Positions 1 to 64,000 of a DNA stretch of 64,000 bases are shown piece after piece. The translations under genes were made by a program, and so were the position numbers. Location of the stretch: contig CAWBKB010000001.1 of assembly GCA_963789265.1 (NCBI GenBank), positions 1,408,001-1,472,000 on the forward strand, in the 5' to 3' direction. Numbering within the stretch: the first letter of the stretch is position 1; each line of letters starts with the position of its first letter. This DNA is from an uncultured delta proteobacterium (GTDB taxonomy: Bacteria > Desulfobacterota > Desulfomonilia > Desulfomonilales > Desulfomonilaceae). Under the pieces are notes generated by a model. The model had not been told where the DNA came from, ran no database searches, and saw nothing but the letters and a program-made list of their open reading frames with translations.

Positions 1-1
1 T

Positions 2-2033
2 TTTAACCCCAATGCCTTCGTCCACATAGGGACCGATAATTCGGTAACCATCATAGTGAACAAATCCGAAATGGGTCAGGGGGTGTATACGTCGCTGCCC
101 ATGCTTGTTGCCGAAGAGCTTGAGTGCGACTGGAGGAGCGTGCACGTCAAAGCCGCGCCTGTCGCTGCCATTTATAATAATCCGGAGACGCGTGTGCAAA
201 TGACCGGCGGCAGCATGAGCGTCATGACCGAGTGGGTGCGCATGCGTCAAGTAGGCGCAGCCGCACGTGAGATGCTCATTGCCGCGGCAGCCGATCAATG
301 GAAGGTGGATCCGGCAAGCTGCCGGGCCGAGAAGGGTAGGGTTGTTAACAAAAGTGGAAAGGCTCTCGCTTACGGACAGCTCGCAGAAAAGGCAGCGAGC
401 ATGCCAGTCCCCAGTAAAGTCAAACTGAAAGACCCCTCGAATTTTACAATTATCGGCAAACCCACACCGCGACTCGACACACCGGCGAAGGTAGACGGCA
501 AAGCCATTTTCGGTTCGGATGTGTCACTCCCGGGGATGCTCGTAGCCCTGGTAGCCCGTCCTCCGGTTTTCGGAGGCAAGGCCAAACGCTTTGACAGTGA
601 AAAGGCCAAAGCTGTGCCGGGCGTAAAAGAGGTCGTTCCCGTCGAATCCGGGATCGCGGTGATAGCGGACGGCTTCTGGTCCGCGAAGAGAGGAAGGGAC
701 GCGCTCGACATCGAGTGGGATGAAGGACCGGGCGCGGCCCTGTCAACCGAGAGCTTGCGCAACCAGTACGCTCAACTCTCCAAGAGCCCTGGTATCCCGG
801 CAAGAAAAGAAGGTGATGCCGGTAAGGCATTGAAGAAGGCCGGAACGCGGCTGACGGCAGAGTACGAGGTCCCTTACTTAGCTCATGCTTGCATGGAGCC
901 GCTCAATTGCGTCGTAGATCTCCGAGAGGATAGTTGTCAGATTCGGGTCGGCACGCAGGGACAGACACTTGATCGTGCGTCCACAGCCAAAATTGTCGGA
1001 TTAAAACCGGAGCAAGTCGCCATTCATACGACTTATCTTGGAGGCGGATTCGGTCGCCGTGGAAATCCGCATTCCGACTTCGTATCAGAAGCGGCACAAA
1101 TAGCGAAGGCGGTCAGAAAGCCGATCAAAGTGATCTGGACGCGGGAAGACGACATGAAAGGGGGATATTATCGGCCCTTCTGGTACGACCGAATAAGCGG
1201 CGGTCTCGACAAGAATGGTAAACTCGTCGCCTGGCATCACACGATTGTCGGGCAGTCAATTATGCAAGGAACGGTTAATGCTCAACGCATGATAAAGAAC
1301 GGCATAGATGCCTCCTCTGTGGAAGGCGCACAGCAAGTGCCTTACGAGATTCCGAACATCTTTGTCGGCCTACACAGTCCCGTAATCGGAGTGCCGGTTC
1401 AGTGGTGGCGGTCCGTCGGTCATTCCCATACCGCCTTTGTCGTGGAAGGCTTCATGGACGAATTGGCGCACGCGGCCCGCGTCGATCCATATCAGTTCCG
1501 TCGGCATTACCTCGCTAATCATCCGCGCTATCGAGCGGTCCTTGATCTCGCTGCGAAAAAGGCGGTTCTGGGGAACCCCGTTGCCCGCAGGCCACGCTCA
1601 AGGCATCGCCCTGGCTCAGTCATTCAAAAGTTTTGTCGCCCAGGTAGCGGAAGTCTCGGTAGAACCGTCCGGAACTGTCAATGTTCACAAGGTCGTCTGC
1701 GCCGTAGATTGCGGCAGAGCGGTGAATCCTTCCACTGTCGAGGCACAGATGCAGAGCGGAATTGTCTATGGTCTTTCCGCTGCCCTCTACGGAGCGATCA
1801 CCATCAAGAATGGCCGAGTGGTGCAGTCCAATTTCAACGATTACCCGGTTCTGCGTATGGATAGTATGCCGGTCATAGAGGTTCATATCATTGAGAGCAC
1901 GGAACATCCAACCGGAGTTGGAGAGCCGGGGGTGCCTCCCATAGCGCCCGCGGTTACAAACGCCATTTTTGCCGCTACCGGCAAGAGGGTCAGACGCCTG
2001 CCCATCGACACGGAACAATTAAAGAAGGTGTGA
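2..2033 (+). CDS. Xanthine dehydrogenase-family molybdopterin-binding subunit (isoquinoline 1-oxidoreductase beta-like); 5' end outside window, one frameshift near 1565
   Basis: Frame is open from base 2 ([10 protein letters not shown]...KSEMGQG). Motifs [16 protein letters not shown] and WWRSVGHS lie in ORF 56..1864. The C-terminus (AVDCG...[13 protein letters not shown]) continues in ORF 1437..2033. Confidence 0.9.
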
Positions 2034-2068
2034 TGCGTGAAAACCCGGCCGTTAGAGGAGGGATTGTC

Positions 2069-2797
2069 ATGAAATTTAAGCTGCACAAACTATATCTCGC
2101 AAGAATCGTGCTTGTAGCGGGGGCATTGGTCCTATTCACCTGTTTTGCAATACTTGCCGGTCATTTCTTCAAGGGGAAAATCGTATCCTGGCTCACTTCC
2201 CCTTTCTCTCAGATCGGGGTTGCTCATGCGGCTGGGAATGCTGATCCGGAAGCTTCGGCAAAAGCATTTCTCGCTGCCTACAAAGTGTTCCAAAGCCCTC
2301 GCTGCGTCAACTGTCACCCGTCTGGTGCCAGACCTTTGCAGGGAGACCGGGAAAGAGTTCATCTCATGCACGTGGTTCGCGGACCGGAAGGAATGGGAAA
2401 GAACGGAGTGTGGTGCAGCACATGCCACCAGGTCACAAATCTGCCGGGAAAGGATATGCCGCCGGGTGCTCCGGGATGGCAGCTACCGACGGCAGATATG
2501 CCCATGGTTTTTCAGGGAAAAACACCTCGGCAGTTGTGCAAGCATCTCTTGGACCCGGCGCAAAACGGCCATAGAAGCCCGAAAGAAATTATCGAGCACG
2601 TGCGGGACTCGCCTCTGGTCATTTGGGGCTGGCACCCGGGAGGAGGACGGACGGCCGCTCCGCTGACTCATGACGAATTCGTGAAGCTGATCGCGGAATG
2701 GGTTGAGAAGGGCCAGGCATGTCCGAAGTTGGAGCACAATCTCTCAGCTAGAGAATGCGGAAGATTGTCATTGCGAGCGGAGCGAAGCAATCCCTGA
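2069..2797 (+). CDS. Membrane-anchored di-heme cytochrome c associated with IorB-like loci
   Basis: N-terminal hydrophobic segment, CVNCH and CSTCH heme motifs, RBS gaggagg before ATG 2069. Confidence 0.75.
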
Positions 2798-2860
2798 GTC
2801 GGTGGAGGTGGGCATCTTGCCCGCCACTAAAAATTGACAGGCAGGATGCCTGTCCCACCA
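2762..2860. repeat. REP-like palindromic cluster; partial copy of the 8430/20000 element
   Basis: agattgtcattgcgag...agcaatc and gtgggcatcttgccc...gacaggcaggatgcctgtcccacc match motifs at 8460-8606 and 20014-20160. Confidence 0.65.
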
Positions 2861-2890
2861 GTAATCCCGATGTGAAGGGAGGAGTGGTTC

Positions 2891-5306
2891 GTGAGAAGAA
2901 GTCCTAGTCTGGCGGTTTTGTCGGCACTGATGATGGCAGGGATCATGTGCGGTGTCGGAGCGACGAACAATGCCAAACCATACGACGGAAGCCCGCCGTT
3001 CGGACTGGGCAAACTTCAACCGATTACCTTCAAGCCGGAACATGCCGGGGTAGGGGAGACCACTATCTACGGCCCGAAAAAACCATACAACATATTCATC
3101 AATTATGAACTGGGCATGCACTGCGTTGGTTTCGACATATCCTACTGCTGCATCATCCCTCCCTATAACAGCGTACAGGCTCAGGCGGTACGGTCCGCGT
3201 CCGGTTCCGACGGGAAGCCGGTTCTCCTGTCGCCAGGCAATGAGGTGCAACTTCATTATGCCATCAAGGACAACTCCTATAGCGAAGGCAATAAAATGAA
3301 GTACTGGGCTGTGCCCAAGGATGCCAGCGGAGCCGGAACCATGGCTAACCCCGACGACAACATGGCCAATTACGTGTGGAACCATCTATTCATCTATAAG
3401 GATTTGCAAGGGACCCTGCCTGACAACCCTCAGAAGGCCCAACGGCGCTATGTCGGTAAGCAAATACCGGTCAATATCGACTCGGGCCCAACAGGTAGGG
3501 GCGTTGCCGGGGGGTACATGGACTATGCAAGAGAAAAAGGAGGCAATATCGTCTTCACTGATTCCATGCTGCCCGAGCTAAAGAATGTTCCGCTGGTGTT
3601 AACCGCATCTTACCTCTGGGATGCTTTGGGCCTTCCTCGGACCGCGTTCAACGACAGCAGGCGGCGAGGGAGTATAAGAAACCATAACGGATGTCGATTT
3701 CCAGCCATTTCAATATGCATTGGTTCGACTGGTGGACAACAAGGAGCAATCCGTGCTGGGAAACGGCAAACCCGTGGAGTTTTTCGGAACCGAGCCCATA
3801 GACATTTCGATCTGTTCCACCTGCCACTCCGGCCAGGGAATTGCGGCCAATCTGGCAAGGGGTGCGGGAATGTCGCTCTTTGATAAGGAGTATCTCTATT
3901 GGAAGACGAAGTACCATGACACCAGTGAGTACATCGCACGCCAGTCATCGGCTTCGATCCTTGTTCTCGAACTCCATGACAAGCTCCACAAAACACATTT
4001 CCTAAAAGACTATGACCCGAACGCATCATCGAACCGGCTCGGAAAGGTGGGACCTGTCCACTGCGCGGACTGTCACGGTGATAACATGTCAGGAGTTTTG
4101 CAATCACCGAGACCCAGTGCAACCGGATACCCGGGACTGAGAGCCAAGCCTCTAACTGAGGCAGTCCATGCCGCGCACGCTCGATTCATATGTATGCCCG
4201 ACAAAGCCGGACGAACCCAGAGCTGCCAGGCGTGTCATCCAAGCCACTGGCAGAACCCGAAGATGAACAATTTTCGGACAAACCCATATCAGATAGCCGA
4301 TAGCCTGGGCAATCCTCGGTTTTCTTCTGTAGACCTAAGGGTAGCGGGTGGAGGCTGCTATTTGCGTAGGGATGCTCACTCCAACCCTCACGTGAAACCG
4401 CCATTTTTTCTGAATGATATAGGCAAATGGTACCTGCATGAAGTGAGCATGCGGGACGCGTCGGGCAGCAGGATCGATGAGATAAGAGGTTTGTACTGCA
4501 CGAATTGTCACAACAACCTGTCCGATGAGCTTTACAGGTACGACGATCTCAAAGACGCAGCCGCTCAGAAGGGCAAGACCCTCAGGAACAAGCCGGTAGC
4601 GGAGGTCATCCAAGCGGTTGCCCAGGGAGATGAAAAGAAGTTCAAGAACTTGTTTGCCGATCCTATCGTTGGGGTCCAGGGTGAGCCGCTCTACCGGTAC
4701 TTTGCCCGCCATAAGACAGGTCCGCTAGCCCGCACGGTAAAAGGAGCAGGTGGCAAGGTGGAACTGTTGCCCTGGAACGGGCACAAAGGGGACGTAATCA
4801 CCTATTCAGACGCAGCAGCCGGCAAGGATTGGTGGCTCTCACCCGGAGAGCCTCATTGTGCTAACTGCCACATTGCCCCATTCGTGGAAAGCGAGGGAGG
4901 CAAATATTCCCCCATAGACCAACCTGGCAAGTATTCGTTATATCGGTACTCCAAAGCCCACGGGGCGCTCGCGTGCCAAACGTGCCACCAGTCAATGCAC
5001 GGCTTGTACCCCGTCAGATATGATGGTCCGGTTAAAACCGTCGATCTAACGTCTCGCGAGCAAGCATTGCAGTTCAGCCCGGATGGCGTCTACACCGGGC
5101 CAGTTACGTGCGCAGCCTGTCACGCAGTAAATGGCAAAGGAGTGCCGACGATCCTCAAAGGGACCCATTATTATGGCGATTATTGGGCATCGGTGGTCCT
5201 TATCCATTTCATGCGAGAAAAGGACCGAAAATTGTCGACTGAGGAACTCTTAAAGAAATTCCCTTACGAAAAGGCAAACGAAATCGTGAAAGCCGGATGG
5301 AAATAG
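2891..5306 (+). CDS. Exported multiheme cytochrome c (7 CxxCH), frameshift near 3680
   Basis: Signal peptide and YELGMHC motif in ORF 2891..3883. CSTCH, CADCH, CQACH, CTNCH, CANCH, CQTCH and CAACH in ORF 3720..5306. Removing one A from agaaacc joins the two frames. Confidence 0.85.
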
Positions 5307-5335
5307 CGAAGGCACTCTCGATTTCTTTGGAGGAA

Positions 5336-5404
5336 AAAGGGGTCAAGTCTGCTCTTGACTCATATCAAGCTACGTTTCGACGTATCGCCTGCACTGATGA
5401 GTCA
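5336..5404. repeat. Left palindrome arm and first copy of the 62-bp direct repeat flanking IS110
   Basis: 5343..5404 is identical to 6917..6978. 5336..5363 is the exact reverse complement of 6971..6998. Confidence 0.9.
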
Positions 5405-5424
5405 CCCATTAAAAGGCCCTCTGT

Positions 5425-5824
5425 CAAGGGAAAAGACTCTCCTGTAGCAAGGAAAGAATCGTTTCCTTGCTGAGGGTACGGCCGTGTTTCGCACAGCGTC
5501 CGTCAGCGCCTGCTCTTCGCCTTTGCCGGTATTTCGCTCAGGTGGTGTCGGTAGTTTTCCTCACCGCACCAGTCACCCATCAGGATCAAGGCCCAAACCT
5601 TAGAGGTCCTGCCCCTTCCGCTTATTGCGGACCAGAAAATCTTCGGTTCCATGCTGTGTCCAAGAGGAATAGGACAAATCTCATGGTTTTGAACCAACCC
5701 TTTAGTGGCTCACAGCATGGGCGGCAAAGAGTCCGGCTCCCCGGATCTGTGGGGTAGGCGGCTGCCCAATCAAATCTGGTGGTTTTTCCAACCCCTACTC
5801 AGGGTCGCCGCCTACGCCAGTCGT
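5425..5824 (-). ncRNA. Candidate bridge/seek RNA region of the IS110 element
   Basis: ~400-nt non-coding stretch 3' of the transposase, as in IS1111. It contains tcacccat (5573..5580), identical to the element end (5402..5409). Boundaries are inferred. Confidence 0.5.
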
Positions 5825-6844
5825 CTAACCAATAAGCCTCTTGTTGTCAAAGGGAACTTGGTCCCTCATGATATAATACGCCGCTCGTGCCAGTTTGTGG
5901 CCCAGCGCGGCGTGAGCGCACATACGGTTGGTCCTGGATACCTTCCGATCGAACCAGGCTCTGATTGCCGGATCAAAGCGCCGGGCGAGTTCCGAAGCTT
6001 CGGAAAAGGCCCATGCCAAGTACTTGTTGCCATTCTTCTTGTTACCTGTTCCCTTGCTCTTCCCGTTGCTGGTCCAGCGAGTCGGAACCTTTCTGCAATA
6101 GGACGCATAGTTCCCCGCAGCCTGAAAACGACTTATGGGGCCTGTTTCAAGCATGATGGTGAGCGACAGGATAACCCCCACGCCGGAGATGGTCGTCAGG
6201 CAAGCATATTCCTTCTTCAATTCGATTTTCCCTTGAACCTTCTTTTCAACCTTCTTGATTTGTCGCGTGAGGAAATCTATGCTCTGCTTGCTCACCTGGC
6301 CGGTCAGAGCCAGGTTCTCGTCCTGCTCCAAGAGCGGTGAAACAAGATCATTAGTCAGTTGTTTTATCTTGGCGGCCCCAATCTTCACGCCCATACTACG
6401 AGCGAGGATATTTTGCAGGCTGTTAATAAGTGAGGTTCTCAGCTTGACCAGATGCATCCGTTTGCGTAGCAGGTCTCTCACCGGGCGCTCTTCCCGTGGA
6501 TATATATATCCCTCAGGTAGAATGCCTAAGCGTAACATTTCCGCCAACCAAAATGCATCGCTATTGTCATCGGAATGTTTCATTCCACTGTATTTTTGTA
6601 TAGCGGTAGGATTGGCCAAATGCACTCGGTATCCCGCTTCCATCATCGCATCCACAACCCAGTACCAGTTGAAGGTGGATTCCACTGCTATGCCTTGCAT
6701 ACCTTCCTTGTAAGGTTCAAGGGCATTCAAGAGAACAGCCGAATCATTAACAAGCCTCCTGTTGAACACCCTCTTTCCTTCTCGCTCTACCACCGCCAGA
6801 TAACTGTTGCTTGCATGAAGATCAAGCGCCGCATATACTTCCAT
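5825..6844 (-). CDS. IS110 family transposase/recombinase
   Basis: ALDLHA, VESTFNW and SDDNSDA (DEDD RuvC-like); TISGVG; WTSNGK serine; GNKYL. RBS ggagg before ATG 6844. Confidence 0.95.
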   Translation of the reverse strand: MEVYAALDLHASNSYLAVVEREGKRVFNRRLVNDSAVLLNALEPYKEGMQGIAVESTFNWYWVVDAMMEAGYRVHLANPTAIQKYSGMKHSDDNSDAFWLAEMLRLGILPEGYIYPREERPVRDLLRKRMHLVKLRTSLINSLQNILARSMGVKIGAAKIKQLTNDLVSPLLEQDENLALTGQVSKQSIDFLTRQIKKVEKKVQGKIELKKEYACLTTISGVGVILSLTIMLETGPISRFQAAGNYASYCRKVPTRWTSNGKSKGTGNKKNGNKYLAWAFSEASELARRFDPAIRAWFDRKVSRTNRMCAHAALGHKLARAAYYIMRDQVPFDNKRLIG

Positions 6845-6916
6845 CGGGCACCTCCTACGGTTAATGGCAAGTCGGGGATACCACATTCCCGACTCAGAGG
6901 TGCCTTTTTGTGATTA

Positions 6917-6998
6917 TCAAGTCTGCTCTTGACTCATATCAAGCTACGTTTCGACGTATCGCCTGCACTGATGAGTCAAGAGCAGACTTGACCCCTTT
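6917..6998. repeat. Second copy of the 62-bp direct repeat and right palindrome arm
   Basis: Identical to 5343..5404, then continues agagcagacttgaccccttt. Confidence 0.9.
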
Positions 6999-7029
6999 CT
7001 GACCTTTCCCTCCACTTTGACATTTTAGA

Positions 7030-8373
7030 TCATCTGGGCATTAACGACTCTATGGCACTACTCAGCCGACGATCGCTCTTCCGCAACATCCGTCGGTCCA
7101 GTCTGCCTTGTTGGTCAGCTTTCAGCAGAGCGTACATTATGCGGTAATACTGGTCCGGGTCCCAACTGACCAAAATCAAATCTACTCCCGAGTTTAATGC
7201 TTCGATGCTCCCGTCGTCCATACCATCGCGGCTGCGGTAAACTGCCATCATGCTGAAGTTGTCGGTGATCAACACGCCGTCGTACTGCCAGTCATCCCGC
7301 AAAAGGCCGGAGATCACCGCAGGAGACATGGAGGCAGGGCGTTTACTATCTATCGCAGTCAATTTTACGTGAGCCAGCATGGTGAAGGCTTTACCATCAC
7401 GCATAAGCGCCCGGAAAGGCACCCAGTCAGTTTTTGTCAGTTCAGTCAGGGAAGTCGCCAGGTTTGCAGGATGGAGATGGGTGTCGCCTGACACTCGGCC
7501 CAAGCCGGGAAAATGTTTGAGCGTGCAATGCACGCCCGCATCTTCCAGGGCGGCGCAATACCAGGCCGCGACCTGGGCCACGACCGCGGGGTCAGCCGAG
7601 ATAGCCCGCTCATAGATGCGTGTGTACCGATCGCCTGGATTCTTCACGTGATGATTGATGTCAACCACTGGCGCGAAATTCAGGTTAACTCCGACTTCGG
7701 CCAGTTCTCGCGCCTGCTCAGCAGCCAAGTCTCGAACCGCTTGTTGCAGTCGGTTCTTGTCCGAATATCGGGCCACCAGTTCCGAAAGTGCGGGAAGCCG
7801 AGTCAGCGGCGGGGACAATCTTGAGACAGGTCCGCCTTCCTGGTCCGTGGCGATCCACAGAGGCGGGAGGTTCTGTTCTTGTCGAATTTGTTGCAGGCTT
7901 TTGATTTGTCTGGCGATCTCGGCAATGCTCTTACCGCGAGCATTGCTGCCCGAAATGAAAACACCCACGACGGCGCGAAGGCTGACAAGTTTCCCAACTT
8001 CCGCGAGGCTCCGATAACCGACGATGAAATGCCGGCCCAATCTTTCCAGTCGGACGGGATTCGCGTGGAGCACCTGGTAGCGATCCCAGTGAAAGCGAGC
8101 TTCCAGAGCTAGAGTAGCTGTCAAAACCAGAGCTGCCGCGAGCAGTCCCAGCTCAGTCAACACCCTGAGAACCTGTTGCTCCGGCCGGGAAGTTATCAAA
8201 AGCCGCAATTCGGCAAGGATCACACCTAGAGGTACGACGATTAGTCCCAGGAGCGCCCAGGGTCTGACTTCCGCGAGAAAAGGGGAGCGCCAGTCCCACG
8301 CAAAAGGGACCAGAGCAAGTGCTATCAGGAGCAGCAAAGCAGCAAGCGGGAATTTCACGGTTCTAGAGGTCAT
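7030..8373 (-). CDS. Membrane-anchored glycoside hydrolase family 3 (beta-N-acetylhexosaminidase-like)
   Basis: ATDQEGG, NFAPVVD, LKHFPGLG...DTH and LITD motifs; about 3 N-terminal TM segments. Start is uncertain. Confidence 0.85.
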   Translation of the reverse strand: MTSRTVKFPLAALLLLIALALVPFAWDWRSPFLAEVRPWALLGLIVVPLGVILAELRLLITSRPEQQVLRVLTELGLLAAALVLTATLALEARFHWDRYQVLHANPVRLERLGRHFIVGYRSLAEVGKLVSLRAVVGVFISGSNARGKSIAEIARQIKSLQQIRQEQNLPPLWIATDQEGGPVSRLSPPLTRLPALSELVARYSDKNRLQQAVRDLAAEQARELAEVGVNLNFAPVVDINHHVKNPGDRYTRIYERAISADPAVVAQVAAWYCAALEDAGVHCTLKHFPGLGRVSGDTHLHPANLATSLTELTKTDWVPFRALMRDGKAFTMLAHVKLTAIDSKRPASMSPAVISGLLRDDWQYDGVLITDNFSMMAVYRSRDGMDDGSIEALNSGVDLILVSWDPDQYYRIMYALLKADQQGRLDRRMLRKSDRRLSSAIESLMPR

Positions 8374-8429
8374 GACTTTTACTCTGCGTGCTTCCAGGAA
8401 CTCAGCCGCGAGCCTCCAATCCCGGTGAT

Positions 8430-8629
8430 CATTCACTTATGAGAGGTATTTCTGTCACCTGTCATTGCGAGGAGTTCATGGTGGGACAGGCTTCCAGGCT
8501 GTCTATTAGGGATGACGGGCAAGATGCCCGTCCCACCGGCAATCTAAACGGCGTTAAAAGGAAAAGATTACTTCGTCCCGCGAGACGCAGGACTTGCAAT
8601 GACAATCTTTTGCCGCACGCAAGTGAATG
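8430..8629. repeat. ~200-bp nested-palindrome MITE/REPIN-like element, copy 1
   Basis: Outer IR cattcactt/aagtgaatg, middle IR tgtcattgc/gcaatgaca, inner IR ggtgggac/gtcccacc. A near-identical inverted copy lies at ~19995-20192. Confidence 0.8.
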
Positions 8630-8647
8630 CCGACTCTTGAATCGCGC

Positions 8648-9160
8648 CTATCGCGCATCGAGGAGCACTCCCATTAGTAGCGCGGGTTCAGTGCCGTAGT
8701 TGAGCCAATAGTGATTGGTACCGCGCTGCACGCCCACATCGAAAGGATTCAACTCGACCTGATCCGCGTCCAGCAAAAGAGTCACCCGGCCTTTAAGCAC
8801 CACGACATAATCGATTGTCGAGGTGGTGTGCATCATGGGATTGCGCCGTGTGTCCACACGACAATGGTTTGCTCCAACTGCTGCAAAGGCTTCAGCCGCT
8901 GCTCGTTCCGCCTCGACGGGTGACATCGAAGGATCTTGAGGCGGGATTTCAAAGAAACGAAAAATTGTCCCTCCCGGAGGCGGCTCAAGACTGAAGTGGC
9001 TCGATGACGCATCTTCGTCCGTCAAGGAAGCCGGACACTTGGTCGTTGTCCAGAAATCCGCGGACCCGAGAAGACCGGTCTCGACCTGATCGTCTTTCAC
9101 CACTACGGATTGCCCCTCCCTGTCGCGGCCTGTGACAACGCATCTGTATTTATTAGTCAT
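8648..9160 (-). CDS. Cupin domain protein
   Basis: RCVVTG, MHTTSTIDY, VQRGTNHYWLN motifs. Confidence 0.85.
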   Translation of the reverse strand: MTNKYRCVVTGRDREGQSVVVKDDQVETGLLGSADFWTTTKCPASLTDEDASSSHFSLEPPPGGTIFRFFEIPPQDPSMSPVEAERAAAEAFAAVGANHCRVDTRRNPMMHTTSTIDYVVVLKGRVTLLLDADQVELNPFDVGVQRGTNHYWLNYGTEPALLMGVLLDAR

Positions 9161-9264
9161 TGGGTTGTATCTCCTTTATAAGTCAATGCCTGGACGGCAG
9201 CGAAGGCCGGTTTCTCCACTTCTGATACTCGCTAACAAGTCCCTTTACGGAACTGCAAACCAGA

Positions 9265-10715
9265 TCATTTCGCGCCGTGGGCTTTGAGGAAGTCCACGAT
9301 CCTGTAATGTCCATTGGCCGAGGCCCAGTACAATGCCGTCAGGCCACGCCCGTCTATTGCATTAATGTCAGCTCCCTTTTCAAGGAGAAGCCTCACGACG
9401 TCGAGGCGACCATTCATGGAAGCTTTCATTAACTCCGTTAGGTCGTTGCTGTCCCTTGCGTTGCTGTCAGCTCCTTTATCCAGGAGTACCTTCGCCACGT
9501 CGAGATGGCCCTTATCCAAAGCCCACCACAACGCGGTCCAGCCCAATTCATTCCTCGCATTTACGTCAGCTCCCTTGTCTAGAAGCAATTTCACGATCTC
9601 TACATGACCTTTTTGGGCAGCGTTCCACAGGGCTGTACCACCACTCCTGGTCTTTGCATTGACGTCAGCGCCCTTGTCCAGAAGCAGCTTCGTCACTTCT
9701 AAATGACCCCCCAAGCGGCCGTCATAAGGGCTGTCCCACCGGCAAAGGTCTTTGCATTGACATCCGCTCCCTTTTCCAGCAACAGCCTGACTGCAACCAT
9801 ATTCCCAATCATGGAAGCTTTCATTAGCGGCGTCAGGTCACGACTATCTCTTGCGTTGATGTCAATTCCGTTGCTTAGAAACAAATCCACCACCTCGACG
9901 TGGCCGCCTAGGGCAGCTTTGGTGAGAGCCGTTTGGCCCCCCTTGGTCTCTGCGCGGACATCAGCGCCCTTCTCCAGAAGAAGTCTTGCCACCCTCACGT
10001 GACCCTTCACGGCAGGCCACATGAGGGCCGTATGCCCATCATTACTCTTTAGGTTGATGTTCGCTCCCCTTTTCAGGAGGAGTTTTGCGACTTCAAGACG
10101 GCCTTTGTCGGCGGCCCACATAAGCGCCGTCTGGCCTTTATTGTCTTCCGTATTTACATCGGCACCCTTATCCAGGAGCAGTTCTGCTATTCGCGTGTGA
10201 CCTTCCCCAGAAGACTGCATGAGAGCTGTACCACCATGCTTCCTCTCCTTTATATTGACATCAGCACCATTCTCCAGGAGCAGCTTGACCACTTTGAAGT
10301 AACCCTTCTCGGCAGCAGGCATGAGGGCGGTCCACCCACTCTTGGCCATTGAGTTGACATCGGCGCCCTTTTCCAGAAGTAATTTGGCCACTTCCAGGTG
10401 ACCTTCCACGCACGCGCCCAGCAAAGGCGTCTCCCCCCGCTTATCCTTCGAGTCGATGTCAGCTCCTCTCTCTAAAAGGAGCCTCACAGCTTCCAGATTG
10501 CCAGATGAAGCAGCCCGCATAAGTGCCGTATAGCCCTCACCGTCCTTTAAATTGACGTTAACCCCTTTGTCCAGAAGCGTCTGCACTTGTTTCGAGTCAC
10601 CTTTCGAGACCGCCTCTATCAGTGTCTCGCCCTTATCCGCGAAAACCGTCGAGGAAAGAATGATCAAAAGGACTAGTGGTACTGCTGAGATTGTGGCGAT
10701 TCGAAACCTCCGCAT
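9265..10715 (-). CDS. Secreted ankyrin-repeat protein (14 repeats), frameshift in G-run near 9710
   Basis: Signal peptide, then GxTALM.A...G....V.LLL.KGADVN repeats across ORFs 9699..10721 and 9265..9714. Confidence 0.9.
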
Positions 10716-10976
10716 TATCAATCTTCCCCGCGACGACTGCCGGCCTAATGAGGTTGCTTACAGGATTCTCACAATTGATGGATGACGATACCAGTATCCG
10801 CCTGTGTTTCCAACGATGTCAAGAAACTTCTGTAGACACCTTGCTTGATTCTTGAATTGAGGGGGCAATCGAGTACGTGTCCCGAGAACTCCGACGCTTT
10901 CGTAATTGCTTTCCCCTCAGAAAAAGAATACTTTTGTGGCTATAAGCCAGCAGCCGGAAAAAGCAGGAGAGATCCC

Positions 10977-11282
10977 TTGAACCGAAACCGTCCCATCATT
11001 CCTAATGATTTAATCGAAGACTTCTGCCGAAAGCATCATATTAGGAAGCTATCTATCTTTGGGTCATATTTGCGAGAAGATTTCGGGCCGGAAAGCGACA
11101 TAGACTTTCTAGTAGAGTTCGATCCGGAGCACATACCTGGTTTGCTGCAGGTTGCGGGCATGGAATTTGAACTTTCCAAAATGCTGGGCAGAAAAGTGGA
11201 TTTGCGGACCGCTCAGGATCTCAGCCGGTATTTTCGCGATGAGGTCGTGGCACAGGCAGAGGTTCAGTATGCGGAAAGATGA
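10977..11282 (+). CDS. Minimal nucleotidyltransferase (MNT antitoxin)
   Basis: [31 protein letters not shown] start after aggag. Confidence 0.9.
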
Positions 11283-11310
11283 TCTCATCCGGATATGTCA
11301 CATGCTTCTA
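11269..11310 (+). pseudogene. N-terminal stub of DUF86/HEPN toxin
   Basis: Overlapping ATG gives [13 protein letters not shown], a typical DUF86 start. Similarity is lost afterwards and there is no RX4H motif. Confidence 0.55.
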
Positions 11311-11432
11311 AAGCTATTGCAAATAACTGAACAAAGGCCCTTCGTCGAAAAAAAGATATGCCGGGTAGGCCCCCGGACCTGGGAAAGCAATACACATCTG
11401 AGTTTGTTCTTTATCCTTACCGGAAGCTGAAC

Positions 11433-11768
11433 ATGGCTGAGCTTACTAACCAGGCACTTGAAGAAATGGTCCAAGTCATCGTTGATGCCGCGCATCCCGA
11501 GCAGGTTATTCTTTTTGGGTCTCGATCCCGAGGCGGTTATCTCACTGGCTCAGACGTGGACCTGCTAATAATAGAATCTGACCCCTTTGACAATAACAGA
11601 AGCCGCAAGAAAGAGATGACCAGACTTTGGAAGGCCCTATCCTCCTTTCCCTTTGCCAAGGACATTCTGGTCTATAGCCGCGATGAAGTCGAGTATTGGC
11701 GCCATTCCTTGAACAATGTGGTCGCGAGAGCATTGAGAGAAGGCAAGGTGCTCTATGAGAGACCTTAG
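11433..11768 (+). CDS. Nucleotidyltransferase domain protein (MNT)
   Basis: ILFGSRSRG...SDVDLLII; ALREGKVLYE C-terminus. Confidence 0.9.
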   Translation: MAELTNQALEEMVQVIVDAAHPEQVILFGSRSRGGYLTGSDVDLLIIESDPFDNNRSRKKEMTRLWKALSSFPFAKDILVYSRDEVEYWRHSLNNVVARALREGKVLYERP

Positions 11769-12153
11769 GCAAGCCGGCGTCCTCCTCGAGATGGCCAATA
11801 AAGAATTCAAGGCATTAAAGGGTATGATGAACGCCGAAGTTTTCGATGAAGAAATCTTTGGGTTCCATGCTCAGCAAGCAATTGAAAAATCCCTCAAGGC
11901 CTGGCTCGCGCTTCTCGGCAAAGAATATCCGTTGACTCATGACATTAGCGCACTACTAGATCTTTTGAGAGAAAGCGGAGAAAACGTCTCCCAATACTGG
12001 GATCTCATGGAATACAACGTTTATGCCGTAAGATTTCGGTATGAATCTCTTGAACTTCATGATGAATGTTTGAACCGAGAAACTGCTGTTCAAGCAGTAA
12101 GAAAACTCATAGCAAGCGTTAGGCTAATGCTGGACGGAACAACAGAAGAGTAA
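11755..12153 (+). CDS. HEPN domain protein
   Basis: FHAQQAIEKSLKA, THDI, RFRY; overlaps the MNT gene. Confidence 0.9.
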   Translation: MRDLRQAGVLLEMANKEFKALKGMMNAEVFDEEIFGFHAQQAIEKSLKAWLALLGKEYPLTHDISALLDLLRESGENVSQYWDLMEYNVYAVRFRYESLELHDECLNRETAVQAVRKLIASVRLMLDGTTEE

Positions 12154-12470
12154 CGAAGCGGAACAGTAAATAAGCATCCGCCCTTCATCCAATTTTTCAG
12201 ACCTCGATGCTGCTAGGCCGCACGCTCATCTCGCGAATCAATTCGTTGCGCCGTGTTCGAATTCCGCTGCGGACATGAAAAATAGTACCCGAAAGATTAT
12301 ATTATTGCCTGTGTCGGACGGAGGGACGAACCTCAAGACAACTAACATCAACAAGCTCATTGAATTGATGGGGATAAGGGCATTATCGTCTCAAGGCGGA
12401 AGAAAGCGGAGTTGTCATGGCAAAAATGTCCTGACTTTTATCCCCCGCGGCGCTGCTCTACTCCCTTGAC

Positions 12471-13556
12471 TCAGTGAAGAATTTGGTGTGATACCAGCCT
12501 GTTGTACAGTTCGTTTGGATGCCCGTCCTTGACCGCATATTTGTGCCAATCAAACCCTCCGAGTTGCTCGTGTTTGACGACCGCGTCTCGGGCCATAATG
12601 TAATCAATATGATTCCTCCGAAAGAGCTCGATCAGAAATTGCACCCGCCAGTCCGGCGGTCTAATCATTCTCTTACTCCATTCAAATATCACGAAGACGT
12701 GGGGTATCTTGCGCCTCTTCAGATCTTTCGACATTTCGAGAAGGATGGCTCTACCAATCGTTTTAATGTTGGTTCTACGTTCTTCCCTGGATTTGAACCA
12801 TGATGCGAGACATTCCGGGAGCAGCCCTCCGTGTATTGCGAGTTCCCACAAATAGCAGAAAATCGTTGGGGGATGACGGTTAAAGAATTCGTCGACGTTA
12901 GAATTGAGGTGAGCATTATGGCATTTGAGCTTGCCTTTTTTCACGGTAAAGAATGGTTTAAGCTCCCAGGTCACGGGAGTGATATTTCTGTCCAAATCAT
13001 AGTTCAAAACGCCTATTACCACGATCGGAGACTTATAATTTGCGATTGTCTTTTTGTATAACAAGTAAACCTGGTCAACTCCGTAACCTCCCACTCCGTA
13101 GTTCACCAAATAGTGTGTGTCCTTGAATTTAGTATTTCGATTTAGTACGTCCTGAAATCACCCACCCCGGCAGGTGGTGCACTCCACAAAAGAATCGCCG
13201 TAGAGCAGGACCGGGGTTCTATTCCCTATGTTTACGTCATCAATATTTGCATAAGCTCTCGAAGCCTTTATTCGTGCGTTTGTCCATCCAAGAAGCTTAT
13301 CGGAAGGTTCCCGGTACTTCCGGCCAAGAAAATGCCGTAGTTTGAAATAGTTGCTGTGCCACTCATTTGCAAAAAGTTCAGGGCGCTTTAGTGTCCGCAT
13401 AAAAGGGGCATCACTGAACAACAATGCTCTGAACAGAACCTCAGCCAACAGGACCGCCAAGAAAGTGGAGAGCACTACTGCGACAAGTGCAAAGATCCAA
13501 TGGAACTTCTTTGTGCGAGGCGGATCCGAGGTGGTCGTTGCGACATCCGATGACAT
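12471..13556 (-). CDS. SGNH/GDSL hydrolase-family membrane-anchored protein, frameshift near 13160
   Basis: YGDSF (block I) in 13158..13556; NYGVGGYG and DGHPN in 12471..13109. Confidence 0.75.
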
Positions 13557-13706
13557 ATTTCAGATTTTGGCTCCTGAAAATTTCATGCCTTTCACAAGCA
13601 CCGGGGAACTCGGGGGCGTCAGCAAGCGGGCCGAAGGTCGCTGCGGCCCCGAAATCAGTCCGGGCCGCGGCCGGTTTGGCGAGTCATTTGTTGCCTGGCG
13701 TTTCAG

Positions 13707-13722
13707 TGGTATCAGAATTGCT
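13707..13722 (+). promoter_or_regulatory. Putative sigma54 -24/-12 promoter
   Basis: TGGTATCAGAATTGCT has GG-N10-GC spacing, upstream of the sugar transferase. Confidence 0.5.
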
Positions 13723-13972
13723 GTGTGCATTCAACAGTCCAGGTCGAATAGAGGCATCCAGCGAGGCGCGGGATCGTGCGGACGCGGAAAGAAAACAGAA
13801 TTCTCTGCGTTCGTCGTGACCGACTATTGCAAGAATTCTTGGACGTTAGAGATAAGCAGTTACTTCCAGAAATCATTTGACACGCTCAGTCCTTGTCGAG
13901 TAAGCTACCAAGAATTGAGTTCGACGTTTGAATTGTCTATCATTTTTCTTTTCATGAAGAAGGGGACCGGTT

Positions 13973-15532
13973 TTGGGGTATGTGAAGGCAATTGAAGAAC
14001 CGGAGCCTGCGGTTACCCAACTATTGGAGGGGAAGCCTAGGCTCGCATCTGAGAGGCTTTGGGGCAGCAAGCTTTGGCATCATCGCGCGATAGCGCTTTT
14101 CTTCCTTGACGCCAATATCATCTTTTGGACTTTCCTGGTTGCTTACGTGATACGGTTTCACGTGTGGGCTCCGGGGGCTACCGCTGAAACTCAGATTGTT
14201 CCTCCTCTGATTGAATACGCCAAGGCTTCGGCTTTATTCACGATGTTTTGGTGCGTGTTGTCATGGCACGGCGGTGGTTACTCGACCGGTCTCCATCAGG
14301 TCGTACCCTTTACATTTGGAATTCGTCGGCTCTTCTCCTCGGGGGTGATAGCCCTCAGCCTGTTAATGATGATCTCTTTCGCGTATAGGCCGCTGCTGCT
14401 GTCACGATTGGTCTATTGCTTCGCCTTTGCAGGGGCTGCTTTTCTGCTATCCGCCCTACGGTTCGGGCTTGGTGTTATTGAAAAGAAATTGGCAAAATTC
14501 GGGATTGGCATCCAGAGGACACTCATAGTTGGTAGTGATGGCAATGCAAGAGCTTTCCTGGACCGCTTGGAAAAGTTCGCAAAGAAACCTGGTGAAGTTG
14601 TAGGATTCGTCCATTGCCACAGCGACGAGACCCTGGGAAATCATTGGGACCCGGCGTGCAGGTGTCTTGGGATTGCTGACGAGATTCCACAGATATATGC
14701 AGCGACACCATTCGATCGGTTAGTCATCGCGTCTGAATATCTGATCAACGCGGCTGAATGTGCCCCGAATTCTAATAATAATAAGCTGGTGTCAGTATTG
14801 AATTTTTGTGAGGGGAAGGGCATAGGAGTGTACCTAATCCCCTCTTGTGCCGAAATAATTGTGTCTCGCGCAGAAGCCGGCAGCTTTTTCGGCATGCCTG
14901 TGCTTATGCTGCGTGACGCGGCAATACATCCTGTGTATCGGATCGTGAAACGTCTGATGGACATAATCATGTCGTTGGCAGTCGTTGTTTTGGGTTTGCC
15001 CGTATGGATTGCCGTTGCGATCATTATCAGACTGTCCAGCAAGGGACCGGTGCTCTACTCTCAGGAGCGAGTGGGCCTGCACAGCAAACCATTCACCATG
15101 TACAAATTTCGTTCCATGGTGCATAATGCAGACGAGAAACTCCGACAAATGGTGGACTTCGACAATATCGAGGAACCTGTCTTCAATATACGCAAAGATC
15201 CGCGGGTAACGTTGATCGGAAAGTTTCTCCGACGAACAAGCCTTGACGAGATACCTCAATTTATCAACGTCTTACTGGGATCCATGAGCGTTGTTGGGCC
15301 TCGGCCGGAACGAACCGAACTCGTCGAGAAATACAGCCCTTACCATAGTCGGCGGCTCAAGGCCAAACCCGGTATCACCGGCTATCAGCAGGTGATGAGC
15401 CGTGGAGATCCTTCTTTAGCCAAGAGAATAGAGTACGACTTGTTCTACCTGAAGTATCAAAGCCTATGGCTAGACCTGATAATTCTGTTTAGGACGGTTG
15501 TAGTGGTGTTCAGAGGCGACGGTATGAAATGA
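13973..15532 (+). CDS. Polyprenyl-phosphate sugar phosphotransferase (WcaJ/WbaP-like priming glycosyltransferase)
   Basis: N-terminal TMs; KRLMDI, YKFRSM, DPRVT, SLDEIPQ, GPRPE, KPGITG motifs. Confidence 0.92.
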   Translation: MGYVKAIEEPEPAVTQLLEGKPRLASERLWGSKLWHHRAIALFFLDANIIFWTFLVAYVIRFHVWAPGATAETQIVPPLIEYAKASALFTMFWCVLSWHGGGYSTGLHQVVPFTFGIRRLFSSGVIALSLLMMISFAYRPLLLSRLVYCFAFAGAAFLLSALRFGLGVIEKKLAKFGIGIQRTLIVGSDGNARAFLDRLEKFAKKPGEVVGFVHCHSDETLGNHWDPACRCLGIADEIPQIYAATPFDRLVIASEYLINAAECAPNSNNNKLVSVLNFCEGKGIGVYLIPSCAEIIVSRAEAGSFFGMPVLMLRDAAIHPVYRIVKRLMDIIMSLAVVVLGLPVWIAVAIIIRLSSKGPVLYSQERVGLHSKPFTMYKFRSMVHNADEKLRQMVDFDNIEEPVFNIRKDPRVTLIGKFLRRTSLDEIPQFINVLLGSMSVVGPRPERTELVEKYSPYHSRRLKAKPGITGYQQVMSRGDPSLAKRIEYDLFYLKYQSLWLDLIILFRTVVVVFRGDGMK

Positions 15533-15574
15533 TACTAATGCGCGGTCAAACAAGTGACAATTTTAGACAGTATG

Positions 15575-15762
15575 TGGTGGGACAGTCCCGCACGGAACGC
15601 GGCACTGTCTGCCAGTCGGTAGCCCGGCCTTCGATTCGCGGGTAGCGCCGGCGTCTCTGCCGGCGACTCGCGAAGAACCGGCACAGAGGCCGGTCCTACT
15701 GGATGCCCACGTACACGGGCATGACGACATAAAATCCGGTCCATGCGGGACTGTGCCACCAG
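15575..15762. repeat. Nested palindromic REP-like element between convergent genes
   Basis: tggtgggacagtcccgca ... tgcgggactgtgccacca outer IR, enclosing gccggcgtctctgccggc / accggcacagaggccggt. Confidence 0.6.
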
Positions 15763-15876
15763 AAACACAGTGTCACTTGCTCGAAAGCGAATCGGTACAA
15801 AAGGGCGAAAGTAGCGATCATAGAAGCTCTGTGATGAGCTACTCGCAATATTCAGTCGTATGAGTCCCGAGGCTAC

Positions 15877-16941
15877 TCAAGGCGTATCGCGGCCGCGGCA
15901 CTTGGTTAAGATATTCTTGCTTATATAATTCCCTATTTCGTCTGCGGCCAACTTGTTTCCTGCGATGTTCCAGTGAGTGTCCCTGGGTTTGTACAGACGC
16001 TTATCTACAGCAGCCCGTTTGAACGGCTCCAATAAGTCAAGTTGCTTGACATTCATTTTTTCAAGCCAGCGGGCCAGCATCTTGTTGGGCAGAGCAAAGT
16101 CGAACCGATCTTTCCCTCGATTGGACTCGGTCACAACTTCCGATTGAAGCGCAGAGTTAACTTGCACCTCATCGGGGATCATGACTACCAGCAAATCTAT
16201 TCCTCTGGCGTTGCATGTCTCCTTTATCTCGCGCAATTGTGCAATAGCCCAGTCGAATAGGGAATTAAACTTGGCGTAATTCTTGACAAAAATCCTACTT
16301 CTGCCGTTTTCGCAGTGCATAAAAACGGCATTGGTGAGGGTCGGTTTGTCATCCGGATAAACTGCTTTTCCGTGGTAAATTGTACCTTCGAAACCGCTGA
16401 ACAGGTCATAGACAAACTTTATAAACGAAGCAACGTACGAATATGTATAGGTGGGCCTGTCATTTGGCAGAAAATCGTTCCCGATAAAGAAACATACGAT
16501 CACCAGGTCGGGATTATACTCCAACCCTTCATGCACCAGAACGGAGAGATAGTCTTCCGGATCAAGCCACGGAATACCCATATTTATTACCTCCGCCTTG
16601 GTACATTGATTGAGTCGCTTTTGCAATAAGGTCAGGAAGTTGAACCGGTACGGCACAACTCCAAAGGCGAATGAATCCCCAAGCCCAAGAATTCTGTATA
16701 CGTCGGGCTCTCTCTCCTTCTTGCGCTCTACATCCTTAAACCCTTTGGAATTCAGATGAAAATCCCAATCTTCTGCAAACGGCTTGCCACGAAAACGGTT
16801 GTAGGAGTTGTCGTAAAAAATATATGTAGGGTAAATTTGGTGGCAAATTCTCAGGGCTATTTCCGCCAAAAAGAAAGTAATGATGAAAATTATCACTATA
16901 TTAAGTATGAACTTCAGCAGCTTGGAATAATTTCCTGTCAC
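15877..16941 (-). CDS. SGNH/GDSL hydrolase-family protein (AlgJ/AlgX-like)
   Basis: GLGDSFAFG, INMG, IGND, DTHWN; N-terminal TM. Confidence 0.85.
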   Translation of the reverse strand: MTGNYSKLLKFILNIVIIFIITFFLAEIALRICHQIYPTYIFYDNSYNRFRGKPFAEDWDFHLNSKGFKDVERKKEREPDVYRILGLGDSFAFGVVPYRFNFLTLLQKRLNQCTKAEVINMGIPWLDPEDYLSVLVHEGLEYNPDLVIVCFFIGNDFLPNDRPTYTYSYVASFIKFVYDLFSGFEGTIYHGKAVYPDDKPTLTNAVFMHCENGRSRIFVKNYAKFNSLFDWAIAQLREIKETCNARGIDLLVVMIPDEVQVNSALQSEVVTESNRGKDRFDFALPNKMLARWLEKMNVKQLDLLEPFKRAAVDKRLYKPRDTHWNIAGNKLAADEIGNYISKNILTKCRGRDTP

Positions 16942-17020
16942 CGGCTAGGCTCCTTCCGAATATTTTAAGGGATTTCTCGTGAGACCGAGGTTCTCCGAGA
17001 GAGCGGGGGATACAGGCGTG

Positions 17021-17611
17021 TTACGGGAAAAGTTTGTCTATGTTTTGCCTTACTTCCTCCAACCAGGCTTTGCGTTGTTCTTCAGTGCTCGTGACGATAA
17101 TATTGAACATCGTCCGGTAAGTCTTCGCGACTCCGCAGAGATCGAAAATACAATTCTTCCACAGGATGTCAAGCGGATCGCCAAAGACTTTCTTTTCTCT
17201 CTCAGTTTCGGTATTCGACGTGTTGAATATTGCCGCAACTCTTGCTTTCATCAGGCCATTGGGTATTCCTTCGCCTGCATCGTCTTCCAGAAATTCGTAG
17301 GCGCAACCGGGCCTTATGACTCTGTCAATCCAGCCTTTCAGTATTGCCGGAGGCTGTCCCCACCAGTTCGGGTGTACCACTACTATGCCTTCCGCTTCGG
17401 AAATTTCCCCGCAGTGAACCGCTACTTCTTCCGGCAACTTGGCATCCTTAGATATTTCCTCGGCGGGAAGTATGGGATCGAACTTTTCTTCGTACAAATC
17501 GTGAAAACGGACTTCGTGCGCATTCCGCTTAAGCTGCTCAATAGCGGCTTGCGCTATGGCGTGATTGAAACTCCCCTTTTGAGGATGAGCAAGAATGACC
17601 AATACCTTCAC
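17021..17611 (-). CDS. NAD(P)H-dependent quinone oxidoreductase, flavodoxin-like fold
   Basis: VILAHPQKGSFNHA, PNWWGQPPAILKGWIDRV. Confidence 0.9.
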   Translation of the reverse strand: MKVLVILAHPQKGSFNHAIAQAAIEQLKRNAHEVRFHDLYEEKFDPILPAEEISKDAKLPEEVAVHCGEISEAEGIVVVHPNWWGQPPAILKGWIDRVIRPGCAYEFLEDDAGEGIPNGLMKARVAAIFNTSNTETEREKKVFGDPLDILWKNCIFDLCGVAKTYRTMFNIIVTSTEEQRKAWLEEVRQNIDKLFP

Positions 17612-17666
17612 AGTGTACTGTGCCTTTCATCCGGAGTTAAATGGATTACAACCGTTCAGCGGGCGA

Positions 17667-18197
17667 TCAAACTCGCAGTATGCCTCTCACCTTTTCGGCA
17701 ATCTCCAGCAAATCGGATTCGTTCGGCCTTCCTTTAATGTTGCCCAGCCGACCGCTCTCGGAAAGGTATGCGAGCCTGCCGTGAAATTCGCCTACTATAA
17801 ACCATTCGCCCAGAATTTCGTATCCAAGATGGTCGAACAATTGGCCCATATATTTTACAGCAGGAACCGCCTCGTTCGTGCCGGTGTGGCCTCCGCCGAA
17901 TGTGCAATAAATGATAGCTTTCTTCCCGGCTCTTCTAGGAGACGCAGGTTTTATCTCACCTGAACGGTATTTCTCCCGTTGTTTTTCTATGAATTCGATT
18001 AAAGGCTTTCCAGGCATCCACGTGTAAACTCCTGACCCCATGAACACGAAATCATAGCCCAGGATTTCAACTTCCGTATCCTTGGTGACCTTGCAAGTCT
18101 CCACCTCATGACCAATCTCAAGCAAGGTATTTTCAATGCGGCTTGCGACTTTTTCGGTGTTTCCCGTGGCTGAGAAATAGAGATTAAGGATTTTCAT
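17667..18197 (-). CDS. Flavodoxin family protein
   Basis: YFSATGNTEKVA FMN-binding loop; GRPNESDL. Confidence 0.85.
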   Translation of the reverse strand: MKILNLYFSATGNTEKVASRIENTLLEIGHEVETCKVTKDTEVEILGYDFVFMGSGVYTWMPGKPLIEFIEKQREKYRSGEIKPASPRRAGKKAIIYCTFGGGHTGTNEAVPAVKYMGQLFDHLGYEILGEWFIVGEFHGRLAYLSESGRLGNIKGRPNESDLLEIAEKVRGILRV

Positions 18198-18322
18198 AAA
18201 GGTTTCCTCATATAGAGATTCGGATAAAGATTCCCGGAGTATTGATTGAATGCCTGCCCTATCCCATTGTTGGGTGTATCCAATCGCCGCCCACGGTCAA
18301 TCAGAATCTTCACCGCAGTTTT

Positions 18323-18845
18323 TCACTTGAGCGGCCCCATCGAGAGCTTGACATCATCGATCCAGACTGTGCCGGTTCCGTTGACGACCACGTTCAGCTT
18401 CACATTGTCCGGTTTCTGGCCGCTTTTGAGGAAGAAAGGCGTTTCTACAGTGGTCCATTTGTTGGTGCCGCTGAGGGAGTTTTGCAGTCCACACGAAAAA
18501 GAACTCTCCTTTGCCGGGAAAACTACACCACATCTCCAGATACGCCTGACCTTTGACGTTGTCTGTTCGAAGCTTCGCCTTATAGATTAACCGAGCATTA
18601 TCAACGTCCATAGGTCCGGTTTCAAATAGTCTGACGGTTCTCGGTTCATTAGCGGTTATTTTCACAGAGCCCTGCCTTGTGGTGGAAATGTCCTTGTCTA
18701 TAGTCACATCCGTTTGGGTGATTATCTCGCTTAGGTTGTCTGTAGGAAAACTCTTGAGATCCGCCAAAGGAGCTTGGCTCTTGGAGCAACCAAATATCGT
18801 GACCGCCAATATTAGAACAACTAAAGCCTTCATTCTGTTATTCAC
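18323..18845 (-). CDS. Lipoprotein of unknown function (galactose-binding-like fold possible), frameshift near 18497
   Basis: Lipobox IFGC. The second frame continues GLQNSLSGTNKWTTVETPFFLKSGQKPDNVKLNVVVNGTGTVWIDDVKL to TGA at 18323. Confidence 0.7.
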
Positions 18846-18948
18846 GTCTCGCTCCTATCCGTCCTTTCTCACACGAATCTGAATTCAGTGATGGCTCGCC
18901 GAAGTAAGTCCGACCAGGAGACAACATAGGATTGCTCTGCGTACGACG

Positions 18949-18991
18949 CAAGTTAAATGACCCTCGGCAAAACCGGGGGTCATTTAACTTG
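18949..18991. repeat. 19-bp stem hairpin
   Basis: caagttaaatgaccctcgg-caaaa-ccgggggtcatttaacttg (one G-T pair). Confidence 0.75.
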
Positions 18992-19137
18992 GAACCATTT
19001 AACTCCCAAGACCTCAAAAGGCCGACGCATCGTGTTGCGAAAGCTTCTCGGCCAGGTTTGACCCCTGCTCATTTCTCCGGAATTCAGACGTAGCCCAATC
19101 TCAAGACAAGCGGGATCTTTCCCCAAACCAGTACACG

Positions 19138-19671
19138 TCACTTCGCCTCAGGCTTGGCAGGTGCCTGGGGGGGATGAATCTCCTTCTCGAATTCCTTGGT
19201 CATCGTCTGGATTTTCGGCATTAGCCCAGTCATTATTTTCTGGCTCAATTCGAAGGACCGTTTCAAAATCTCCGGTTGCTTTTTTATGAAAGCCTGTCCC
19301 GAGGGCGTTTTGTAAAAGGCAATGATGTCCTTCATTTCTGGTTCGGTGTAAGTTTCCGCATAGAGAGTAATGTACTGGTCTTTCATTTTGTCCCAACTCA
19401 TCCCGTCTCTCACAATGTCCGTGATCTTTTTCATGAAATTCGCCATTTTCGCCTGCAAAGCAGGATCTTTGGACGCGGGATTCATTCTTTGGATTTGTGA
19501 GACGATCATCTGCTGAAACATTGTAAGTGCTCTCTGTTGTGTATCCTTCACGTTGAGCAATTCGAGCAATTCTCCGGCCAGCGCTTGCTTCGACTGATCT
19601 TGCGCGCTTGCCGCCAACCCCGCAGCAACAAACACAATGATAGCTGCCCCAATACATGCTGCTTTCTTCAT
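19138..19671 (-). CDS. DUF2059 domain exported protein
   Basis: Signal peptide; LYAETYTEPEMKDIIAFYKTPSGQAF motif. Confidence 0.85.
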   Translation of the reverse strand: MKKAACIGAAIIVFVAAGLAASAQDQSKQALAGELLELLNVKDTQQRALTMFQQMIVSQIQRMNPASKDPALQAKMANFMKKITDIVRDGMSWDKMKDQYITLYAETYTEPEMKDIIAFYKTPSGQAFIKKQPEILKRSFELSQKIMTGLMPKIQTMTKEFEKEIHPPQAPAKPEAK

Positions 19672-19994
19672 GCCATTCTCCTTTGAACGTCAGACTCAAT
19701 GATCCGATGATTTACCAGGCCCATATAAACGCTCACATTTTAATACGCGGTGGCCTGGATGTGTCCACATTTACGCCGGAATTATGCCGCAATCTTGGTA
19801 TCTTGGACATCCTGGAGACCGGTAAACGGGCGAGAGATTCGCATCTCCAATTCTAATGCCGCTCCCACTATAGCCCAAAAGACGGCAAGAAAACCGTCAC
19901 GTTTCTCAGAAATACACTTTCCGAGATGTTGAGCATATCTCACTGAATACTCGTGGTCAATTAGAATCTTGCGAACGTTTGTGGTCCGTAATCC

Positions 19995-20192
19995 CTCAAT
20001 TACGAGCGGCAAAAGATTGTCATTGCGAGTCCCGCGGGACGCGGGAAAGCAATCTTTTCCTTTTAACGCCGTTTAGATTGCCGGTGGGACGGGCATCTTG
20101 CCCGTCATCCCTAATAGACAGGCTGGAAGCCTGTCCCACCATGAACTCCTCGCAATGACAGGGTGCCAACAACTCTCTCTCGTAACCGAATG
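19995..20192. repeat. ~200-bp nested-palindrome MITE/REPIN-like element, copy 2 (inverted)
   Basis: Reverse complement of 8430..8629, with a nearly identical core at 20006-20161. Confidence 0.8.
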
Positions 20193-20213
20193 CTTACTGT
20201 GGTCCAATAATTA

Positions 20214-20783
20214 CTATTGACGGAGACTCCCGCCGACCGTTTCCGATAAGTCCTCTAACCATGATATGACGGCTTCAATCGTAACCAATTTGAACTCCAG
20301 AGAACGAGCTTCTATCTGTGTCTTGCACAAATTCTTGGACCTTTTCAACTTTCCGACCTTTTCTCGGCACAAGTGCAATTGTTCGTTGATCAGATTCTTT
20401 TCCGATTCGGGACCGAGTTTTTGGGCAAACCAAAGTTTGGTCAGGAACTCCAGCCTCATATCTCTCGTATGCCGTACCGGGGTGTTTGCCCACTGCTCGA
20501 ACGCCTCATGACCCTCCGGAGTAAGGGAAAAGATGTTCTTTGCGGGCAGGTTTTCTTGCCCAACTCGTTCGTGCAAGACTAGCCCTTCGCGTTCAAGTTT
20601 GGCTAAGAGGGCGTACACCTGACTCTTGCCCAGCCGCCAGATCGACCCTATCCCCTCGCCCAGTCGGCGGCACATGTCGTATCCGTGAAGCGGGCCTCCC
20701 AAGAGAATGCCCAGGACCGGATATTCAGCCGGGTTACGACTTACCGGTGTGGCGGTCTTAGCTTTGTGCAGGCTAGGCATCAT
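20214..20783 (-). CDS. PadR family transcriptional regulator
   Basis: VLGILLGGPLHGYD, QVYALLAKLEREGLV, FSLTPEG. Confidence 0.9.
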   Translation of the reverse strand: MMPSLHKAKTATPVSRNPAEYPVLGILLGGPLHGYDMCRRLGEGIGSIWRLGKSQVYALLAKLEREGLVLHERVGQENLPAKNIFSLTPEGHEAFEQWANTPVRHTRDMRLEFLTKLWFAQKLGPESEKNLINEQLHLCREKVGKLKRSKNLCKTQIEARSLEFKLVTIEAVISWLEDLSETVGGSLRQ

Positions 20784-21042
20784 CTAACGAGATACCACAA
20801 TATCTCTTTGTGCGGCAACTCCTAAAACGTTCCTGTCAGTTTGAAAGATCGCCGGAAAAGCTGACCCTTCACCGCACAAGTTGCGAGGGCAGCGCTCATC
20901 GCCAAGCCCACAGAGTTGGCGAGGACGCCAATGCCTCTCTCATTCTGTCACCCAAGGAGGCACTTGTTAGGAGTTCATTTTGTGCACCCGGGCCGTACGG
21001 TAAATGTGACTTCGATATGTCCCTAAGCCACTTGGCGGCGCA

Positions 21043-21375
21043 TCAGATCCTGTCTCCATTGGGCAGGAGATTTGAAGGCAATGGCTGCGGGGCCGCCACT
21101 CTTTCAATCAGTTTCCTTCGCTCACATTTAGTCCCTCTCTGGACAAAACAATAATGTTGAGCCCAGAAATTCTTGGACCCAGGATCGCGAAATCTCGTGA
21201 ACATGGCCATACATGCTTCGAGGTGCTCACAAGTTTCCTCCATCCTCTCCTCCCATCTCCCATCAAAGTCCTGGAGCACGGCAAGATGCATTCCGTTAGG
21301 CAGAAGCGCTCTATCAACACGAACGGCAATGCCTTTGATGTCTGGATGAACCCGCAAAGGGAAGAACTTGCTCAT
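21043..21375 (-). CDS. Hypothetical protein
   Basis: ATG-started 110-aa ORF with protein-like composition; no recognised motif. Confidence 0.35.
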   Translation of the reverse strand: MSKFFPLRVHPDIKGIAVRVDRALLPNGMHLAVLQDFDGRWEERMEETCEHLEACMAMFTRFRDPGSKNFWAQHYCFVQRGTKCERRKLIERVAAPQPLPSNLLPNGDRI

Positions 21376-21519
21376 GTAAGGGAAGGCGCCCTATTCAGAG
21401 CAGGTCTCACTGCATATACTTTCCACCTTTGGAATTACTCAGCGGGGCATCACACCGACGTCTCCGGCGCTGAGACCGGGATGGTATACATCGGACCGGA
21501 AACTTATCGGATGCCGCTC

Positions 21520-24500
21520 TCAGCCGACTTGAGTGCTTTCCTCATTGAGAACTTGTGGCGGCTCTCTCTCACCGATCTCTCGGATAATTTGCAATATGTT
21601 TCCTAAATTGACGGGCTTCTCGACAACGACATCTACACCGCTTCCGCTTATTTTCTCTGTTTCGGTTCTCAGACCTCCCCACCCCGTGAGGAGTATGAAC
21701 GGGGTTTTGGAGAGACTCCGTTCCTCACATGTTGATTTGATGCTCTTTCCCACCTCCCATCCATTCATTTGCGGCATCCCCAGATCACAGATCACAAGGT
21801 CAATCGGATTCTCCTTGAATATATCCAGTCCCTGTTCACCCGAAGACGCAGTGACAACCACGTGACCGGATAGTGTCAGTCCTGCTTTCAGAAACGTCCA
21901 AAACGGCTTCCATATCATCTATCAGGAGGATGGTCATTCGACGGCCAGAGATGTGGGCTGGAGGGCTCGCTGGCTCAGCCGCCTGTTTCGAGAGAGGCAA
22001 GAGAATCGTAAAAGTAGTTGCTCTTCCCTCTGTGCTTTCCACGAGGATCTCTCCCCTGGAGTCTTCAATTATCTTGCGGCTGGACGCTAACCCCAAACCT
22101 GATCCGGTACTCGCTTTTGTAGTGAAGAAGGGATTGAAAATCCTATTGAGATTTTGTTCGCTTATGCCGACGCCCGTGTCTCGAATTTTCAGCACTACCC
22201 GGTCACCCTCAACATGAGTCTTTACGGCTATTGCTCCGTCTTGAAGTAATGCCTCGGTAGCATTCTTAACAAGGTTCACCACCACCTCGAATAATTCGTT
22301 CTTTTCACCCCGGACGAGACAGCCATCTTGCAGTTCCATGTCCAGAGACACTTTTCTACCTTGTCTCTCAGGAATGGTTTTCCACCAGGTCTTGCTCATT
22401 TCAACGGCTTGCCTCACGATATCGGTTAAATCAAAGACTCCCTTCTCCGGACGCCGGCTGTGGTCACGAATACCGGCAAAACTCTGGAGGCGCCGTACCG
22501 TTTCAGCCCCGAACCTGGAACTTTGCAAAACCTTTTCCAGAGAATCTTTGACGCCGTTAAAGTCACCCGTCTCCAGATCCATAAGAGCCAATTCCAGGTT
22601 GCCGATGACGATCTGGAGCAGGTTGTTAAAATTGTGGGCTACGCCTCCAGCCAGGTCGGCCGCGGCCCTGAAACGTTCGGATTGTCTCCGTTCCTCCTGA
22701 GTTTTCTTGAGGTTGGAAATGTCATGCCAAAATGTCTGATACAGGATACTTCCGTCCTTTGCCCGCTGCTGAGTAGAGCTAAGTACACAATCGATGACCG
22801 TGCCGTCCTTCTTGCGGGCTTTCCACTCATAGTCCATAACAAAGCCCGTTCTGGCCATCTCCTCCTGCCATTTCACTCTATCAGCCGGATTCGCCCAGAT
22901 CTGCTTGGCATTCGTGGCCAGGACCTCTTCCCTGGTATAATCAAGGAGTTCCGAGAAGGAGCTGTTGACGTCAACGAAGGTGCCATCGAAACCGACGATG
23001 GCTATCCCGTCTCTAGACCGCTCAAACAGATCTCGATACTTCCTCTCAGATTGTATCAGCGATTCTTGGGCCGCTCTCAGTTCAGTCATGTCGCGCCCCA
23101 CCACGACCAGCCCTTTCCTGCTTCCGTCAGGATGGAAAAGCGGCACTTTGATCACGTCGAAAACCTTGCTGGAGCCATCAGACCGAGGAATAACCTCGTC
23201 TCCTCTAGTAACTCCACCCGCTGCCCAAGCTTTCTCGTCGGACTCCTCACATGCGAGAAATGCGTCACGATAGAAGTCGCTGAATTTCGCTAATTCCGAA
23301 TCCTTCTTTCCCCGGGTACTCAACACCCACAATCTCGAACAGCTTCAAATCGGAGTCATTCGCCTCCAGCCATCTTCCCTCTCCATTCTTGAAGCATATA
23401 ATGTCCGGCACCGCGTTGATCAGGGTTCTCATCTTCTCTTCACTTTCCCGAAGAGCATCTTCTCCTGCCTTCCACGCGGTTATGTCTGTTGCGCAAACGA
23501 GAGCGACCCTTTCCCCGTACCAGGAAATTGGGCGACTCATTATATAGAGCCACTTTACACTTCCATCGCGGGTAACAATCCTGAAAGGGTACTCATAAGG
23601 CGTATCATCGCCTGCCATTCGGCTTATGTGTTTCTGCAAAACCAATTCGCGGTCCTCAGGGTGAACGAACTCCAAAAAGAGCCTGGAAGTCAATTCATCC
23701 ACTGAATGACCTATGAACTCGACAGCCCTTGAATTGACAAACTTAATGGATCCATCCTTGACCACGAATATGCCTTCATTGAGATTCTCTATGAGTGCCC
23801 GATGTCGTTCTTCACTCTCCCGTAGCGCCTCTTCGGCCTTTTTGCGTTCCGTGACATCTATGCCGAGGTGGAATTTCGCATCACGTCCATTAGTCCATTT
23901 GATAATTCTGTCTGTTGCGAGATAATCTCTGTTGTTCGTCGGGTTGTGATATTCCCACCTATACGGCTCGCCTTGCAGACTTTTGACAATCGCCTCAGTA
24001 CCAATGGGTGCATGGTCCGTCCAGAACCGTGGAGTTCCTTGAAGCATAGGGTTCCTATCAATTCTTTTCCATATTGATCTTTCACAAATTTGTTTGTGTA
24101 TAGTATTTCATAGGTCTCAGCGTCTACAACGGAAATCACCTCGTTAATGCTGTCGAAGATCGAGAGAAGCTGTTGTCTTTCAATCCTGAGAGATTCCTCC
24201 GCCCTCTTGCGCTCGTCTATCTCCAGAAGGAGCTTTTCATTGACTCTTATTAGTTCAGCCGTTCGCTCCTGCACCTTTAGTTCAAGTTCATCATTGGCTT
24301 TCCTCAGAGTCTCTTCGGCCCGCTTGCGGTCGGTGATGTCAAGACTGGTGCCTATCAACCGCACTGGACTCCCCGTGGCATCGCGTTCGACTATCTTGGC
24401 GCGAGCCAGCACCCATATATATTCACCAGACTTGCAGCGTAGCCGGTGTTCGCACTCGTAAAAGGGAGTCTCCCCTTTAGCATGGTCGTTAAACGCCTCC

Positions 24501-24868
24501 ACAACCCGCTCCACGTCGTCGGGATGAACCATGCTACCCCAGGAACTTATATGTGGTTTAAGCTCGTCGACTGAGTATCCAACCATGTCGGCGCGTCGTT
24601 GGCTGATGAAGGCTTCTCCTGTCTGCAGATTGTAGTCCAATAAGCCCAAATCGGCTCCTCTGAGTGCGAGCTGCAATCTCTCTTCGCTGTCCGCTAGCGC
24701 GGCCTCTGCCGTTTTTCGGCCGCTGATATCGGTAGTCATACTAAGAGCGGGGGTTGCCCGGTGTTGCCCTTTGAGCATGACCAGCGAGCCCTCCAATTCG
24801 GCAATTCTTTCCCTCATTGCCACCAATTCATTGATAAGTTCCTCTTTTGACTTGTCCTGATCGGTCAT
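21520..24868 (-). CDS. Multi-PAS hybrid sensor histidine kinase/response regulator, split by frameshifts (~24010, ~23316, ~21890)
   Basis: MTDQDKSKEELINEL start; PAS DIT motifs; GGVAHNFNN H-box; NLVKNA, DTGVG, PFFTTK, GSGLGL; receiver DLVICDLGMP. Confidence 0.88.
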
Positions 24869-25997
24869 CAAAAGGCTCCTATGCGGGGCTCATAAAGGGC
24901 GACATTTAACTTCTTACAGGATACCATATAAAGCGTGGGGGCAAAATCCCCACCCGACGAACAACAAGACTATACGGAAATAATGTTGGCGCGATAACGG
25001 TGCAGAATTTCACTTACAATCATCACACGACGGACATTACGGTTGGATTGTGAGAGTCTGCAATGCCTCTCCACTGTATCCACGACTCCGGCTGGGGGAA
25101 TTTTTTGCAGAACTGCCTCATTACCCGCGGTATATTGCAAAGAGTCCATAAGTCCCTGGTGAGACCTCCCCCGGAGTCTCCGCCTCCCATTAGTACTCTT
25201 ACTCCTCCGAGCATTTCCGGCAAACAACCTTCAAATCGACAGACTGCGGTACGCACCGCAGGAGAATCACCGCAATGCTTGAGACTCCGTAACGGATCGA
25301 CAAGATTGGGCAGCGGGGTTTGGAATATCCCCCTCAGTCCGGGGCTGTGTGTAAATTCCCATAACGCCCCCATCGGAATTCATTCAGCCCTGGATCACTT
25401 GACCAAAAAAAACGCCGAGGACACTTTTTCGATCCTCGGCGATTCCTTAGGAAAAGGGTATGTGAGGAAAAAAAGCGGTCGAGGCGGCATGCAACCAACC
25501 TAACAATTCTTGTTTAGACGATACTGTATCAATTCGGCCATACCTATCTGATGTAGGACCTCGGAGCATAACTTGCAAGATAGAAATTCTGGTCCTGCTC
25601 AGCCCTTCAACTTCAATTGTGCCGCCTCATATAACTCTAACCCTTCCATCGATTGCCAAATTAGATTACAACATCTGTGCCAAATCTAAACAACAAGAGG
25701 TTTCGGCATGTTAATGATTAAGGGAAATGATGAGAAGTCCAGGATGCGTAATTACTACCCAGAGTAATCCCGAAGCAGGGCGCGAAATACACACCGGAGC
25801 CGTGCTCAGTGTGAGGTGTACCCGGAACTGCAAAGGAAACAATGTTACTGCAAGGACTCCTATGTGATACACTGAGTCGGGATCGTCAAGGGGGCGAGAC
25901 CCGGAAATGAACTTAACGGATGACGGTACTCCAGCGCTCCACAGAAGCCATTGGCCCAATTCGTGCCGCCAGCGCACAAAAGAAGGGAGGATGCTAA

Positions 25998-26417
25998 ATG
26001 TCCAAGCAATTGATGGAGTATTTTAACAAACAGCCGCGGTTGGGGATCTTGAGCACGGCCGATAAGAATGGGAAGGTCGATTCAGGCTATTTCGGGTCAC
26101 CCCGGATGATGGATGAAAAGACCATATTCATGGGACTAGGCAAGAATCGGACACTTGCCAATCTTCAAGAAAACCCTCATGCGTGCTTCTTGATCATGGA
26201 GCCTGGCAGCAAGCTCCCTGAATGGAAAGGGGTCAGGGTATACCTGAAGATGACCGACTGCCAGACTTCGGGTGAAAAACTGGACACCGTAAGAAGTCAT
26301 ATCGCCGAGGCAGCCGGAGAGAACGCGGCCAAAATGATTCACGCGGCAATATCCTTTGAGATTGAAGAAATCAGACCGCTGGCGGATTTTGGTCAAGGCT
26401 GGGAAAAATCTATATGA
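25998..26417 (+). CDS. Pyridoxamine 5'-phosphate oxidase family (FMN split-barrel) protein
   Basis: LSTADKNGKV, RTLANLQENP, KGVRVY; RBS ggagg. Confidence 0.85.
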   Translation: MSKQLMEYFNKQPRLGILSTADKNGKVDSGYFGSPRMMDEKTIFMGLGKNRTLANLQENPHACFLIMEPGSKLPEWKGVRVYLKMTDCQTSGEKLDTVRSHIAEAAGENAAKMIHAAISFEIEEIRPLADFGQGWEKSI

Positions 26418-26639
26418 TGTTTTGCCTTCAGGTAGAGAGTGGTTAACCAAAGCGATTCGTATTTTCTCATCTGTGGACATCTGCGCAATCTGTGGATTAG
26501 AAGAAATCCGCCGATTTCACAGATGGCCGCAGATTGAGTAGACGAGCAAGCGCATACTATCATAAGGGCTGCGACGCAGGCATTAGACCCATCTTCTACA
26601 GTTCTCATAATCCTGGGGACAGGTCTTGTATTTTGCGGC

Positions 26640-26742
26640 AGAAGATCGCAGCATATATGGACTCCATTACTCCGCCGTGAGCAGGATTGTGCAGAACGAG
26701 AGGGAAAAGGCAAAATACAAAATACAAGACCTGAGCCCTTTT
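26640..26742 (+). pseudogene. 3' remnant of a REP-associated tyrosine transposase-like gene and its end
   Basis: GLHYSAVSRI HTH tail followed by caagacctgagcccttt, resembling AGACCTGACCCC ends. Confidence 0.45.
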
Positions 26743-28941
26743 GTGACCCCGGTGGGACTGCTTCATCGCCCCCTGCTCACAATCCCGGAAAATCTCACCA
26801 CCTGCTCTTCATCCTTGCCTTGGAGGCTTTCCACGCAACTAGAGGGCAGAGATTCTTTTCACGCGACCGTAATTCTTGACTCCACTGACCCTACAGAAAC
26901 TGTATGTCATCCATTTCCTTTCTTACCGACTCTAATCGCAGTTGTGTCCCTTCAAGCAATTTAAAGGACGGCTCAATGGCGCGTTCCTTTATCGGCTGAG
27001 CAACTTCCTGAAGTGCGCGGAGATTGTGCTCGATATCACGAAAGAACGCGGACGACCGGTGCGTCATCTCATCAACGAGTTTCAGGTATTCCCGTTTGAC
27101 CTTGACGTAACCTACCGCAGCTACCTTTAATACCGAAAGAAGTTTTCCACCCTCGTCTTCCCAAATTTCATAGGGCTTATCAACTAGGCTCGCTACCCAT
27201 AACTCATAAAGGAGTTGGGAGGCTTCGTCATCGCTGAGTGACCGTCCTTCGTAATCGGTCAGTTCGCTTTCAATGATCGATTTGTACGTAGATCGCATCT
27301 TTTGCAGGTGCTGTTTCTTTGTCTCAATAACAGTCTTGGGATACTTGTCCCATAATTTCGCAATAACATAGCCTGGGCACCAGCCGATGAAATTGGCTAG
27401 CAAGCTTAGAGTTACGTTCCAGAATGCCGTATTTGGTACGACCTTTTGGTTGAAATGGGAATACCCCAAGTAACAAAGCATCGCGCATAATCCAGTCAAA
27501 ACTATAATCAGAGCAAATCGTTTAGTTCGTGCTTTTTTTAGGGTTTTCAGCCGTCCCTCATAGGCCAAGACTGAGCTTTTCAACTCAGGCTCCGCTTTCT
27601 CATGGATCTTTCCAATGACTTCGTTTACATTGTAGTCTACTCGCTTCATCAAGGTGGACTGAAGAGCTTTCTTGTCTCTTTCAAGAATTCGCACCGGAAA
27701 TTCCTCGGGTACTCTAGGGTGGCCGCTGCTGCGCCCCTGCAATGTATCCAACATTCGCTCGCACTCGCCATGAAGTTCTCTAATCCTTCCGCTGTAGGTG
27801 TCCGTAAACTCGTTTGCGCCGGGAAAAAGTGTCTGCACGGCGGAATTCTTAATCTGTTCTTTCTCTTCCTCTTGAAATTCATCCACCTCAAGATCATCCA
27901 GTTCCTTACCAATACCGAGCTTCGAGATGCGATCTTTGACCCGCCGCGAAAAAACACCGCTTCTATAAACTGATATCTTTTCGAAATAGGTGTCAAAATC
28001 GGATGCCAGCTCTTTACTGGCATTCTCGACAATTTTGTTCAATTCTTTCAGTGGCATCCCCTGTCTGAGACGGCCTTCCAGAATTCTTGAAAGCTCCACC
28101 ATCCCCTTTTCCATGGACAGGAGCCTTGCATTTGCGGCGTCAAGATGTCTTGAAGCCTTGAGGATAAGCGCCGGGGCGGGATTTATGTCAACATCCTCCG
28201 CAGACTTGGCGCTTTTTAGAAGCGTGGTCTCAACGCTGAGCTTTTCTAACTTGTCAGCTGTCGCAGAATCAATCCGTGCCTTCATGTGCTGGGCGTAGTC
28301 AGCCAAACGAAGCAGCGCTATTTTCTTACATCGCTCGAGCAAAGTTAATGTGGATTCGGCAGCTGCGTTCTTGATGCCTGACCTCAATGCATCAACTTCT
28401 TCCCCAGCCATTGCCATCTCACGAACGCTGGAAGGTAGCCTGTAAGTGTCTATTAGTTCAGCTCTGGTCGCGTTCCACAATTTTGTTATTGACTGCAAAT
28501 GCTTTCCCCACCTGTCCGTCAATTTGTTGTTAGTGACGTTGATATTGTCCTGATATCGGGTGATGTTTTCCTTTGAAGTTACAACGACCTCTCCAATCAT
28601 TGTGATCTTTTGATCGAGGAATCTGCTAAACGTGTCCTTAATAGCCCGTGCGCTCGCCTTGAAGTACATTACTTTGTGAGCGTGTATCTGGAGCCTACTG
28701 TCCAACTTTGTCTGATCCGACATGTTCAATAACAAGTCTCGTAATTCTTCGATGTTAAACCCTGTCTTGTTATCAATGAGAACAAAATCTTCGGTCTTAA
28801 AAGATGATCCTGTTAAGATGCTGTTTATCCTAGTTATTAGGTCTGTCAAGAATTGCCCGGCCATATCTTTGTCAAAATTCTCTTTGCTCAGCTTGGCATT
28901 GTCATTCTTTCTGAATTCATCTGCCCGAGTAATAATGAATT

Positions 28942-30551
28942 GGGTGCCGCTACTTTCTGTCAGGAGTTATGCGGCACACGGTAGTTCTTGATCCCGGATC
29001 TCGGGAGAGTTTGTATCTTCGATGCCGTAGAGGCGTCGCCTCTCCGATCTTCGTCTATAATTCCAAAAGAGATCCCAGTCGTTGTTGATGTGAACGGCCC
29101 TCAGGTGGATCATGCTTTCCGCTCCATGGATCGTCCAACTCATCCCCGTGAGTTCCAATCTGTCGTTGATGAGGTTGCGACATGCTCCTTCAATGACCCC
29201 GCTGCCGATGGGATAGCCTTTTGCCAAGCAGATTTCGTACCGCATGTGCTTGCGGTTTCGTTGGAGATACCCGATGACTTGTTCGATGCAATGTTTCTTG
29301 GCGCCGGAGAGTTCCTGCTTGGTTAGCATCTGCTTGAGCCCGCCGATAAGCCTGCCGGCCCTGCCGCCCAGGAGCATTCTCAATCTCTCCGTCACGAATT
29401 CTCTGGCTTGCGGGCTGCCCTCGTCATAAAAGCAAAGAGCGGCTTTCCCCAAGTGTTCCAGGACGTGAAAGATGTCCAGCACGAAAAAGGCTGCAGGAAA
29501 ATATGCGCATACCAGTGCCCAGAGAGAACGCTCTCCGTCCAGGATACAGACCAGCTCGTTACCTTTCGGCAATCGCTGTTCGACAGCCTTCTTCAGGCGG
29601 GCCACCGTCTTTTCCGAACCATCGGTGAGGCTGCCCCACGTAAGCTTGTCCTGGGGTTTGGGCCTGGAATCGAAACTACCCTCGTCCGATACCTCACGGA
29701 CAATGTCGTCCTCCGTGCGGACGTAACGTGGAGTGACGTAGGTGGAGATCACGGTTGCCATCTTCTTCTTTCCGGGCTTGTCGGGATCAACGGAGACCCT
29801 CTCGGGACCGGCCCCGCCTTCCTGGGGCTTACGAATAACCACCCCCTTCTTGTCTACGGTAGCGACCGTTACCACAGCATCCGGACAAAGATCCGGCGGG
29901 GCCTTCTCTGCGTAGTATCGATCCACCTCGTCGCAGACGTCTCCCACAATGCTCTCCAGTGAACGAATTGGCATCCTTACGGGAAAGAAGGAACGAAAAA
30001 TCTCCTCCGCATCCTCGTAGCTCATCGAAACCGCAAGCCGGGAAGAGAACTCCTGAACCAGGTATGAATAGCCTCTCTCAGGCAAGTTGATCTCTCCATC
30101 CAAAGGAAAGACTCCCGGTGAGCCGGTTGCGTGATAGTAGGCTCTCCGGATGGATATCGTTCCAAAGATGGACCGATATGCACATCCCCTGTCACGAACA
30201 TATGGCAATCGATGGCCCTGGGGTTCGATGATCTCCTTGCCGGCATATCCGGTCCCCTTTTCAGACACAAATTCTTCAAGAGCCGCTTTCCCGACCGCCA
30301 TCACCATGGGAAGAAGCTGCCTTTCTACTTCCCCGATTTCCATTCCTTGCGCTGACTCTCGCACAAAGGCGAGAATCTCATTGACCAGCGAGATTATGTT
30401 CGGTATTCCTTGTTCCATATCCGGTCCTCCCCAGCGGATACATCGTTCGCCAAACGTCATGTACCCCATAAGAGGACCGGAAACCACTCCTTTCTCCGTG
30501 CTATCTACTCGTTTTTACTTGAGCCACTCATGACAAGAAATCGCGGCACCC
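28942..30551 (-). mobile_element. ISKra4-family insertion sequence (1610 bp) with 9-bp TSD
   Basis: TSD taatgaatt at 28933..28941 and 30552..30560. Imperfect terminal IRs gggtgccgctactttctgtcaggagt / gggtgccgcgatttcttgtcatgagt. Confidence 0.93.
28967..30418 (-). CDS. ISKra4 family DDE transposase
   Basis: VDKKGV, ILDGE, LDIFHVLEHL, PIGSGVIEGACR; RBS ggagg before ATG 30418. Confidence 0.92.
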   Translation of the reverse strand: MEQGIPNIISLVNEILAFVRESAQGMEIGEVERQLLPMVMAVGKAALEEFVSEKGTGYAGKEIIEPQGHRLPYVRDRGCAYRSIFGTISIRRAYYHATGSPGVFPLDGEINLPERGYSYLVQEFSSRLAVSMSYEDAEEIFRSFFPVRMPIRSLESIVGDVCDEVDRYYAEKAPPDLCPDAVVTVATVDKKGVVIRKPQEGGAGPERVSVDPDKPGKKKMATVISTYVTPRYVRTEDDIVREVSDEGSFDSRPKPQDKLTWGSLTDGSEKTVARLKKAVEQRLPKGNELVCILDGERSLWALVCAYFPAAFFVLDIFHVLEHLGKAALCFYDEGSPQAREFVTERLRMLLGGRAGRLIGGLKQMLTKQELSGAKKHCIEQVIGYLQRNRKHMRYEICLAKGYPIGSGVIEGACRNLINDRLELTGMSWTIHGAESMIHLRAVHINNDWDLFWNYRRRSERRRLYGIEDTNSPEIRDQELPCAA

Positions 30552-31705
30552 TAATGAATTTCATTGGTATAAAACGAAGCTGGTCGTACTTCTCTTTAAG
30601 TAGTGGCACGTCTGCTGAGTCCAGAGGGCTGGCTGCCGAAAAGAAATAGAGTATCAAATCACATATAGGTAGAAAGTCTCTTGCTATCTGCTGAACCAGT
30701 AGCGGATCTCCGGTACCCGGGGTATCTGCCAGGACGATGTTCTTCAGAAATGGACTTTCCTGAGAAGTGTCCGCCCTTATGGGAACAAGGTTTTCCCTTG
30801 TAGTAATTATAACAGAGTCTTTGTTGGCTCGATGTGTAATTAAGCTAATGTCCTTGTCTGTGGGATTCAGATCTACACGTCTTTCCGAATTGATCAATGA
30901 GTTTATGGTGCTAGACTTTCCAGCCGAAAAGTGTCCCATTAATCCAACGTACAGCAGATCCTTCCCCCTTTCTGTGTATTCATTGAGGCTGTGTCTTATC
31001 CGCAGCAACAAATCCAGATTTCTCGCCGTGTGGGCATTATTTTCCAAATCTAATGCTTTTTGCGTGAGAGGTTCGTTTAAAAGCCTTTCAAGTTCCTTCA
31101 CGCCATCTAGGATATGCTGGCATTGAATATCCACTGATTCGCTGTTCATTGACCCTCCCGCATCTGATGATTGATCCACAAGACGATTATCCTCGCTATT
31201 CAGTGCCGGCCATCCCTACTTGATTCCTTTCGTAGAACCTCCGCCTCAATAGCCCCCAGTCGCGCAATTTTGAAATCTCATACTGAATTATAAGGCAATT
31301 CTGTGCCAGTTTTGGGAGATTTTCGTTGGATCACTTGTGAAACCACGGCTCTTTTGCTCCTCAAAGGGTCGTAGTGGATTCCCCAGAAGATCTTGATGCC
31401 GGAAAACGGTCCCAATATAGCCGAAAAGCCTACTCTATCAGACTTTGACCGTACCTCACCCCAGCCCCCTGGTCAAAGACAATCTCGCACTTTGACTGGT
31501 GCAGAAACACGGACTCACAATGTCTATCAGAATTCCGGGTACCCCCTCCTCAATTCCCCTTGACGATTCCTCTTGGTCCGGGTTTCCGCCTATGCAATAC
31601 TCTGGCAAGCCCGTTTTCCAGTCGGGTTATGAAACCTTCCATTTGTTTGTCAACGATTAAGTGCGGTGTACCCGGAACTTAGCGGAACTTCCGAATTCCT
31701 CGATT

Positions 31706-32771
31706 CTATCGGACACTTTCCTTCTTGCCTTTCAGGATTGCCATGCCCAAATCCAGCACCTTTTCAAAGGGCTCTACCTTGTCCTCCCTTTGATGCATGG
31801 TGATTGCTTGACTCTGGCAGCTTGTAGCACACAATCCGCAACCCAGGCATTTGCCCCTGTCCACATCCGCTGTATCTTGCACTGTTATGGCCCCAACCGG
31901 GCAGCGGCCGACACAATCTTCGCAACCTATACAGTCCTCTTTATCTATTACGGCTTCAAACAGTGCATTCATAAACTTTTGTTTATCAAGCCCCCATTTT
32001 GTTATCCCTTTCAAGGAAGCACAGCAACAGGGGCAACAGTTGCAGATATTCGAGAGGTGCTTAACGTTTGCTCCGGCGTGAACCAGGCCGGCTCTGTCGG
32101 CTTCATGGAGGATTTCTATAGCTTCCTCAGGCGTGATCTCCCGCCCTATGCCGTTTTCAATATAGGTACTCGGCAGCGACCCCGAAACTGAGACACGTTT
32201 CGATGGGATGATTACAACCTTCGCCGGTGAGATGCGCTTCTTTTCGGCAGATACAATCGGCAACCGCGATTTTCCGTGCCGCCTTGATGTCTTCCTTGAG
32301 TTTCAGATATGGATAAAGGACTGTGCCAAAGTGAATATCTTCACCAATCGGGATGACTTTGAACCCTGGAACATTGCTCGCACCCATCTCCTCCATGTAG
32401 GCGGTGTCGTAATACTCCTTGAAGAGCATAGCCAACTCTTTGTCGATCTTTTTCACAGAATACTCGTACAGGCCGATCATGAAGGGAGGAACGTTGTACG
32501 ACGTCTTGCCGCCACGCCGAATCCTGAACAGCAGTCCTCTGCGTGACATGGATTCCAATTTTTCCGTAAGTTCTTTTTCGTCCAGCCCTGTGCGCTTCGC
32601 GATTTGACTTATCTCCTCCGGAAAGGGCATCAGTGAAACCACAAGCTCAGCCTCTTCTTCCGTAAAGAGTCTCTTCAATATTTTCAGTCCAACCCCGGAA
32701 CTTGTTTCCGGAAACCCCAGCGGAAACTTGTCCAGGAACGAGCGCAACTTCATGTAAGGACTATCGGACAT
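31706..32771 (-). CDS. 4Fe-4S binding protein with N-terminal HTH-like region, frameshift at ~32166
   Basis: CICR, ICNCCPCCC, CIGCEDCVGRCP, CLGCGLCATSC; EYYIENG is restored by removing one base. Confidence 0.85.
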
Positions 32772-32965
32772 TGATCGGTACCTCGTCTTTTTAGAATACA
32801 CGAGAACTATTCCGCAACCAACCCTTTCAGGGATTTTATTAACTTCAATCGGACAAGACTTTTGGCAATGGGTATAATGCTGAGTCAATAGAGGAATTAC
32901 GATGGCTGGATCTTACCCAGGAATTAAGAAAAGGACCTGCTTTGCGCCGGATCCTCCGGAATTTT

Positions 32966-33012
32966 ATGGTGCCGAGGGGCGGAATCGAACCACCGACACA
33001 AGGATTTTCAGA
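32966..33012 (-). repeat. tRNA-Phe(GAA) 3' fragment, attachment-site repeat (left island boundary)
   Basis: Minus strand reads CTGAAAATCCTTGTGTCGGTGGTTCGATTCCGCCCCTCGGCACCA. The 5' half of the tRNA is absent. Identical to 53307..53353. Confidence 0.9.
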
Positions 33013-33420
33013 TTAAGTGACAAAGACCGAAACTAAATAATATCAAGCGCTTCTTTTGTGACACCCGTTGCCATGTTCCACCACAAACCAGGACGTTACA
33101 CAACCCAATGGCACAAAATTGGCACAGGGCCAGTAATCGTACCAGCTATAAGTGAACTCCTTGAAAAGAAAGGCTAGCTGTCTGCTTTCCTGAAGAACGG
33201 CGGCGTGACACGCCGGAGGTCCATGTAATGATATCAACATGTGACGTGATATCACACCCGATTCAAGTCCAATTTGACCCCAAAAATGAACGATAAATGA
33301 AGAAAAGGGGCCCGCCGGGGGCCCTGTAATTTCATAGGATTTTGCTCTGTACGACCATAGCAAACGGCGGGTCTGGAGCATGCCGCTTGACCTGTATTTT
33401 ACCCTGTAGCTGATGAATAT

Positions 33421-33570
33421 TTATGAGAATGTGGCGGATTTCTGCCTGCCATCCTTTTGCGGCAGTTTCTTCTTCTGTATTAACAAGGTGTTCAAGCCGC
33501 TTTCCGCGCAACGCTTGGCTACCACGGAACCGTCGCGTCCTCCTCCCACCACAATGAAACCGAAAGACGG
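33421..33570 (-). pseudogene. N-terminal remnant of an FAD-dependent (geranylgeranyl reductase-like) oxidoreductase
   Basis: Minus translation FIVVGGGRDGSVVAKRCAESGLNTLLIQKKKLPQK, then a stop. Confidence 0.55.
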
Positions 33571-33753
33571 AGAATTATCCACCTGGAGGCACGTTCCTTG
33601 ATTTAGGTGCTTGGCTTGAGAAAAGAAGTTGCCTTGCGCTGCACCATTAAATGCGATGTACGACCTGATGACTTAAATCTTGGAGCATTGCCTTGGCAAA
33701 AAAACGCCAAGAAATTGTGGGAAATCGGCTAAACTTGTTCCGGTAACTGCACA

Positions 33754-34896
33754 CTAGCTGGCCGCTATCGCACGAACTGCTGAAAGCGCGGCAGAGACAT
33801 CTTCAGCCGAGTTCAACGGTCCAAAGCTAAAGCGCACTGCTCCTCGTGGGCTGATCCCAAGATCCTCATGCACCAATGGAGCACAATGAAGGCCGCTCCG
33901 CGTGGCAATGTTGAAGTCGCCATCCAGGATGGCCGCGAAATCTTCCGGGTCGACATTTTTCACATTGCACGTAAGTAGCCCAATATGACGGTCCAGCCTC
34001 TCCGCGCAATACATCTTCACGTTCTTCATAGCGGAGAGACCGTCTCGGAGGGTTTGCACGAGCGCCATCTCGTGGTTGTAGATGCTAGCCATACCGCGCT
34101 GAGCAAGGTATCGCAATCCTGCGGACAGCCCGATGATTCCCATGACATTAAGGGTACCGGCTTCGAGCCGATCGGGATAAGCCTCAGGGTGTGCAGTCTG
34201 CCAAGAATCGGAACCGGTTCCGCCGAATCTCGTGGCTCGGATGTCGATTTCGTCCCGGAGTACGAGGCCGCCGATCCCTGTGGGCCCCATCAAGGACTTG
34301 TGACCTGTGAACGCAACTACGCTGACATGCATATCTCGCATGTTAATGGGCACGACGCCGGCACTTTGGGACACATCGAGAATGAACGGAATTTCCATCT
34401 CGGTACACATTCGGCCGACTTCCTGGACAGGCTGGATCGTTCCAAGGACGTTGGACACGTGGTTGAGAATTACGAACTTGGTTGAGGGTTTGATGAGCTT
34501 AGCCACGTCCTGTGGGTCTATAAAGCCGTGCCTGTCAAAAGGAATCAGGTCAAAGGTAACCAATCCCATTTCGCGCAAGTGATAGAGAGGCCTGAGGACT
34601 GAATTATGCTCCAGTCTCGAACTCACTACGTGGCATCCCGGTTCGATCAGCCCGAGGATAATAGTGTTGAGAGCATCGGTGGCGTTGCACGCGAAAACCA
34701 CGCGGTCGGCGCTGTCACCTCCGAAAAAGTCGGCGATTTGGTGTCGAACGTCCTGCACGTAGCGCTCGCACTGAACAGCCAAGTCGTAGCTGCCGCGGCC
34801 CGGAGAAACGCCCAACCGAGCATAGGTCTCAAACATTTCCTGAAGGACCAGGGAAGGCTTCGGGAAAGTTGTAGCTGCATTGTCCAGGTAAGTCAT
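33754..34896 (-). CDS. Cysteine desulfurase family protein (aminotransferase class V)
   Basis: YLDNAATT, EHNSV, TGHKSLMGP, EAGT, RSGLHCAP. Confidence 0.92.
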   Translation of the reverse strand: MTYLDNAATTFPKPSLVLQEMFETYARLGVSPGRGSYDLAVQCERYVQDVRHQIADFFGGDSADRVVFACNATDALNTIILGLIEPGCHVVSSRLEHNSVLRPLYHLREMGLVTFDLIPFDRHGFIDPQDVAKLIKPSTKFVILNHVSNVLGTIQPVQEVGRMCTEMEIPFILDVSQSAGVVPINMRDMHVSVVAFTGHKSLMGPTGIGGLVLRDEIDIRATRFGGTGSDSWQTAHPEAYPDRLEAGTLNVMGIIGLSAGLRYLAQRGMASIYNHEMALVQTLRDGLSAMKNVKMYCAERLDRHIGLLTCNVKNVDPEDFAAILDGDFNIATRSGLHCAPLVHEDLGISPRGAVRFSFGPLNSAEDVSAALSAVRAIAAS

Positions 34897-34922
34897 TGAC
34901 GAGCCAAGAAATTATTCGATCA

Positions 34923-35270
34923 TCAGCAACTTTTGGGGTTAGGCAATCCGGCCAGACGCCGTGCGCCATGCCGGATGCCTCCGGGAAATAGGCGCTCAAG
35001 TTCGAGTAAGCTCAAGCCGGTCTGTTTCCTGATGTCTCGATTTAGTGGGGCCCGGCCGTTGGCAAAATAAAAGCTGCGCAGGAAATGAATCATTTCCCAT
35101 TGGCTGTCAGTAAGTGATTGAAGTCCGGTTTCCGTGGCAAGAGCCTCAGCAATTGGCTCTGTCCAGCTTTCCGGATTGATGAGAAATCCTTCTTCATCGA
35201 AAAGGACTTCCTTGCCATCGATCACCCTGATCGCTTGATTGTGGGCCTGCTTGGAGGCTTTGCTCTCCAT
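34923..35270 (-). CDS. TusE/DsrC family sulfur relay protein (TusE-like, single C-terminal Cys)
   Basis: DEEGFL, LFPGG, AGLPNPKSC; the second DsrC cysteine is absent. Confidence 0.85.
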   Translation of the reverse strand: MESKASKQAHNQAIRVIDGKEVLFDEEGFLINPESWTEPIAEALATETGLQSLTDSQWEMIHFLRSFYFANGRAPLNRDIRKQTGLSLLELERLFPGGIRHGARRLAGLPNPKSC

Positions 35271-35275
35271 CGACG

Positions 35276-37949
35276 TCAGCTCGGCGCCTTTCCGTTGGTA
35301 ATGGACTGAAGCACTCTTTCCGGCGTGGCAGGAAGGTCGCAAATGCGTTCTCCGCCCGTGGCATCCTGTATCGCTGTAATGATCGCTGCTGCAGTGGGCA
35401 ACAATACAAATTCCCCCACTCCAACAGCGCCTAGCGTGCCCTTCTTGCGAGGCGTTTGGAGCAACAAGACCTCACTGTCAAAAGAGGTTTTCATCGTGGG
35501 GAATTTACTGGTAATCCAGTCTTTGGTCCTGCCGTGAACATACTCCTCACGAAGGGCCATTCCAGCGCCCATGTCCAGGCCGCCTTCTACCTGGCCTTCC
35601 ACCACACGAGGATTAATAACTGTTCCTGCATCCACAACCGCGGTCATCTTCAGTATGCGCACCTTTCCGCCCTGGGTATCCACCTCGACTTCAGCCATTT
35701 GCGCTCCGTGCACTCGAGACTCGAAAGGAGACCCCTGACCTGTTTTGGGGTCCATCAGGGTGGCGTCCTGCACTCTTGTTCCAAGATAACGAGTTGGTTT
35801 GCCGGCTGCCACCATTTCATCGTAACTTTTTGCACCGATTTCGGCCATGGCCTCCTTCAGGGCTTCTATCGCTTTCACCATCGCACCCCCGGCCATGTAA
35901 GTGATCCGACTGCCCGAAGCGGAACTTGCGTCTGGAGTGGTGTCTGTGTCTCGAGTGACCAGCCGAATCTTATGGGTCGGTAAGTCCATAAGGTGAGCGG
36001 CAATTTGAGTCAGCATGGCGTCGTTGCCCTCGCCTGGATCGGATACGGAGCCGTAAACTGTCAGACCTCCGTCCGGCATCAGCTCTACTGCCACATTGGA
36101 CCTGTCGGCTCCGCCTCTGCCAATGCCAAAGCTGCCACCGGCTATGCCCACGCCATGCCTGTATCTGCCCTGTTTAAACTCGGCGGCTTTTCGACAGGCT
36201 TCCACGTAGCGCGGTCTCAAGGCTTCAAGGCATCCTTGATACGGCCATTCTTCTATTACCTGCCCTGTTGAGATGGATTCCCCAGGTTTGAGCGAATTGA
36301 TCAGGCGAAACTCCAATGCATCCATTCCCAGCCTGCGTGACATAAGCTCCATTGCCGATTCCAGGGCGAAATTCACCTGAGGGGGTCCGGCCCCGCGAGC
36401 GGCTCCGCCCCAGGCCCCGTTCGTGTAGACTAGACTAGCCAAGGCTTTTACATTGGGGATGTTGTAAGAGCCACTTAGCATGTACAAGGACCTGAGCACG
36501 ATGGTTTTGCCGATGGACATGTGTGCCCCGTTGTCGACAGTGAAGTCGATAGCGTAAGCGGTGAGTTTCCCTTCCCGATTAGCCCCCAGTTTCACTTTCA
36601 TCTTGAATGGATGACGTTTGGTAGTAATCCACATAGATTCGGTAAGGCTACAGACGTAGCGCACAGGCCTCTCGAAATGCAACGCGGCTGCTGCAGCCAA
36701 GCCTTCTGCCGTGATGTCGATCTTGATACCAAACTGGCCGCCGATAAAGGCCTGTTCGTACCGCATGTTCTCCCATCCAAGCGCCTCTTGGAGAACCATT
36801 AGATGATGATGGATGTTTATGCTTCTGCCCACCACCACAAGTTTCGGTTCGTCTTCCTCTTCGCTGGTTTCAAGATAAGCGAGGGCGGCTTCGGGTTCCA
36901 TGGGGGACTGATGAATCAGTTGCGTGTTGAACTCCGCTTCCACCACCTCATCCGACTCGGCGAGGGCCGTGTCAGCATCGCCTTTTATCTGTGGATGAAC
37001 AAAACAGAGGTTAGGTATCTGCTCATGGAGTTGAATGCAACCTTCGGCAAGCGCTTGGTCAGTTGTTTCAACGATAGGTAAAGGTTCGTAACCCACGACC
37101 ACTGCTTCAGCCGCGGCCCGAGCTTGCTCTCGGGTTTCAGCAATTACCAGTGCTACGGCATCTCCCATCACATGGACTTTCTTGTCGCAAAGTAGGGGTT
37201 GATCGGTTTGCAGGCGATTGGAACCCTTGATGTGCTCCGCGGTCATCACGCCCACGACCCCTGCCATCTTCTCGGCTACGGAGCTATCTATTGATTTGAT
37301 GAATCCGTGGGAGCAGGGACTTCTCACCGCAGCCAATTCCAGGACCCCTTCCATCCGTATGTCTGCTGTAAACTTCGCCTCTCCACAGGCTAGCGCAAAA
37401 GCGTTTGGTCGGGGAAGAGGAACCCCAATAAGGCCGGCGCTGGAATCCGGCCGAACCGCTTCGGGCGTCTTCTGACCGCTCAAAAAGGCTGCAGCCAGAT
37501 GCACAGCCTCGATTATCTTCTTGTAACCCGTGCAGCGACAAAGGTTGCGATGCAGGGTTTCCATTATTAGCTTCGTGTCAGGGTGAGGGTTGCGGTCCAG
37601 CAACGCCTTGGTCGCCATGATCATGCCAGGCGTGCAAAAACCGCACTGCACAGCGCCAGCCAACACGAATGCCTCTTGGATGAGGTGCGGATTCTCGGGA
37701 GTACCCGAGACCTTCAATCGAGATGACTTCGGCTCCTTCCAAATCTGCAATCTTGGTGAGACACGAACGAACCGCCTTGCCGTTTACAAGAACTGTACAC
37801 GCACCGCATTGGCCTTTGCGGTCGCAGGATTGCTTGGTGCCGGTCAGGGACAAGTCTTGACGGAGTAGATCCAAGAGAACACGCCCGTCATCTGCGTCCA
37901 CTTTGCGCAAAATTCCGTTGACAGTTAGCCTGATGGTGCTCATAGACAT
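35276..37949 (-). CDS. Molybdopterin aldehyde oxidoreductase (MOP-type, 2x[2Fe-2S] + Mo domain), frameshift at ~37705
   Basis: TGTKQSC...CGACTV, VQCGFCTPG, NLCRCTGY, GGQFG, ARGAGPPQ, GVGE. Confidence 0.9.
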
Positions 37950-37983
37950 TTCCTCGATCCCACGTTCGTAACTAAATTTTGTA

Positions 37984-39105
37984 TCACAACAGAGGGATTT
38001 CCATTCCTCTGACAATTTTTCGGAAGTCATCGAATTCGACGCATTTCACAGCCTGTTTGGCGATTCTGCGCAAACACTTGTTGCATGAGGTACACTTCGC
38101 GGTCCGGCGGTCAGGACCCTGTAAGAGGCGCTCGGGGAAGTCGGGCTCGCAAATCACAGGTCTGCACACACCTATCAGATCAATTCCGCTTTTCAAGAGG
38201 TGTTCCATGACGCTCAGGGTACGAATCCCGCCGGTGAGCGCCAGAGGCGTATCGCCCGCTGCCGTCCTGAACGCGGTGATAGCGCCTTCAAAATAGGCTT
38301 CGCGGTCTCCAGCTTCCTTTTTGAGGCGAGCCCGAAGTGAGATCTGTTCCTTAATACCTCCGCTCATCTCAATAAGATCCACTCCGGCGTCCCTTAGTTT
38401 CTTCGCTACAAGCGCGTATTCCTCAGTGTCAGCGCCATCTTCGATGTAGTCTGCGGTGTTCAGCTTCCACAAGATGGGGAAATCTTCTCCGACTCTGCTG
38501 CGGATAGAATGGTACACTTCGATCGCAAATCGGGCCCGGTTTTCCGGGCTGCCTCCCCATCTGTCGTGCCGCTTGTTGATTGCGGGAGAAAGGAACTGGC
38601 TCACAAGATAGCCGTGGGCCCCATGCACCTGGACCGCATCAAAGCCGGCCTCTTTGACCCTGCGAGCAGCTTCGCCGTACATCAGGATCAGATCTTGGAT
38701 TCTGTCGTCTGTAAGACTTTCAAGCGACTCGGCTCCGGAAGCCGCGCCGTAAGAATAGCCGGGGCCGGCTGATCCTTGATGCGAGATCTGGACTGCGCAT
38801 TTGCAGCCTTCGCGGTGCGTGTGCATGATTCCGGATAATGCGCTCAAGCCCTCTACGAAAGAGTCATCCCAGATCCCCAATTGGTGTTCCCAGGACCTGC
38901 CTCGATCTTCTATCGAGGCACACCCGGTTATGATCAAGCCCGCGCCTCCCCACGCGATGTTGTAATAGAGCTTCAGGAGGTCATCGGTGACGCGGCCATC
39001 GGTATCTGCCATATATTCCATGGTGGCGGACCTGAGAAGCCTGTTTGTCACTAACAACGAACCGACCTGACAGGGTGTCCCAATGCCTATCATGTTGTCT
39101 CCCAA
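37984..39105 (-). CDS. NADH:flavin oxidoreductase (old yellow enzyme family)
   Basis: NRLLRSAT, GFDAVQVHGAHGYLVSQFLSP, RHDRWGGSPENRAR, CTSCNKC. Confidence 0.92.
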   Translation of the reverse strand: MGDNMIGIGTPCQVGSLLVTNRLLRSATMEYMADTDGRVTDDLLKLYYNIAWGGAGLIITGCASIEDRGRSWEHQLGIWDDSFVEGLSALSGIMHTHREGCKCAVQISHQGSAGPGYSYGAASGAESLESLTDDRIQDLILMYGEAARRVKEAGFDAVQVHGAHGYLVSQFLSPAINKRHDRWGGSPENRARFAIEVYHSIRSRVGEDFPILWKLNTADYIEDGADTEEYALVAKKLRDAGVDLIEMSGGIKEQISLRARLKKEAGDREAYFEGAITAFRTAAGDTPLALTGGIRTLSVMEHLLKSGIDLIGVCRPVICEPDFPERLLQGPDRRTAKCTSCNKCLRRIAKQAVKCVEFDDFRKIVRGMEIPLL

Positions 39106-39152
39106 GAGTCATCGGCAGAGATACCCGCGCACTGCCGGCGGTTCCACCTCTG

Positions 39153-40493
39153 TCAGCCGAGAGATTCCGCTATGAAGGCCGTGGTGAACTCACCTTTAGC
39201 GAACTTCGGGTGGTCGAGAATCTTGACGTTGGCCGCAATAGTGGTCTTGATCCCCTCTATCTGGAATTGGTTCAACGCTTTGGTCAAGCGCTTTCTAGAT
39301 TCATCTCTGTCTGTCCCCCATGCGATGACCTTTGCCAACAACGGGTCATAGTAAGGCGGCACCGAGCCGTTTTCTTCCAGTGCGTGGTCAATTCTCACAT
39401 GATCTCCCCCGTCGGGCAAAATCAAGCGGGTGATGCGGCCTGGCGATGGAAGAAACGTCTCGGGATCTTCAGCGTAGACCCGAGCCTCTATGGCATGGCC
39501 GCGCAATCGGACGTCCTCTTGCCTAAATGCAAGTTTCTGTCCCGACGCGATTTCCAATTGAGACTTCACGATATCAATGTCGGTCAACATCTCTGATACA
39601 CCATGCTCCACCTGTAGCCTGGCATTGACTTCCATGAAGTAGTAATGCCCGTCCTCGTCTCGTAGCCCTTCTAATGTGCCCGCGCCGTGGTAGTTCATCC
39701 TACTCACCAATCGCCTTGAGTAGTCGAAAAGCATTTCCCGGTCTTGAGCAGTCACAACGTTAGAGGGCGCTTCCTCGATGATTTTCTGGTGTCGGCGTTG
39801 GATGGAACACTCGCGTTCGCCGAGCAGGACGCAGTTGCCGTAATTGTCGGCAACGAATTGTATTTCGATATGCCTGGGCCTGGAAACCACCTCTTCTATG
39901 TAACAGGCCGACGATCCGAAGGCCATGTTTCCTATGCTGCAGGCCCGTTGGAATATTGTCTCTACTTGATCTTCCGAATCGACTCTCTCAATCCCTTTGC
40001 CGCCACCGCCTTTGTCCAGTTTGAGGAACAGCGGATAGCCATGCTCACGGCCGAACGCGATGACCTCTTGCGGATCGTGCACAGGGTCAAGGGTACCGGG
40101 GATAAACGGAACACCGACGCTGTCAGCAAGATGCCTGCAATAACACTTGGAGCTTATAGACTTCATGACCGCCGGGCCGGGCCCTACCCAGACGAGTCCA
40201 GCGTCCACCACTGCTTGGGCGAATATGGCTCGTTCCGAAAGAAAGCCATATCCAGGATGCACGGCATCGGCGCCTGTCGTTCGCGCCGCCCCAATGATGG
40301 CATCGATGTTGAGGTAGCTGTGCAAAGGATTAGAGGGACCAATCGGAACAGACTCATCCGCAGTCCGCACGTAGGCCGCGCCTCGGTCAGCCTCGGAATA
40401 AACCGCAACGGTGGCTATGCCCATCTCTCTACAAGTCCGAGTAATTCTGGCGACTATTTCCCCCCGATTGGCGATGAGCAGCTTCTTCATCAT
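39153..40493 (-). CDS. Biotin carboxylase subunit
   Basis: LIANRGEI, HPGYGFLSE, GGGGKG, RECSIQRRHQK, EVNARLQVEH, YYDPLLAK. Confidence 0.95.
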   Translation of the reverse strand: MMKKLLIANRGEIVARITRTCREMGIATVAVYSEADRGAAYVRTADESVPIGPSNPLHSYLNIDAIIGAARTTGADAVHPGYGFLSERAIFAQAVVDAGLVWVGPGPAVMKSISSKCYCRHLADSVGVPFIPGTLDPVHDPQEVIAFGREHGYPLFLKLDKGGGGKGIERVDSEDQVETIFQRACSIGNMAFGSSACYIEEVVSRPRHIEIQFVADNYGNCVLLGERECSIQRRHQKIIEEAPSNVVTAQDREMLFDYSRRLVSRMNYHGAGTLEGLRDEDGHYYFMEVNARLQVEHGVSEMLTDIDIVKSQLEIASGQKLAFRQEDVRLRGHAIEARVYAEDPETFLPSPGRITRLILPDGGDHVRIDHALEENGSVPPYYDPLLAKVIAWGTDRDESRKRLTKALNQFQIEGIKTTIAANVKILDHPKFAKGEFTTAFIAESLG

Positions 40494-40496
40494 CGG

Positions 40497-40727
40497 CTAG
40501 TCTCCGTCAACCACTTCGAGGATGACCATCGGCGTTCCTACATCCAGTTCGTCCCATTCTTTGGACAGCACCTTCGCGACAGTGCCATCCCATTCAGACG
40601 TAACCGATATTTCCGTTTTCATGCAATTGATAACCGCAACCTCTTGGCCTTTAGTGACCTTATCTCCTTCACTGACGACAACTCGGGCACAGAGCCCTGG
40701 AACAGCAGCATCCACGCTTCTTTCCAT
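40497..40727 (-). CDS. Biotin carboxyl carrier protein
   Basis: 76-aa biotinyl domain with CMKTE (variant of AMK). Confidence 0.85.
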   Translation of the reverse strand: MERSVDAAVPGLCARVVVSEGDKVTKGQEVAVINCMKTEISVTSEWDGTVAKVLSKEWDELDVGTPMVILEVVDGD

Positions 40728-40854
40728 AACGGAGTTCCTTTCTGGATGTCAGGACGGTGCACTTCCTCGAGAAAACGTCTCCCGTCTCCTGGATTAAAGC
40801 CCATTGCTTCGTAAAAACCGTTACAACTCGAAAGTGGTGACCTTTTAGTCGCCG

Positions 40855-41865
40855 TCAGGCCATAGCTTCTTCCACGAAAAGCTTATTCTGGTCGACACGC
40901 GCCTGAGTAGCCTCTTCCTGCGTACACACAGCAAACTTGATGAAGTCTCTAGCTGGTGCCCCTTGACCAATCTGCCACAGGTCAGCATTGATCACACTTA
41001 GCGCGCACATATATCCGCCCAGAGTAGGGCCGTCGGCAATCAGCAGTACCGGTGTATTGCCACAAATGTTCAAGGCTCCACGCATGGCGTAGCCGTGATC
41101 GATTATGTTGGATGGGTGGCTTCCGCCCACTCCGCCGTCAGGACGTGAGAAAAAGCTGTCTGGTAGGGCCTCAAGTCTATAAGCGGAGCGGTTGGACGTG
41201 TGCTGAATTTTGAATGAGTGACTGAACAGGTATTCCATGCCCTCATCGGTGGCATAATCGGGACAAGTGTTCGGTCCGGGTACGGCTCGCAAGGTCCATT
41301 CCTTGGAATATTTCGGGATCACTTCTTTCTTGAGTTTTCTGCCTAACAATTCTTTCAGGCCGCGTAATGGCTTCCCGAACTTCACGACATCTCCAGGCTG
41401 CAACTTCCGACCTTCAAATCCGCCGTAACTTCCGAATATGCAGGTGGACTTACTCCCAAGATAGGGTGGAACGTCGATGCCTCCAGCAATCCCGATGTAC
41501 CACCGAAAACCATACTTCCCGATATGTGAAAACTTGATTACATCCCCTTTGTGAACCTCGACCGTTTCCCACATGGATATGGCCTGATCGTTTATGGATG
41601 GGGGATTAGGCGTTCCGGCTACGGCAATTACCGTGTCGGCGCCGAATTCAGCCTGGAAAAAGCCGGCCGTAACTTCAAGACCAGCCTCGCCCACGGGATT
41701 GCCGACCAGGAGATTGGCATATCCCAGGGCCACGTTATCAAAAGCGCCGGAAGGAGCCATTCCCTTTCCCAGAAATCCGAGCCTTCCAGGCCAATCCTCC
41801 ACGAGCGTTTCAAGTCCACCGTGTAACACTTTAAGCATGTTCTTTGTCTCCTTTCGTGAGGTCAC
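40855..41865 (-). CDS. Carboxyltransferase A/B subunit (urea carboxylase/PxpC-like)
   Basis: VEDWPGR...PSGAFD, ANLLVGN, YLGSKST, HPSNIID, DGPTLGGY. Confidence 0.9.
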   Translation of the reverse strand: MTSRKETKNMLKVLHGGLETLVEDWPGRLGFLGKGMAPSGAFDNVALGYANLLVGNPVGEAGLEVTAGFFQAEFGADTVIAVAGTPNPPSINDQAISMWETVEVHKGDVIKFSHIGKYGFRWYIGIAGGIDVPPYLGSKSTCIFGSYGGFEGRKLQPGDVVKFGKPLRGLKELLGRKLKKEVIPKYSKEWTLRAVPGPNTCPDYATDEGMEYLFSHSFKIQHTSNRSAYRLEALPDSFFSRPDGGVGGSHPSNIIDHGYAMRGALNICGNTPVLLIADGPTLGGYMCALSVINADLWQIGQGAPARDFIKFAVCTQEEATQARVDQNKLFVEEAMA

Positions 41866-42848
41866 AGGCGGGGCGCCATTTTCAGGCCCTGTTCGCGCTT
41901 GGCGCTTAGTTCCTTGATTCCTTGCTGCACCTCAGCGGAGTTGTACCACGCCATGTAATCCTTCACGACGATTTTGCCCTGTTCGATCTTGTATTCATAA
42001 TCTGTCTTGTTGTGGACGTGTTCGAAGATGTTCAGGATTTCTTCTTCGGTAACCTCGTGAAAACGCACCCGGTCTGCTGGCCTATAAAGAAACGGCCCGT
42101 CTTTAAAAATCGGGTGCTTCTGGCTGAATTGGAATGTTGGGATGGTGCGGCCGAAAAGTTGGTAGCCTCCACCGGTGGGAGTGGTATAAGTGAAGACACA
42201 TGGCCCTCCTATGCCCGCGGCGCCTTCGGGAGTCCAGGTCCGGGGAGGATTGTACTTCGGCACCACCAATGCGCAGCGTGGATCCACCGGCCACAGGAAG
42301 GCCCCACCCGGCCAAAAGCCTCCGCCGCTATTGAACCATTCAGTGCCCAGGAACATGTTTTTCGCCTCCTCGACGGAGACCCCGTTACACATAGCTATGT
42401 ACTCCAGATTGTGTCCGTTTATGACATTGGGAGCGTCAGGCCGGACTTCCCGTAAATATTTGTCCACTGCTTTTCTCGTTTCAGAATCTTCAAAAGCAAG
42501 AGGCAAGTGAATGATTCTCGACTCCAGCACAACATCGTCGATAGTGGGCATGGAGTTTTCCGCTTCTTTAATCCGGTCAATGAGGTCAAATACCTTAAGT
42601 ACGGTGGGATCGAAGTGGAACAGGTTCGTTCTCAACCCCGGAACCGTTTCTACCAAGCCTCTGATCTTCTTGGAGTGGATGATGTCATTTACGGCCAGCA
42701 TACGGAACGAGTCCTGCAACGCCGCACGTTGCTCGTGACCATATTCCACCTGGATAAAGCCGTCGCCGGCTTGCCTGAACAGAACCTCAAGCCTGGATTC
42801 CGTCTCTGGCATGGTGTCCAGTATCACCGCAAATCGTTCTCGACTCAT
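41862..42848 (-). CDS. Carboxyltransferase C/D subunit (urea carboxylase-like)
   Basis: FRQAGDGFIQVEYG, DPR..LVVPKYNPPRTWTPEGAAGIGG, GGYQLFGRT. Confidence 0.88.
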   Translation of the reverse strand: MSRERFAVILDTMPETESRLEVLFRQAGDGFIQVEYGHEQRAALQDSFRMLAVNDIIHSKKIRGLVETVPGLRTNLFHFDPTVLKVFDLIDRIKEAENSMPTIDDVVLESRIIHLPLAFEDSETRKAVDKYLREVRPDAPNVINGHNLEYIAMCNGVSVEEAKNMFLGTEWFNSGGGFWPGGAFLWPVDPRCALVVPKYNPPRTWTPEGAAGIGGPCVFTYTTPTGGGYQLFGRTIPTFQFSQKHPIFKDGPFLYRPADRVRFHEVTEEEILNIFEHVHNKTDYEYKIEQGKIVVKDYMAWYNSAEVQQGIKELSAKREQGLKMAPRL

Positions 42849-42932
42849 GTCTCCGTTCTCCCTTGGTTTTTGATGACTTGATGGACTGAATTAGGAGCAA
42901 CCCAACCAGCCGGTCTCCTGGAACCATGTCGA

Positions 42933-44243
42933 TCAGGTGCCGGTAATCTCGGTGAATGCCTTCTCCAATATGTCCAGACCTTCCTCCAACTGATCATCGG
43001 TGATGACCAGAGGCATCAAGGTACGGATAACATTATTGAATCTTCCGCACGTGAGAACTATGAGGCCATGTTCGTAAGCATAGTTGATGATTTTCTTTGT
43101 TTCCTCCGCAGCCGGCTCCTTGGTCTTCCGATCCCTCACCAGTTCCAGGCCAATCATGGCGCCAAGGCCGCGGACATCGCCTATGAGCGGGAATCGTTCG
43201 TACATTTCATCAAAGCGTTGTTTGATAATCTCACCTATTCTTGCGGCCCTGGTACTCAAATCCGCTTCAGTCACAAAATCAAGAACAGCCAAGGCGGCCT
43301 TACACGAAAGAGGATTGCCGGAATATGTTCCGCCAAGTCCCCCAACCTGCGGCTCTTCCATCATTTCAGCCCTGCCGGTAACTGCCGCAAGAGGCAGTCC
43401 TCCCCCTAGAGATTTGGCCATTACAATGACGTCCGGTGCTACTTCATAGTGCTCGATTGCGAAGAGCTTTCCGGTTCGGCATATACCGGTCTGTATTTCG
43501 TCCGCAACGAACACGATCCCGTGCTTCTCGCAGATCCGGCTAAGTATGGAAAAATACTCCGGCGGAGGGACGACGAATCCACCTTCACCGAGGACGGGTT
43601 CCACCACCATAGCAGCGGTTTCTTCGGCTGCTACGTGGATCGCAAAAAAAGTCTCCAAGTGCTGCGCACAATAAACGCCACAATCGGGATAGGTCAGCCC
43701 GAACGCACATCGGTAGCAATACGCGTAAGGCATCCGATAGATTTCCGGAGCGAATGGGCCGAAACCGAACTTGTAAGGTTTCACCTTACTGGTCATCGAC
43801 ATGGTCAACAGTGTGCGTCCGTGAAAAGCGTCTTCAAACGCGATGACAGCGGGTCTGCCGGTATGACGACGAGCCACTTTGACGGCATTTTCCACGCCTT
43901 CCGCGCCACTGTTGACGAGGAGGGTCTTCTTCTCAAAATCGCCGGGAGTTAGCTGGTTCAGCCGAGAGGCCAGCTCCAGATACGGTTCGTACATGACAAT
44001 GTGAAAACACGTATGTAGGAATCGGTCCGCTTGATCCTTAATCGCTGCAACGACTTTTTCATTGCAATGCCCCACGTTATTGACGCCGATTCCACCGGCA
44101 AAATCCAGATATCTATTGCCTTCGACGTCCCAGATTTCAGCCCCTTTCGCCCGGGAAACAAAATAGGGGGTGACATAAAAGGGGCCCCTCGGCACTTTCG
44201 AGAATCGCTCTTCCAGGAGGGCCGCATTCGTTTTCTCAGTCAA
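42933..44243 (-). CDS. gabT: 4-aminobutyrate/5-aminovalerate aminotransferase (class III)
   Basis: DFAGGIGV, NSGAEGVENAVK, EPVLGEGG, DEIQTG, AKSLGGG, GGTYSGNP; TTG start after gagaggag. Confidence 0.9.
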   Translation of the reverse strand: MTEKTNAALLEERFSKVPRGPFYVTPYFVSRAKGAEIWDVEGNRYLDFAGGIGVNNVGHCNEKVVAAIKDQADRFLHTCFHIVMYEPYLELASRLNQLTPGDFEKKTLLVNSGAEGVENAVKVARRHTGRPAVIAFEDAFHGRTLLTMSMTSKVKPYKFGFGPFAPEIYRMPYAYCYRCAFGLTYPDCGVYCAQHLETFFAIHVAAEETAAMVVEPVLGEGGFVVPPPEYFSILSRICEKHGIVFVADEIQTGICRTGKLFAIEHYEVAPDVIVMAKSLGGGLPLAAVTGRAEMMEEPQVGGLGGTYSGNPLSCKAALAVLDFVTEADLSTRAARIGEIIKQRFDEMYERFPLIGDVRGLGAMIGLELVRDRKTKEPAAEETKKIINYAYEHGLIVLTCGRFNNVIRTLMPLVITDDQLEEGLDILEKAFTEITGT

Positions 44244-44427
44244 ATCGAAACTCCTCTCGCAAGATTTGGTATCATAAAGTGTATTTGCAATGATGACTTC
44301 CTGCGGTACTGGACTATATCCGCTCAGCCGAACAATCCGGCTAGTCAAGTCAAGGGGTTGTGGATGAGGCCCGAATCGGCGCCAGTGGCAATGACGTTCG
44401 CCCTAACACCAGACTCCTCCCTACGCC

Positions 44428-45180
44428 TTAGAGAACAGGTGCAGCCACCAGCACCCCGTTGTCCTGAAGGATCTGACGGACGGCCCTGACTATGCTCAGC
44501 GCACCGGGAGTGTCGCTGTGAACGCAGACCGAACTGCCCTCGATGGAGATTTCCTTGCCGTCTTCGGCCACAACTTTCTGCTCTTTGACCATCTTAGCCA
44601 CCCTCTCGGCCACATGGGTGGGATCGTGGGTTCCATGCTCGCGTGTGATCACCAGATTACCCTCGGCATCGTAACCAAGGTCAGCGTAGAGCTCAAACAC
44701 CGTGCGTATCCCCATCTCGTGAGCCACGTCAGCGGCCACTCCCTTCCTCATAATGTACAGGTAGAGATTTGGATCCACATCTTTCAGCGCCTGGCATACG
44801 GCGCTGGCGATTTCCTCCCGCCGGTGCACCATGCCGTAAAGAGACCCGTGCGGCTTCACATGGTGGAGACGGAGGCCGGTTGCCTCAACGAACGCTTTCA
44901 GCGCACCGATCTGGTACAATACGTCACAGTAGACTTCATCAGGGGTAACGTTCATTTCCCTGCGACCGAATCCCTGAAGATCGGGCAATCCGGGATGCGC
45001 ACCGACCTGCACCCCGTACCTCATGGCAAAACCAACCGTCTTCTTTATCACCGTTGGATCCCCTGAGTGGAAAGCACAGGCGACATTTGCAGAGCTGATG
45101 TATTGCATGAATTCTTCATCATTTCCCATTTTGAAAATGCCAAAGCTTTCACCCATGTCAGCGTTCAGATCGATGTTCAT
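44428..45180 (-). CDS. pxpA: LamB/YcsF family protein (5-oxoprolinase subunit A-like)
   Basis: DLNADMGESFG, ANVACAFHSGDP, GAHPGLPDLQGFGRR, HVKPHGSLY, CVHSDTPG. Confidence 0.93.
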   Translation of the reverse strand: MNIDLNADMGESFGIFKMGNDEEFMQYISSANVACAFHSGDPTVIKKTVGFAMRYGVQVGAHPGLPDLQGFGRREMNVTPDEVYCDVLYQIGALKAFVEATGLRLHHVKPHGSLYGMVHRREEIASAVCQALKDVDPNLYLYIMRKGVAADVAHEMGIRTVFELYADLGYDAEGNLVITREHGTHDPTHVAERVAKMVKEQKVVAEDGKEISIEGSSVCVHSDTPGALSIVRAVRQILQDNGVLVAAPVL

Positions 45181-45203
45181 TGAAGTGCTCCGCTTAGATC
45201 TCT

Positions 45204-46163
45204 TTATTGACCTTTCATGGACAGCCGGAATTGGTCCATCACTACGGCAAAAATGAGGAGACAGCCCATTACCATCATTTGCAGGTAGGAGCTGATGTTC
45301 ATAATATCCATCCCGTTCCTCATCAGGACGATCAGGATGGCCCCGAAAATTGCTCCAATGACGCTCCCTTCACCGCCTCTGAGTGAGACCCCGCCAATGA
45401 CTGCCGCTGCTATGGATTCCAAAGGTAGAGCCGCTCCAAGATTTGGTTCGCCTGAAGCAACCCGAGCGGTCAGCATCACGCCGGTAAGGCCCGCCAGTGC
45501 GCCGCACAGGATATAGGCGAGACAACTGTATTTCTTCACCGCAATGCCCGACAACCGGGCCGCTTCCTCGTTGCCTCCAAGGGCATAGAAGTACCGACCG
45601 ATTCTGGTTTTGGTGAGCATGATGTATATGATCGCCACGACGAGGATCGCCACCAACAAAGGAACTGGAACGCCCCAAACTTTGCCGATACCCATGTAGC
45701 GGTTGAAATCGGCAGGCAGATTGAAAATCGGCACACCTCCAGAAATGAGAAGAGCCAAGCCCTGTGCCACTGACATCATTCCCAGTGTGACCACAAACGG
45801 GGAAACGCGGAATACAGCAATCGTGATACCGTTGAGTGTCCCTACCGCAGTGCCGGTTGCCACACCAGCCAGCAGCGCGGCAATGATGGCAACCGCAGGA
45901 TTAGGAAACCATACAACGGTACTAGCCGTGACGATGCTGGTCAGTGCCACCGAAGATCCGACGGAGAGATCGAACCCGGCACACAATATGGTAAGCATCT
46001 GTCCCGCCGTGATTATGGCGAGGTACGTGGCTTGCCTGCTGACGTTCACCATGTTCGAAAACGTCATGAACCGACTTTCTGCAGCACTGAACAGGATAAG
46101 CAGCGCAACCAGGAGAAATGGAAGCACCCCGACATTGACAAACGTTCGTTTTAGAAACTCCAC
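45204..46163 (-). CDS. ABC transporter permease (RbsC/CUT2 family)
   Basis: FDLSVGS, PFVVTLG, GGNEEAARLSG, IAAAVIGGVSLRGG. Confidence 0.92.
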   Translation of the reverse strand: MEFLKRTFVNVGVLPFLLVALLILFSAAESRFMTFSNMVNVSRQATYLAIITAGQMLTILCAGFDLSVGSSVALTSIVTASTVVWFPNPAVAIIAALLAGVATGTAVGTLNGITIAVFRVSPFVVTLGMMSVAQGLALLISGGVPIFNLPADFNRYMGIGKVWGVPVPLLVAILVVAIIYIMLTKTRIGRYFYALGGNEEAARLSGIAVKKYSCLAYILCGALAGLTGVMLTARVASGEPNLGAALPLESIAAAVIGGVSLRGGEGSVIGAIFGAILIVLMRNGMDIMNISSYLQMMVMGCLLIFAVVMDQFRLSMKGQ

Positions 46164-46215
46164 TGAATGTCTACCTTTTCTTGATAGAATTGTGGCACAC
46201 CATCTGCTGTCTTCA

Positions 46216-47799
46216 TTAGGCCTGGGAACCGCCTCGAACGTTGTGACTCGTTACGAAGCGGTCATAATCGTAGCCGAAGCAGCTTGTGAGAATCTTCTCC
46301 TCGGTGGCTTCGGACCCAGGCATGATCGAGCATATCGATCCGCCGTGCATCACCATCACAGTGTGACAAAGATGCAGAATCTCCGGCAATTCTGAAGAAA
46401 TAAGGATCACAGCGGCACCTTTTTCGGCGTAGTCTTTGAGCAACCGGTAAACGTCACGTTTGGCACCAACGTCGATCCCGCAACTGGCCTCATCGAAAAT
46501 GAACACCTTTGTGTCTCTGATTAATCCCCTTGACAGCATAACTTTCTGCTGATTACCCCCACTGAGTTCATTGACAGTTTGATCGATGCGTGACGGGCGA
46601 ATCTTGAGCTTGTCGATGAGATTCTTCACAGTGGACTTTTCACGTCCCGCGTCTATGAACAGTCTGTTTTCAAAAAAGGGAATCGCGGCCAGGGTCTGAT
46701 TCTCCCTGATCGAACGGCACAATACTAAACCTTCTTTGTGCCTGTCCGCGGGGAAATAGAGTATCCCGCTTTCGATAGCCTTCGCGGGAGTGATTTTCTC
46801 CAATGGCTGGTCAAAGAGAAGCTTGGTACCGGCTGTAATCTTCTCCAAACCGAACATGGCACGTCCCACCCGGGATTTGCCTGCTCCTACCAGTCCGGCG
46901 ATACCGAAAATCTCCCCTTCCCTCACCGTGAAGCTGATGTCTCGGAGTCCGCTGGCCGTGGAGAGTCCTTCCACTGTCAGCACGGGTTTGCCTGGGACGT
47001 GGGTGATCCTAGGGAAAATTTCTGCGTACTCCCTGCCGGTCATCAGAGAGATCAGTTTCTTGTCGTCGGCCTCTCCCATGCTGAGCGTAGCAACATGTTT
47101 ACCATCTCTCAAAACCGTGATCCGGTCGCCTATCTTCTTTAATTCTTCCAGGCGATGGGAGATGTAAACGATCCCCACCCCATCGTCTTTGAGTTTCCTG
47201 ATGATCTCGAAAAGCTTGGCAACTTCTTTGTCCGTGAGGGAAGCGGTGGGTTCGTCCAGGATAAGCACTGATATCTTCTGCTGAAATGCCTTGGCGATCT
47301 CCACCATTTGGCGTTCGGCCCGCTTCAGGCCGCCGACCCTGGCCTGCAGATCGAGCTTGAAATCAAGGCGATTCAATGTCTCCTCGGCCTTTTTACGCAT
47401 AGCCTCCTTGTCGAGAAGGCCTCTCTTAACCATTTCCCGGCCGAGGAAGAGATTCTCAAGCACGGTAAGTTGGGGCACTAGGCTGAATTCCTGGTAGACC
47501 GCAGAGATTCCCATCATTCTGGCATCGTAGGAACTTCGGAATTCAACCTTTTCGCCGTTGACAAAGATCTCCCCGTCATCCGGAAGGTACGAACCCGCGA
47601 TGATTTTTGTCAGTGTCGACTTTCCCGCTCCGTTCTCGCCGAACAGCACATGTACCTCACCGGGCATGAGCTCAAAAGAGATCCTGTCCACCGCGAGGAC
47701 ACCAGGGAATCTTTTCGTGATATTGAGAACACTCAGGACGGGGACAGTCACTATTTTTTCTCCTTTGCTCGATCCTGCCACTTCCTCCGGAATACTCAT
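46216..47799 (-). CDS. ABC transporter ATP-binding protein (RbsA/CUT2, two domains)
   Basis: GENGAGKST, LDEPT, LSGGNQQK, SSELPE. Confidence 0.95.
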   Translation of the reverse strand: MSIPEEVAGSSKGEKIVTVPVLSVLNITKRFPGVLAVDRISFELMPGEVHVLFGENGAGKSTLTKIIAGSYLPDDGEIFVNGEKVEFRSSYDARMMGISAVYQEFSLVPQLTVLENLFLGREMVKRGLLDKEAMRKKAEETLNRLDFKLDLQARVGGLKRAERQMVEIAKAFQQKISVLILDEPTASLTDKEVAKLFEIIRKLKDDGVGIVYISHRLEELKKIGDRITVLRDGKHVATLSMGEADDKKLISLMTGREYAEIFPRITHVPGKPVLTVEGLSTASGLRDISFTVREGEIFGIAGLVGAGKSRVGRAMFGLEKITAGTKLLFDQPLEKITPAKAIESGILYFPADRHKEGLVLCRSIRENQTLAAIPFFENRLFIDAGREKSTVKNLIDKLKIRPSRIDQTVNELSGGNQQKVMLSRGLIRDTKVFIFDEASCGIDVGAKRDVYRLLKDYAEKGAAVILISSELPEILHLCHTVMVMHGGSICSIMPGSEATEEKILTSCFGYDYDRFVTSHNVRGGSQA

Positions 47800-47849
47800 T
47801 TGGGGGTAGGCACGGCAGCCTACCCCGTTACTTGCACCAAATCACCCTT

Positions 47850-49016
47850 TCACTTTTTGGGTTCGACCTTGAATACCGGGCGGAAAGTCCGGGGCCCAAA
47901 GAGGAGTTCGTAAGGGTACTTATCAATGTTTGCTTTGGTAAGGGTCGGGATTAGGGGGCCGGATCTGAACGGAAAGTCTTTTCCGGGTTTCTGGCCGTTG
48001 AGAATCCGGACCATCATGTCTACCGCCATCTGACCCTGGGTCACAGTGAGGTCTGATGGCGCGGCGGCTACACTGCCTTTCTTGATCTTCTCGTATAAAG
48101 GCGGGATGATGTAGGTAGACACAATCTTAACGGATTTGGCCCGCCCTGACTCAGCCAGGGGTCCTACCGCGGCATCGGCGGCAACCGCATTGGCCACCAG
48201 ATAATCTATTTTAGGGAAGGTTTTCAGCGAATTCTCAATCAGACCTAGCTGTACGTCTTTTCCCGTGTCACCCCACTTGACTGCGAGGATGTTTACCTTG
48301 CCATCAAACTTTTTGATCGCATCTTTGAAGCCGTCCAGAGTGTCCGGCGCCCAGCCCGAACCAGCAGGACCAGGCAAGAAGACCACGTTGATATCTTTCT
48401 TGCCCTGGGCTTTCGCGTCTGAGACAACGAAATCTCCCGCGTGAAGTCCCATATCGAAAAAAGATACGAGTGCCTTGGCTGCTATGTCTTGAGCTTGAAT
48501 GTCGTTGATCACTTCAATAACAGGAATTTTTTTCTTGGTTATCTCCTGCACCACAGGGTCCAGTGCGGTGTATGAGATCGAAGCCAGGATAATGCCGTCT
48601 ACCTTCTCCTGAGCAAGGTTCTCCACCTGTCCGACCTGTTGCTCCACCTCGGTGTAACCACCGGCCGCAACAAGGTGAATTCCCACTCCCAACCGCTTGG
48701 CCTCTGAAATGATCCCGTAATCCACAGCAAGCCAATACGGGTCTTTCAAGTGCGGGAAGGAAACACCAATAACGTATGGCTTGTTGGCCTTTTCGGGAGG
48801 CGCCCATTCTTCCTGCTTTGGCCCCTGTAAGCTCGCAGCAGGGCGTCCTGATTTTTTCCCTTTCACGTCGTACTTGCCATAGTAAGAATTGACCTTAACC
48901 GGCCACCAAGGTTTCTCTGCCCCAAAACAAACGGCGCTGCTGAACAGAAACAGAGCGCACACTAGCGCCGTTGCAGGAACGAGGCCTCTAAGAGATGCGG
49001 ATCCTCCGATACTCAT
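47850..49016 (-). CDS. TorT-like periplasmic substrate-binding protein
   Basis: Signal peptide; FPHLKDPYWLAVDYG, AGGY, PGPAGSGW and WGDTGK resemble the TorT family. Confidence 0.8.
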   Translation of the reverse strand: MSIGGSASLRGLVPATALVCALFLFSSAVCFGAEKPWWPVKVNSYYGKYDVKGKKSGRPAASLQGPKQEEWAPPEKANKPYVIGVSFPHLKDPYWLAVDYGIISEAKRLGVGIHLVAAGGYTEVEQQVGQVENLAQEKVDGIILASISYTALDPVVQEITKKKIPVIEVINDIQAQDIAAKALVSFFDMGLHAGDFVVSDAKAQGKKDINVVFLPGPAGSGWAPDTLDGFKDAIKKFDGKVNILAVKWGDTGKDVQLGLIENSLKTFPKIDYLVANAVAADAAVGPLAESGRAKSVKIVSTYIIPPLYEKIKKGSVAAAPSDLTVTQGQMAVDMMVRILNGQKPGKDFPFRSGPLIPTLTKANIDKYPYELLFGPRTFRPVFKVEPKK

Positions 49017-49196
49017 TTCATTTCCTCCTTTGTGCTGAACGCGTTTTCACGCGGATACCAACGGCTTACACCATTGCAAATCCCCCATCCCGACGCGCCG
49101 GGACGGAGAGGATGCACCGAGATTCGGGTTGAAACAAATCGGACTTAGAGAGGCGGACGGTCCGGTGGAACCATGCGGCCTTTCCTGTGGCCTTAT

Positions 49197-49472
49197 CTAG
49201 GCCTTGAGATTTATTCCTCGGATGTTTCCGCTGAGCCCTTTTTCGATGAGTTCCAAGATGAGCTTGCTGATATCGCTCATCGTGAGGGAGACGATCAGCC
49301 ACCGGTGGCCCTCGTGATCGGTGCAGACAACCTGCTTCTCAACTGGCGTTCCCTTCTCTTCCAGGTACGCCTGTGGATCAAATTTCAGCCCACCTTCGGG
49401 GATTTCAATAAGGATGTGTGACAATCCCTCGGATAAGCACTGGAGATCTAAACCTTCCGAGCCCATTTTCAT
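49197..49472 (-). CDS. Small hypothetical protein, first gene of the island operon
   Basis: 91-aa ORF from ATG 49472, just downstream of the sigma54 promoter. Confidence 0.55.
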   Translation of the reverse strand: MKMGSEGLDLQCLSEGLSHILIEIPEGGLKFDPQAYLEEKGTPVEKQVVCTDHEGHRWLIVSLTMSDISKLILELIEKGLSGNIRGINLKA

Positions 49473-49506
49473 CACCTGGACAGGCTGCTTTGTTCCGACG
49501 CGTATG

Positions 49507-49523
49507 AGCAATATTTGGGCCAA
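49507..49523 (-). promoter_or_regulatory. sigma54 -24/-12 promoter
   Basis: TTGGCCCAAATATTGCT (GG-N10-GC), next to a sigma54 activator gene. Confidence 0.75.
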
Positions 49524-49654
49524 ACATGGAAGTGGGAGACCAACGAGGCGAAGAATATGTCTAAGTTTGTGATTTAATAACGAATGTTTTACACGATGGT
49601 GGGTTGCACACTCTGAGGATATGGTTTAAGTTCGTGTTTGTGCGAAGGCACAAA

Positions 49655-49748
49655 TTATGCGCGATTGCATAAAAAAGCAACAGCATGTGCTTGGCGGCCT
49701 CATAAGAAGACGCTTATGCAGTAATGCATCAAAGATGCAGATTTGCAT
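49655..49748. promoter_or_regulatory. Three ATGC-N6-GCAT palindromes, probable upstream activator sites
   Basis: atgcgcgattgcat (49657), atgcagtaatgcat (49716) and atgcagatttgcat (49735), ~130-230 bp upstream of the sigma54 promoter. Confidence 0.6.
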
Positions 49749-49965
49749 CATTGCCATCGGCCTCTATAGCAATTGTCCAAAAAGATGTCCTTTTGCTCAT
49801 CTGAGGCATCGTCATCCAGACTGTAGAGGCACGGCATGCCGTGCCCCTACCGAACATCGTCATTCCCGCGCACGCGGTCCAGCGAAAGCGGATCAGACTG
49901 GACCTCGGATCAGAATCCCATAGCGACTGTGGTACCGGCGTGCCTCCCGTTCGCACTTCGGAAAG

Positions 49966-51666
49966 TCAATGACCCGAGTATCGTTTCATCTTGCGCGAAA
50001 TGGTCGACTGGTTGATCCCCAGGTGCCGGGCCGCCTGTTGCTGTGAACCATACTTCCGCACAGCTCCCGCTATTTGCTCGAGTTCTAGTTGGCCGATTGC
50101 GCTCTTTAGAGAACCCTGTTCAAGAGCCCGCCTAAGTTGGGCAGGACCCACGAACTGACAGACAAGGGGCGGAAGCTCGCTCAATGTAACGACTTCTGCC
50201 TTGCTCAGAACCATCATGGATTCGACAATATTTTGAAGCTCACGCACATTACCGGGATAATCATAGTGCAGCAGGGCATCAAGAACCTCTCCGTCGATGG
50301 ATCTGTTGAGATCGTGCTTGGCCTTGAACCTTCTCGTGAAGAAGGTGATCAGATCCAACATATCCTGGGTGCGGCCTCTGAGCGGCGGAATGGCTAGGGA
50401 AACCACGTTCAACCGATAGAAGAGGTCTTCCCTGAAGGTGTTCTTTCGCACTTGTTCGGCCAGATCCCTGTTGGTGGCTGCAATGACTCTCGTATCAACC
50501 GGTCGAACGGTGGAACCTCCGACGCGCATAACGCACTTCTCATCCAAGAAGCGCAGGAGCTTGACCTGCTGGCTCAAGGGGGCTTCGGAAATCTCGTCCA
50601 AGAATAGGGTGCCGCCTTCCGCCATTTCAACCAGTCCGGGCTTTCCTTTGGCGCCTGCGCCGGTAAACGCTCCTTTTTCATATCCGAACAGCTCCGACTC
50701 AAACAAAGTCTCGACAATTGATGCGCAATCAACCCTGACAAACGGCCCACTGGATCGTTCAGATTTCTGGTGGATCAGTTTTGCTACCAGACCTTTACCT
50801 ACTCCGGATTCTCCGGTAATCAAGACAGTAGTATCGAAACGAGCAACCATGAGGGCCCGTTCATAGACGGATTCCATCTCCTTGCTGCGGCAAACGAAAA
50901 AGTTGCTCTCGAGTTCCCGGAGGTGGAAGTCTGACAACTCGCTCCGGTACTGATCGACGAGCGCTTTACTCTCTTCCAGTTCGCGACGTATGCGGTCAAG
51001 TTCCGTTATGTCACGGTCGTTAATAATGATGACGTCGATTTCTCCCCGAGAATTCAGTATCGGATTTCCGGTGGCCAGCAACTTCTTGTTGGCTTTTGTG
51101 GTTTGAACCAGAGTCACGGTAGTCTTGCGTTTCAGCACCTGCACCGTCACCGATTCGTCCACGTACCCCTCAGCTACCAGGTCTGCCACGTTGCGTCCCA
51201 GGACATCCGGGGCGTTGCACCCGGTGTTCCGCTCGGCTGCCTTGTTGAGCTTTACGACGTTGCCGTGCCTGTCTGTGATCCACAGGCCGTCGTAGGACGA
51301 CTCCATGATTGCATCCAACAGTTGCGCCATCTGTTTGTACGATTCAAGTTCCCGTGCGTACTGGTCGTACGCAAAGACAGCCTGGAAAAAAGAAAAAACT
51401 CCTTCAATTCTATTCTTGAACCGCAGGGGTAATCGATTGGTGATGTAGAGCTTCCCTCCAATGGAGTCACGAACTCCAAGCTGCGGGATGCCGTCCTGGA
51501 AGACTGTTGAAATATCTTCCCAGACAGAACGTTGAATATCTCGCGCATGGCTGCCCACCAGTTCTTCCTTGGACAGGGCCAGGAATCTGGCAGCAGCGCC
51601 GTTTGCGTACGCTATAATGCCGGAGGGCAGTACGACAACGATCCCGTCCGGCACAATGTCCATCAT
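49966..51666 (-). CDS. PAS-PAS sigma54-dependent transcriptional activator (Fis HTH)
   Basis: GESGVGK, ESELFGYEKGAFTGA, FLDEI, FREDLFYRL, PGNVREL, AARHLGINQSTISRK. Confidence 0.95.
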   Translation of the reverse strand: MMDIVPDGIVVVLPSGIIAYANGAAARFLALSKEELVGSHARDIQRSVWEDISTVFQDGIPQLGVRDSIGGKLYITNRLPLRFKNRIEGVFSFFQAVFAYDQYARELESYKQMAQLLDAIMESSYDGLWITDRHGNVVKLNKAAERNTGCNAPDVLGRNVADLVAEGYVDESVTVQVLKRKTTVTLVQTTKANKKLLATGNPILNSRGEIDVIIINDRDITELDRIRRELEESKALVDQYRSELSDFHLRELESNFFVCRSKEMESVYERALMVARFDTTVLITGESGVGKGLVAKLIHQKSERSSGPFVRVDCASIVETLFESELFGYEKGAFTGAGAKGKPGLVEMAEGGTLFLDEISEAPLSQQVKLLRFLDEKCVMRVGGSTVRPVDTRVIAATNRDLAEQVRKNTFREDLFYRLNVVSLAIPPLRGRTQDMLDLITFFTRRFKAKHDLNRSIDGEVLDALLHYDYPGNVRELQNIVESMMVLSKAEVVTLSELPPLVCQFVGPAQLRRALEQGSLKSAIGQLELEQIAGAVRKYGSQQQAARHLGINQSTISRKMKRYSGH

Positions 51667-51879
51667 GGCACCGAAGGCTTCGAGAAGTTTCTGAAAGGGT
51701 GTTGGCAGGTGTCCGCATAGACCTGGTCAAGGAAAGCCGGTAGCCCGGATTTCTTTTGAGTATTGGCGTAAATGATACCATGTTTCTTGAGGCACGCAAG
51801 GCTTGTCGGAGCTCACCCAGGGACTGCAATTGAGATCTGTGGTCTAGCGGGAGAGCCGCTTTGAGGGCCCTGTGATTCC

Positions 51880-52460
51880 ATAGAATTTTACTGAGAGCAC
51901 AAAGTATTCTCTTTGAGCCGCCTGAAAGGTCTTGGTAAATCTGATCAAAGCAAAATAACGAGATATCGCTTGTGGTCTCTGATATGGGTGCTATTACTTC
52001 CTCCATCCGCTTACTCAGAGTTACGCGACCGAGCACCCATTTGATGGCCAGAGGATAGTAAAACACTCTCTTAACGTACTGGTCTATCATCCCATCATCG
52101 AGTCGCGCTAAATCGACCAAACCCTTGTCCTGCGCAACGCGTCTGAACAAGAAAATAGCTTCCTTTTCTTTCAGTTCCTTTAGTTCATAGCGCCGTTCAA
52201 CTTGGCCCAATCCCTTCCTACTGGTGATCAGCATTTTGGCATTCTTATGGGCGTCCAAAATAAAGTTGATGATCTGCTCGTCTGTGATTGTTTCAAGATT
52301 GTCAATAACGATTAGTATCCGGTTGAACAGCTCAAAAATAGTGTTTACACCATCTTCTTTTTCCTGAAGAGTCCTACCTGGTAGGCCGAAACCCATTACG
52401 GAAGAGATGCTGTCCAGTAGTACCAGTTCGCGATTCAGTATAGAATTTGATATAAGCGCC
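51880..52460 (-). pseudogene. Internal fragment of an NB-ARC/STAND-type NTPase
   Basis: ILIVIDNLE (Walker B), MLITSR, YPLAIKW; no Walker A and no C-terminus. Confidence 0.6.
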
Positions 52461-52739
52461 CCCACATACTTTTGGGGGAGGCAGGAGATGGGTGGAGTTA
52501 CGTCGGCGCTGCCGCATCTTTCGGAATTCGAGCTTACCTTTGTTTTGCAGGTCAACGATTCGTGCTTTGAGGGTCGGAACTTCATCCGAGGGTTCAACAC
52601 CCACTGATTCCTTCTTTTGGTCTTTACCAGGAACGGAAGGCTCATGAATGCCCGAACCAGCTTTGGATTTTTCAGGCTTAGGTTTGTCAGATTCCGCGGC
52701 AGCCGCAATCAAAGGACTAACCGAGAATATCAGAGCCAA

Positions 52740-53283
52740 AGCCTATCTAAGGCGTATGACGCTCTTTGCCGTGAATACGGGTTGCCGTGATCAAGAAATC
52801 TGCAAGTTGAAATGGGACTGGGAGGTTAACATTCCCGAGCTGCGGACAACTGTATTCATAATTCCTAAAGAGAAGGTCAAGAATCGGGAAGACCGGCCTG
52901 TAGTACTGAACTCCATTGCTGGATCGGTTGTAGAGGAAGTGAGGGGTATCCACGAAGAGTATGTGTTCACTTATAAAGGGAAGCCTCTCCAAAGGATTTA
53001 CAATCGGGCATGGAGACAGGCACGAGAGAGGGCAGGGCTTCCCCAGGTTCGTGTGCATGACCTAAAGCACACCTATGGCCGACGGCTTCGAGCTATGGGG
53101 GTGAGTTTCGAGGACAGACAGGACCTTCTTGGCCACAAGTCGAATAGGGTGACGACTCATTATTCCGCACCTGAGTTGATCAATTTGCTGCAAGCTTCGG
53201 AGAGGGTTTGCAGTCAGGACTGGCACAAATCCGGCACAATGGTCATCCTGAAAAAGAAACCCCGCCTTGCCGTGGTGGGCTAA
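52740..53283 (+). pseudogene. Tyrosine integrase, catalytic C-terminal part only
   Basis: NTGCRDQEI, KVKN, HDLKHTY, LLGHKSNRVTTHY. The N-terminus is replaced by unrelated antisense sequence. Confidence 0.85.
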
Positions 53284-53306
53284 TGAGGCGGGATTCTTGT
53301 AAATTC

Positions 53307-53353
53307 ATGGTGCCGAGGGGCGGAATCGAACCACCGACACAAGGATTTTCAGA
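53307..53353 (-). repeat. tRNA-Phe(GAA) 3' fragment, attachment-site repeat (right island boundary)
   Basis: Identical to 32966..33012; no D-arm or 5' acceptor strand beyond 53353. Confidence 0.9.
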
Positions 53354-54080
53354 CCGAATGTAAGCAGTCATAACAAACAAAATCAATCTGTTACGTCGAA
53401 CGACCGTTGCGCCCGATTCACTACAAATCACAACTTGTCACGACCGTATCCCGCAAAAGTCCCGCACGCCATTCCCACCCCAAATCCCACCTGCGCGTCG
53501 TGTCTCCGCCGTGAGAGAATACCGACACACTTTTTCCGATGGATCTCAAAACCTCCTTGGGCGCACCGTTCCTGAATTTGATGTTTTTCCGTGGGGTCCT
53601 TTTGGGGACCTTTTTCACCGATGAAACACGATTTTGCAAATAAGAGGTCCCCATGAGGGTCCCCAAGAATCTGCTCGATCATGCCATCATCGGAGACCCG
53701 GCATCAATCATCCCTCGACCGTCGCTCTGCAGGGACTGCTGCCGTGTGAAGGCACGTTTCTCAAACCAGCACAAGCGGCTACGTCACGATTTCTTTGAAG
53801 AAATGAAGCATCATCGGTCACTATCAGGCACATTCGTGACGCATCACGGCGTCAAAAGCGACGCCAAAATGACGCCAACCATTGCTTGACGAATCAGCGG
53901 CATCCGGCTCGGCCATTTTTTCTGCCACGAGCAGAGCGATCCTCCTCTCCTGTTCTTGACGTCCTTCCTCATCTTTCTGACTTGTGGTTTTCCAAACTGA
54001 TATATAATGAGGACCACGGAGGCATCCTGCAACGAGCCGCCCGGCGTACGACCAAAGTCGTCTCATGAAGGAGACCTGCC

Positions 54081-57000
54081 ATGCAAGACCGGGACAAAAC
54101 CCAAGAGCAGCTCATCGATGAACTAAGAGCGATGCGCCAAAGGCTTTCCGCAATGGAGGCCACAGAAGCCCGGCTCCTCGGAACGGAAAAGGCACTGCGA
54201 GAGAGTGAGGAGCGGTTTCGACTTCTGTATGAGAACGCTCCTCTGGGTTATCAATCCTTGGACGAGAACGGCCATTTTCTTGAAGTGAACCAAGCATGGC
54301 TCGACACCCTGGGATATGACCGCGAGGAGGTCATCGGAAGGTGGTTCGGCGACTTTCTGGCTCCAGGTTATCAGGACCACTTCAAGATCAACTTCCCCAA
54401 ATTCAAAGCCGCGGGTGAGATTCACTGGGTCGAGTTTGAGATGCTCAGGAAAGACGGTTCCCAAGTCTCTGTTGCCTTTGATGGGCAGATAGGACGCGAC
54501 GAACAGGGACGTTTCAGACAAACTCACTGCATATTACATGACATTTCAGAGATCAAGCGATCAGTAGAAGCCTTAAAGGCGTCCGAATCGCGTTACAGAA
54601 GGCTCTTTGAAAATGCACAAGACGGAATTCTGATCCTCGATTTAGACACCGGTCAGATCCTGGATGTGAACCCTCATCTGATAAACATGTTGGGCTATTC
54701 TCACGAAGAGTTCCTGGACACGTTTCTTTGGGAGGTTAGTCCATTCAAGGACACCGCTCTGAACAAGGAGGCTTTTGCAAGACTGCGGCAAGGAGCCTGT
54801 GTCCGTTACGAAGACTTGCCCCTTGAAACTAGCGACGGGCAAACTATCGACGTGGAGTTTGTCAGCAACACTTATTCAGTTGATGGAATGACTTTTATCC
54901 AATGCAATATCCGTGACATCACCGAACGCAAACGGGCCGAGGAAGAGCTGCGCCAGCAAAGAGAAGAGTTACAAATTATCCTAGACTCTGTACCTGCTTT
55001 GATTTTCTACAAAGACACCAACAATAACATGGTCAATGCCAACAAAACCTGGCTTCAAACGTTTGGGTATACAGAACATGACGTTATCGGCAAATGCCTG
55101 GCTGAGTTCTTTCCAACGGAACAAGCAGCGGAATTGTTCCGGGACGATCTGGAAGTTATCACAACAGGACATCCCAAGCAGAATATTCTGGAAGTGATAG
55201 AAATTGATGGGCGACCTCGGGCGTTCGTCACGGACAAGATTCCATATCAGAACGCGAACGGGGACATTATAGGTGTCATCGGATTCTCGCAGGACATCAC
55301 CGACCGCAAACTGGCTGAAGAGGCAATTCGCACGAGCGAAGCACAATTGTCCAACGCATTGCAAATGGCTCATCTGGGCCATTGGGAATACGACGTCGCT
55401 AAAGATCTGTTTACCTTCAACGATGACTTCTACAAGATCTTTCGCACAACTGCTGAACAGGTTGGCGGATACACAATGTCGTCAGCCGACTATGCTCGAC
55501 GTTTCGTCCATCCTGACGATATATCTGTAGTCGGTAATGAAATCCGAAAATCCATTGAAGCCACCGATCCCCACTTCAGCCAACAGTTAGAACACCGCGT
55601 CCTCTACGCGGACGGAGAAATCGGCCATATCACTGTCCGAATTTTCCTGGTCAAGGACGACCTCGGACATACGATTAAGACCTATGGAGTGAATCAGGAC
55701 ATCACTGAGCGAAAACGGGTAGAACAAGCCTTGCAAGACAGTGAGCAGATGCTGAAGAGTCTCTTGGCCGCTTCTCCCGTCGGTATACTGTTTACACAAC
55801 ACAGCAAAATCAAGTGGGCAAATGACGCTTGGGTGACAATGTTCGGATTTGAAAATGAAGGAGAATATATAGATCAGCAGACGGAAATACTATATTCCTC
55901 GCAAGAAGAATACCAGCGTGTCCGTTCCATTCTTTATGGCAATCTCAAGCCTGGAAAGGTTTCTGAAACTGATGCAAGGCTGATGAGAAAAGATGGCTTC
56001 GCAATTGATGTCCATATACGGGTCAACTTCTTAGATCCCTCCGACCCTGCGAAAGGAACCATCTCGGCTCTTTCCGACGTATCAGACCGGAAACGATCAG
56101 AGGAAGAACTGCAGAAAAGTGAAGAAAGGTTGGAACTGGCACTCCAGGGAGCAGACTTGGGTTTGTGGGACTGGTATGTCCAGCAGGGGCGAGCTGTCGC
56201 GAATCAACGGTCTGCTGAGATGATCGGGTATTCACTTGACGAAATTGACCAGAGCTTTGGTTTTTGGGAAAGCCTGCTGCATCCCGACGATAAACGCCGC
56301 GCTTTGGAGAAGGTATTCAATCACCTGTCAAGCTTCACAGTCTCTTATGAAGAGGAGTACCGGGTGAGACACAAATCCGGTGCTTGGAAATGGATTCTTG
56401 CACGCGGCAAGATCACGGAACGTGATCAGGACGGAAAACCGTTGAGAATGACCGGGACCTATCTGGACATTACTGACAGGAAGTCATCCGAGATGCGTGT
56501 GGCCGAGGCCAATGAGCTAAGAGAAAAAATTCTTGCAGCGTCGCCTGTTGGCATTGAGGTATTCAAGGCAAACGGGCAATGTGTCCTCGTAAACGATGCG
56601 ATGGGGCGTGCCATCGGTGGAACGAAAGAACAGCTCTTCGCACAGAATTTCCGCCATATGGCTACCTGGGAAGCAGTCGGGCTCTTGGATGATGCCGATC
56701 AGGTTCTTTCCACGGGTGTGGATAAGCAGCGAGAGATCCATGTCGTATCGACCTTAGGAAAGGAGGTTTGGGCAGAAACTCGTTTGACCAGATTCAACTC
56801 TGGAGGTGAGCCTCATCTTCTCTTAGTCGTCAACGATGTTTCAGAGAGCCGGAAGGCCGAAGCGGCATTGCGATTCGAGAGAGAACAGCTTCTCTCTATT
56901 TTTGGGAGCATAAACGAGGTTATCCTCGTGATCGACCCGCGAACCTATGAAATCTTGTATGCGAACAAGTTCACTGAGAATTTATTCGGAACAGATATTA

Positions 57001-59162
57001 TAGGAGGGAATTGTTATGAGAAATTGAACGGCTTCGATAGTCCTTGTGAACATTGTGCCAATGACAGGCTCATGGAATTACAGGGCCAACCATATCAATG
57101 GGAATACCACAATCCAGTGCTGAAGAGAGATTTCCTTGCAACAGACAGAATGATAAGGTGGCCTGACGGGCGGGATGTGAAATTTCAACTTGCCATAGAT
57201 ATCACCGAGGCCAAGCAAGCTGACCAGGCATTGAGGGAAAGCGAGGAAAAATACCGGGCTGTTTTCGATAATGCTGGGATTGCGATCACTGTGGTTGATC
57301 GGGATAGCAGGAAGCTTACGCAGGCGAATCCTGCATTAGTGAAGATGTTGGGTTATAGCGGTGAAGAACTCCGGCAACTTACCCATCTGGACATAACTCA
57401 TCCTGAAGATAGAGAAATCACTAAACAACACGTAGACAGAGTTATGGAAGGGGCGTTGGATTCGTTCGACCTTGAGAAACGGTACATCAAGAAGGACGGG
57501 AGCATCATTTGGGGGCATCTTTCGGTATCGACCATTCGGGACGCAGAAGGAAATCCAGGGGCTGCGGTGGGCATGATAGCAGACATCGCCGAGCGCAAAA
57601 AGGCTGAAGATGCCGTCCGTAAGAGCGAGGAAATGTTAGAACTTACGTTACAAGCAGCGGATGTTGGCTTATGGGACTGGAATCTTAAGACCGGCTGGGC
57701 TGTCTGGAACGAACGTGCTACTCGGATGCTTGGACATCTACCCGGCGAGGTTCAGCCCAACCTTCGTGCATGGAAAAGCCTTGTCCACCCGGAAGATTGG
57801 CCCCACGTTTCTGAAGTTCTTAACAGCCATCTCGCGGGACGCCTTCCTCTTCTTGAGGTTGAGTATCGGCTGCGATGCAAGTCCGGGGCGTGGAAATGGA
57901 TCTTGGGCCGGGGCAAGGTTGTGGAATATGACGAGCATGGGAAGCCTTCGCGCATGATCGGGACGAATCTGGACATTACCGAACGCAAGTGTGCGGAGCT
58001 AGAAAAAGCAGATCTCAGAGAGCAGCTTATCCAGTCACAAAAGATGGAATCCATCGGCACTCTTGCTGGAGGTATTGCTCACGATTTCAATAACCTTCTT
58101 ACGGTCATCTTGGGTTTCTCGGAACTCATTATATCAGAGAAAGAAAAAGGGGATCAGGAATACGAAGACCTTACGAAGGTAATCCATGCCGCTAGAACTG
58201 CCGGGGATATGGTTCAACAAATCCTTGCCTTCAGTCGCAAGACGGAGACCAAGCTCCGACCAATCAACCTCAACAAGGAAGTTGGGCAACTAAAGAAGAT
58301 GCTCTCCAGGTTGATACCCAAAACCATTGTAGTTGAAATTAGCCTTGATTCCGGTCTTCCAACAGTGAATGCCGATCCCGCACAAATCGAGCAAATTCTG
58401 ATGAATCTGACGGTGAATTCCAGAGACTCAATGCCGAATGGCGGGCGGCTGCTCATCAAAACCCAAACAGTCATGCTGGACGAGAAGTATTGCCGCCTCC
58501 ATCTTGAAGCCTCCCAAGGACGGCATGCTCTTCTCGTTGTCACGGATACGGGTGTCGGCATTGATAGAACCACGATGGACCGTATATTCGAGCCGTTTTA
58601 TACGACCAAGAAACCGGGTCAGGGAACTGGCTTGGGGCTCGCAATGGTTTACGGGATAGTGAAAAGCCACGGTGGGCACATCATCTGTGAGAGTGAACTT
58701 GGAAGCGGGACCACTTTCAAGATATATCTTCCGGCGCACCAAGCTGAAGGAGAAGCAGACGTAACGGTTTCCAGTCAGTTTTCGGCATTAGGTGCAGGAA
58801 CAATCCTTTTGGTGGATGACGAGGAATTTGTACGAGCACTTGGACAAAGGATCTTAGAAAAGGCTGGTTACACTGTTATTACGGCGACAAATGGTCAAGA
58901 AGCTGTTGAGCTTTACAAGGATAAAGGGAACCATATTTCGCTGGTAATCCTTGACCTCATCATGCCGGTGATGGACGGCAATCAATGCATTACGGAAATC
59001 CTAAGGCTTGATCCGAGAGCAAGAGTGTTGATAGCGAGCGGATATTCTCCTGACGGAATCGTAAGAGAAACACTGGAAGGCGGAGCCAAAGGATTTGTTA
59101 GAAAGCCCTATAACGTGAAGCAACTCTTAAAAACTGTCCGGGATGCGTTGAAAGAGAAGTAA
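54081..59162 (+). CDS. Large multi-PAS hybrid sensor histidine kinase/response regulator (1693 aa)
   Basis: About ten PAS/PAC repeats ending in DIT/DIS; GGIAHDFNN, PFYTTK, GTGLGL; receiver LDLIMPVMDG. Confidence 0.95.
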   Translation: MQDRDKTQEQLIDELRAMRQRLSAMEATEARLLGTEKALRESEERFRLLYENAPLGYQSLDENGHFLEVNQAWLDTLGYDREEVIGRWFGDFLAPGYQDHFKINFPKFKAAGEIHWVEFEMLRKDGSQVSVAFDGQIGRDEQGRFRQTHCILHDISEIKRSVEALKASESRYRRLFENAQDGILILDLDTGQILDVNPHLINMLGYSHEEFLDTFLWEVSPFKDTALNKEAFARLRQGACVRYEDLPLETSDGQTIDVEFVSNTYSVDGMTFIQCNIRDITERKRAEEELRQQREELQIILDSVPALIFYKDTNNNMVNANKTWLQTFGYTEHDVIGKCLAEFFPTEQAAELFRDDLEVITTGHPKQNILEVIEIDGRPRAFVTDKIPYQNANGDIIGVIGFSQDITDRKLAEEAIRTSEAQLSNALQMAHLGHWEYDVAKDLFTFNDDFYKIFRTTAEQVGGYTMSSADYARRFVHPDDISVVGNEIRKSIEATDPHFSQQLEHRVLYADGEIGHITVRIFLVKDDLGHTIKTYGVNQDITERKRVEQALQDSEQMLKSLLAASPVGILFTQHSKIKWANDAWVTMFGFENEGEYIDQQTEILYSSQEEYQRVRSILYGNLKPGKVSETDARLMRKDGFAIDVHIRVNFLDPSDPAKGTISALSDVSDRKRSEEELQKSEERLELALQGADLGLWDWYVQQGRAVANQRSAEMIGYSLDEIDQSFGFWESLLHPDDKRRALEKVFNHLSSFTVSYEEEYRVRHKSGAWKWILARGKITERDQDGKPLRMTGTYLDITDRKSSEMRVAEANELREKILAASPVGIEVFKANGQCVLVNDAMGRAIGGTKEQLFAQNFRHMATWEAVGLLDDADQVLSTGVDKQREIHVVSTLGKEVWAETRLTRFNSGGEPHLLLVVNDVSESRKAEAALRFEREQLLSIFGSINEVILVIDPRTYEILYANKFTENLFGTDIIGGNCYEKLNGFDSPCEHCANDRLMELQGQPYQWEYHNPVLKRDFLATDRMIRWPDGRDVKFQLAIDITEAKQADQALRESEEKYRAVFDNAGIAITVVDRDSRKLTQANPALVKMLGYSGEELRQLTHLDITHPEDREITKQHVDRVMEGALDSFDLEKRYIKKDGSIIWGHLSVSTIRDAEGNPGAAVGMIADIAERKKAEDAVRKSEEMLELTLQAADVGLWDWNLKTGWAVWNERATRMLGHLPGEVQPNLRAWKSLVHPEDWPHVSEVLNSHLAGRLPLLEVEYRLRCKSGAWKWILGRGKVVEYDEHGKPSRMIGTNLDITERKCAELEKADLREQLIQSQKMESIGTLAGGIAHDFNNLLTVILGFSELIISEKEKGDQEYEDLTKVIHAARTAGDMVQQILAFSRKTETKLRPINLNKEVGQLKKMLSRLIPKTIVVEISLDSGLPTVNADPAQIEQILMNLTVNSRDSMPNGGRLLIKTQTVMLDEKYCRLHLEASQGRHALLVVTDTGVGIDRTTMDRIFEPFYTTKKPGQGTGLGLAMVYGIVKSHGGHIICESELGSGTTFKIYLPAHQAEGEADVTVSSQFSALGAGTILLVDDEEFVRALGQRILEKAGYTVITATNGQEAVELYKDKGNHISLVILDLIMPVMDGNQCITEILRLDPRARVLIASGYSPDGIVRETLEGGAKGFVRKPYNVKQLLKTVRDALKEK

Positions 59163-59677
59163 CTACCGGCCCAGGAAGAAGTGCAGAGCAACAAAAGAAA
59201 GAAATGGTCTACGATTAGGACGTACGCCCGTTCCAAGGACTCGTCCGAACCGATTAACGGAATACAGTGTGCTTTATATCTCGAATGCCCGGCGCAATCA
59301 TGAGCCAAGGGTCGCCATTGCCAGGCATAATTAAGCCCTCCAAGAGGGATTACCGATGTCCTCATGCTGCGTTCATCCAAGAGTGAATCGGGTTTGGCTC
59401 TGCGAGGGGCCTGAGGGCTGGCAATCAAAATCGCAAAAGAATGTGACTGCTCACGAGAAAGATCCCAGGCTTGTGAACCGAATTTGTGTCTGACGTGCTG
59501 CGAAAAGCCTCTGAGACTCAAAGGCTGACCCTTCTCTACGTTTCAGAGAGGCTGAATGAGATCTTGTGAGGCGAATTTGCATCTGAGAAAGCCAAGAGAA
59601 TCTGCTCTCCAAAGTGTTGTACTGGAATAACCTGCGGCTAAGAGCATCCAGATGGGTGCGAGTGAGGAACATCGTTG

Positions 59678-60375
59678 TTATCTCCCGAATCGAACCCTCA
59701 GCCAAGTGAACCGCTTCTGTGTCTTGTCGTTCTTCACGGCAATAGCCAAAGCTTTTTTACTGCCCACGACGATCGCCAGTCTCTTTCCCCTCGTGATCGC
59801 AGTGTACAAGAGGTTTCTTTGCAGCAGGATGTAGTGCTGGGTCAGGAGAGGAATCACCACGCAAGGGTATTCGGAGCCCTGCGCCTTGTGAACCGAGACA
59901 GCATAAGCCAGGACCAACTCGTCCAGGTCTGAGTAATCATAGACCACGGATCGCCCATCGAACGTGATCGTCAGCTCCTGCATTTCAGTCTCAATCCGAA
60001 TGATTCGCCCAATGTCCCCGTTGAAGACCTCCTTGTCGTAGTTGTTCCTGATCTGCATCACCTTGTCATCGAACCGGAAGTTCCTGCCGCCCCTCGTTAC
60101 CCCGTCCTCTCTCGGATTGAGAGCCTTCTGAAGCTCGACATTGAGGTTGGTTGTTCCAACCAAGCCCCGATTCATCGGAGTCAGGATATGAACCTCGTCA
60201 ATCGGATCGAATCCGAACGCGTTTCTGATTCTACTGCCGACGAAATCCAAAATTATTCGGAGCGCTACTTCCGGCTCCGTCTTCTCGATGAAATAGAAAT
60301 CGTTCCTTCCCTCGGCATTGGGCTGAAGTCGAGGCATCAAGCCGCTGTTGATGCGACGAGCATTCACGATGATGT
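59678..60375 (-). pseudogene. recD2: C-terminal fragment of RecD2-like ATP-dependent helicase
   Basis: KVMQIRNNYDKEVFNGDIG, AYAVSVHKAQGSEY, RNLLYTAITR; the N-terminal part including Walker A is absent. Confidence 0.85.
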
Positions 60376-60910
60376 CGGGGTCGCGGCCCCGGCATGCTAC
60401 CGCACGGACGGGGAAATCGGGCTATAGGGGGGTGAGTGGCGGGGCATCACACCGAACTGTTTCAACGGGTGGGGAACAATACCCCAACGGTCTCACTATC
60501 CATGAATCACGAAAATCCCCTGGTTTTGAACAAAGGTTCCGTCAATTCGGTTTGAATCTGATGCGATACTGTTTCTCGTTTCGAGGGACGATCTCAACAG
60601 GCCCGAGAGTCCATCTCCTTCCCGTAGAGCATCTAACGACATGCCTGTCCGCCGTTATCCAAATTCCTACTCGGTTAATAAAGTTTTTGGCACGACAATT
60701 GCTAGATGCCGCGTTCACGCGTGACACTCTGGCGGAGGGTCAACTCCGCCGAATTGGACGCTTAAGCCAAGACGAGGTGGGTCCATTTGGATTACATTAA
60801 GGAACGGTACACCTCAGGCTCCATCAAATAGTTCTCGAAAAGAGCCTTTTTGAAGTATCGACGTTCGACCAGAGTAAGAGACAAACACCTTCTCTCTGGG
60901 AGAGAAATCC

Positions 60911-61159
60911 ATGAGCAAACGTCACCTTGTGAAGATGCCGATGTTTTCGACAAGGGATCTTCCGGCTATAGTCCGCAAGTGGTACAAGAACTCAGGCGAG
61001 TGGGTCTCTCTCGGCGATCAACTGTGCGTTGTTGAAACGCGAAAGGCCGCTTACGACGTGGTCTCCGACGGCGAGGGCTTCTTAACCCAAATCGTTCCGG
61101 TGGGGGCTGTTGTGCGGGTGGGATACACTTTAGCCGAGTTGAGTTCACAAATGGAGTAA
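60911..61159 (+). CDS. Stand-alone lipoyl/biotinyl carrier-like domain protein
   Basis: VRKWYKNSGEWVSLGDQLCVVETRKAAYDV resembles the lipoyl ETxK motif. Confidence 0.65.
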   Translation: MSKRHLVKMPMFSTRDLPAIVRKWYKNSGEWVSLGDQLCVVETRKAAYDVVSDGEGFLTQIVPVGAVVRVGYTLAELSSQME

Positions 61160-61791
61160 ATCTCATGCTCGCCGGTTGCCAGGTGGGTGCGGGTCAGTTG
61201 ACGAAACTGATCATTTACCTTGATGATGATTCAAGGGATTCCGTAGCAATATTCTTTCCCCACAAAGATCAGATTGTCCGGGGGCTTGAAACTGCCGCCC
61301 AAGCCAGATTCAAGAACAAATGGGACTCAAGTAAGGGGAGGGAAAGAGAACGCGCAAATTGTCTCAGGCTCGTCTCCGATGGCAACCGCCGTCCTGGATC
61401 GGATTAGAGAGAGATCGTGTCTTTACCAGGAATGAGCGAAGGATTCTCGGCAGAGAAGAAGATACCCATTCTGCTCATCCTCCCGGCAGATATTCCCCAA
61501 AAAAGATCCCCATGAGTTTTGTCCGTTTTCTTTCGCAAGGCTTATTCTGCGTCTCTATTTGCGCTGACTCCACAATCCCTTTCGGAATTTATTCCCGAAC
61601 ACCCTGGTCATTTTTTTGTGGCCCTGAAAGTCTTTGCATAGACTGCGCTGCGGCTGCTTAAGGTTGATGGGGTTGGCGACAAGAGCCTTCCACCAATTCG
61701 GAGGGCATTCCTTACAAAAATGATAATTGACATTCTTCATGTTCCAGAGCAAACTTATCGACAACGATGCCATTTTAGGGAGGGAGTTGGA

Positions 61792-61998
61792 ATGAGCGGT
61801 AAAAATTATTGGGAGGCAAAGAACTGTCCCCCAGAAACCAAAGCCAAGTGTCCGGCATATCCAGACCACGGGCGAGACTGTTGGCTAGTAGCAGGAACCT
61901 TTTGCCGGGGAAAGCAACAAGGGACTCCGATGGAAAAGAGGGAGTTCTGCTTGTTTGATTGTGGGTTTCCAGAAGCAGTCGCAAGAGGTGAAGAATGA
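61792..61998 (+). CDS. Small Cys-rich two-CW-domain-like protein
   Basis: NYWEAKNC...CPAYP..GRDCWLVAGTFC; RBS ggaggg. Confidence 0.7.
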   Translation: MSGKNYWEAKNCPPETKAKCPAYPDHGRDCWLVAGTFCRGKQQGTPMEKREFCLFDCGFPEAVARGEE

Positions 61999-62345
61999 GC
62001 CGGATGCGTCAAACGGCTCCCGACAATAGAGATAGAGTTCAAGGAATAGCGCTCTATAAGGGAGGCGATTCTGCCCAGGACAGCCATCACGGAACCCTCA
62101 AGTTCAGGCAACCGGCAACGGTGAGCGCAAACGTGACTCAGTAACCACCCTGAGCTGGGACACCCTAAACGGTGCATTGCCTCTCTGAGGTATCCCCGAC
62201 AGCCTTGTGAAAAAGAAGGTGTCTCCGCGAGCCTGAACCTCCCGAAAGGGAGTCGTGAGAGGTAGCGTCTCCGGCGAGAGTCGGCGGGGTTGTCGGGAGA
62301 TGCCAAATCCCTCGGCCCATTTGGCGTGAATTATGTGGAACATTC
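61997..62345 (+). ncRNA. Large structured RNA, candidate circularly permuted group II intron-derived ribozyme
   Basis: GAGCCG..CGGCTC D5-like hairpin first. Then GNRA hairpins (GCAA, GAAA, GAGA), a long stem 62185-62204/62289-62315, and pseudoknot pairs gttcaggc/gcctgaac and gggacacc/ggtgtctc. Confidence 0.6.
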
Positions 62346-62561
62346 AATGTGTTGTAGTCTTCTCTGCCGCTGACCGACGATGCAATCTAACCTCGTCGTC
62401 GGATTCTTTATAGCTTCTGCCCGCCGGTCGTATACCTGAAGACCAGGGTCGCAAAATGTTGATGTCCGTCCGAGCGTTTTCAACATAGGCAGGGCGCGAC
62501 GGCATTTGCACAAGCACCAATCCGTTCTGACGCGAAACGAGCCGTGGATTGCATTCGCGAA

Positions 62562-62870
62562 TCAGGCTTGTGGACTCGCTCCTTCCACAAACATAAGTCG
62601 CCTTTCCAGGGCTGCGTCGCGAAACTTCAGCGCTTCCGCGTATTCGGGAGACTCGTACCACTTGCGAATTTGCTCCATTGAGGAAAATTCTACGATAACG
62701 ACTCGGCGTGGGATTGGCTCGCCCTCGACTACTATAGCCTCTGCTGCTCGCGCAAGATAACGGCCACCGTAGGTTGCAATGGAAGCCGCTGCAAGCTGAC
62801 GATATTGGTTTGCAGCATCCTCGTTGATGATTTCGACCTCGGAGATAACGAAAGCACTCATGTGAGCCAC
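62562..62870 (-). CDS. DUF1330 domain protein
   Basis: YGGRYLAR, VVEG, VIVEFSS, WYESPEY. Confidence 0.9.
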   Translation of the reverse strand: MAHMSAFVISEVEIINEDAANQYRQLAAASIATYGGRYLARAAEAIVVEGEPIPRRVVIVEFSSMEQIRKWYESPEYAEALKFRDAALERRLMFVEGASPQA

Positions 62871-63098
62871 TCCTTAGAGGAAATGCAGGGCGTCAGTCCG
62901 GGAGCACACTGAGTAATCAGGCGGTCATGACGCCCAATGTTGAACTTCAACGGCTTCCGCAAGCCAGAGTGACACCGGAAAGCTCCATTTCTGGGCATTC
63001 CGGCTCATACAATGTAGGGCAGTTTACTTGCAGGAAACTCCCCGTTACCGATAGGAACAAGGCTCGTTGTAAATTGTTTAGCGTCGCATGGCACGCGT

Positions 63099-63542
63099 CT
63101 ACCATTTGCGGTACGACAGGAACTTTCCGTTGTAAGTGACGACAACCCGGTCGCCCTTTGGATCTGTCTTTTTCTGAATATCGATCTCGAAATCAATGGC
63201 ACTCATGATGCCGTCACCGAACATCTCGTGAATAATCTCCTTCATGGTCGTCCCATACACCTGGGTGATCTCGTGAAAGCGATACACGAGAGGATCAACG
63301 GGAACCGTAGCGTCAAGAGACCCCTTCATCGGACACTCCTGGAGCACCTCGGCCACTGACTTATCCAGGCCCAGAACCGCTGCTGACTTTTCAGCCAGCT
63401 CCGGGGGCATGCTGTTTTGGCCGAGCAAGGCTGAGGTCACCCAGACCGTATGGCTACCGACCTTTTCGGCAATTTGCTCCCAGGTCAATCCCTTTTCCTT
63501 CTTGGCTGCTCGGATTTTTTCGGTGGCTTCTTTCCTTGTCAT
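63099..63542 (-). CDS. cynS: Cyanate hydratase (cyanase)
   Basis: DPLVYRFHE, IHEMFGDGIMSAIDF, GDRVVVTYNGKFLSY. Confidence 0.95.
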   Translation of the reverse strand: MTRKEATEKIRAAKKEKGLTWEQIAEKVGSHTVWVTSALLGQNSMPPELAEKSAAVLGLDKSVAEVLQECPMKGSLDATVPVDPLVYRFHEITQVYGTTMKEIIHEMFGDGIMSAIDFEIDIQKKTDPKGDRVVVTYNGKFLSYRKW

Positions 63543-64000
63543 GTCGGGTCTCCCGTTTCTTAGGTGTGATGTCAGCCGAAATTATGCGGCTATCTTGCCA
63601 TTTTGAGGTCTTCGGGACGATAACGGAGCGAGGGATGGTACCCGGAAGCCTGAAGAGGTTGCCGTATTTCCTCCCACTAGTCCCGACAGAGGTAAAACCG
63701 CCGTCACTTTGCTGAAAAAGGATCTTATATTGACGTCTAAACATAGCCTACTGCTCAGGCCACGGTCAAACTAATTTTTGCTGAACAGCCTCGATAACGA
63801 GCAAAACAAGATATCGCTCATAAGGCACCGGAGAACGATTCTCCGCGATCATCTGATTCGGGGTATGCTGACGTATTCAAAAATTCCGTCCGCGCGTCTA
63901 CCGCGTTCTGATTGCGCGAAATTGTCAAAATTCGGTGCCTGCAGTCATGACCATCTCACGTGAGATTGCGATTGACTGAGGGGGTGGGACCAGGTAAGCT

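Follow-up and report, generated by a model that had tools for sequence, protein, structure and literature searches.

The window analysed here, a stretch of 64,000 nt from an uncultured delta proteobacterium (GCA_963789265.1, contig CAWBKB010000001.1, positions 1,408,001-1,472,000, forward strand), was found to possess an island-carried gene cluster which, judged from its sequence, is reasonably likely to encode a biotin-dependent 2-pyrrolidinone hydrolase pathway. If this is true, an uncharacterised biotin- and ATP-dependent enzyme opens a ring amide to GABA. A sequence-only reading of the same DNA had proposed such a pathway. Its island, type of carboxyltransferase (CT), missing partner enzymes and linkage to GabT all stood up to analysis, whereas the linkage of the molybdenum aldehyde oxidoreductase (Mo-AOR), TusE and desulfurase did not. 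Comparisons were made with 36 related loci (designated by L numbers) from Thermodesulfobacteriota and Bacillota, with GABA genes scored within 10 kb. Among the carriers are the cultured Desulfotruncus arcticus DSM 17038 and Propionispira arboris DSM 2179.

Gene Content and Organization

All the genes named in that reading were identified between positions 33,754 and 51,666 by ORF listing and Pfam/NCBIfam scans, and the co-oriented run it had described from ABC transporter to desulfurase lies entirely on the minus strand (Table 1). The order of transcription is sigma-54 activator, binding protein, ABC ATPase, permease, LamB/PxpA, GabT, CT_C_D, CT_A_B, biotin carboxyl carrier protein (BCCP), biotin carboxylase, OYE, Mo-AOR, TusE/DsrC-like protein and cysteine desulfurase. 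The cluster is probably co-transcribed. A search for terminator-like sites gave no strong terminator in the operon region before position 33,324. The first hairpin downstream of the last gene is weak evidence, because the total of such sites in the region (22 found, 18.9 expected from shuffles) is not above expectation. The host is an anaerobic bacterium of the sulfate-reducer type.

Table 1. Features of the island and its gene cluster, in order of position in the window.
Feature	Position	Strand	Basis
Distal att-like direct repeat, tRNA-Phe(GAA) 3' half, anticodon loop to CCA	32960..33012	-	Repeat search, family D1
GC-rich terminator-like hairpin	33308..33324	-	6 G-C pairs, then T-rich tail
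EF2568-type cysteine desulfurase / selenocysteine-lyase-like PLP enzyme	33754..34896	-	PF00266 6.8e-86; TIGR01977 436.6 bits (cut-off 377)
TusE/DsrC-family sulfur-relay protein	34923..35342	-	PF04358 7.8e-27; TIGR03342 72.6 bits (cut-off 53.5)
MOP-type molybdopterin aldehyde oxidoreductase (Mo-AOR), two frames	35276..38030	-	Fer2, Fer2_2, hammerhead, MoCoBD_1/2
One-base frameshift in Mo-AOR, extra G in GGG run	37704..37707	-	Sequence
OYE-family FMN flavoprotein, C-terminal 4-Cys motif	37984..39105	-	PF00724 8.3e-59
Dedicated biotin carboxylase	39153..40493	-	PF00289, PF02786, PF02785
Minimal BCCP, 76 aa, MK biotinylation motif	40497..40727	-	ORF listing and profile scans
CT_A_B carboxyltransferase subunit, subdomains A and B	40855..41865	-	PF02626 3.6e-75
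CT_C_D carboxyltransferase subunit, subdomains C and D	41862..42848	-	PF02682 5.1e-39
GabT, 4-aminobutyrate:2-oxoglutarate transaminase	42933..44348	-	TIGR00700 566.7 bits (cut-off 506.65)
LamB/PxpA-family hydrolase subunit	44428..45180	-	PF03746 4.4e-95
CUT2-type ABC importer (three genes)	45204..49016	-	Pfam/NCBIfam scans
Importer permease	45204..46163	-	Pfam/NCBIfam scans
Importer double ABC ATPase	46216..47799	-	Pfam/NCBIfam scans
Importer TorT-like periplasmic binding protein	47850..49016	-	Best solved relative 4YHS
Small conserved ORF, ~91 codons, first gene after promoter	49197..49472	-	Conservation
Candidate sigma-54 (-24/-12) promoter	49507..49522	-	One mismatch to TGGCAC-N5-TTGCW
Three palindromes, ATGCA-N4-TGCAT type	49657..49749	-	Candidate activator binding sites, from sequence
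PrdR-like sigma-54-dependent activator, PAS domains	49966..51666	-	PF00158 1.5e-66; PAS and HTH domains
Tyrosine integrase, 5'-truncated, 211 aa, catalytic domain only	52648..53283	+	PF00589 4.1e-21
Proximal att-like direct repeat, tRNA-Phe 3' half	53301..53353	-	Repeat search

Island Borders

The cluster lies within a 20.3-kb mobile island, and its description as island-borne was thus correct. At each end of the island is a 53-nt copy of the tRNA-Phe 3' half, the two forming direct repeats with 96% identity, and one end also has the truncated integrase. The 5' half of the tRNA is absent at the distal repeat and no tRNA was called in the window by ARAGORN; the third copy of the repeat is the intact tRNA-Phe gene of the genome (G000:C1:1547318-1547393), which adjoins a 366-aa integrase with 70% identity to the truncated one. 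The CT gene was found in none of six other genomes of the same genus.

Regulation and Uptake

The activator scored 407.3 bits against NF041552, below the cut-off of 795. The gap separating the activator gene from that of the binding protein contains the conserved putative promoter, the palindromes and the 91-codon ORF. The promoter elements TGGC and TTG are invariant columns in an alignment of five loci, and the count of the sigma-54 pattern across the window (41 found, 32 expected) is not above chance. Of the aligned loci, L004 alone has degenerate palindromes; in the other four (the window, L003, L006, and L007) they are conserved. The small ORF has a codon-like conservation pattern in L003, L004, L006, and L007, with no match to Pfam or to a known family.

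The binding protein has as its best solved relative the CUT2 binding protein 4YHS (E 1.5e-80), with TorT (3O1H) at E 1.2e-35. This type of transporter recurs in 7 of the 36 loci. Others have in its place DUF1097 (15 loci) or another membrane protein (7 loci), and in L024 the uptake gene is an NCS1 permease (hydantoin/allantoin/uracil type), which separates LamB from CT. Such replacement of uptake genes fits an imported substrate, in favor of a lactam.

Carboxyltransferase Pair, BCCP and Biotin Carboxylase

The CT pair was found to be of the urea carboxylase type and not PxpBC, as had been proposed from its motifs. Against TIGR02712, CT_A_B scored 281.1 bits (positions 443-763) and CT_C_D 225.5 bits (positions 789-1091), with matches to Kluyveromyces lactis urea carboxylase (3VA7) at E 4.2e-58 and 3.1e-39, respectively, whereas the CT proteins fall far under the cut-offs of PxpB (49.1 vs. 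145.55) and PxpC (169.2 vs. 500). The motif KYNPPRTWTPEG is located at residues 198-209 of CT_C_D. In a tree of split and fused forms, the split CT is resolved as a single clade (SH-aLRT 99) next to every fused form sampled, a placement that agrees with the urea carboxylase type.

The Lys of the KYNP motif is kept in 37 of 37 split-CT rows and aligns with a Lys of the K. lactis enzyme which has been called the general base (PMC5770610); PxpB has Arg at this position. The Asp of the GLGDVYLGAP loop, which 78 of the 80 fused and all 13 CT-only forms possess (91/93), is missing in all 37 split rows, where the loop is instead F/W-rich and PxpB-like.

BCCP was detected in 34 of the 36 loci using an HMM built from homologues (the two misses are cut contigs), and the MK motif is present in 35 of 35 aligned sequences. 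The biotin carboxylase, found in 23 of 36 loci, is below the AccC equivalog cut-off (525.1 vs. 626.5).

Conservation of the Core and Linkage to GABA Genes

The core conserved across the 36 loci consists of CT_C_D, CT_A_B, LamB, and BCCP, with CT_A_B and LamB each in 35 (misses being cut contigs) and a gene order that varies between lineages. Both this conservation and the repeated linkage of the core to GABA-catabolic genes are established. Such genes lie within 10 kb of the core in 16 loci, which favors a lactam; 20 loci have none within reach, a point against it. The linkage of GabT in other genomes was upheld in 10 of 36 loci and in several arrangements; AbfD with 4-hydroxybutyrate CoA-transferase is found in two, an Fe-ADH with GabT in two, and a tungsten-type aldehyde:ferredoxin oxidoreductase (AFOR) adjoins the core or GabT in nine. 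When the GabT of five loci were scanned, those of L011, L014, L019, and L020 passed TIGR00700 and that of L032 (503.3 bits) was under the cut-off. L020 also has matches to Clostridium aminobutyricum AbfD (1U8V, E 4.6e-202) and to 4-hydroxybutyrate CoA-transferase (E 1.8e-153). L007 keeps the whole operon with GabT missing, a point against a lactam. GabT-type transaminases also take 5-aminovalerate and beta-alanine, and ring size is therefore fixed only where the Abf genes are present.

LamB passes the subfamily model NF003814 (318.9 bits, cut-off 226). The NCBIfam name of this subfamily is 5-oxoprolinase subunit, which counts against a lactam.

OYE, Mo-AOR, TusE and Desulfurase

The OYE is of the FMN/[4Fe-4S] type, since it has a C-terminal CxxCxxC...C and no NAD(P)H/FAD domain. 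Its matches to the BaiCD, FadH and bilirubin-reductase N-domain models are partial and below cut-off. Relatives with 51-62% identity adjoin the core in L006, L009, L012, and L013 (4/36 loci, two phyla), compared with at most 40% for paralogues within the genome. The OYE is without a place in the proposed lactam scheme, to the detriment of the latter.

The two ORFs of the Mo-AOR match NF045668 at positions 4-83 and 79-904, and among solved structures the closest is the aldehyde oxidoreductase of Desulfovibrio gigas (E 1.6e-153). A single additional base near 37704-37707 divides the gene between two overlapping frames; contigs of a ~93% identical relative, from two runs of a single study, are shorter by one letter at 37707. 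That it is frameshifted in the present assembly also counts against the lactam scheme. A lone C-terminal Cys is found in the TusE-like protein, whose likely start is the Met at residue 25.

Mo-AOR, TusE, and desulfurase constitute a separate cassette, with a paralogue on contig C6 in a different context (an intact 888-aa Mo-AOR and a desulfurase of ~80% identity). In none of the 36 loci does the cassette adjoin the core, and its linkage to the latter was not supported. Nor was the claim that the Mo-AOR replaces GabD upheld as stated: the AFOR of the nine loci is non-homologous and such a replacement is suggested only by analogy. The genome also holds four AbfD-like genes and several aldehyde dehydrogenases which could take the semialdehyde, again a point against the scheme.

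Proposed Pathway and Alternatives

In the proposed operon for 2-pyrrolidinone (gamma-butyrolactam) use, which would be under sigma-54 control, the lactam would be imported by the TorT-like ABC system. Biotin on BCCP would be carboxylated by the biotin carboxylase using ATP and bicarbonate, and from there the two-subunit CT would transfer the carboxyl to the nitrogen of the ring. LamB may then hydrolyse the activated ring, with loss of CO2 from the carbamate giving GABA, which GabT would convert to succinate semialdehyde. Oxidation to succinate in this island would probably be by the Mo-AOR, with the adjacent TusE-like protein and desulfurase probably maturing its molybdenum cofactor. We infer the substrate from neighbor genes only, and likewise infer lactam N-carboxylation and the roles of LamB and the AOR. 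No demonstration of lactam N-carboxylation was found in the literature searched.

The same chemistry and transaminase would serve other, or several, cyclic amides, namely delta-valerolactam (2-piperidone) yielding 5-aminovalerate, 2-azetidinone yielding beta-alanine, or a substituted pyrrolidinone. This is rather unlikely: the C4-specific AbfD and 4-hydroxybutyrate CoA-transferase lie directly after the core in L020 and L031, and five of six scanned GabT (the window and four of five loci) pass the GABA-transaminase equivalog. However, 20 of the 36 loci give no clue to ring size, the GabT family is promiscuous for omega-amino acids, L024 has its NCS1 permease between LamB and CT, and the OYE link in four loci suggests that some substrates may first have to be reduced. 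5-Oxoproline is far commoner in nature than 2-pyrrolidinone, which is in favor of a biotin-assisted 5-oxoprolinase making glutamate, with GabT and AOR as unrelated neighbors. LamB passing the PxpA model and the Asp-less, PxpB-like CT loop would agree with this, as would the binding of biotinylated BCCP reported for mycobacterial PxpB/PxpC homologues (PMC13012033). It is nevertheless improbable, as a separate canonical pxpABC is already present on contig C3 of the genome, the CT proteins are far under the PxpB and PxpC cut-offs, and the GABA genes that accompany the core in 16 of the 36 loci would be superfluous for making glutamate.

We give little credence to a route in which OYE and Mo-AOR act upstream of the lactamase, where a cyclic imine or N-heterocycle would be converted to an (unsaturated) lactam by a Mo hydroxylase and then saturated by the FMN/FeS OYE, in parallel with anaerobic nicotinate fermentation. 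OYE, AOR, TusE, and desulfurase do follow the biotin carboxylase closely and in the same orientation within the island, separated only by short gaps, with no strong terminator before 33,324; OYE orthologues adjoin the core in two phyla; and hydroxylases whose chalcogen ligand is labile typically have a dedicated sulfur/selenium relay. However, the best family and best solved relative of the AOR are aldehyde oxidoreductases, it accompanies the core in none of the 36 loci, the C6 cassette is without OYE or lactam genes, and no gene points to a candidate precursor. It is highly improbable that the system assimilates nitrogen as a split urea or guanidine carboxylase, the reading given in JGI annotations of homologues (labelled "urea carboxylase" or "allophanate hydrolase subunit 1" at source), despite urea carboxylase being the best family and solved-structure match. 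The absence of partners noted in the sequence-only reading holds for window, genome and all 36 loci: the genome (95.6% complete) has no allophanate hydrolase above cut-off (best 225 bits vs. 511) and no DUF1989, which we take to be the Pfam family of carboxyguanidine deiminase; domain scans gave no amidase-signature or DUF1989 gene in the window; and an amidase-signature gene occurs in 0 of 36 loci. No riboswitch, including the guanidine riboswitch, was found. The TIGR02712 scores of the pieces sum to ~998 bits, under the cut-off of 1303.85, none of the 37 split forms has the Asp that is present in 91 of the 93 fused and CT-only ones, and LamB accompanies the CT genes at 35 of the 36 loci.

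Comparison with Known Systems

The 2-pyrrolidinone pathway proposed here resembles that of Aspergillus nidulans, where LamA holds biotin carboxylase, CT, and BCCP parts in one protein of ~1240 aa, in contrast to four proteins here; to our knowledge the A. nidulans lactam enzyme has never been assayed. Compared by description, both combine a urea-carboxylase-like biotin protein with LamB, and genetics tie the fungal pair to 2-pyrrolidinone via GABA. Both lamA and lamB are assigned to lactam catabolism and, like the GABA genes, to the control of AmdR (PMC8016842). In Pseudomonas putida KT2440, growth on butyrolactam depends on the butyrolactam hydrolase PP_2920-2922, a LamB-containing PxpABC paralogue (bioRxiv 10.1101/2021.12.09.472016), a finding in favor of a lactam. 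This three-subunit bacterial system has its own specific regulator but, in the accessible portion of that preprint, is described without biotin parts; it too was compared by description.

No solved structure is closer to either CT subunit than the K. lactis urea carboxylase (PDB 3VA7/5I8I), which shares the catalytic Lys motif, biotin carboxylase and BCCP with the enzyme of the window. The latter differs in being encoded by four genes, in its own clade and without the loop Asp, and in having LamB as partner instead of allophanate hydrolase. PxpABC (Escherichia coli YbgJKL, Bacillus subtilis, Corynebacterium glutamicum) has in common with it the LamB/PxpA subunit, the CT_C_D/CT_A_B fold and the Asp-less substrate loop, but in canonical form is without the dedicated BCCP and biotin carboxylase found here. 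Genes of C. aminobutyricum GABA fermentation (GabT, 4-hydroxybutyrate dehydrogenase, AbfT, AbfD) directly follow the core in L020; AbfD/AbfT follow it in L031, and GabT with Fe-ADH precedes it in L035. Of these genes the operon in the window holds GabT alone, and it has the Mo-AOR where other loci have the tungsten-type AFOR or Abf genes.

Gene content and predicted pathway

The tRNA-Phe island was found to carry a gene set which, judged from its sequence, probably specifies a biotin-dependent pathway from 2-pyrrolidinone to GABA, a reading held here with moderate confidence. All of the genes named in an earlier sequence-only reading, which had claimed an island-borne lactam pathway built from a split LamA-like enzyme, LamB, GabT and a Mo aldehyde oxidoreductase (Mo-AOR), were recovered by ORF listing with Pfam and NCBIfam scans, all of them minus-strand genes within 33754-51666. 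The observation was upheld, while the interpretation is supported in part only. The term core is used for the two carboxyltransferase (CT) proteins CT_C_D and CT_A_B together with LamB and BCCP.

LamB passed the subfamily model NF003814 (318.9 against a cut-off of 226) and failed the equivalog NF003813 (274.4 against 392). The top solved relative of the binding protein is the CUT2 ABC binding protein 4YHS, with TorT ranking behind. The old-yellow-enzyme-type (OYE) flavoprotein ends in a four-Cys motif at its C-terminus and lacks the NAD(P)H domain, and the TusE-like protein has a single terminal Cys.

Features of the window, of its own genome (G000, contigs C1-C6) and of related loci (L numbers); locations without a prefix are window positions
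Feature	Location	Strand	Remark
Sigma-54 activator with PAS	49966-51666	-	first in transcription order
-24/-12 element	49507-49522		between activator and binding protein genes
Small ORF (~90 aa)	49197-49472	-	
TorT-like binding protein, double ABC ATPase, permease	45204-49016	-	
LamB/PxpA	44428-45180	-	PF03746 at 4.4e-95
GabT	42933-44348	-	above GABA-transaminase cut-off
CT_C_D	41862-42848	-	
CT_A_B	40855-41865	-	
BCCP	40497-40727	-	76 aa
Biotin carboxylase (BC)	39153-40493	-	
OYE-family flavoprotein	37984-39105	-	
MOP-type Mo aldehyde oxidoreductase	35276-38030	-	
TusE/DsrC-family protein	34923-35342	-	
EF2568-type cysteine desulfurase	33754-34896	-	last in transcription order
Terminator-like hairpin	33308-33324	-	GC-rich
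Island	33013-53300		20.3 kb
53-nt direct repeats	32960-33012; 53301-53353		20,341 nt apart
Second island	53354-64000 onward to G000:C1:1547393		~86 kb
Intact tRNA-Phe gene	G000:C1:1547318-1547393		
UPF0236-type transposase-like gene	28967-30487	-	
243-aa ORF	32157-32888	-	
Cyanate lyase (CynS) gene	63099-63542	-	
Sensor kinase ORFs	21836-24871	-	three, overlapping
Ankyrin-repeat ORFs	9265-10721	-	two, adjoining
Hybrid sensor kinase	54081-59162	+	1693 aa
Counterparts of small ORF	L003:3259-3618; L004:3367-3636; L006:3555-3884; L007:4763-5293		
~205-aa membrane protein	L015:12568-13176; L017:3418-4041; L018:12815-13438; L020:12403-13008; L022:12386-13003; L023:9885-10487		
Anoxynatronum-type upstream genes	L025:4604-4891; L027:6950-9679; L038:7806-9647		
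Paralogous AOR cassette	G000:C6:254118-258306 (L043:11118-15306)		
Frameshift-split PxpB and two accC-like genes	G000: C3:1012681-1013296; C4:233674-235012; C5:581429-582764		

Carboxyltransferase type

The CT pair was found to match TIGR02712 at model positions 443-763 (CT_A_B, 281.1 bits) and 789-1091 (CT_C_D, 225.5 bits), scoring higher there than against the Pxp models, both of which failed (PxpC NF045499 at 169.2 with a cut-off of 500; PxpB TIGR00370 at 49.1 with a cut-off of 145.55). The motif KYNPPRTWTPEG, noted from the sequence as being of the urea-carboxylase type, is present in CT_C_D, and the nearest solved relative of both CT proteins is the K. lactis urea carboxylase. The TIGR02712 domains are all present but are distributed over four proteins (454.6, 281.1, 225.5, and 37.1 bits), the sum of ~998 bits not reaching the equivalog cut-off of 1303.85.

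A quick maximum-likelihood tree of the CT proteins was built from 94 rows, namely 37 split forms (with the parts on separate proteins), 40 of 80 fused forms (every second one being left out), 13 CT-only forms and four PxpB sequences as outgroup. All split sequences grouped together (SH-aLRT 99) at the end of a long stem, with every fused and CT-only form placed next to them (SH-aLRT 91); the program warns of long branches. LamA itself lies outside the set sampled for this tree.

In an alignment of 134 rows the Lys of KYNP, which aligns with the K. lactis Lys, is kept in all 37 split rows. The Asp of the GLGDVYLGAP loop, which is presumably a urea-binding residue, is found in 78 of the 80 fused and in all 13 CT-only rows, and in none of the 37 split rows, where the loop reads NSG(C/G)G-FWPGG and resembles that of PxpB. 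The K. lactis residue (K1605 of urea amidolyase) is the likely general base (PMC5770610), and PxpB has Arg at this position. With the Lys kept and the Asp loop replaced, the split family has a catalytic base of the biotin type and, along with it, a substrate loop that is more aromatic and resembles that of a lactam enzyme.

Related loci

A scan of a genome collection with the CT_C_D protein identified 36 loci from Thermodesulfobacteriota and Bacillota. Among the carriers are the cultured strains Desulfotruncus arcticus DSM 17038, Desulfocucumis palustris NAW-5, Propionispira arboris DSM 2179, P. raffinosivorans DSM 20765 and Anoxynatronum sibiricum Z-7981. Genes were counted if they reached 40% identity with 30% or more of the query covered, or by BLAST cluster with representatives scanned against Pfam, and the counts are lower bounds as many contigs are short. 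CT_A_B and LamB were each found in 35 of the 36 loci, BCCP in 34 by HMM (both misses being contigs which end inside the core) and BC in 23, with part of a further BC at the truncated beginning of locus L032. Also counted were a DUF1097 membrane protein (15 loci), GabT (10), a tungsten-type aldehyde:ferredoxin oxidoreductase (AFOR; nine), another small membrane protein (seven), a TorT-like binding protein (seven), OYE (four, plus L032 at 31%), biotin ligase (three), AbfD together with 4-hydroxybutyrate CoA-transferase (two) and Fe-ADH (two). Conservation of the neighborhood was borne out for the core and, in 10 of the 36 loci, for GabT, and not for Mo-AOR, which like the TusE-like and desulfurase genes is linked to the core in none of the 36 loci.

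At least one GABA-catabolic gene occurs in 16 of the 36 loci, and four of the five scanned GabT copies pass the GABA-transaminase model (L011, L014, L019, and L020), with that of L032 falling short by 3 bits. Downstream of the core of L020, and in the same direction, lie AbfD (1U8V, E 4.6e-202), 4-hydroxybutyrate CoA-transferase (E 1.8e-153), Fe-ADH and GabT, a set equal to the full Clostridium aminobutyricum pathway. Gene order around the core varies between lineages, and linkage of the core to GABA genes therefore arose more than once. At loci without GABA genes, 61 neighbor proteins were scanned and revealed no other catabolic theme, just unrelated housekeeping genes. The CT family is common in anaerobes, with more than 500 protein clusters at E up to 1e-10, of which the best 120 are at least 68% identical, and its database labels are urea carboxylase, allophanate hydrolase, and 5-oxoprolinase.

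Profile comparison showed no relationship between the DUF1097 protein and the other small membrane protein (probability 0.1). In Desulfobacterales-type loci a gene between BCCP and BC encodes a polytopic membrane protein of ~205 aa, unrelated to DUF1097 in profile comparison, which has no match in Pfam and is a candidate lactam channel. Ahead of the core in Anoxynatronum-type loci are genes for a MerR regulator, a 4Fe-4S ferredoxin, a tungsten-type AFOR, and a ThiS/MoaD-like small protein.

Alternative substrates and known systems

Carboxylation of urea or guanidine would require partners which the genome (95.6% complete) does not appear to supply. Its best TIGR02713 match for allophanate hydrolase reached 225.2 against a cut-off of 511.05, and DUF1989 (PF09347), presumably the carboxyguanidine deiminase family, gave no match. 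Neither family was found in the window, in agreement with the absence noted from the sequence alone. Among 107 neighbor proteins of the loci there was no DUF1989 or amidase-signature protein, and a tblastn search of 592 kb of loci with two amidase-family proteins of the genome gave no match. Rfam searches of 30000-56000 (E up to 0.1) gave no matches, the guanidine riboswitch included. A canonical pxpABC is located on another contig (C3) of the same genome. Given the missing partners, the lack of a riboswitch and the separate pxpABC, urea or guanidine carboxylation by the core is considered very unlikely, and a role as a plain 5-oxoprolinase unlikely.

ATP-dependent lactam opening is known for hydantoinase-type enzymes and PxpABC. 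To our knowledge, biotin-dependent opening is implied by fungal genetics alone and has never been assayed, and lactam N-carboxylation is a reaction type as yet without example among biotin enzymes. The arrangement described here is like that of A. nidulans LamA (presumably a fused urea-carboxylase-like protein) and LamB in that a urea-carboxylase-like biotin enzyme is paired with LamB, a pairing that holds in 35 of the 36 loci, with BCCP in 34; no fungal protein is named among 93 longer homologs. According to PMC8016842, the lactam genes in the AmdR regulon of A. nidulans are lamA and lamB. A PxpABC paralog without biotin parts is needed by P. putida for growth on butyrolactam (bioRxiv 10.1101/2021.12.09.472016), and mycobacterial PxpB/PxpC homologs are described in PMC13012033 as holding the biotin of BCCP and as having no urea carboxylase activity. 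Full-text literature searches found no characterized biotin-dependent lactamase, or split urea-carboxylase-like enzyme paired with LamB. If confirmed, biotin-dependent lactam opening would make the ring amide nitrogen a new acceptor class for biotin carboxylases, would correct many annotations and would provide an anaerobic enzyme for lactam chemistry of the nylon-precursor type.

A wider reading, which we consider improbable, is that an N-heterocycle or cyclic imine (e.g., pyrrole, 1-pyrroline, or 3-pyrrolin-2-one) is converted all the way to succinate, without oxygen, by enzymes of the island. The sulfur- or selenium-matured Mo enzyme would put in the lactam oxygen, the FMN/FeS OYE would saturate the ring, the biotin enzyme would open the lactam via N-carboxylation, and GabT would feed the product into central metabolism. 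Such a route, if true, would be the five-membered-ring counterpart of the anaerobic nicotinate fermentation.

The aldehyde oxidoreductase cassette

Within the favored 2-pyrrolidinone pathway, it is plausible that Mo-AOR acts as the succinate-semialdehyde oxidase, since a non-homologous ferredoxin-dependent aldehyde oxidoreductase is found at the same place in nine of the 36 loci, since the best SSADH score in the genome, 417 bits, is below the cut-off of 646, and since the nearest relatives of Mo-AOR are aldehyde oxidoreductases. This role would not be exclusive, as several aldehyde dehydrogenases and four AbfD-like genes are also encoded. The genome further contains well over a dozen Mo enzymes of the xanthine dehydrogenase family and about twenty OYE-family genes, as counted by tblastn.

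The domain set of the AOR is complete (Fer2, Fer2_2, hammerhead, and MoCoBD), its top solved relative being the D. gigas AOR. The Fer2 part is out of frame with the remainder because a GGG run near 37704-37707 contains one G too many, and the gene in its two frames scored 76.3 and 672.9 bits against NF045668, whose cut-off of 1100 is set for a single chain of ~900 aa. In a relative at ~93% identity (contigs from two runs of one study) there is one letter fewer at 37707, indicating that the gene is continuous there; the contigs of a near-identical run, X1, leave a gap over 37676-37759. The assembly also breaks other conserved genes, namely two accC-like genes, the paralogous desulfurase and PxpB, the last being an open frame of 244 aa in four same-genus genomes, and an assembly error is for this reason a likelier cause of the AOR frameshift than a real mutation. 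The assembly probably contains many indel errors, and its apparent pseudogenes are not to be trusted.

The AOR, TusE-like and desulfurase genes occur again on contig C6 (72, 67, and about 80% identity), away from any lactam genes, and the trio is therefore a self-contained module, consisting of a Mo enzyme and what is probably a relay that supplies its cofactor with sulfur (or selenium). The C6 cassette is preceded by PPDK_N and PEP-utilizer genes and an ABM protein and is followed by a molybdopterin oxidoreductase and an IS1595 transposase; its desulfurase is split into two frames. The OYE belongs with the lactam core rather than with this cassette, as its relatives in L006, L009, L012, and L013 (51-62%) are closer than the paralogs in the genome (at most 40%).

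Island structure and distribution

The gene cluster had been claimed to be island-borne, and this was substantiated. A 53-nt direct repeat, corresponding to the 3' half of tRNA-Phe(GAA) without its 5' half, flanks the region, and a 5'-truncated integrase of 211 aa ends 18 nt from the proximal repeat. The sole tRNA-Phe gene of the genome lies 86 kb beyond, directly adjoined by an integrase of 366 aa with which the truncated one shares 70% identity. From the repeats and the integrase, the gene cluster is cargo of a 20.3-kb island. Two islands lie in tandem at tRNA-Phe; this one is the second and has probably lost its mobility. The neighboring island, ending at the intact tRNA-Phe gene, contains a cyanate lyase gene. 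Just outside the distal repeat are the UPF0236-type transposase-like gene and the 243-aa ORF, with eight and six genomic tblastn matches, respectively.

The CT gene is present in five of 41 related genomes, the window's own included (none of six of the same genus, three of 24 of the same family and one of 16 of the same class). The lineage of the window groups in the CT tree with Bacillota and not with other Thermodesulfobacteriota, a placement which fits horizontal transfer. The G+C content of the island (0.52-0.55) does not differ from that of the contigs (0.51-0.53), and where relatives carry the operon, the genes that flank it in the window are not found next to it. The candidate lactam operon, carried by a tRNA-Phe island, is one that travels.

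Operon signals

The -24/-12 element has one mismatch to consensus, and when the window is aligned with four related loci its TGGC and TTG elements do not vary. The sigma-54 pattern was found 41 times in the whole window against 32 expected from shuffles, which is not above chance, so the weight of this promoter lies in its conserved position. Three ATGCA-N4-TGCAT palindromes, 135-240 nt upstream of the element, are kept in L003, L006, and L007 and are degenerate in L004. Directly after the promoter is a conserved ORF of ~91 codons from no known family, with neither a Pfam match nor a predicted membrane segment; five Desulfomonilia-type operons have it in this first position behind the sigma-54 promoter.

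Promoter and terminator scans gave counts not above shuffles. It is plausible that the genes from the binding protein through the desulfurase are transcribed together, as the intergenic gaps are short and the first terminator-like hairpin occurs only past the desulfurase gene.

Other genes of the window

No tRNA was detected by ARAGORN in the whole window. What appears to be a single sensor kinase, broken by two frameshifts, is spread over three overlapping ORFs that have PAS and HATPase domains. Two adjoining ORFs consist nearly entirely of ankyrin repeats (Ank_2, 300 bits), which is unusual in a free-living bacterium, and may be one gene split by a frameshift. The large hybrid sensor kinase contains a receiver domain along with four or more PAS domains, and has 82 tblastn matches in the genome.

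Follow-up and report, generated by a model that had tools for sequence, protein, structure and literature searches.

The window, a 64,000-nt stretch of a Desulfomonilaceae genome, contains one copy of a previously undescribed family of structured RNAs. The conserved core of this RNA, ~255 nt on the positive strand, adopts a two-domain fold and does not encode a protein; the copies of the family are old and are placed at the 3' ends of genes. That an orphan RNA with extensive structure, tetraloop hairpins, and a long-range crossing pair lies here was part of the original prediction and was confirmed. The proposed identity of this RNA as a circularly permuted group II ribozyme did not hold. A scan of positions 58000 to 64000 of the window against Rfam 15 gave no match at E ≤ 1, and 15 homologous loci returned nothing beyond one chance-level Prion_pknot match (E = 0.75). 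No paper on the family was found in the literature on structured RNAs in Desulfomonile.

The boundaries of the core were mapped with nhmmer and MAFFT in the source genome and its relatives (Table 1). The RNA had originally been drawn from 61997 to 62345, an extent that gave way to the core plus a short tail. Some relatives carry ~190 nt of further conserved sequence 3' of the core; the window lacks this sequence or has it in degenerate form. The family comprises 42 unique full-length copies, and core length varied from 223 to 277 nt in the 39 copies on which the structure was tested. In the source genome, nhmmer identified 12 places, namely 6 distinct full-length copies, 1 identical duplicate on contig C5, and partial copies for the rest, and one relative contained up to 14 matches. 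The median pairwise identity among the 42 unique copies was 75%, with a top value of 95.6% and the next at 89.7%. The sole pair of identical copies (C1/C5) looks like assembly redundancy.

Table 1. Coordinates of the RNA, its structural elements and the upstream gene in the window
Feature	Position	Strand	Remarks
Upstream gene, 68-aa two-CW domain protein	61792..61998	+	NCBIfam NF045718 two_CW_domain, 38.4 bits against a cutoff of 35
Two local hairpins, GAGCCG/CGGCTC and ATAGAG/CTCTAT	61997-62002/62014-62019, 62032-62037/62052-62057	+	copy-specific leader, not part of the family
Conserved core of the RNA family	62057..62311	+	nhmmer, MAFFT; structure tested on 39 copies
5' domain	62060..62185	+	helices 1-4 and 6-8 79-96% paired
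P1	62060-62069/62176-62185	+	5' domain
P2	62074-62078/62155-62159	+	5' domain
P3	62087-62091/62132-62136	+	5' domain; tcacg/cgtga, covarying
P3a	62097-62100/62122-62125	+	5' domain
Pseudoknot, 5' strand GUUCAGGC	62102..62109	+	junction between P3a and P3b; partner 62231-62238
P3b	62112-62114/62119-62121	+	5' domain; GCAA loop; covarying tetraloop hairpin
P4	62137-62141/62150-62154	+	5' domain; ctcag/ctgag, covarying; conserved loop UAACCACC
P5	62161-62164/62171-62174	+	5' domain; local hairpin, 90.9% paired
3' domain	62189..62304	+	helices 9-14 87-98% paired
P6	62189-62194/62299-62304	+	3' domain; long helix with P7, covarying
P7	62195-62206/62286-62297	+	3' domain; long helix with P6, covarying
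A-rich junction GAAAAAGAAGG	62209-62219	+	3' domain
P8	62217-62220/62267-62270	+	3' domain
P9	62223-62229/62254-62261	+	3' domain
Pseudoknot, 3' strand GCCUGAAC	62231..62238	+	within the P9 loop
P10	62239-62243/62248-62252	+	3' domain; GAAA loop; covarying tetraloop hairpin
P11	62271-62275/62280-62284	+	3' domain; GAGA loop; covarying tetraloop hairpin
Short 3' tail AAAUCCCUCGGCCCAU	62312..62331	+	resembles the AAGUUCC-UCGAUCCAU tail 3' of the core in many copies; 39 downstream sequences compared side by side

The structural model consists of 14 helices with 82 base pairs, arranged in two domains that are connected by an 8-bp pseudoknot. In 39 non-redundant copies these positions were 91.5% paired, as opposed to 36 to 45% when the partners were slid, and compensatory changes were found at 37 of the 82 pairs. 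Both sides of a pair had changed in 191 cells, compared with 71.6 ± 8.0 after shuffling, and none of 500 shuffles reached the observed number. The compensatory changes preserve the fold in each diverged copy, which suggests that selection acts on the RNA. The paired positions contained 287 G.U cells but only 107 A.C cells, a clear preference for the positive strand. The predicted fold of the positive strand between 61990 and 62350 had a free energy of -138.9 kcal/mol (z = -3.87), which none of 100 shuffles equaled, whereas the negative strand of the same region folded no better than shuffles (z = -0.83).

All stems listed in the original prediction are present in the window at the positions given there. 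The comparison with 38 other copies upheld P3, P4, the three tetraloop hairpins, and the long helix formed by P6 and P7, all of which covary, but the two hairpins at the 5' end were not conserved. In P3, P3a, and P4, both sides had changed at the variable pairs in 9 to 24 of the 39 sequences. Counted by fixed columns, GNRA loops capped P3b in 20, P11 in 19, P10 in 14, and P5 in 10 of the 39 copies, and the junction sequences GGAACC, AAAC, and GAAAAAGAAGG were nearly invariant. Two long-range crossing pairs had been proposed. One of them, GUUCAGGC/GCCUGAAC, is the conserved pseudoknot, with 93.2% of cells paired; its changes were one-sided only, and one position was AU in 19 sequences and GU in 16. 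The other, gggacacc/ggtgtctc, was not conserved (72.8% paired, with 19/34, 20/33, and 9/35 at the middle positions). It was rejected because it clashes with P2 and because the local hairpin P5 accounts better for the region.

The first of the two 5' hairpins overlaps the TGA stop codon (61996 to 61998) of the upstream gene, which ends 58 nt ahead of the conserved RNA. The regions upstream of the 39 copies did not align with one another, and the 48 nt preceding the core showed no folding advantage over shuffles (mean z = -0.09). A universal 5' hairpin ("P0") and a CCCGAYGA leader motif were considered and dropped, as they were found in a subset of copies only; a stable hairpin abuts the core in 11 of 39.

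These 5' hairpins had been read as D5/D6-like parts preceding a D1-like body in a circularly permuted or fragmentary group II ribozyme. In the window copy, a hairpin starting with AGC does follow the stop codon directly, other hairpins are capped by GNRA loops, a crossing pair spans a long range, and no reverse transcriptase (RT) gene is nearby, as predicted, the nearest RVT_1 match being ~298 kb away on the same contig. However, the candidate D5 hairpin (61997 to 62019) is not common to the other aligned copies, and nowhere does the core alignment contain a conserved AGC triad with a bulged helix. In the window between 58000 and 64000 and at the 15 homologous loci, the D5/D6 model RF00029 gave no match at E ≤ 1, although it scored 54.5 and 33.6 bits on real introns of the source genome. 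No model of clan CL00102 (group-II-D1D4) matched at this threshold either, whereas RF02005 reached 124.1 bits on a positive control (L146). The portion of Roth et al. (2021; PMC8637638) that we draw on describes circularly permuted group II RNAs ("T-large") as ~900 nt on average, with an AGC triad retained at the base of a conserved, bulged D5 and with a D6. The RNA described here resembles them as an orphan bacterial RNA with many helices, GNRA loops, long-range pseudoknotting, and no adjoining intron-encoded protein, but it has only ~255 conserved nt, its D5/D6-like hairpins occur in a single copy, and Rfam group II models that work on introns of the source genome do not detect it. Of the outcomes that the original prediction named as refuting it (no covariation among homologs, a match to another RNA class or an insertion sequence (IS) end, or D5/D6 located downstream), none applies to the letter. 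The assignment fails because the D5/D6-like parts lie outside the conserved RNA. Within the reach of sequence analysis, the group II reading is refuted, and we regard it as extremely improbable.

We also evaluated whether the region encodes a protein, either in a 166-aa minus-strand frame (61806 to 62306) or as a short plus-strand peptide (KGGDSAQD...). A stop-free minus-strand frame spans the entire core in 17 of 39 copies, and an open stretch of at least 70 aa is present in 22 of 39 (7 and 9 of 39 for the plus strand); similar peptide strings recur in several copies. Nevertheless, variation showed no third-position periodicity, with column entropies of 0.67, 0.65, and 0.70 by codon position over the core, and core lengths were spread evenly across residues modulo 3 (14/14/11). 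In 7 of 39 copies the plus-strand frame meets a stop after 6 codons at most, the minus-strand peptides lie in differing frames among copies, and the variation is pairwise-compensatory. A coding function is thus hardly credible.

The small Cys-rich gene that the RNA had been reported to adjoin encodes a two-CW domain protein (NF045718, E = 1.2e-9). Two-CW paralogs in two other genomes (G004 and G006) sit in a different locus. Among the 37 copies with both neighbors called, 19 were found in convergent, 15 in co-directional, and 3 in divergent gaps, compared with 18% convergent, 56% co-directional, and 26% divergent for gaps of 350 to 1,500 nt in the source genome; the calls were based on ORF length only, and the counts overstate independence because many of the loci are kin. 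In many copies an upstream ORF, usually that of a co-directional gene, ends 6 to 66 nt before the core. Of the 15 copies lying in co-directional gaps, 6 came out as opposite to their neighbors, at least 3 of them wrongly owing to the crude longest-ORF proxy. The window copy is among those mis-scored, its real upstream gene being the short two-CW ORF. Copies reduced to the 3' domain follow stop codons of unrelated genes by 10 to 22 nt, as in the case of a MaoC gene (G000:C1:1521227) and a DUF1980 gene (L143:7543).

We tentatively favor a reading in which the RNA is co-transcribed as a 3'-end module and may be released in stable form. The enrichment in convergent gaps, the proximity of upstream ORF ends, the lack of a shared promoter, and the 3'-domain-only copies behind stop codons all support it. 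The core probably has no promoter of its own and would be made by read-through, produced by transcription from a co-directional gene ending a few tens of nucleotides upstream, in this case the two-CW gene. The RNA would then form the 3' end of the upstream transcription unit and may mark or protect the end of that transcript, either by impeding 3'-to-5' decay or by acting as a non-canonical stop, or in both ways. It might also be released as a stable protein-binding RNA particle. Placement alone does not prove a 3'-end function, since neutral or selfish repeats, too, are tolerated best in convergent gaps.

No conserved promoter, upstream sequence or structure, or fixed-distance motif was found across the copies. 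A promoter and terminator scan of positions 61400 to 62700 revealed no promoter-like site and no terminator-like site on the positive strand. Intrinsic terminators, defined as a GC-rich hairpin with a U tract, occurred within 200 nt downstream of 1 of 37 copies, against 2.9 expected from shuffles. If the RNA does stop transcription, it would do so by means other than a terminator-like hairpin and U tract. By eye, a long-loop hairpin followed by AUUCUUUAU can be seen near 62378 to 62412.

Exonucleases can be blocked by a simple hairpin; for this task a pseudoknotted fold of 14 helices with GNRA loops looks excessive and hints at a more specific activity. A bolder reading is a new compact, tertiary-structured class of bacterial RNA, a ribozyme or the core of a ribonucleoprotein (RNP), that is carried on the 3' ends of accessory genes and processes or seals the transcript end, perhaps together with the small HTH-like "SGM" proteins or HU whose genes lie upstream. 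Its 3' domain would be self-sufficient, and the 5' domain would dock through the 8-bp pseudoknot. We consider this unlikely as it stands; if true, it would amount to an RNA-encoded, terminator-independent definition of mRNA 3' ends.

The elaborate fold could alternatively belong to a free-standing, trans-acting RNA, either a ribozyme or a subunit or scaffold of an RNP, encoded by several paralogous genes per genome and positioned behind other genes incidentally. GNRA loops and folds of this kind are typical of ribozymes and RNP RNAs, and the 14 helices, the inter-domain pseudoknot, the near-invariant junctions, and the frequent GNRA loops fit this description. Protein partners could be encoded upstream, where SGM proteins end 6 to 143 nt from 9 of the 42 copies, and 11 of the 42 have HU-family genes (PF00216) at a distance of 270 to 1,250 nt. 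A possible sigma-70-like promoter was also seen by eye ahead of two copies (L037 and L047). On the other hand, neither a conserved promoter nor a fixed-distance upstream motif emerged across the copies. Of the 69 family members searched, only 12 genomes contain the RNA, as do 3 of the 6 other congeners searched, an unusual pattern for a core RNP. The SGM domain has undergone a huge expansion, and 47 of the 50 ORFs with it in the source genome have no RNA nearby; the protein matched no named family in the protein atlas or NCBIfam, where we found weak HTH-like leads (scores ≤ 0.89) and a sub-threshold DUF433 match. Catalytic activity is not a property that can be read from sequence. A trans-acting role is a doubtful, if still substantial, contender.

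All copies were found in Desulfomonilaceae and related metagenomes. A survey of the class, which like that of the phylum followed the 3' domain alone by using a covariance model (R1) built from it, gave matches in 13 of 122 genomes, all in family f1 (12/69) and none in f2 (0/52); in the phylum sample 1 of 151 genomes matched, namely the source genome. The same model also recovered 3'-domain-only copies in the source genome (C8:114973-115094 and C7:320832-320940). Of the pattern matches in genome contigs, 17 of 21 were confirmed, all in Desulfomonilaceae or deltaproteobacterial metagenome-assembled genomes, as were 26 of 28 matches in metagenomes; viral contigs gave 0 matches.

This distribution bears on a different explanation, that the RNA is a decayed, non-autonomous mobile or repeat element (MITE-like, an IS-derived guide-RNA scaffold, or a retroelement relic) that survives chiefly at convergent gene ends, where insertions are tolerated. 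The family is multi-copy and patchy, with 0 to 14 matches per genome and none in 3 of the 6 congeners searched. Copies form same-orientation clusters within a few kilobases to 50 kb, such as 5 copies at 1.470 to 1.523 Mb of contig C1 of the source genome and 3 on contig C492 of another (G064), and truncated copies, 5'-only and 3'-only, exist. IS elements and accessory genes abound in their neighborhoods. Another repeat ("ds"), carrying the shared palindrome TCTGCAACGGTTGCAGA, occurs beside the cores or 0.5 to 1.7 kb away, and the source genome has 6 Y1_Tnp matches. Against this stand the lack of near-identical copies within a genome and the compensatory changes by which every diverged copy retains its fold. 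Inspection of the aligned ends by eye showed neither terminal inverted repeats nor target-site duplications. Clustering of the flanking ORFs of 104 loci revealed no recurrent transposase, RT, nuclease, or integrase, and no RT was found within 10 kb of any copy. A Pfam scan of 4 + 3 larger neighborhoods returned diverse genes (HU, DUF4388, glyoxalase, RNase_H_2, DUF1003, permeases, and kinases) with none of these enzyme types recurring. Where loci are orthologous between species, the RNA is retained and has diverged about as much as the neighboring gene; L007 and L023, for example, share 89% identity over 840 nt. With the flanks of L007 and L009 as queries, no clear orthologous site lacking the RNA was found, and no insertion boundaries emerged. 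Taken together, we judge an origin as a mobile element to be unlikely.

The closest comparison on the side of mobile elements is with the omega RNAs of HEARO/IscB and TnpB type (IS200/IS605), which are 200 to 300 nt long, pseudoknotted, multi-copy, often orphaned from their ORF, and located in IS-rich regions. The present RNA shares all of these traits but matches no Rfam model at E ≤ 1, including RF02033, which we take to be HEARO. No TnpB (PF07282) was detected in the source genome, whereas the control was positive in 8 genomes; no nuclease or transposase recurs at the 104 loci, and the copies are old, with a median identity of 75%. No IS200/605-type ends were recognized.

REP/BIME, ERIC, and Correia repeats are simple inverted-repeat palindromes of 30 to 150 nt, often found in both orientations; they lie behind genes, often in convergent gaps, are co-transcribed, and can stabilize the upstream mRNA. 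The RNA resembles them in being multi-copy, lineage-specific, and located after genes, often in convergent gaps, but it is an asymmetric 255-nt fold of two domains with a pseudoknot, GNRA loops, and a clear strand preference. A palindrome, CTGCAACNGTTGCAG, was tried as a genome-wide REP and rejected: only 3 of its 85 loose matches fell at copies of the RNA, and the others look like chance.

Integron attC sites are imperfect palindromes of ~57 to 141 nt that function in the form of folded single-stranded DNA and have R''(RYYYAAC)...R'(GTTRRRY) ends. Similarly to attC sites, the RNA follows small accessory genes (glyoxalase/VOC, GNAT, lipocalin, and hypothetical) in the same orientation, sometimes in loose arrays. 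In the RNA, however, GTTCAGGC precedes GCCTGAAC, the element is far larger and RNA-like, copies are spaced 1 to 25 kb apart, and the next gene is usually convergent. Neither size nor motif order fits the attC consensus, and the neighboring genes lie on both strands. Finally, the ornate noncoding RNAs OLE, raiA, ROOL, and GOLLD share with our RNA a complex conserved fold with pseudoknots and tetraloops, discovery by comparative analysis, and no evident protein partner; our RNA is smaller than these, has several diverged copies per genome, was found in one bacterial family only, and has no Rfam match.

A multi-helix, pseudoknotted fold is well supported for few bacterial RNA classes in this size range, several of which proved to be ribozymes, riboswitches, or RNP cores. 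The presence of several old, individually conserved copies per genome behind unrelated genes is an unusual mix. Although the RNA is confined to one bacterial family and the functional readings are putative, a role in defining or protecting the 3' ends of transcripts would make it a novel kind of 3'-end element, and catalysis or protein binding would make it a new RNA class. These readings are directly testable, since covariation yields a detailed secondary structure and clear domain boundaries. With a CsrA sponge in mind, we also noted approximately 6 GGA motifs in the 255 nt, located mostly within helices.

The stems listed in the original prediction were all recovered in the sequence of 61200-63200, each at its given position, and the RNA does abut the stop codon of a small cysteine-rich gene, the TGA of a two-CW domain gene being overlapped by the first hairpin. 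The plus strand of 61990-62350 folded at -138.9 kcal/mol (z = -3.87; none of 100 shuffles was as good), versus z = -0.83 for the minus strand.

Features of the RNA locus and its flanks (window positions)
Feature	Position	Strand	Remark
1693-aa ORF	54081-59162	+	just upstream of the RNA locus; sequence suggests a multi-PAS hybrid histidine kinase
RecD-like helicase piece, 229-aa ORF	59678-60367	-	domains SH3_13 and UvrD_C_2 only; apparently a C-terminal piece that lacks the ATPase core
Stand-alone biotin/lipoyl-domain ORF (PF00364), 82 aa	60911-61159	+	flanks the RNA
Two-CW domain gene, 68 aa	TGA at 61996-61998	+	NF045718, E 1.2e-9
Hairpin GAGCCG...CGGCTC	61997-62019	+	overlaps the two-CW gene's TGA
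Hairpin ATAGAG...CTCTAT	62032-62057	+	directly read in the sequence
5' domain	62060-62185	+	closed by P1; holds P2, P3, P3a, P3b, P4, P5
Pseudoknot 5' strand GUUCAGGC	62102-62109	+	in P3a/P3b junction
3' domain	62189-62304	+	closed by P6/P7; holds P8, P9, P10, P11
Pseudoknot 3' strand GCCUGAAC	62231-62238	+	in P9 loop
DUF1330 protein gene	62562-62870	-	flanks the RNA, convergent toward it
Cyanate hydratase gene (PF02560 with PF21291)	63099-63542	-	flanks the RNA, convergent toward it

The genome that holds the window (G000; 6.06 Mb in 9 contigs, labelled C; contamination 6%) was searched by BLAST and iterated nhmmer, which found 12 places matching the RNA. Besides the window copy (C1:1470057), these include five further full-length copies, 72-83% identical to it (C1:1490762, C1:1515351, C1:1522485, C8:118453 and, on the minus strand, C6:396554), and several partial ones. 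Contig C5 carries a copy identical to the window's inside a near-identical duplicated stretch, 1.7 kb long or more. When C5:417484-420844 (locus L001) was compared with window 60490-63850, the 361 nt searched were 100% identical and the two-CW proteins differed by one residue (C to R). Because the flanks are one two-CW residue apart and contamination is 6%, the duplicate probably reflects redundancy in the assembly or heterogeneity between strains, not a true second locus.

In the alignment, homology between copies runs from AAGGGAGGCGAUUCUGCCCAGGA (62057) to ...GGGGUUGUCGGGAGAUGCCAAA (62311). The structure was derived from 39 copies less than 95% identical, chosen from 52 full-length matches, with cores of 223-277 nt. 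The proposed fold has 14 helices and 82 pairs; 91.5% of its cells were paired, versus 36.4-45.0% when partners were slid by 1-3 columns. Looking for covariation among homologs, as suggested in the original prediction, revealed changes on both sides in 37 of the 82 pairs. Cells changed on both sides numbered 191 versus 71.6 ± 8.0 in shuffles (0/500), and the covariation score was 0.241 versus 0.158. Covariation was heavy in P3, P3a and P4; one P4 pair, for example, occurs as AU (13 copies), CG (13) and GC (10). GNRA loops are common, not universal, in fixed columns (P3b, 20/39; P11, 19/39; P10, 14/39; P5, 10/39). Because G.U cells exceed A.C cells (287 versus 107) and folding is asymmetric between strands, the evidence points to the plus strand.

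Two crossing pairings had been predicted. The one between GUUCAGGC and GCCUGAAC is kept across copies (93.2% paired, with one position AU in 19 and GU in 16). Since its changes are one-sided only, this pseudoknot draws its support from conservation and from wobble changes, not from compensatory ones. The other, gggacacc/ggtgtctc, did not hold up: it is just 72.8% paired, is weak at its middle positions and clashes with P2, and the rival local hairpin P5 is 90.9% paired.

A protein-coding reading was rejected. Column entropy over the core is flat by codon position (0.67/0.65/0.70), core lengths are spread modulo 3 (14/14/11), and the plus-strand frame "KGGDSAQD..." meets a stop within 6 codons in 7/39 copies. 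A stop-free minus-strand frame spanning the core in 17/39 copies counts against the non-coding reading, but we tentatively attribute it to common ancestry and composition.

The original prediction took the element for a group II intron in permuted order, with D5/D6-like hairpins at 61997-62057. Among the copies aligned, these hairpins are copy-specific: the sequences upstream of the 39 cores could not be aligned, the 48 nt preceding the core show no more folding stability than shuffles do (mean z = -0.09), and a stable hairpin abuts the core in 11/39 copies. No Rfam 15 family matched the RNA. Under permissive filters no match at E <= 1 was found in window 58000-64000, and the single match in the 46 kb of 15 homologous loci was a chance Prion_pknot (E 0.75); group II models were thus silent in both. 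The same models score real introns of this genome, used as positive control, where cmscan of two RVT_1 loci gave RF00029 scores of 54.5 and 33.6 bits and an RF02005 score of 124.1 bits, and therefore work here. The three RVT_1 genes lie at C1:1768060, C3:299188 and C8:72572, none within 10 kb of any copy, in agreement with the predicted lack of a nearby reverse transcriptase. Circularly permuted group II ("T-large") RNAs average ~900 nt and keep an AGC triad at the D5 base (PMC8637638). The conserved RNA of 223-277 nt differs in size, and its core alignment contains no conserved AGC-based bulged helix. The group II reading was therefore rejected on sequence evidence. Genuine group II introns of the genome lie at C1:1766600-1769800 (L145), C8:71300-74400 (L146) and C3:299188-299820; their RT ORFs are 446-460 aa, and the C1 and C3 copies share RT scores exactly.

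Among 41 relatives, matches came from 6 genomes (G000 among them), each belonging to family f1 (5/24 there versus 0/16 in f2). R1, a covariance model built on the 3' domain, was positive in 13/122 genomes of the class (f1, 12/69; f2, 0/52), with up to 14 matches in one relative (G064), and in 1/151 genomes of an even phylum sample, G000 itself. A degenerate pattern found 21 stretches in genomes of 185,579 species. Seventeen were confirmed by nhmmer, under the titles Desulfomonilaceae, Desulfomonile tiedjei, "uncultured delta proteobacterium" and one "Syntrophobacteraceae" MAG; the remaining four were chance matches within coding DNA of other phyla. In metagenomes the pattern gave 28 stretches, 26 of them confirmed, and in viral contigs none. 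Because the pattern reaches close relatives only and R1 follows the 3' domain only, absence from other groups is claimed just for the data sets searched. Among the search matches listed, no openly accessible paper linked Desulfomonile to a structured RNA. We rate the RNA as a new family without recognizable kin and of narrow phylogenetic range.

The 42 unique full-length copies have a median pairwise identity of 75%; the highest value, 95.6%, is between two metagenome contigs and the second is 89.7%, so there was no recent burst of copies. At orthologous loci across species, the RNA has diverged about as much as the adjoining gene. Identity is 89% along 840 nt between L007 and L023, and 80-83% along 700-860 nt among L015, L020 and L026. 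Remnants are both 3'-only and 5'-only. R1 scored two 3'-domain-only copies (C8:114973-115094, E 1.7e-7; C7:320832-320940, E 9.5e-4). Because the remnants show no clear bias toward 5' truncation, we see no reverse-transcription signature. TnpB is absent from G000, and none of its six Y1_Tnp matches adjoins an RNA copy. Clustering of every ORF within 1.5 kb of the RNA at 104 loci yielded no recurrent reverse transcriptase, nuclease or transposase. Wider neighborhoods are rich in accessory genes and IS, without a common theme. The patchy, clustered occurrence in IS-rich context would fit a decayed mobile element, which we consider improbable.

Two gene types are found repeatedly on the RNA's strand ahead of it: HU-family genes (PF00216; 270-1250 nt upstream in 11/42 copies) and ORFs with a small HTH-like domain, here called SGM (...SGMxDxxLMxKY...), which end 6-143 nt upstream in 9/42. 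The other upstream genes are varied (two-CW, glyoxalase, RNase_H_2, DUF4388, DUF1003). By a crude longest-ORF proxy, which mis-scores short genes (the window copy came out as "-,-" despite its true upstream two-CW ORF), the gaps of the 37 copies with both neighbors called were 19 convergent, 15 co-directional (the RNA running with the genes in 9 and opposite to them in 6) and 3 divergent. A similar proxy gave 18%, 56% and 26%, respectively, for 350-1500-nt gaps of G000. The convergent count lies about 5 standard deviations over expectation, the loci being partly kin. A terminator-like hairpin with U tract follows the RNA in 1/37 copies versus 2.9 expected, and none occurs on the plus strand of window 61400-62700.

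Because the family is strand-specific, non-coding and structurally conserved, its copies are old and individually maintained, they are enriched at the 3' ends of genes and underrepresented in divergent (promoter) gaps, and no upstream motif is common to the copies, we tentatively suggest that the RNA would be transcribed by read-through out of the upstream gene and would serve as a 3'-end module of that transcript. The module may be a decay barrier, a non-canonical stop or both, and the RNA may be released as a stable species. The elaborate fold speaks for a more specific role, that of a ribozyme or RNP core, a reading that we rate as less probable than the 3'-end module.

Several minor observations were made. 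PAS sensor kinases recur downstream of other RNA copies. A 5'-domain-only copy at C8:84000-84360 (minus strand) stops where a 163-aa ORF starts, whose ATG occupies the expected place of the P1 3' strand and whose product, judged by sequence, may be a GNAT-like acetyltransferase. The SGM domain (~45 aa, ...SGMxDxxLMxKYxLSxxGL..., as at C1:1513824-1515308 and C6:396587-396793) is greatly expanded, with 50 ORFs in G000, 3 of them beside an RNA copy; it stands alone (58-64 aa) or N-terminally in larger proteins, DUF4388 proteins among them. It matched no Pfam or NCBIfam family, a sub-threshold DUF433 match and weak HTH-like protein atlas leads aside. A second conserved repeat of about 130-190 nt, here called ds, begins with the palindrome TCTGCAACGGTTGCAGA followed by CCCCGAT (L063:1759-1949(-), L064:1183-1378, L078:2097-2287 and L073:2101-2291; in G000, C8:117392-117517 and C5:408775-408911(-)). 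It adjoins the core's 3' end ("long form") or lies 0.5-1.7 kb off in the same orientation, and the palindrome also precedes some RNA cores. A separate ~200-nt repeat, unrelated to the RNA, lies at L009 (C6:394800-398100; minus-strand query positions 569-776). Dozens of copies, 70-95% identical, occur in several congeners, G001 and G005 among them. The repeat resembles an abundant MITE-type element of this genus.
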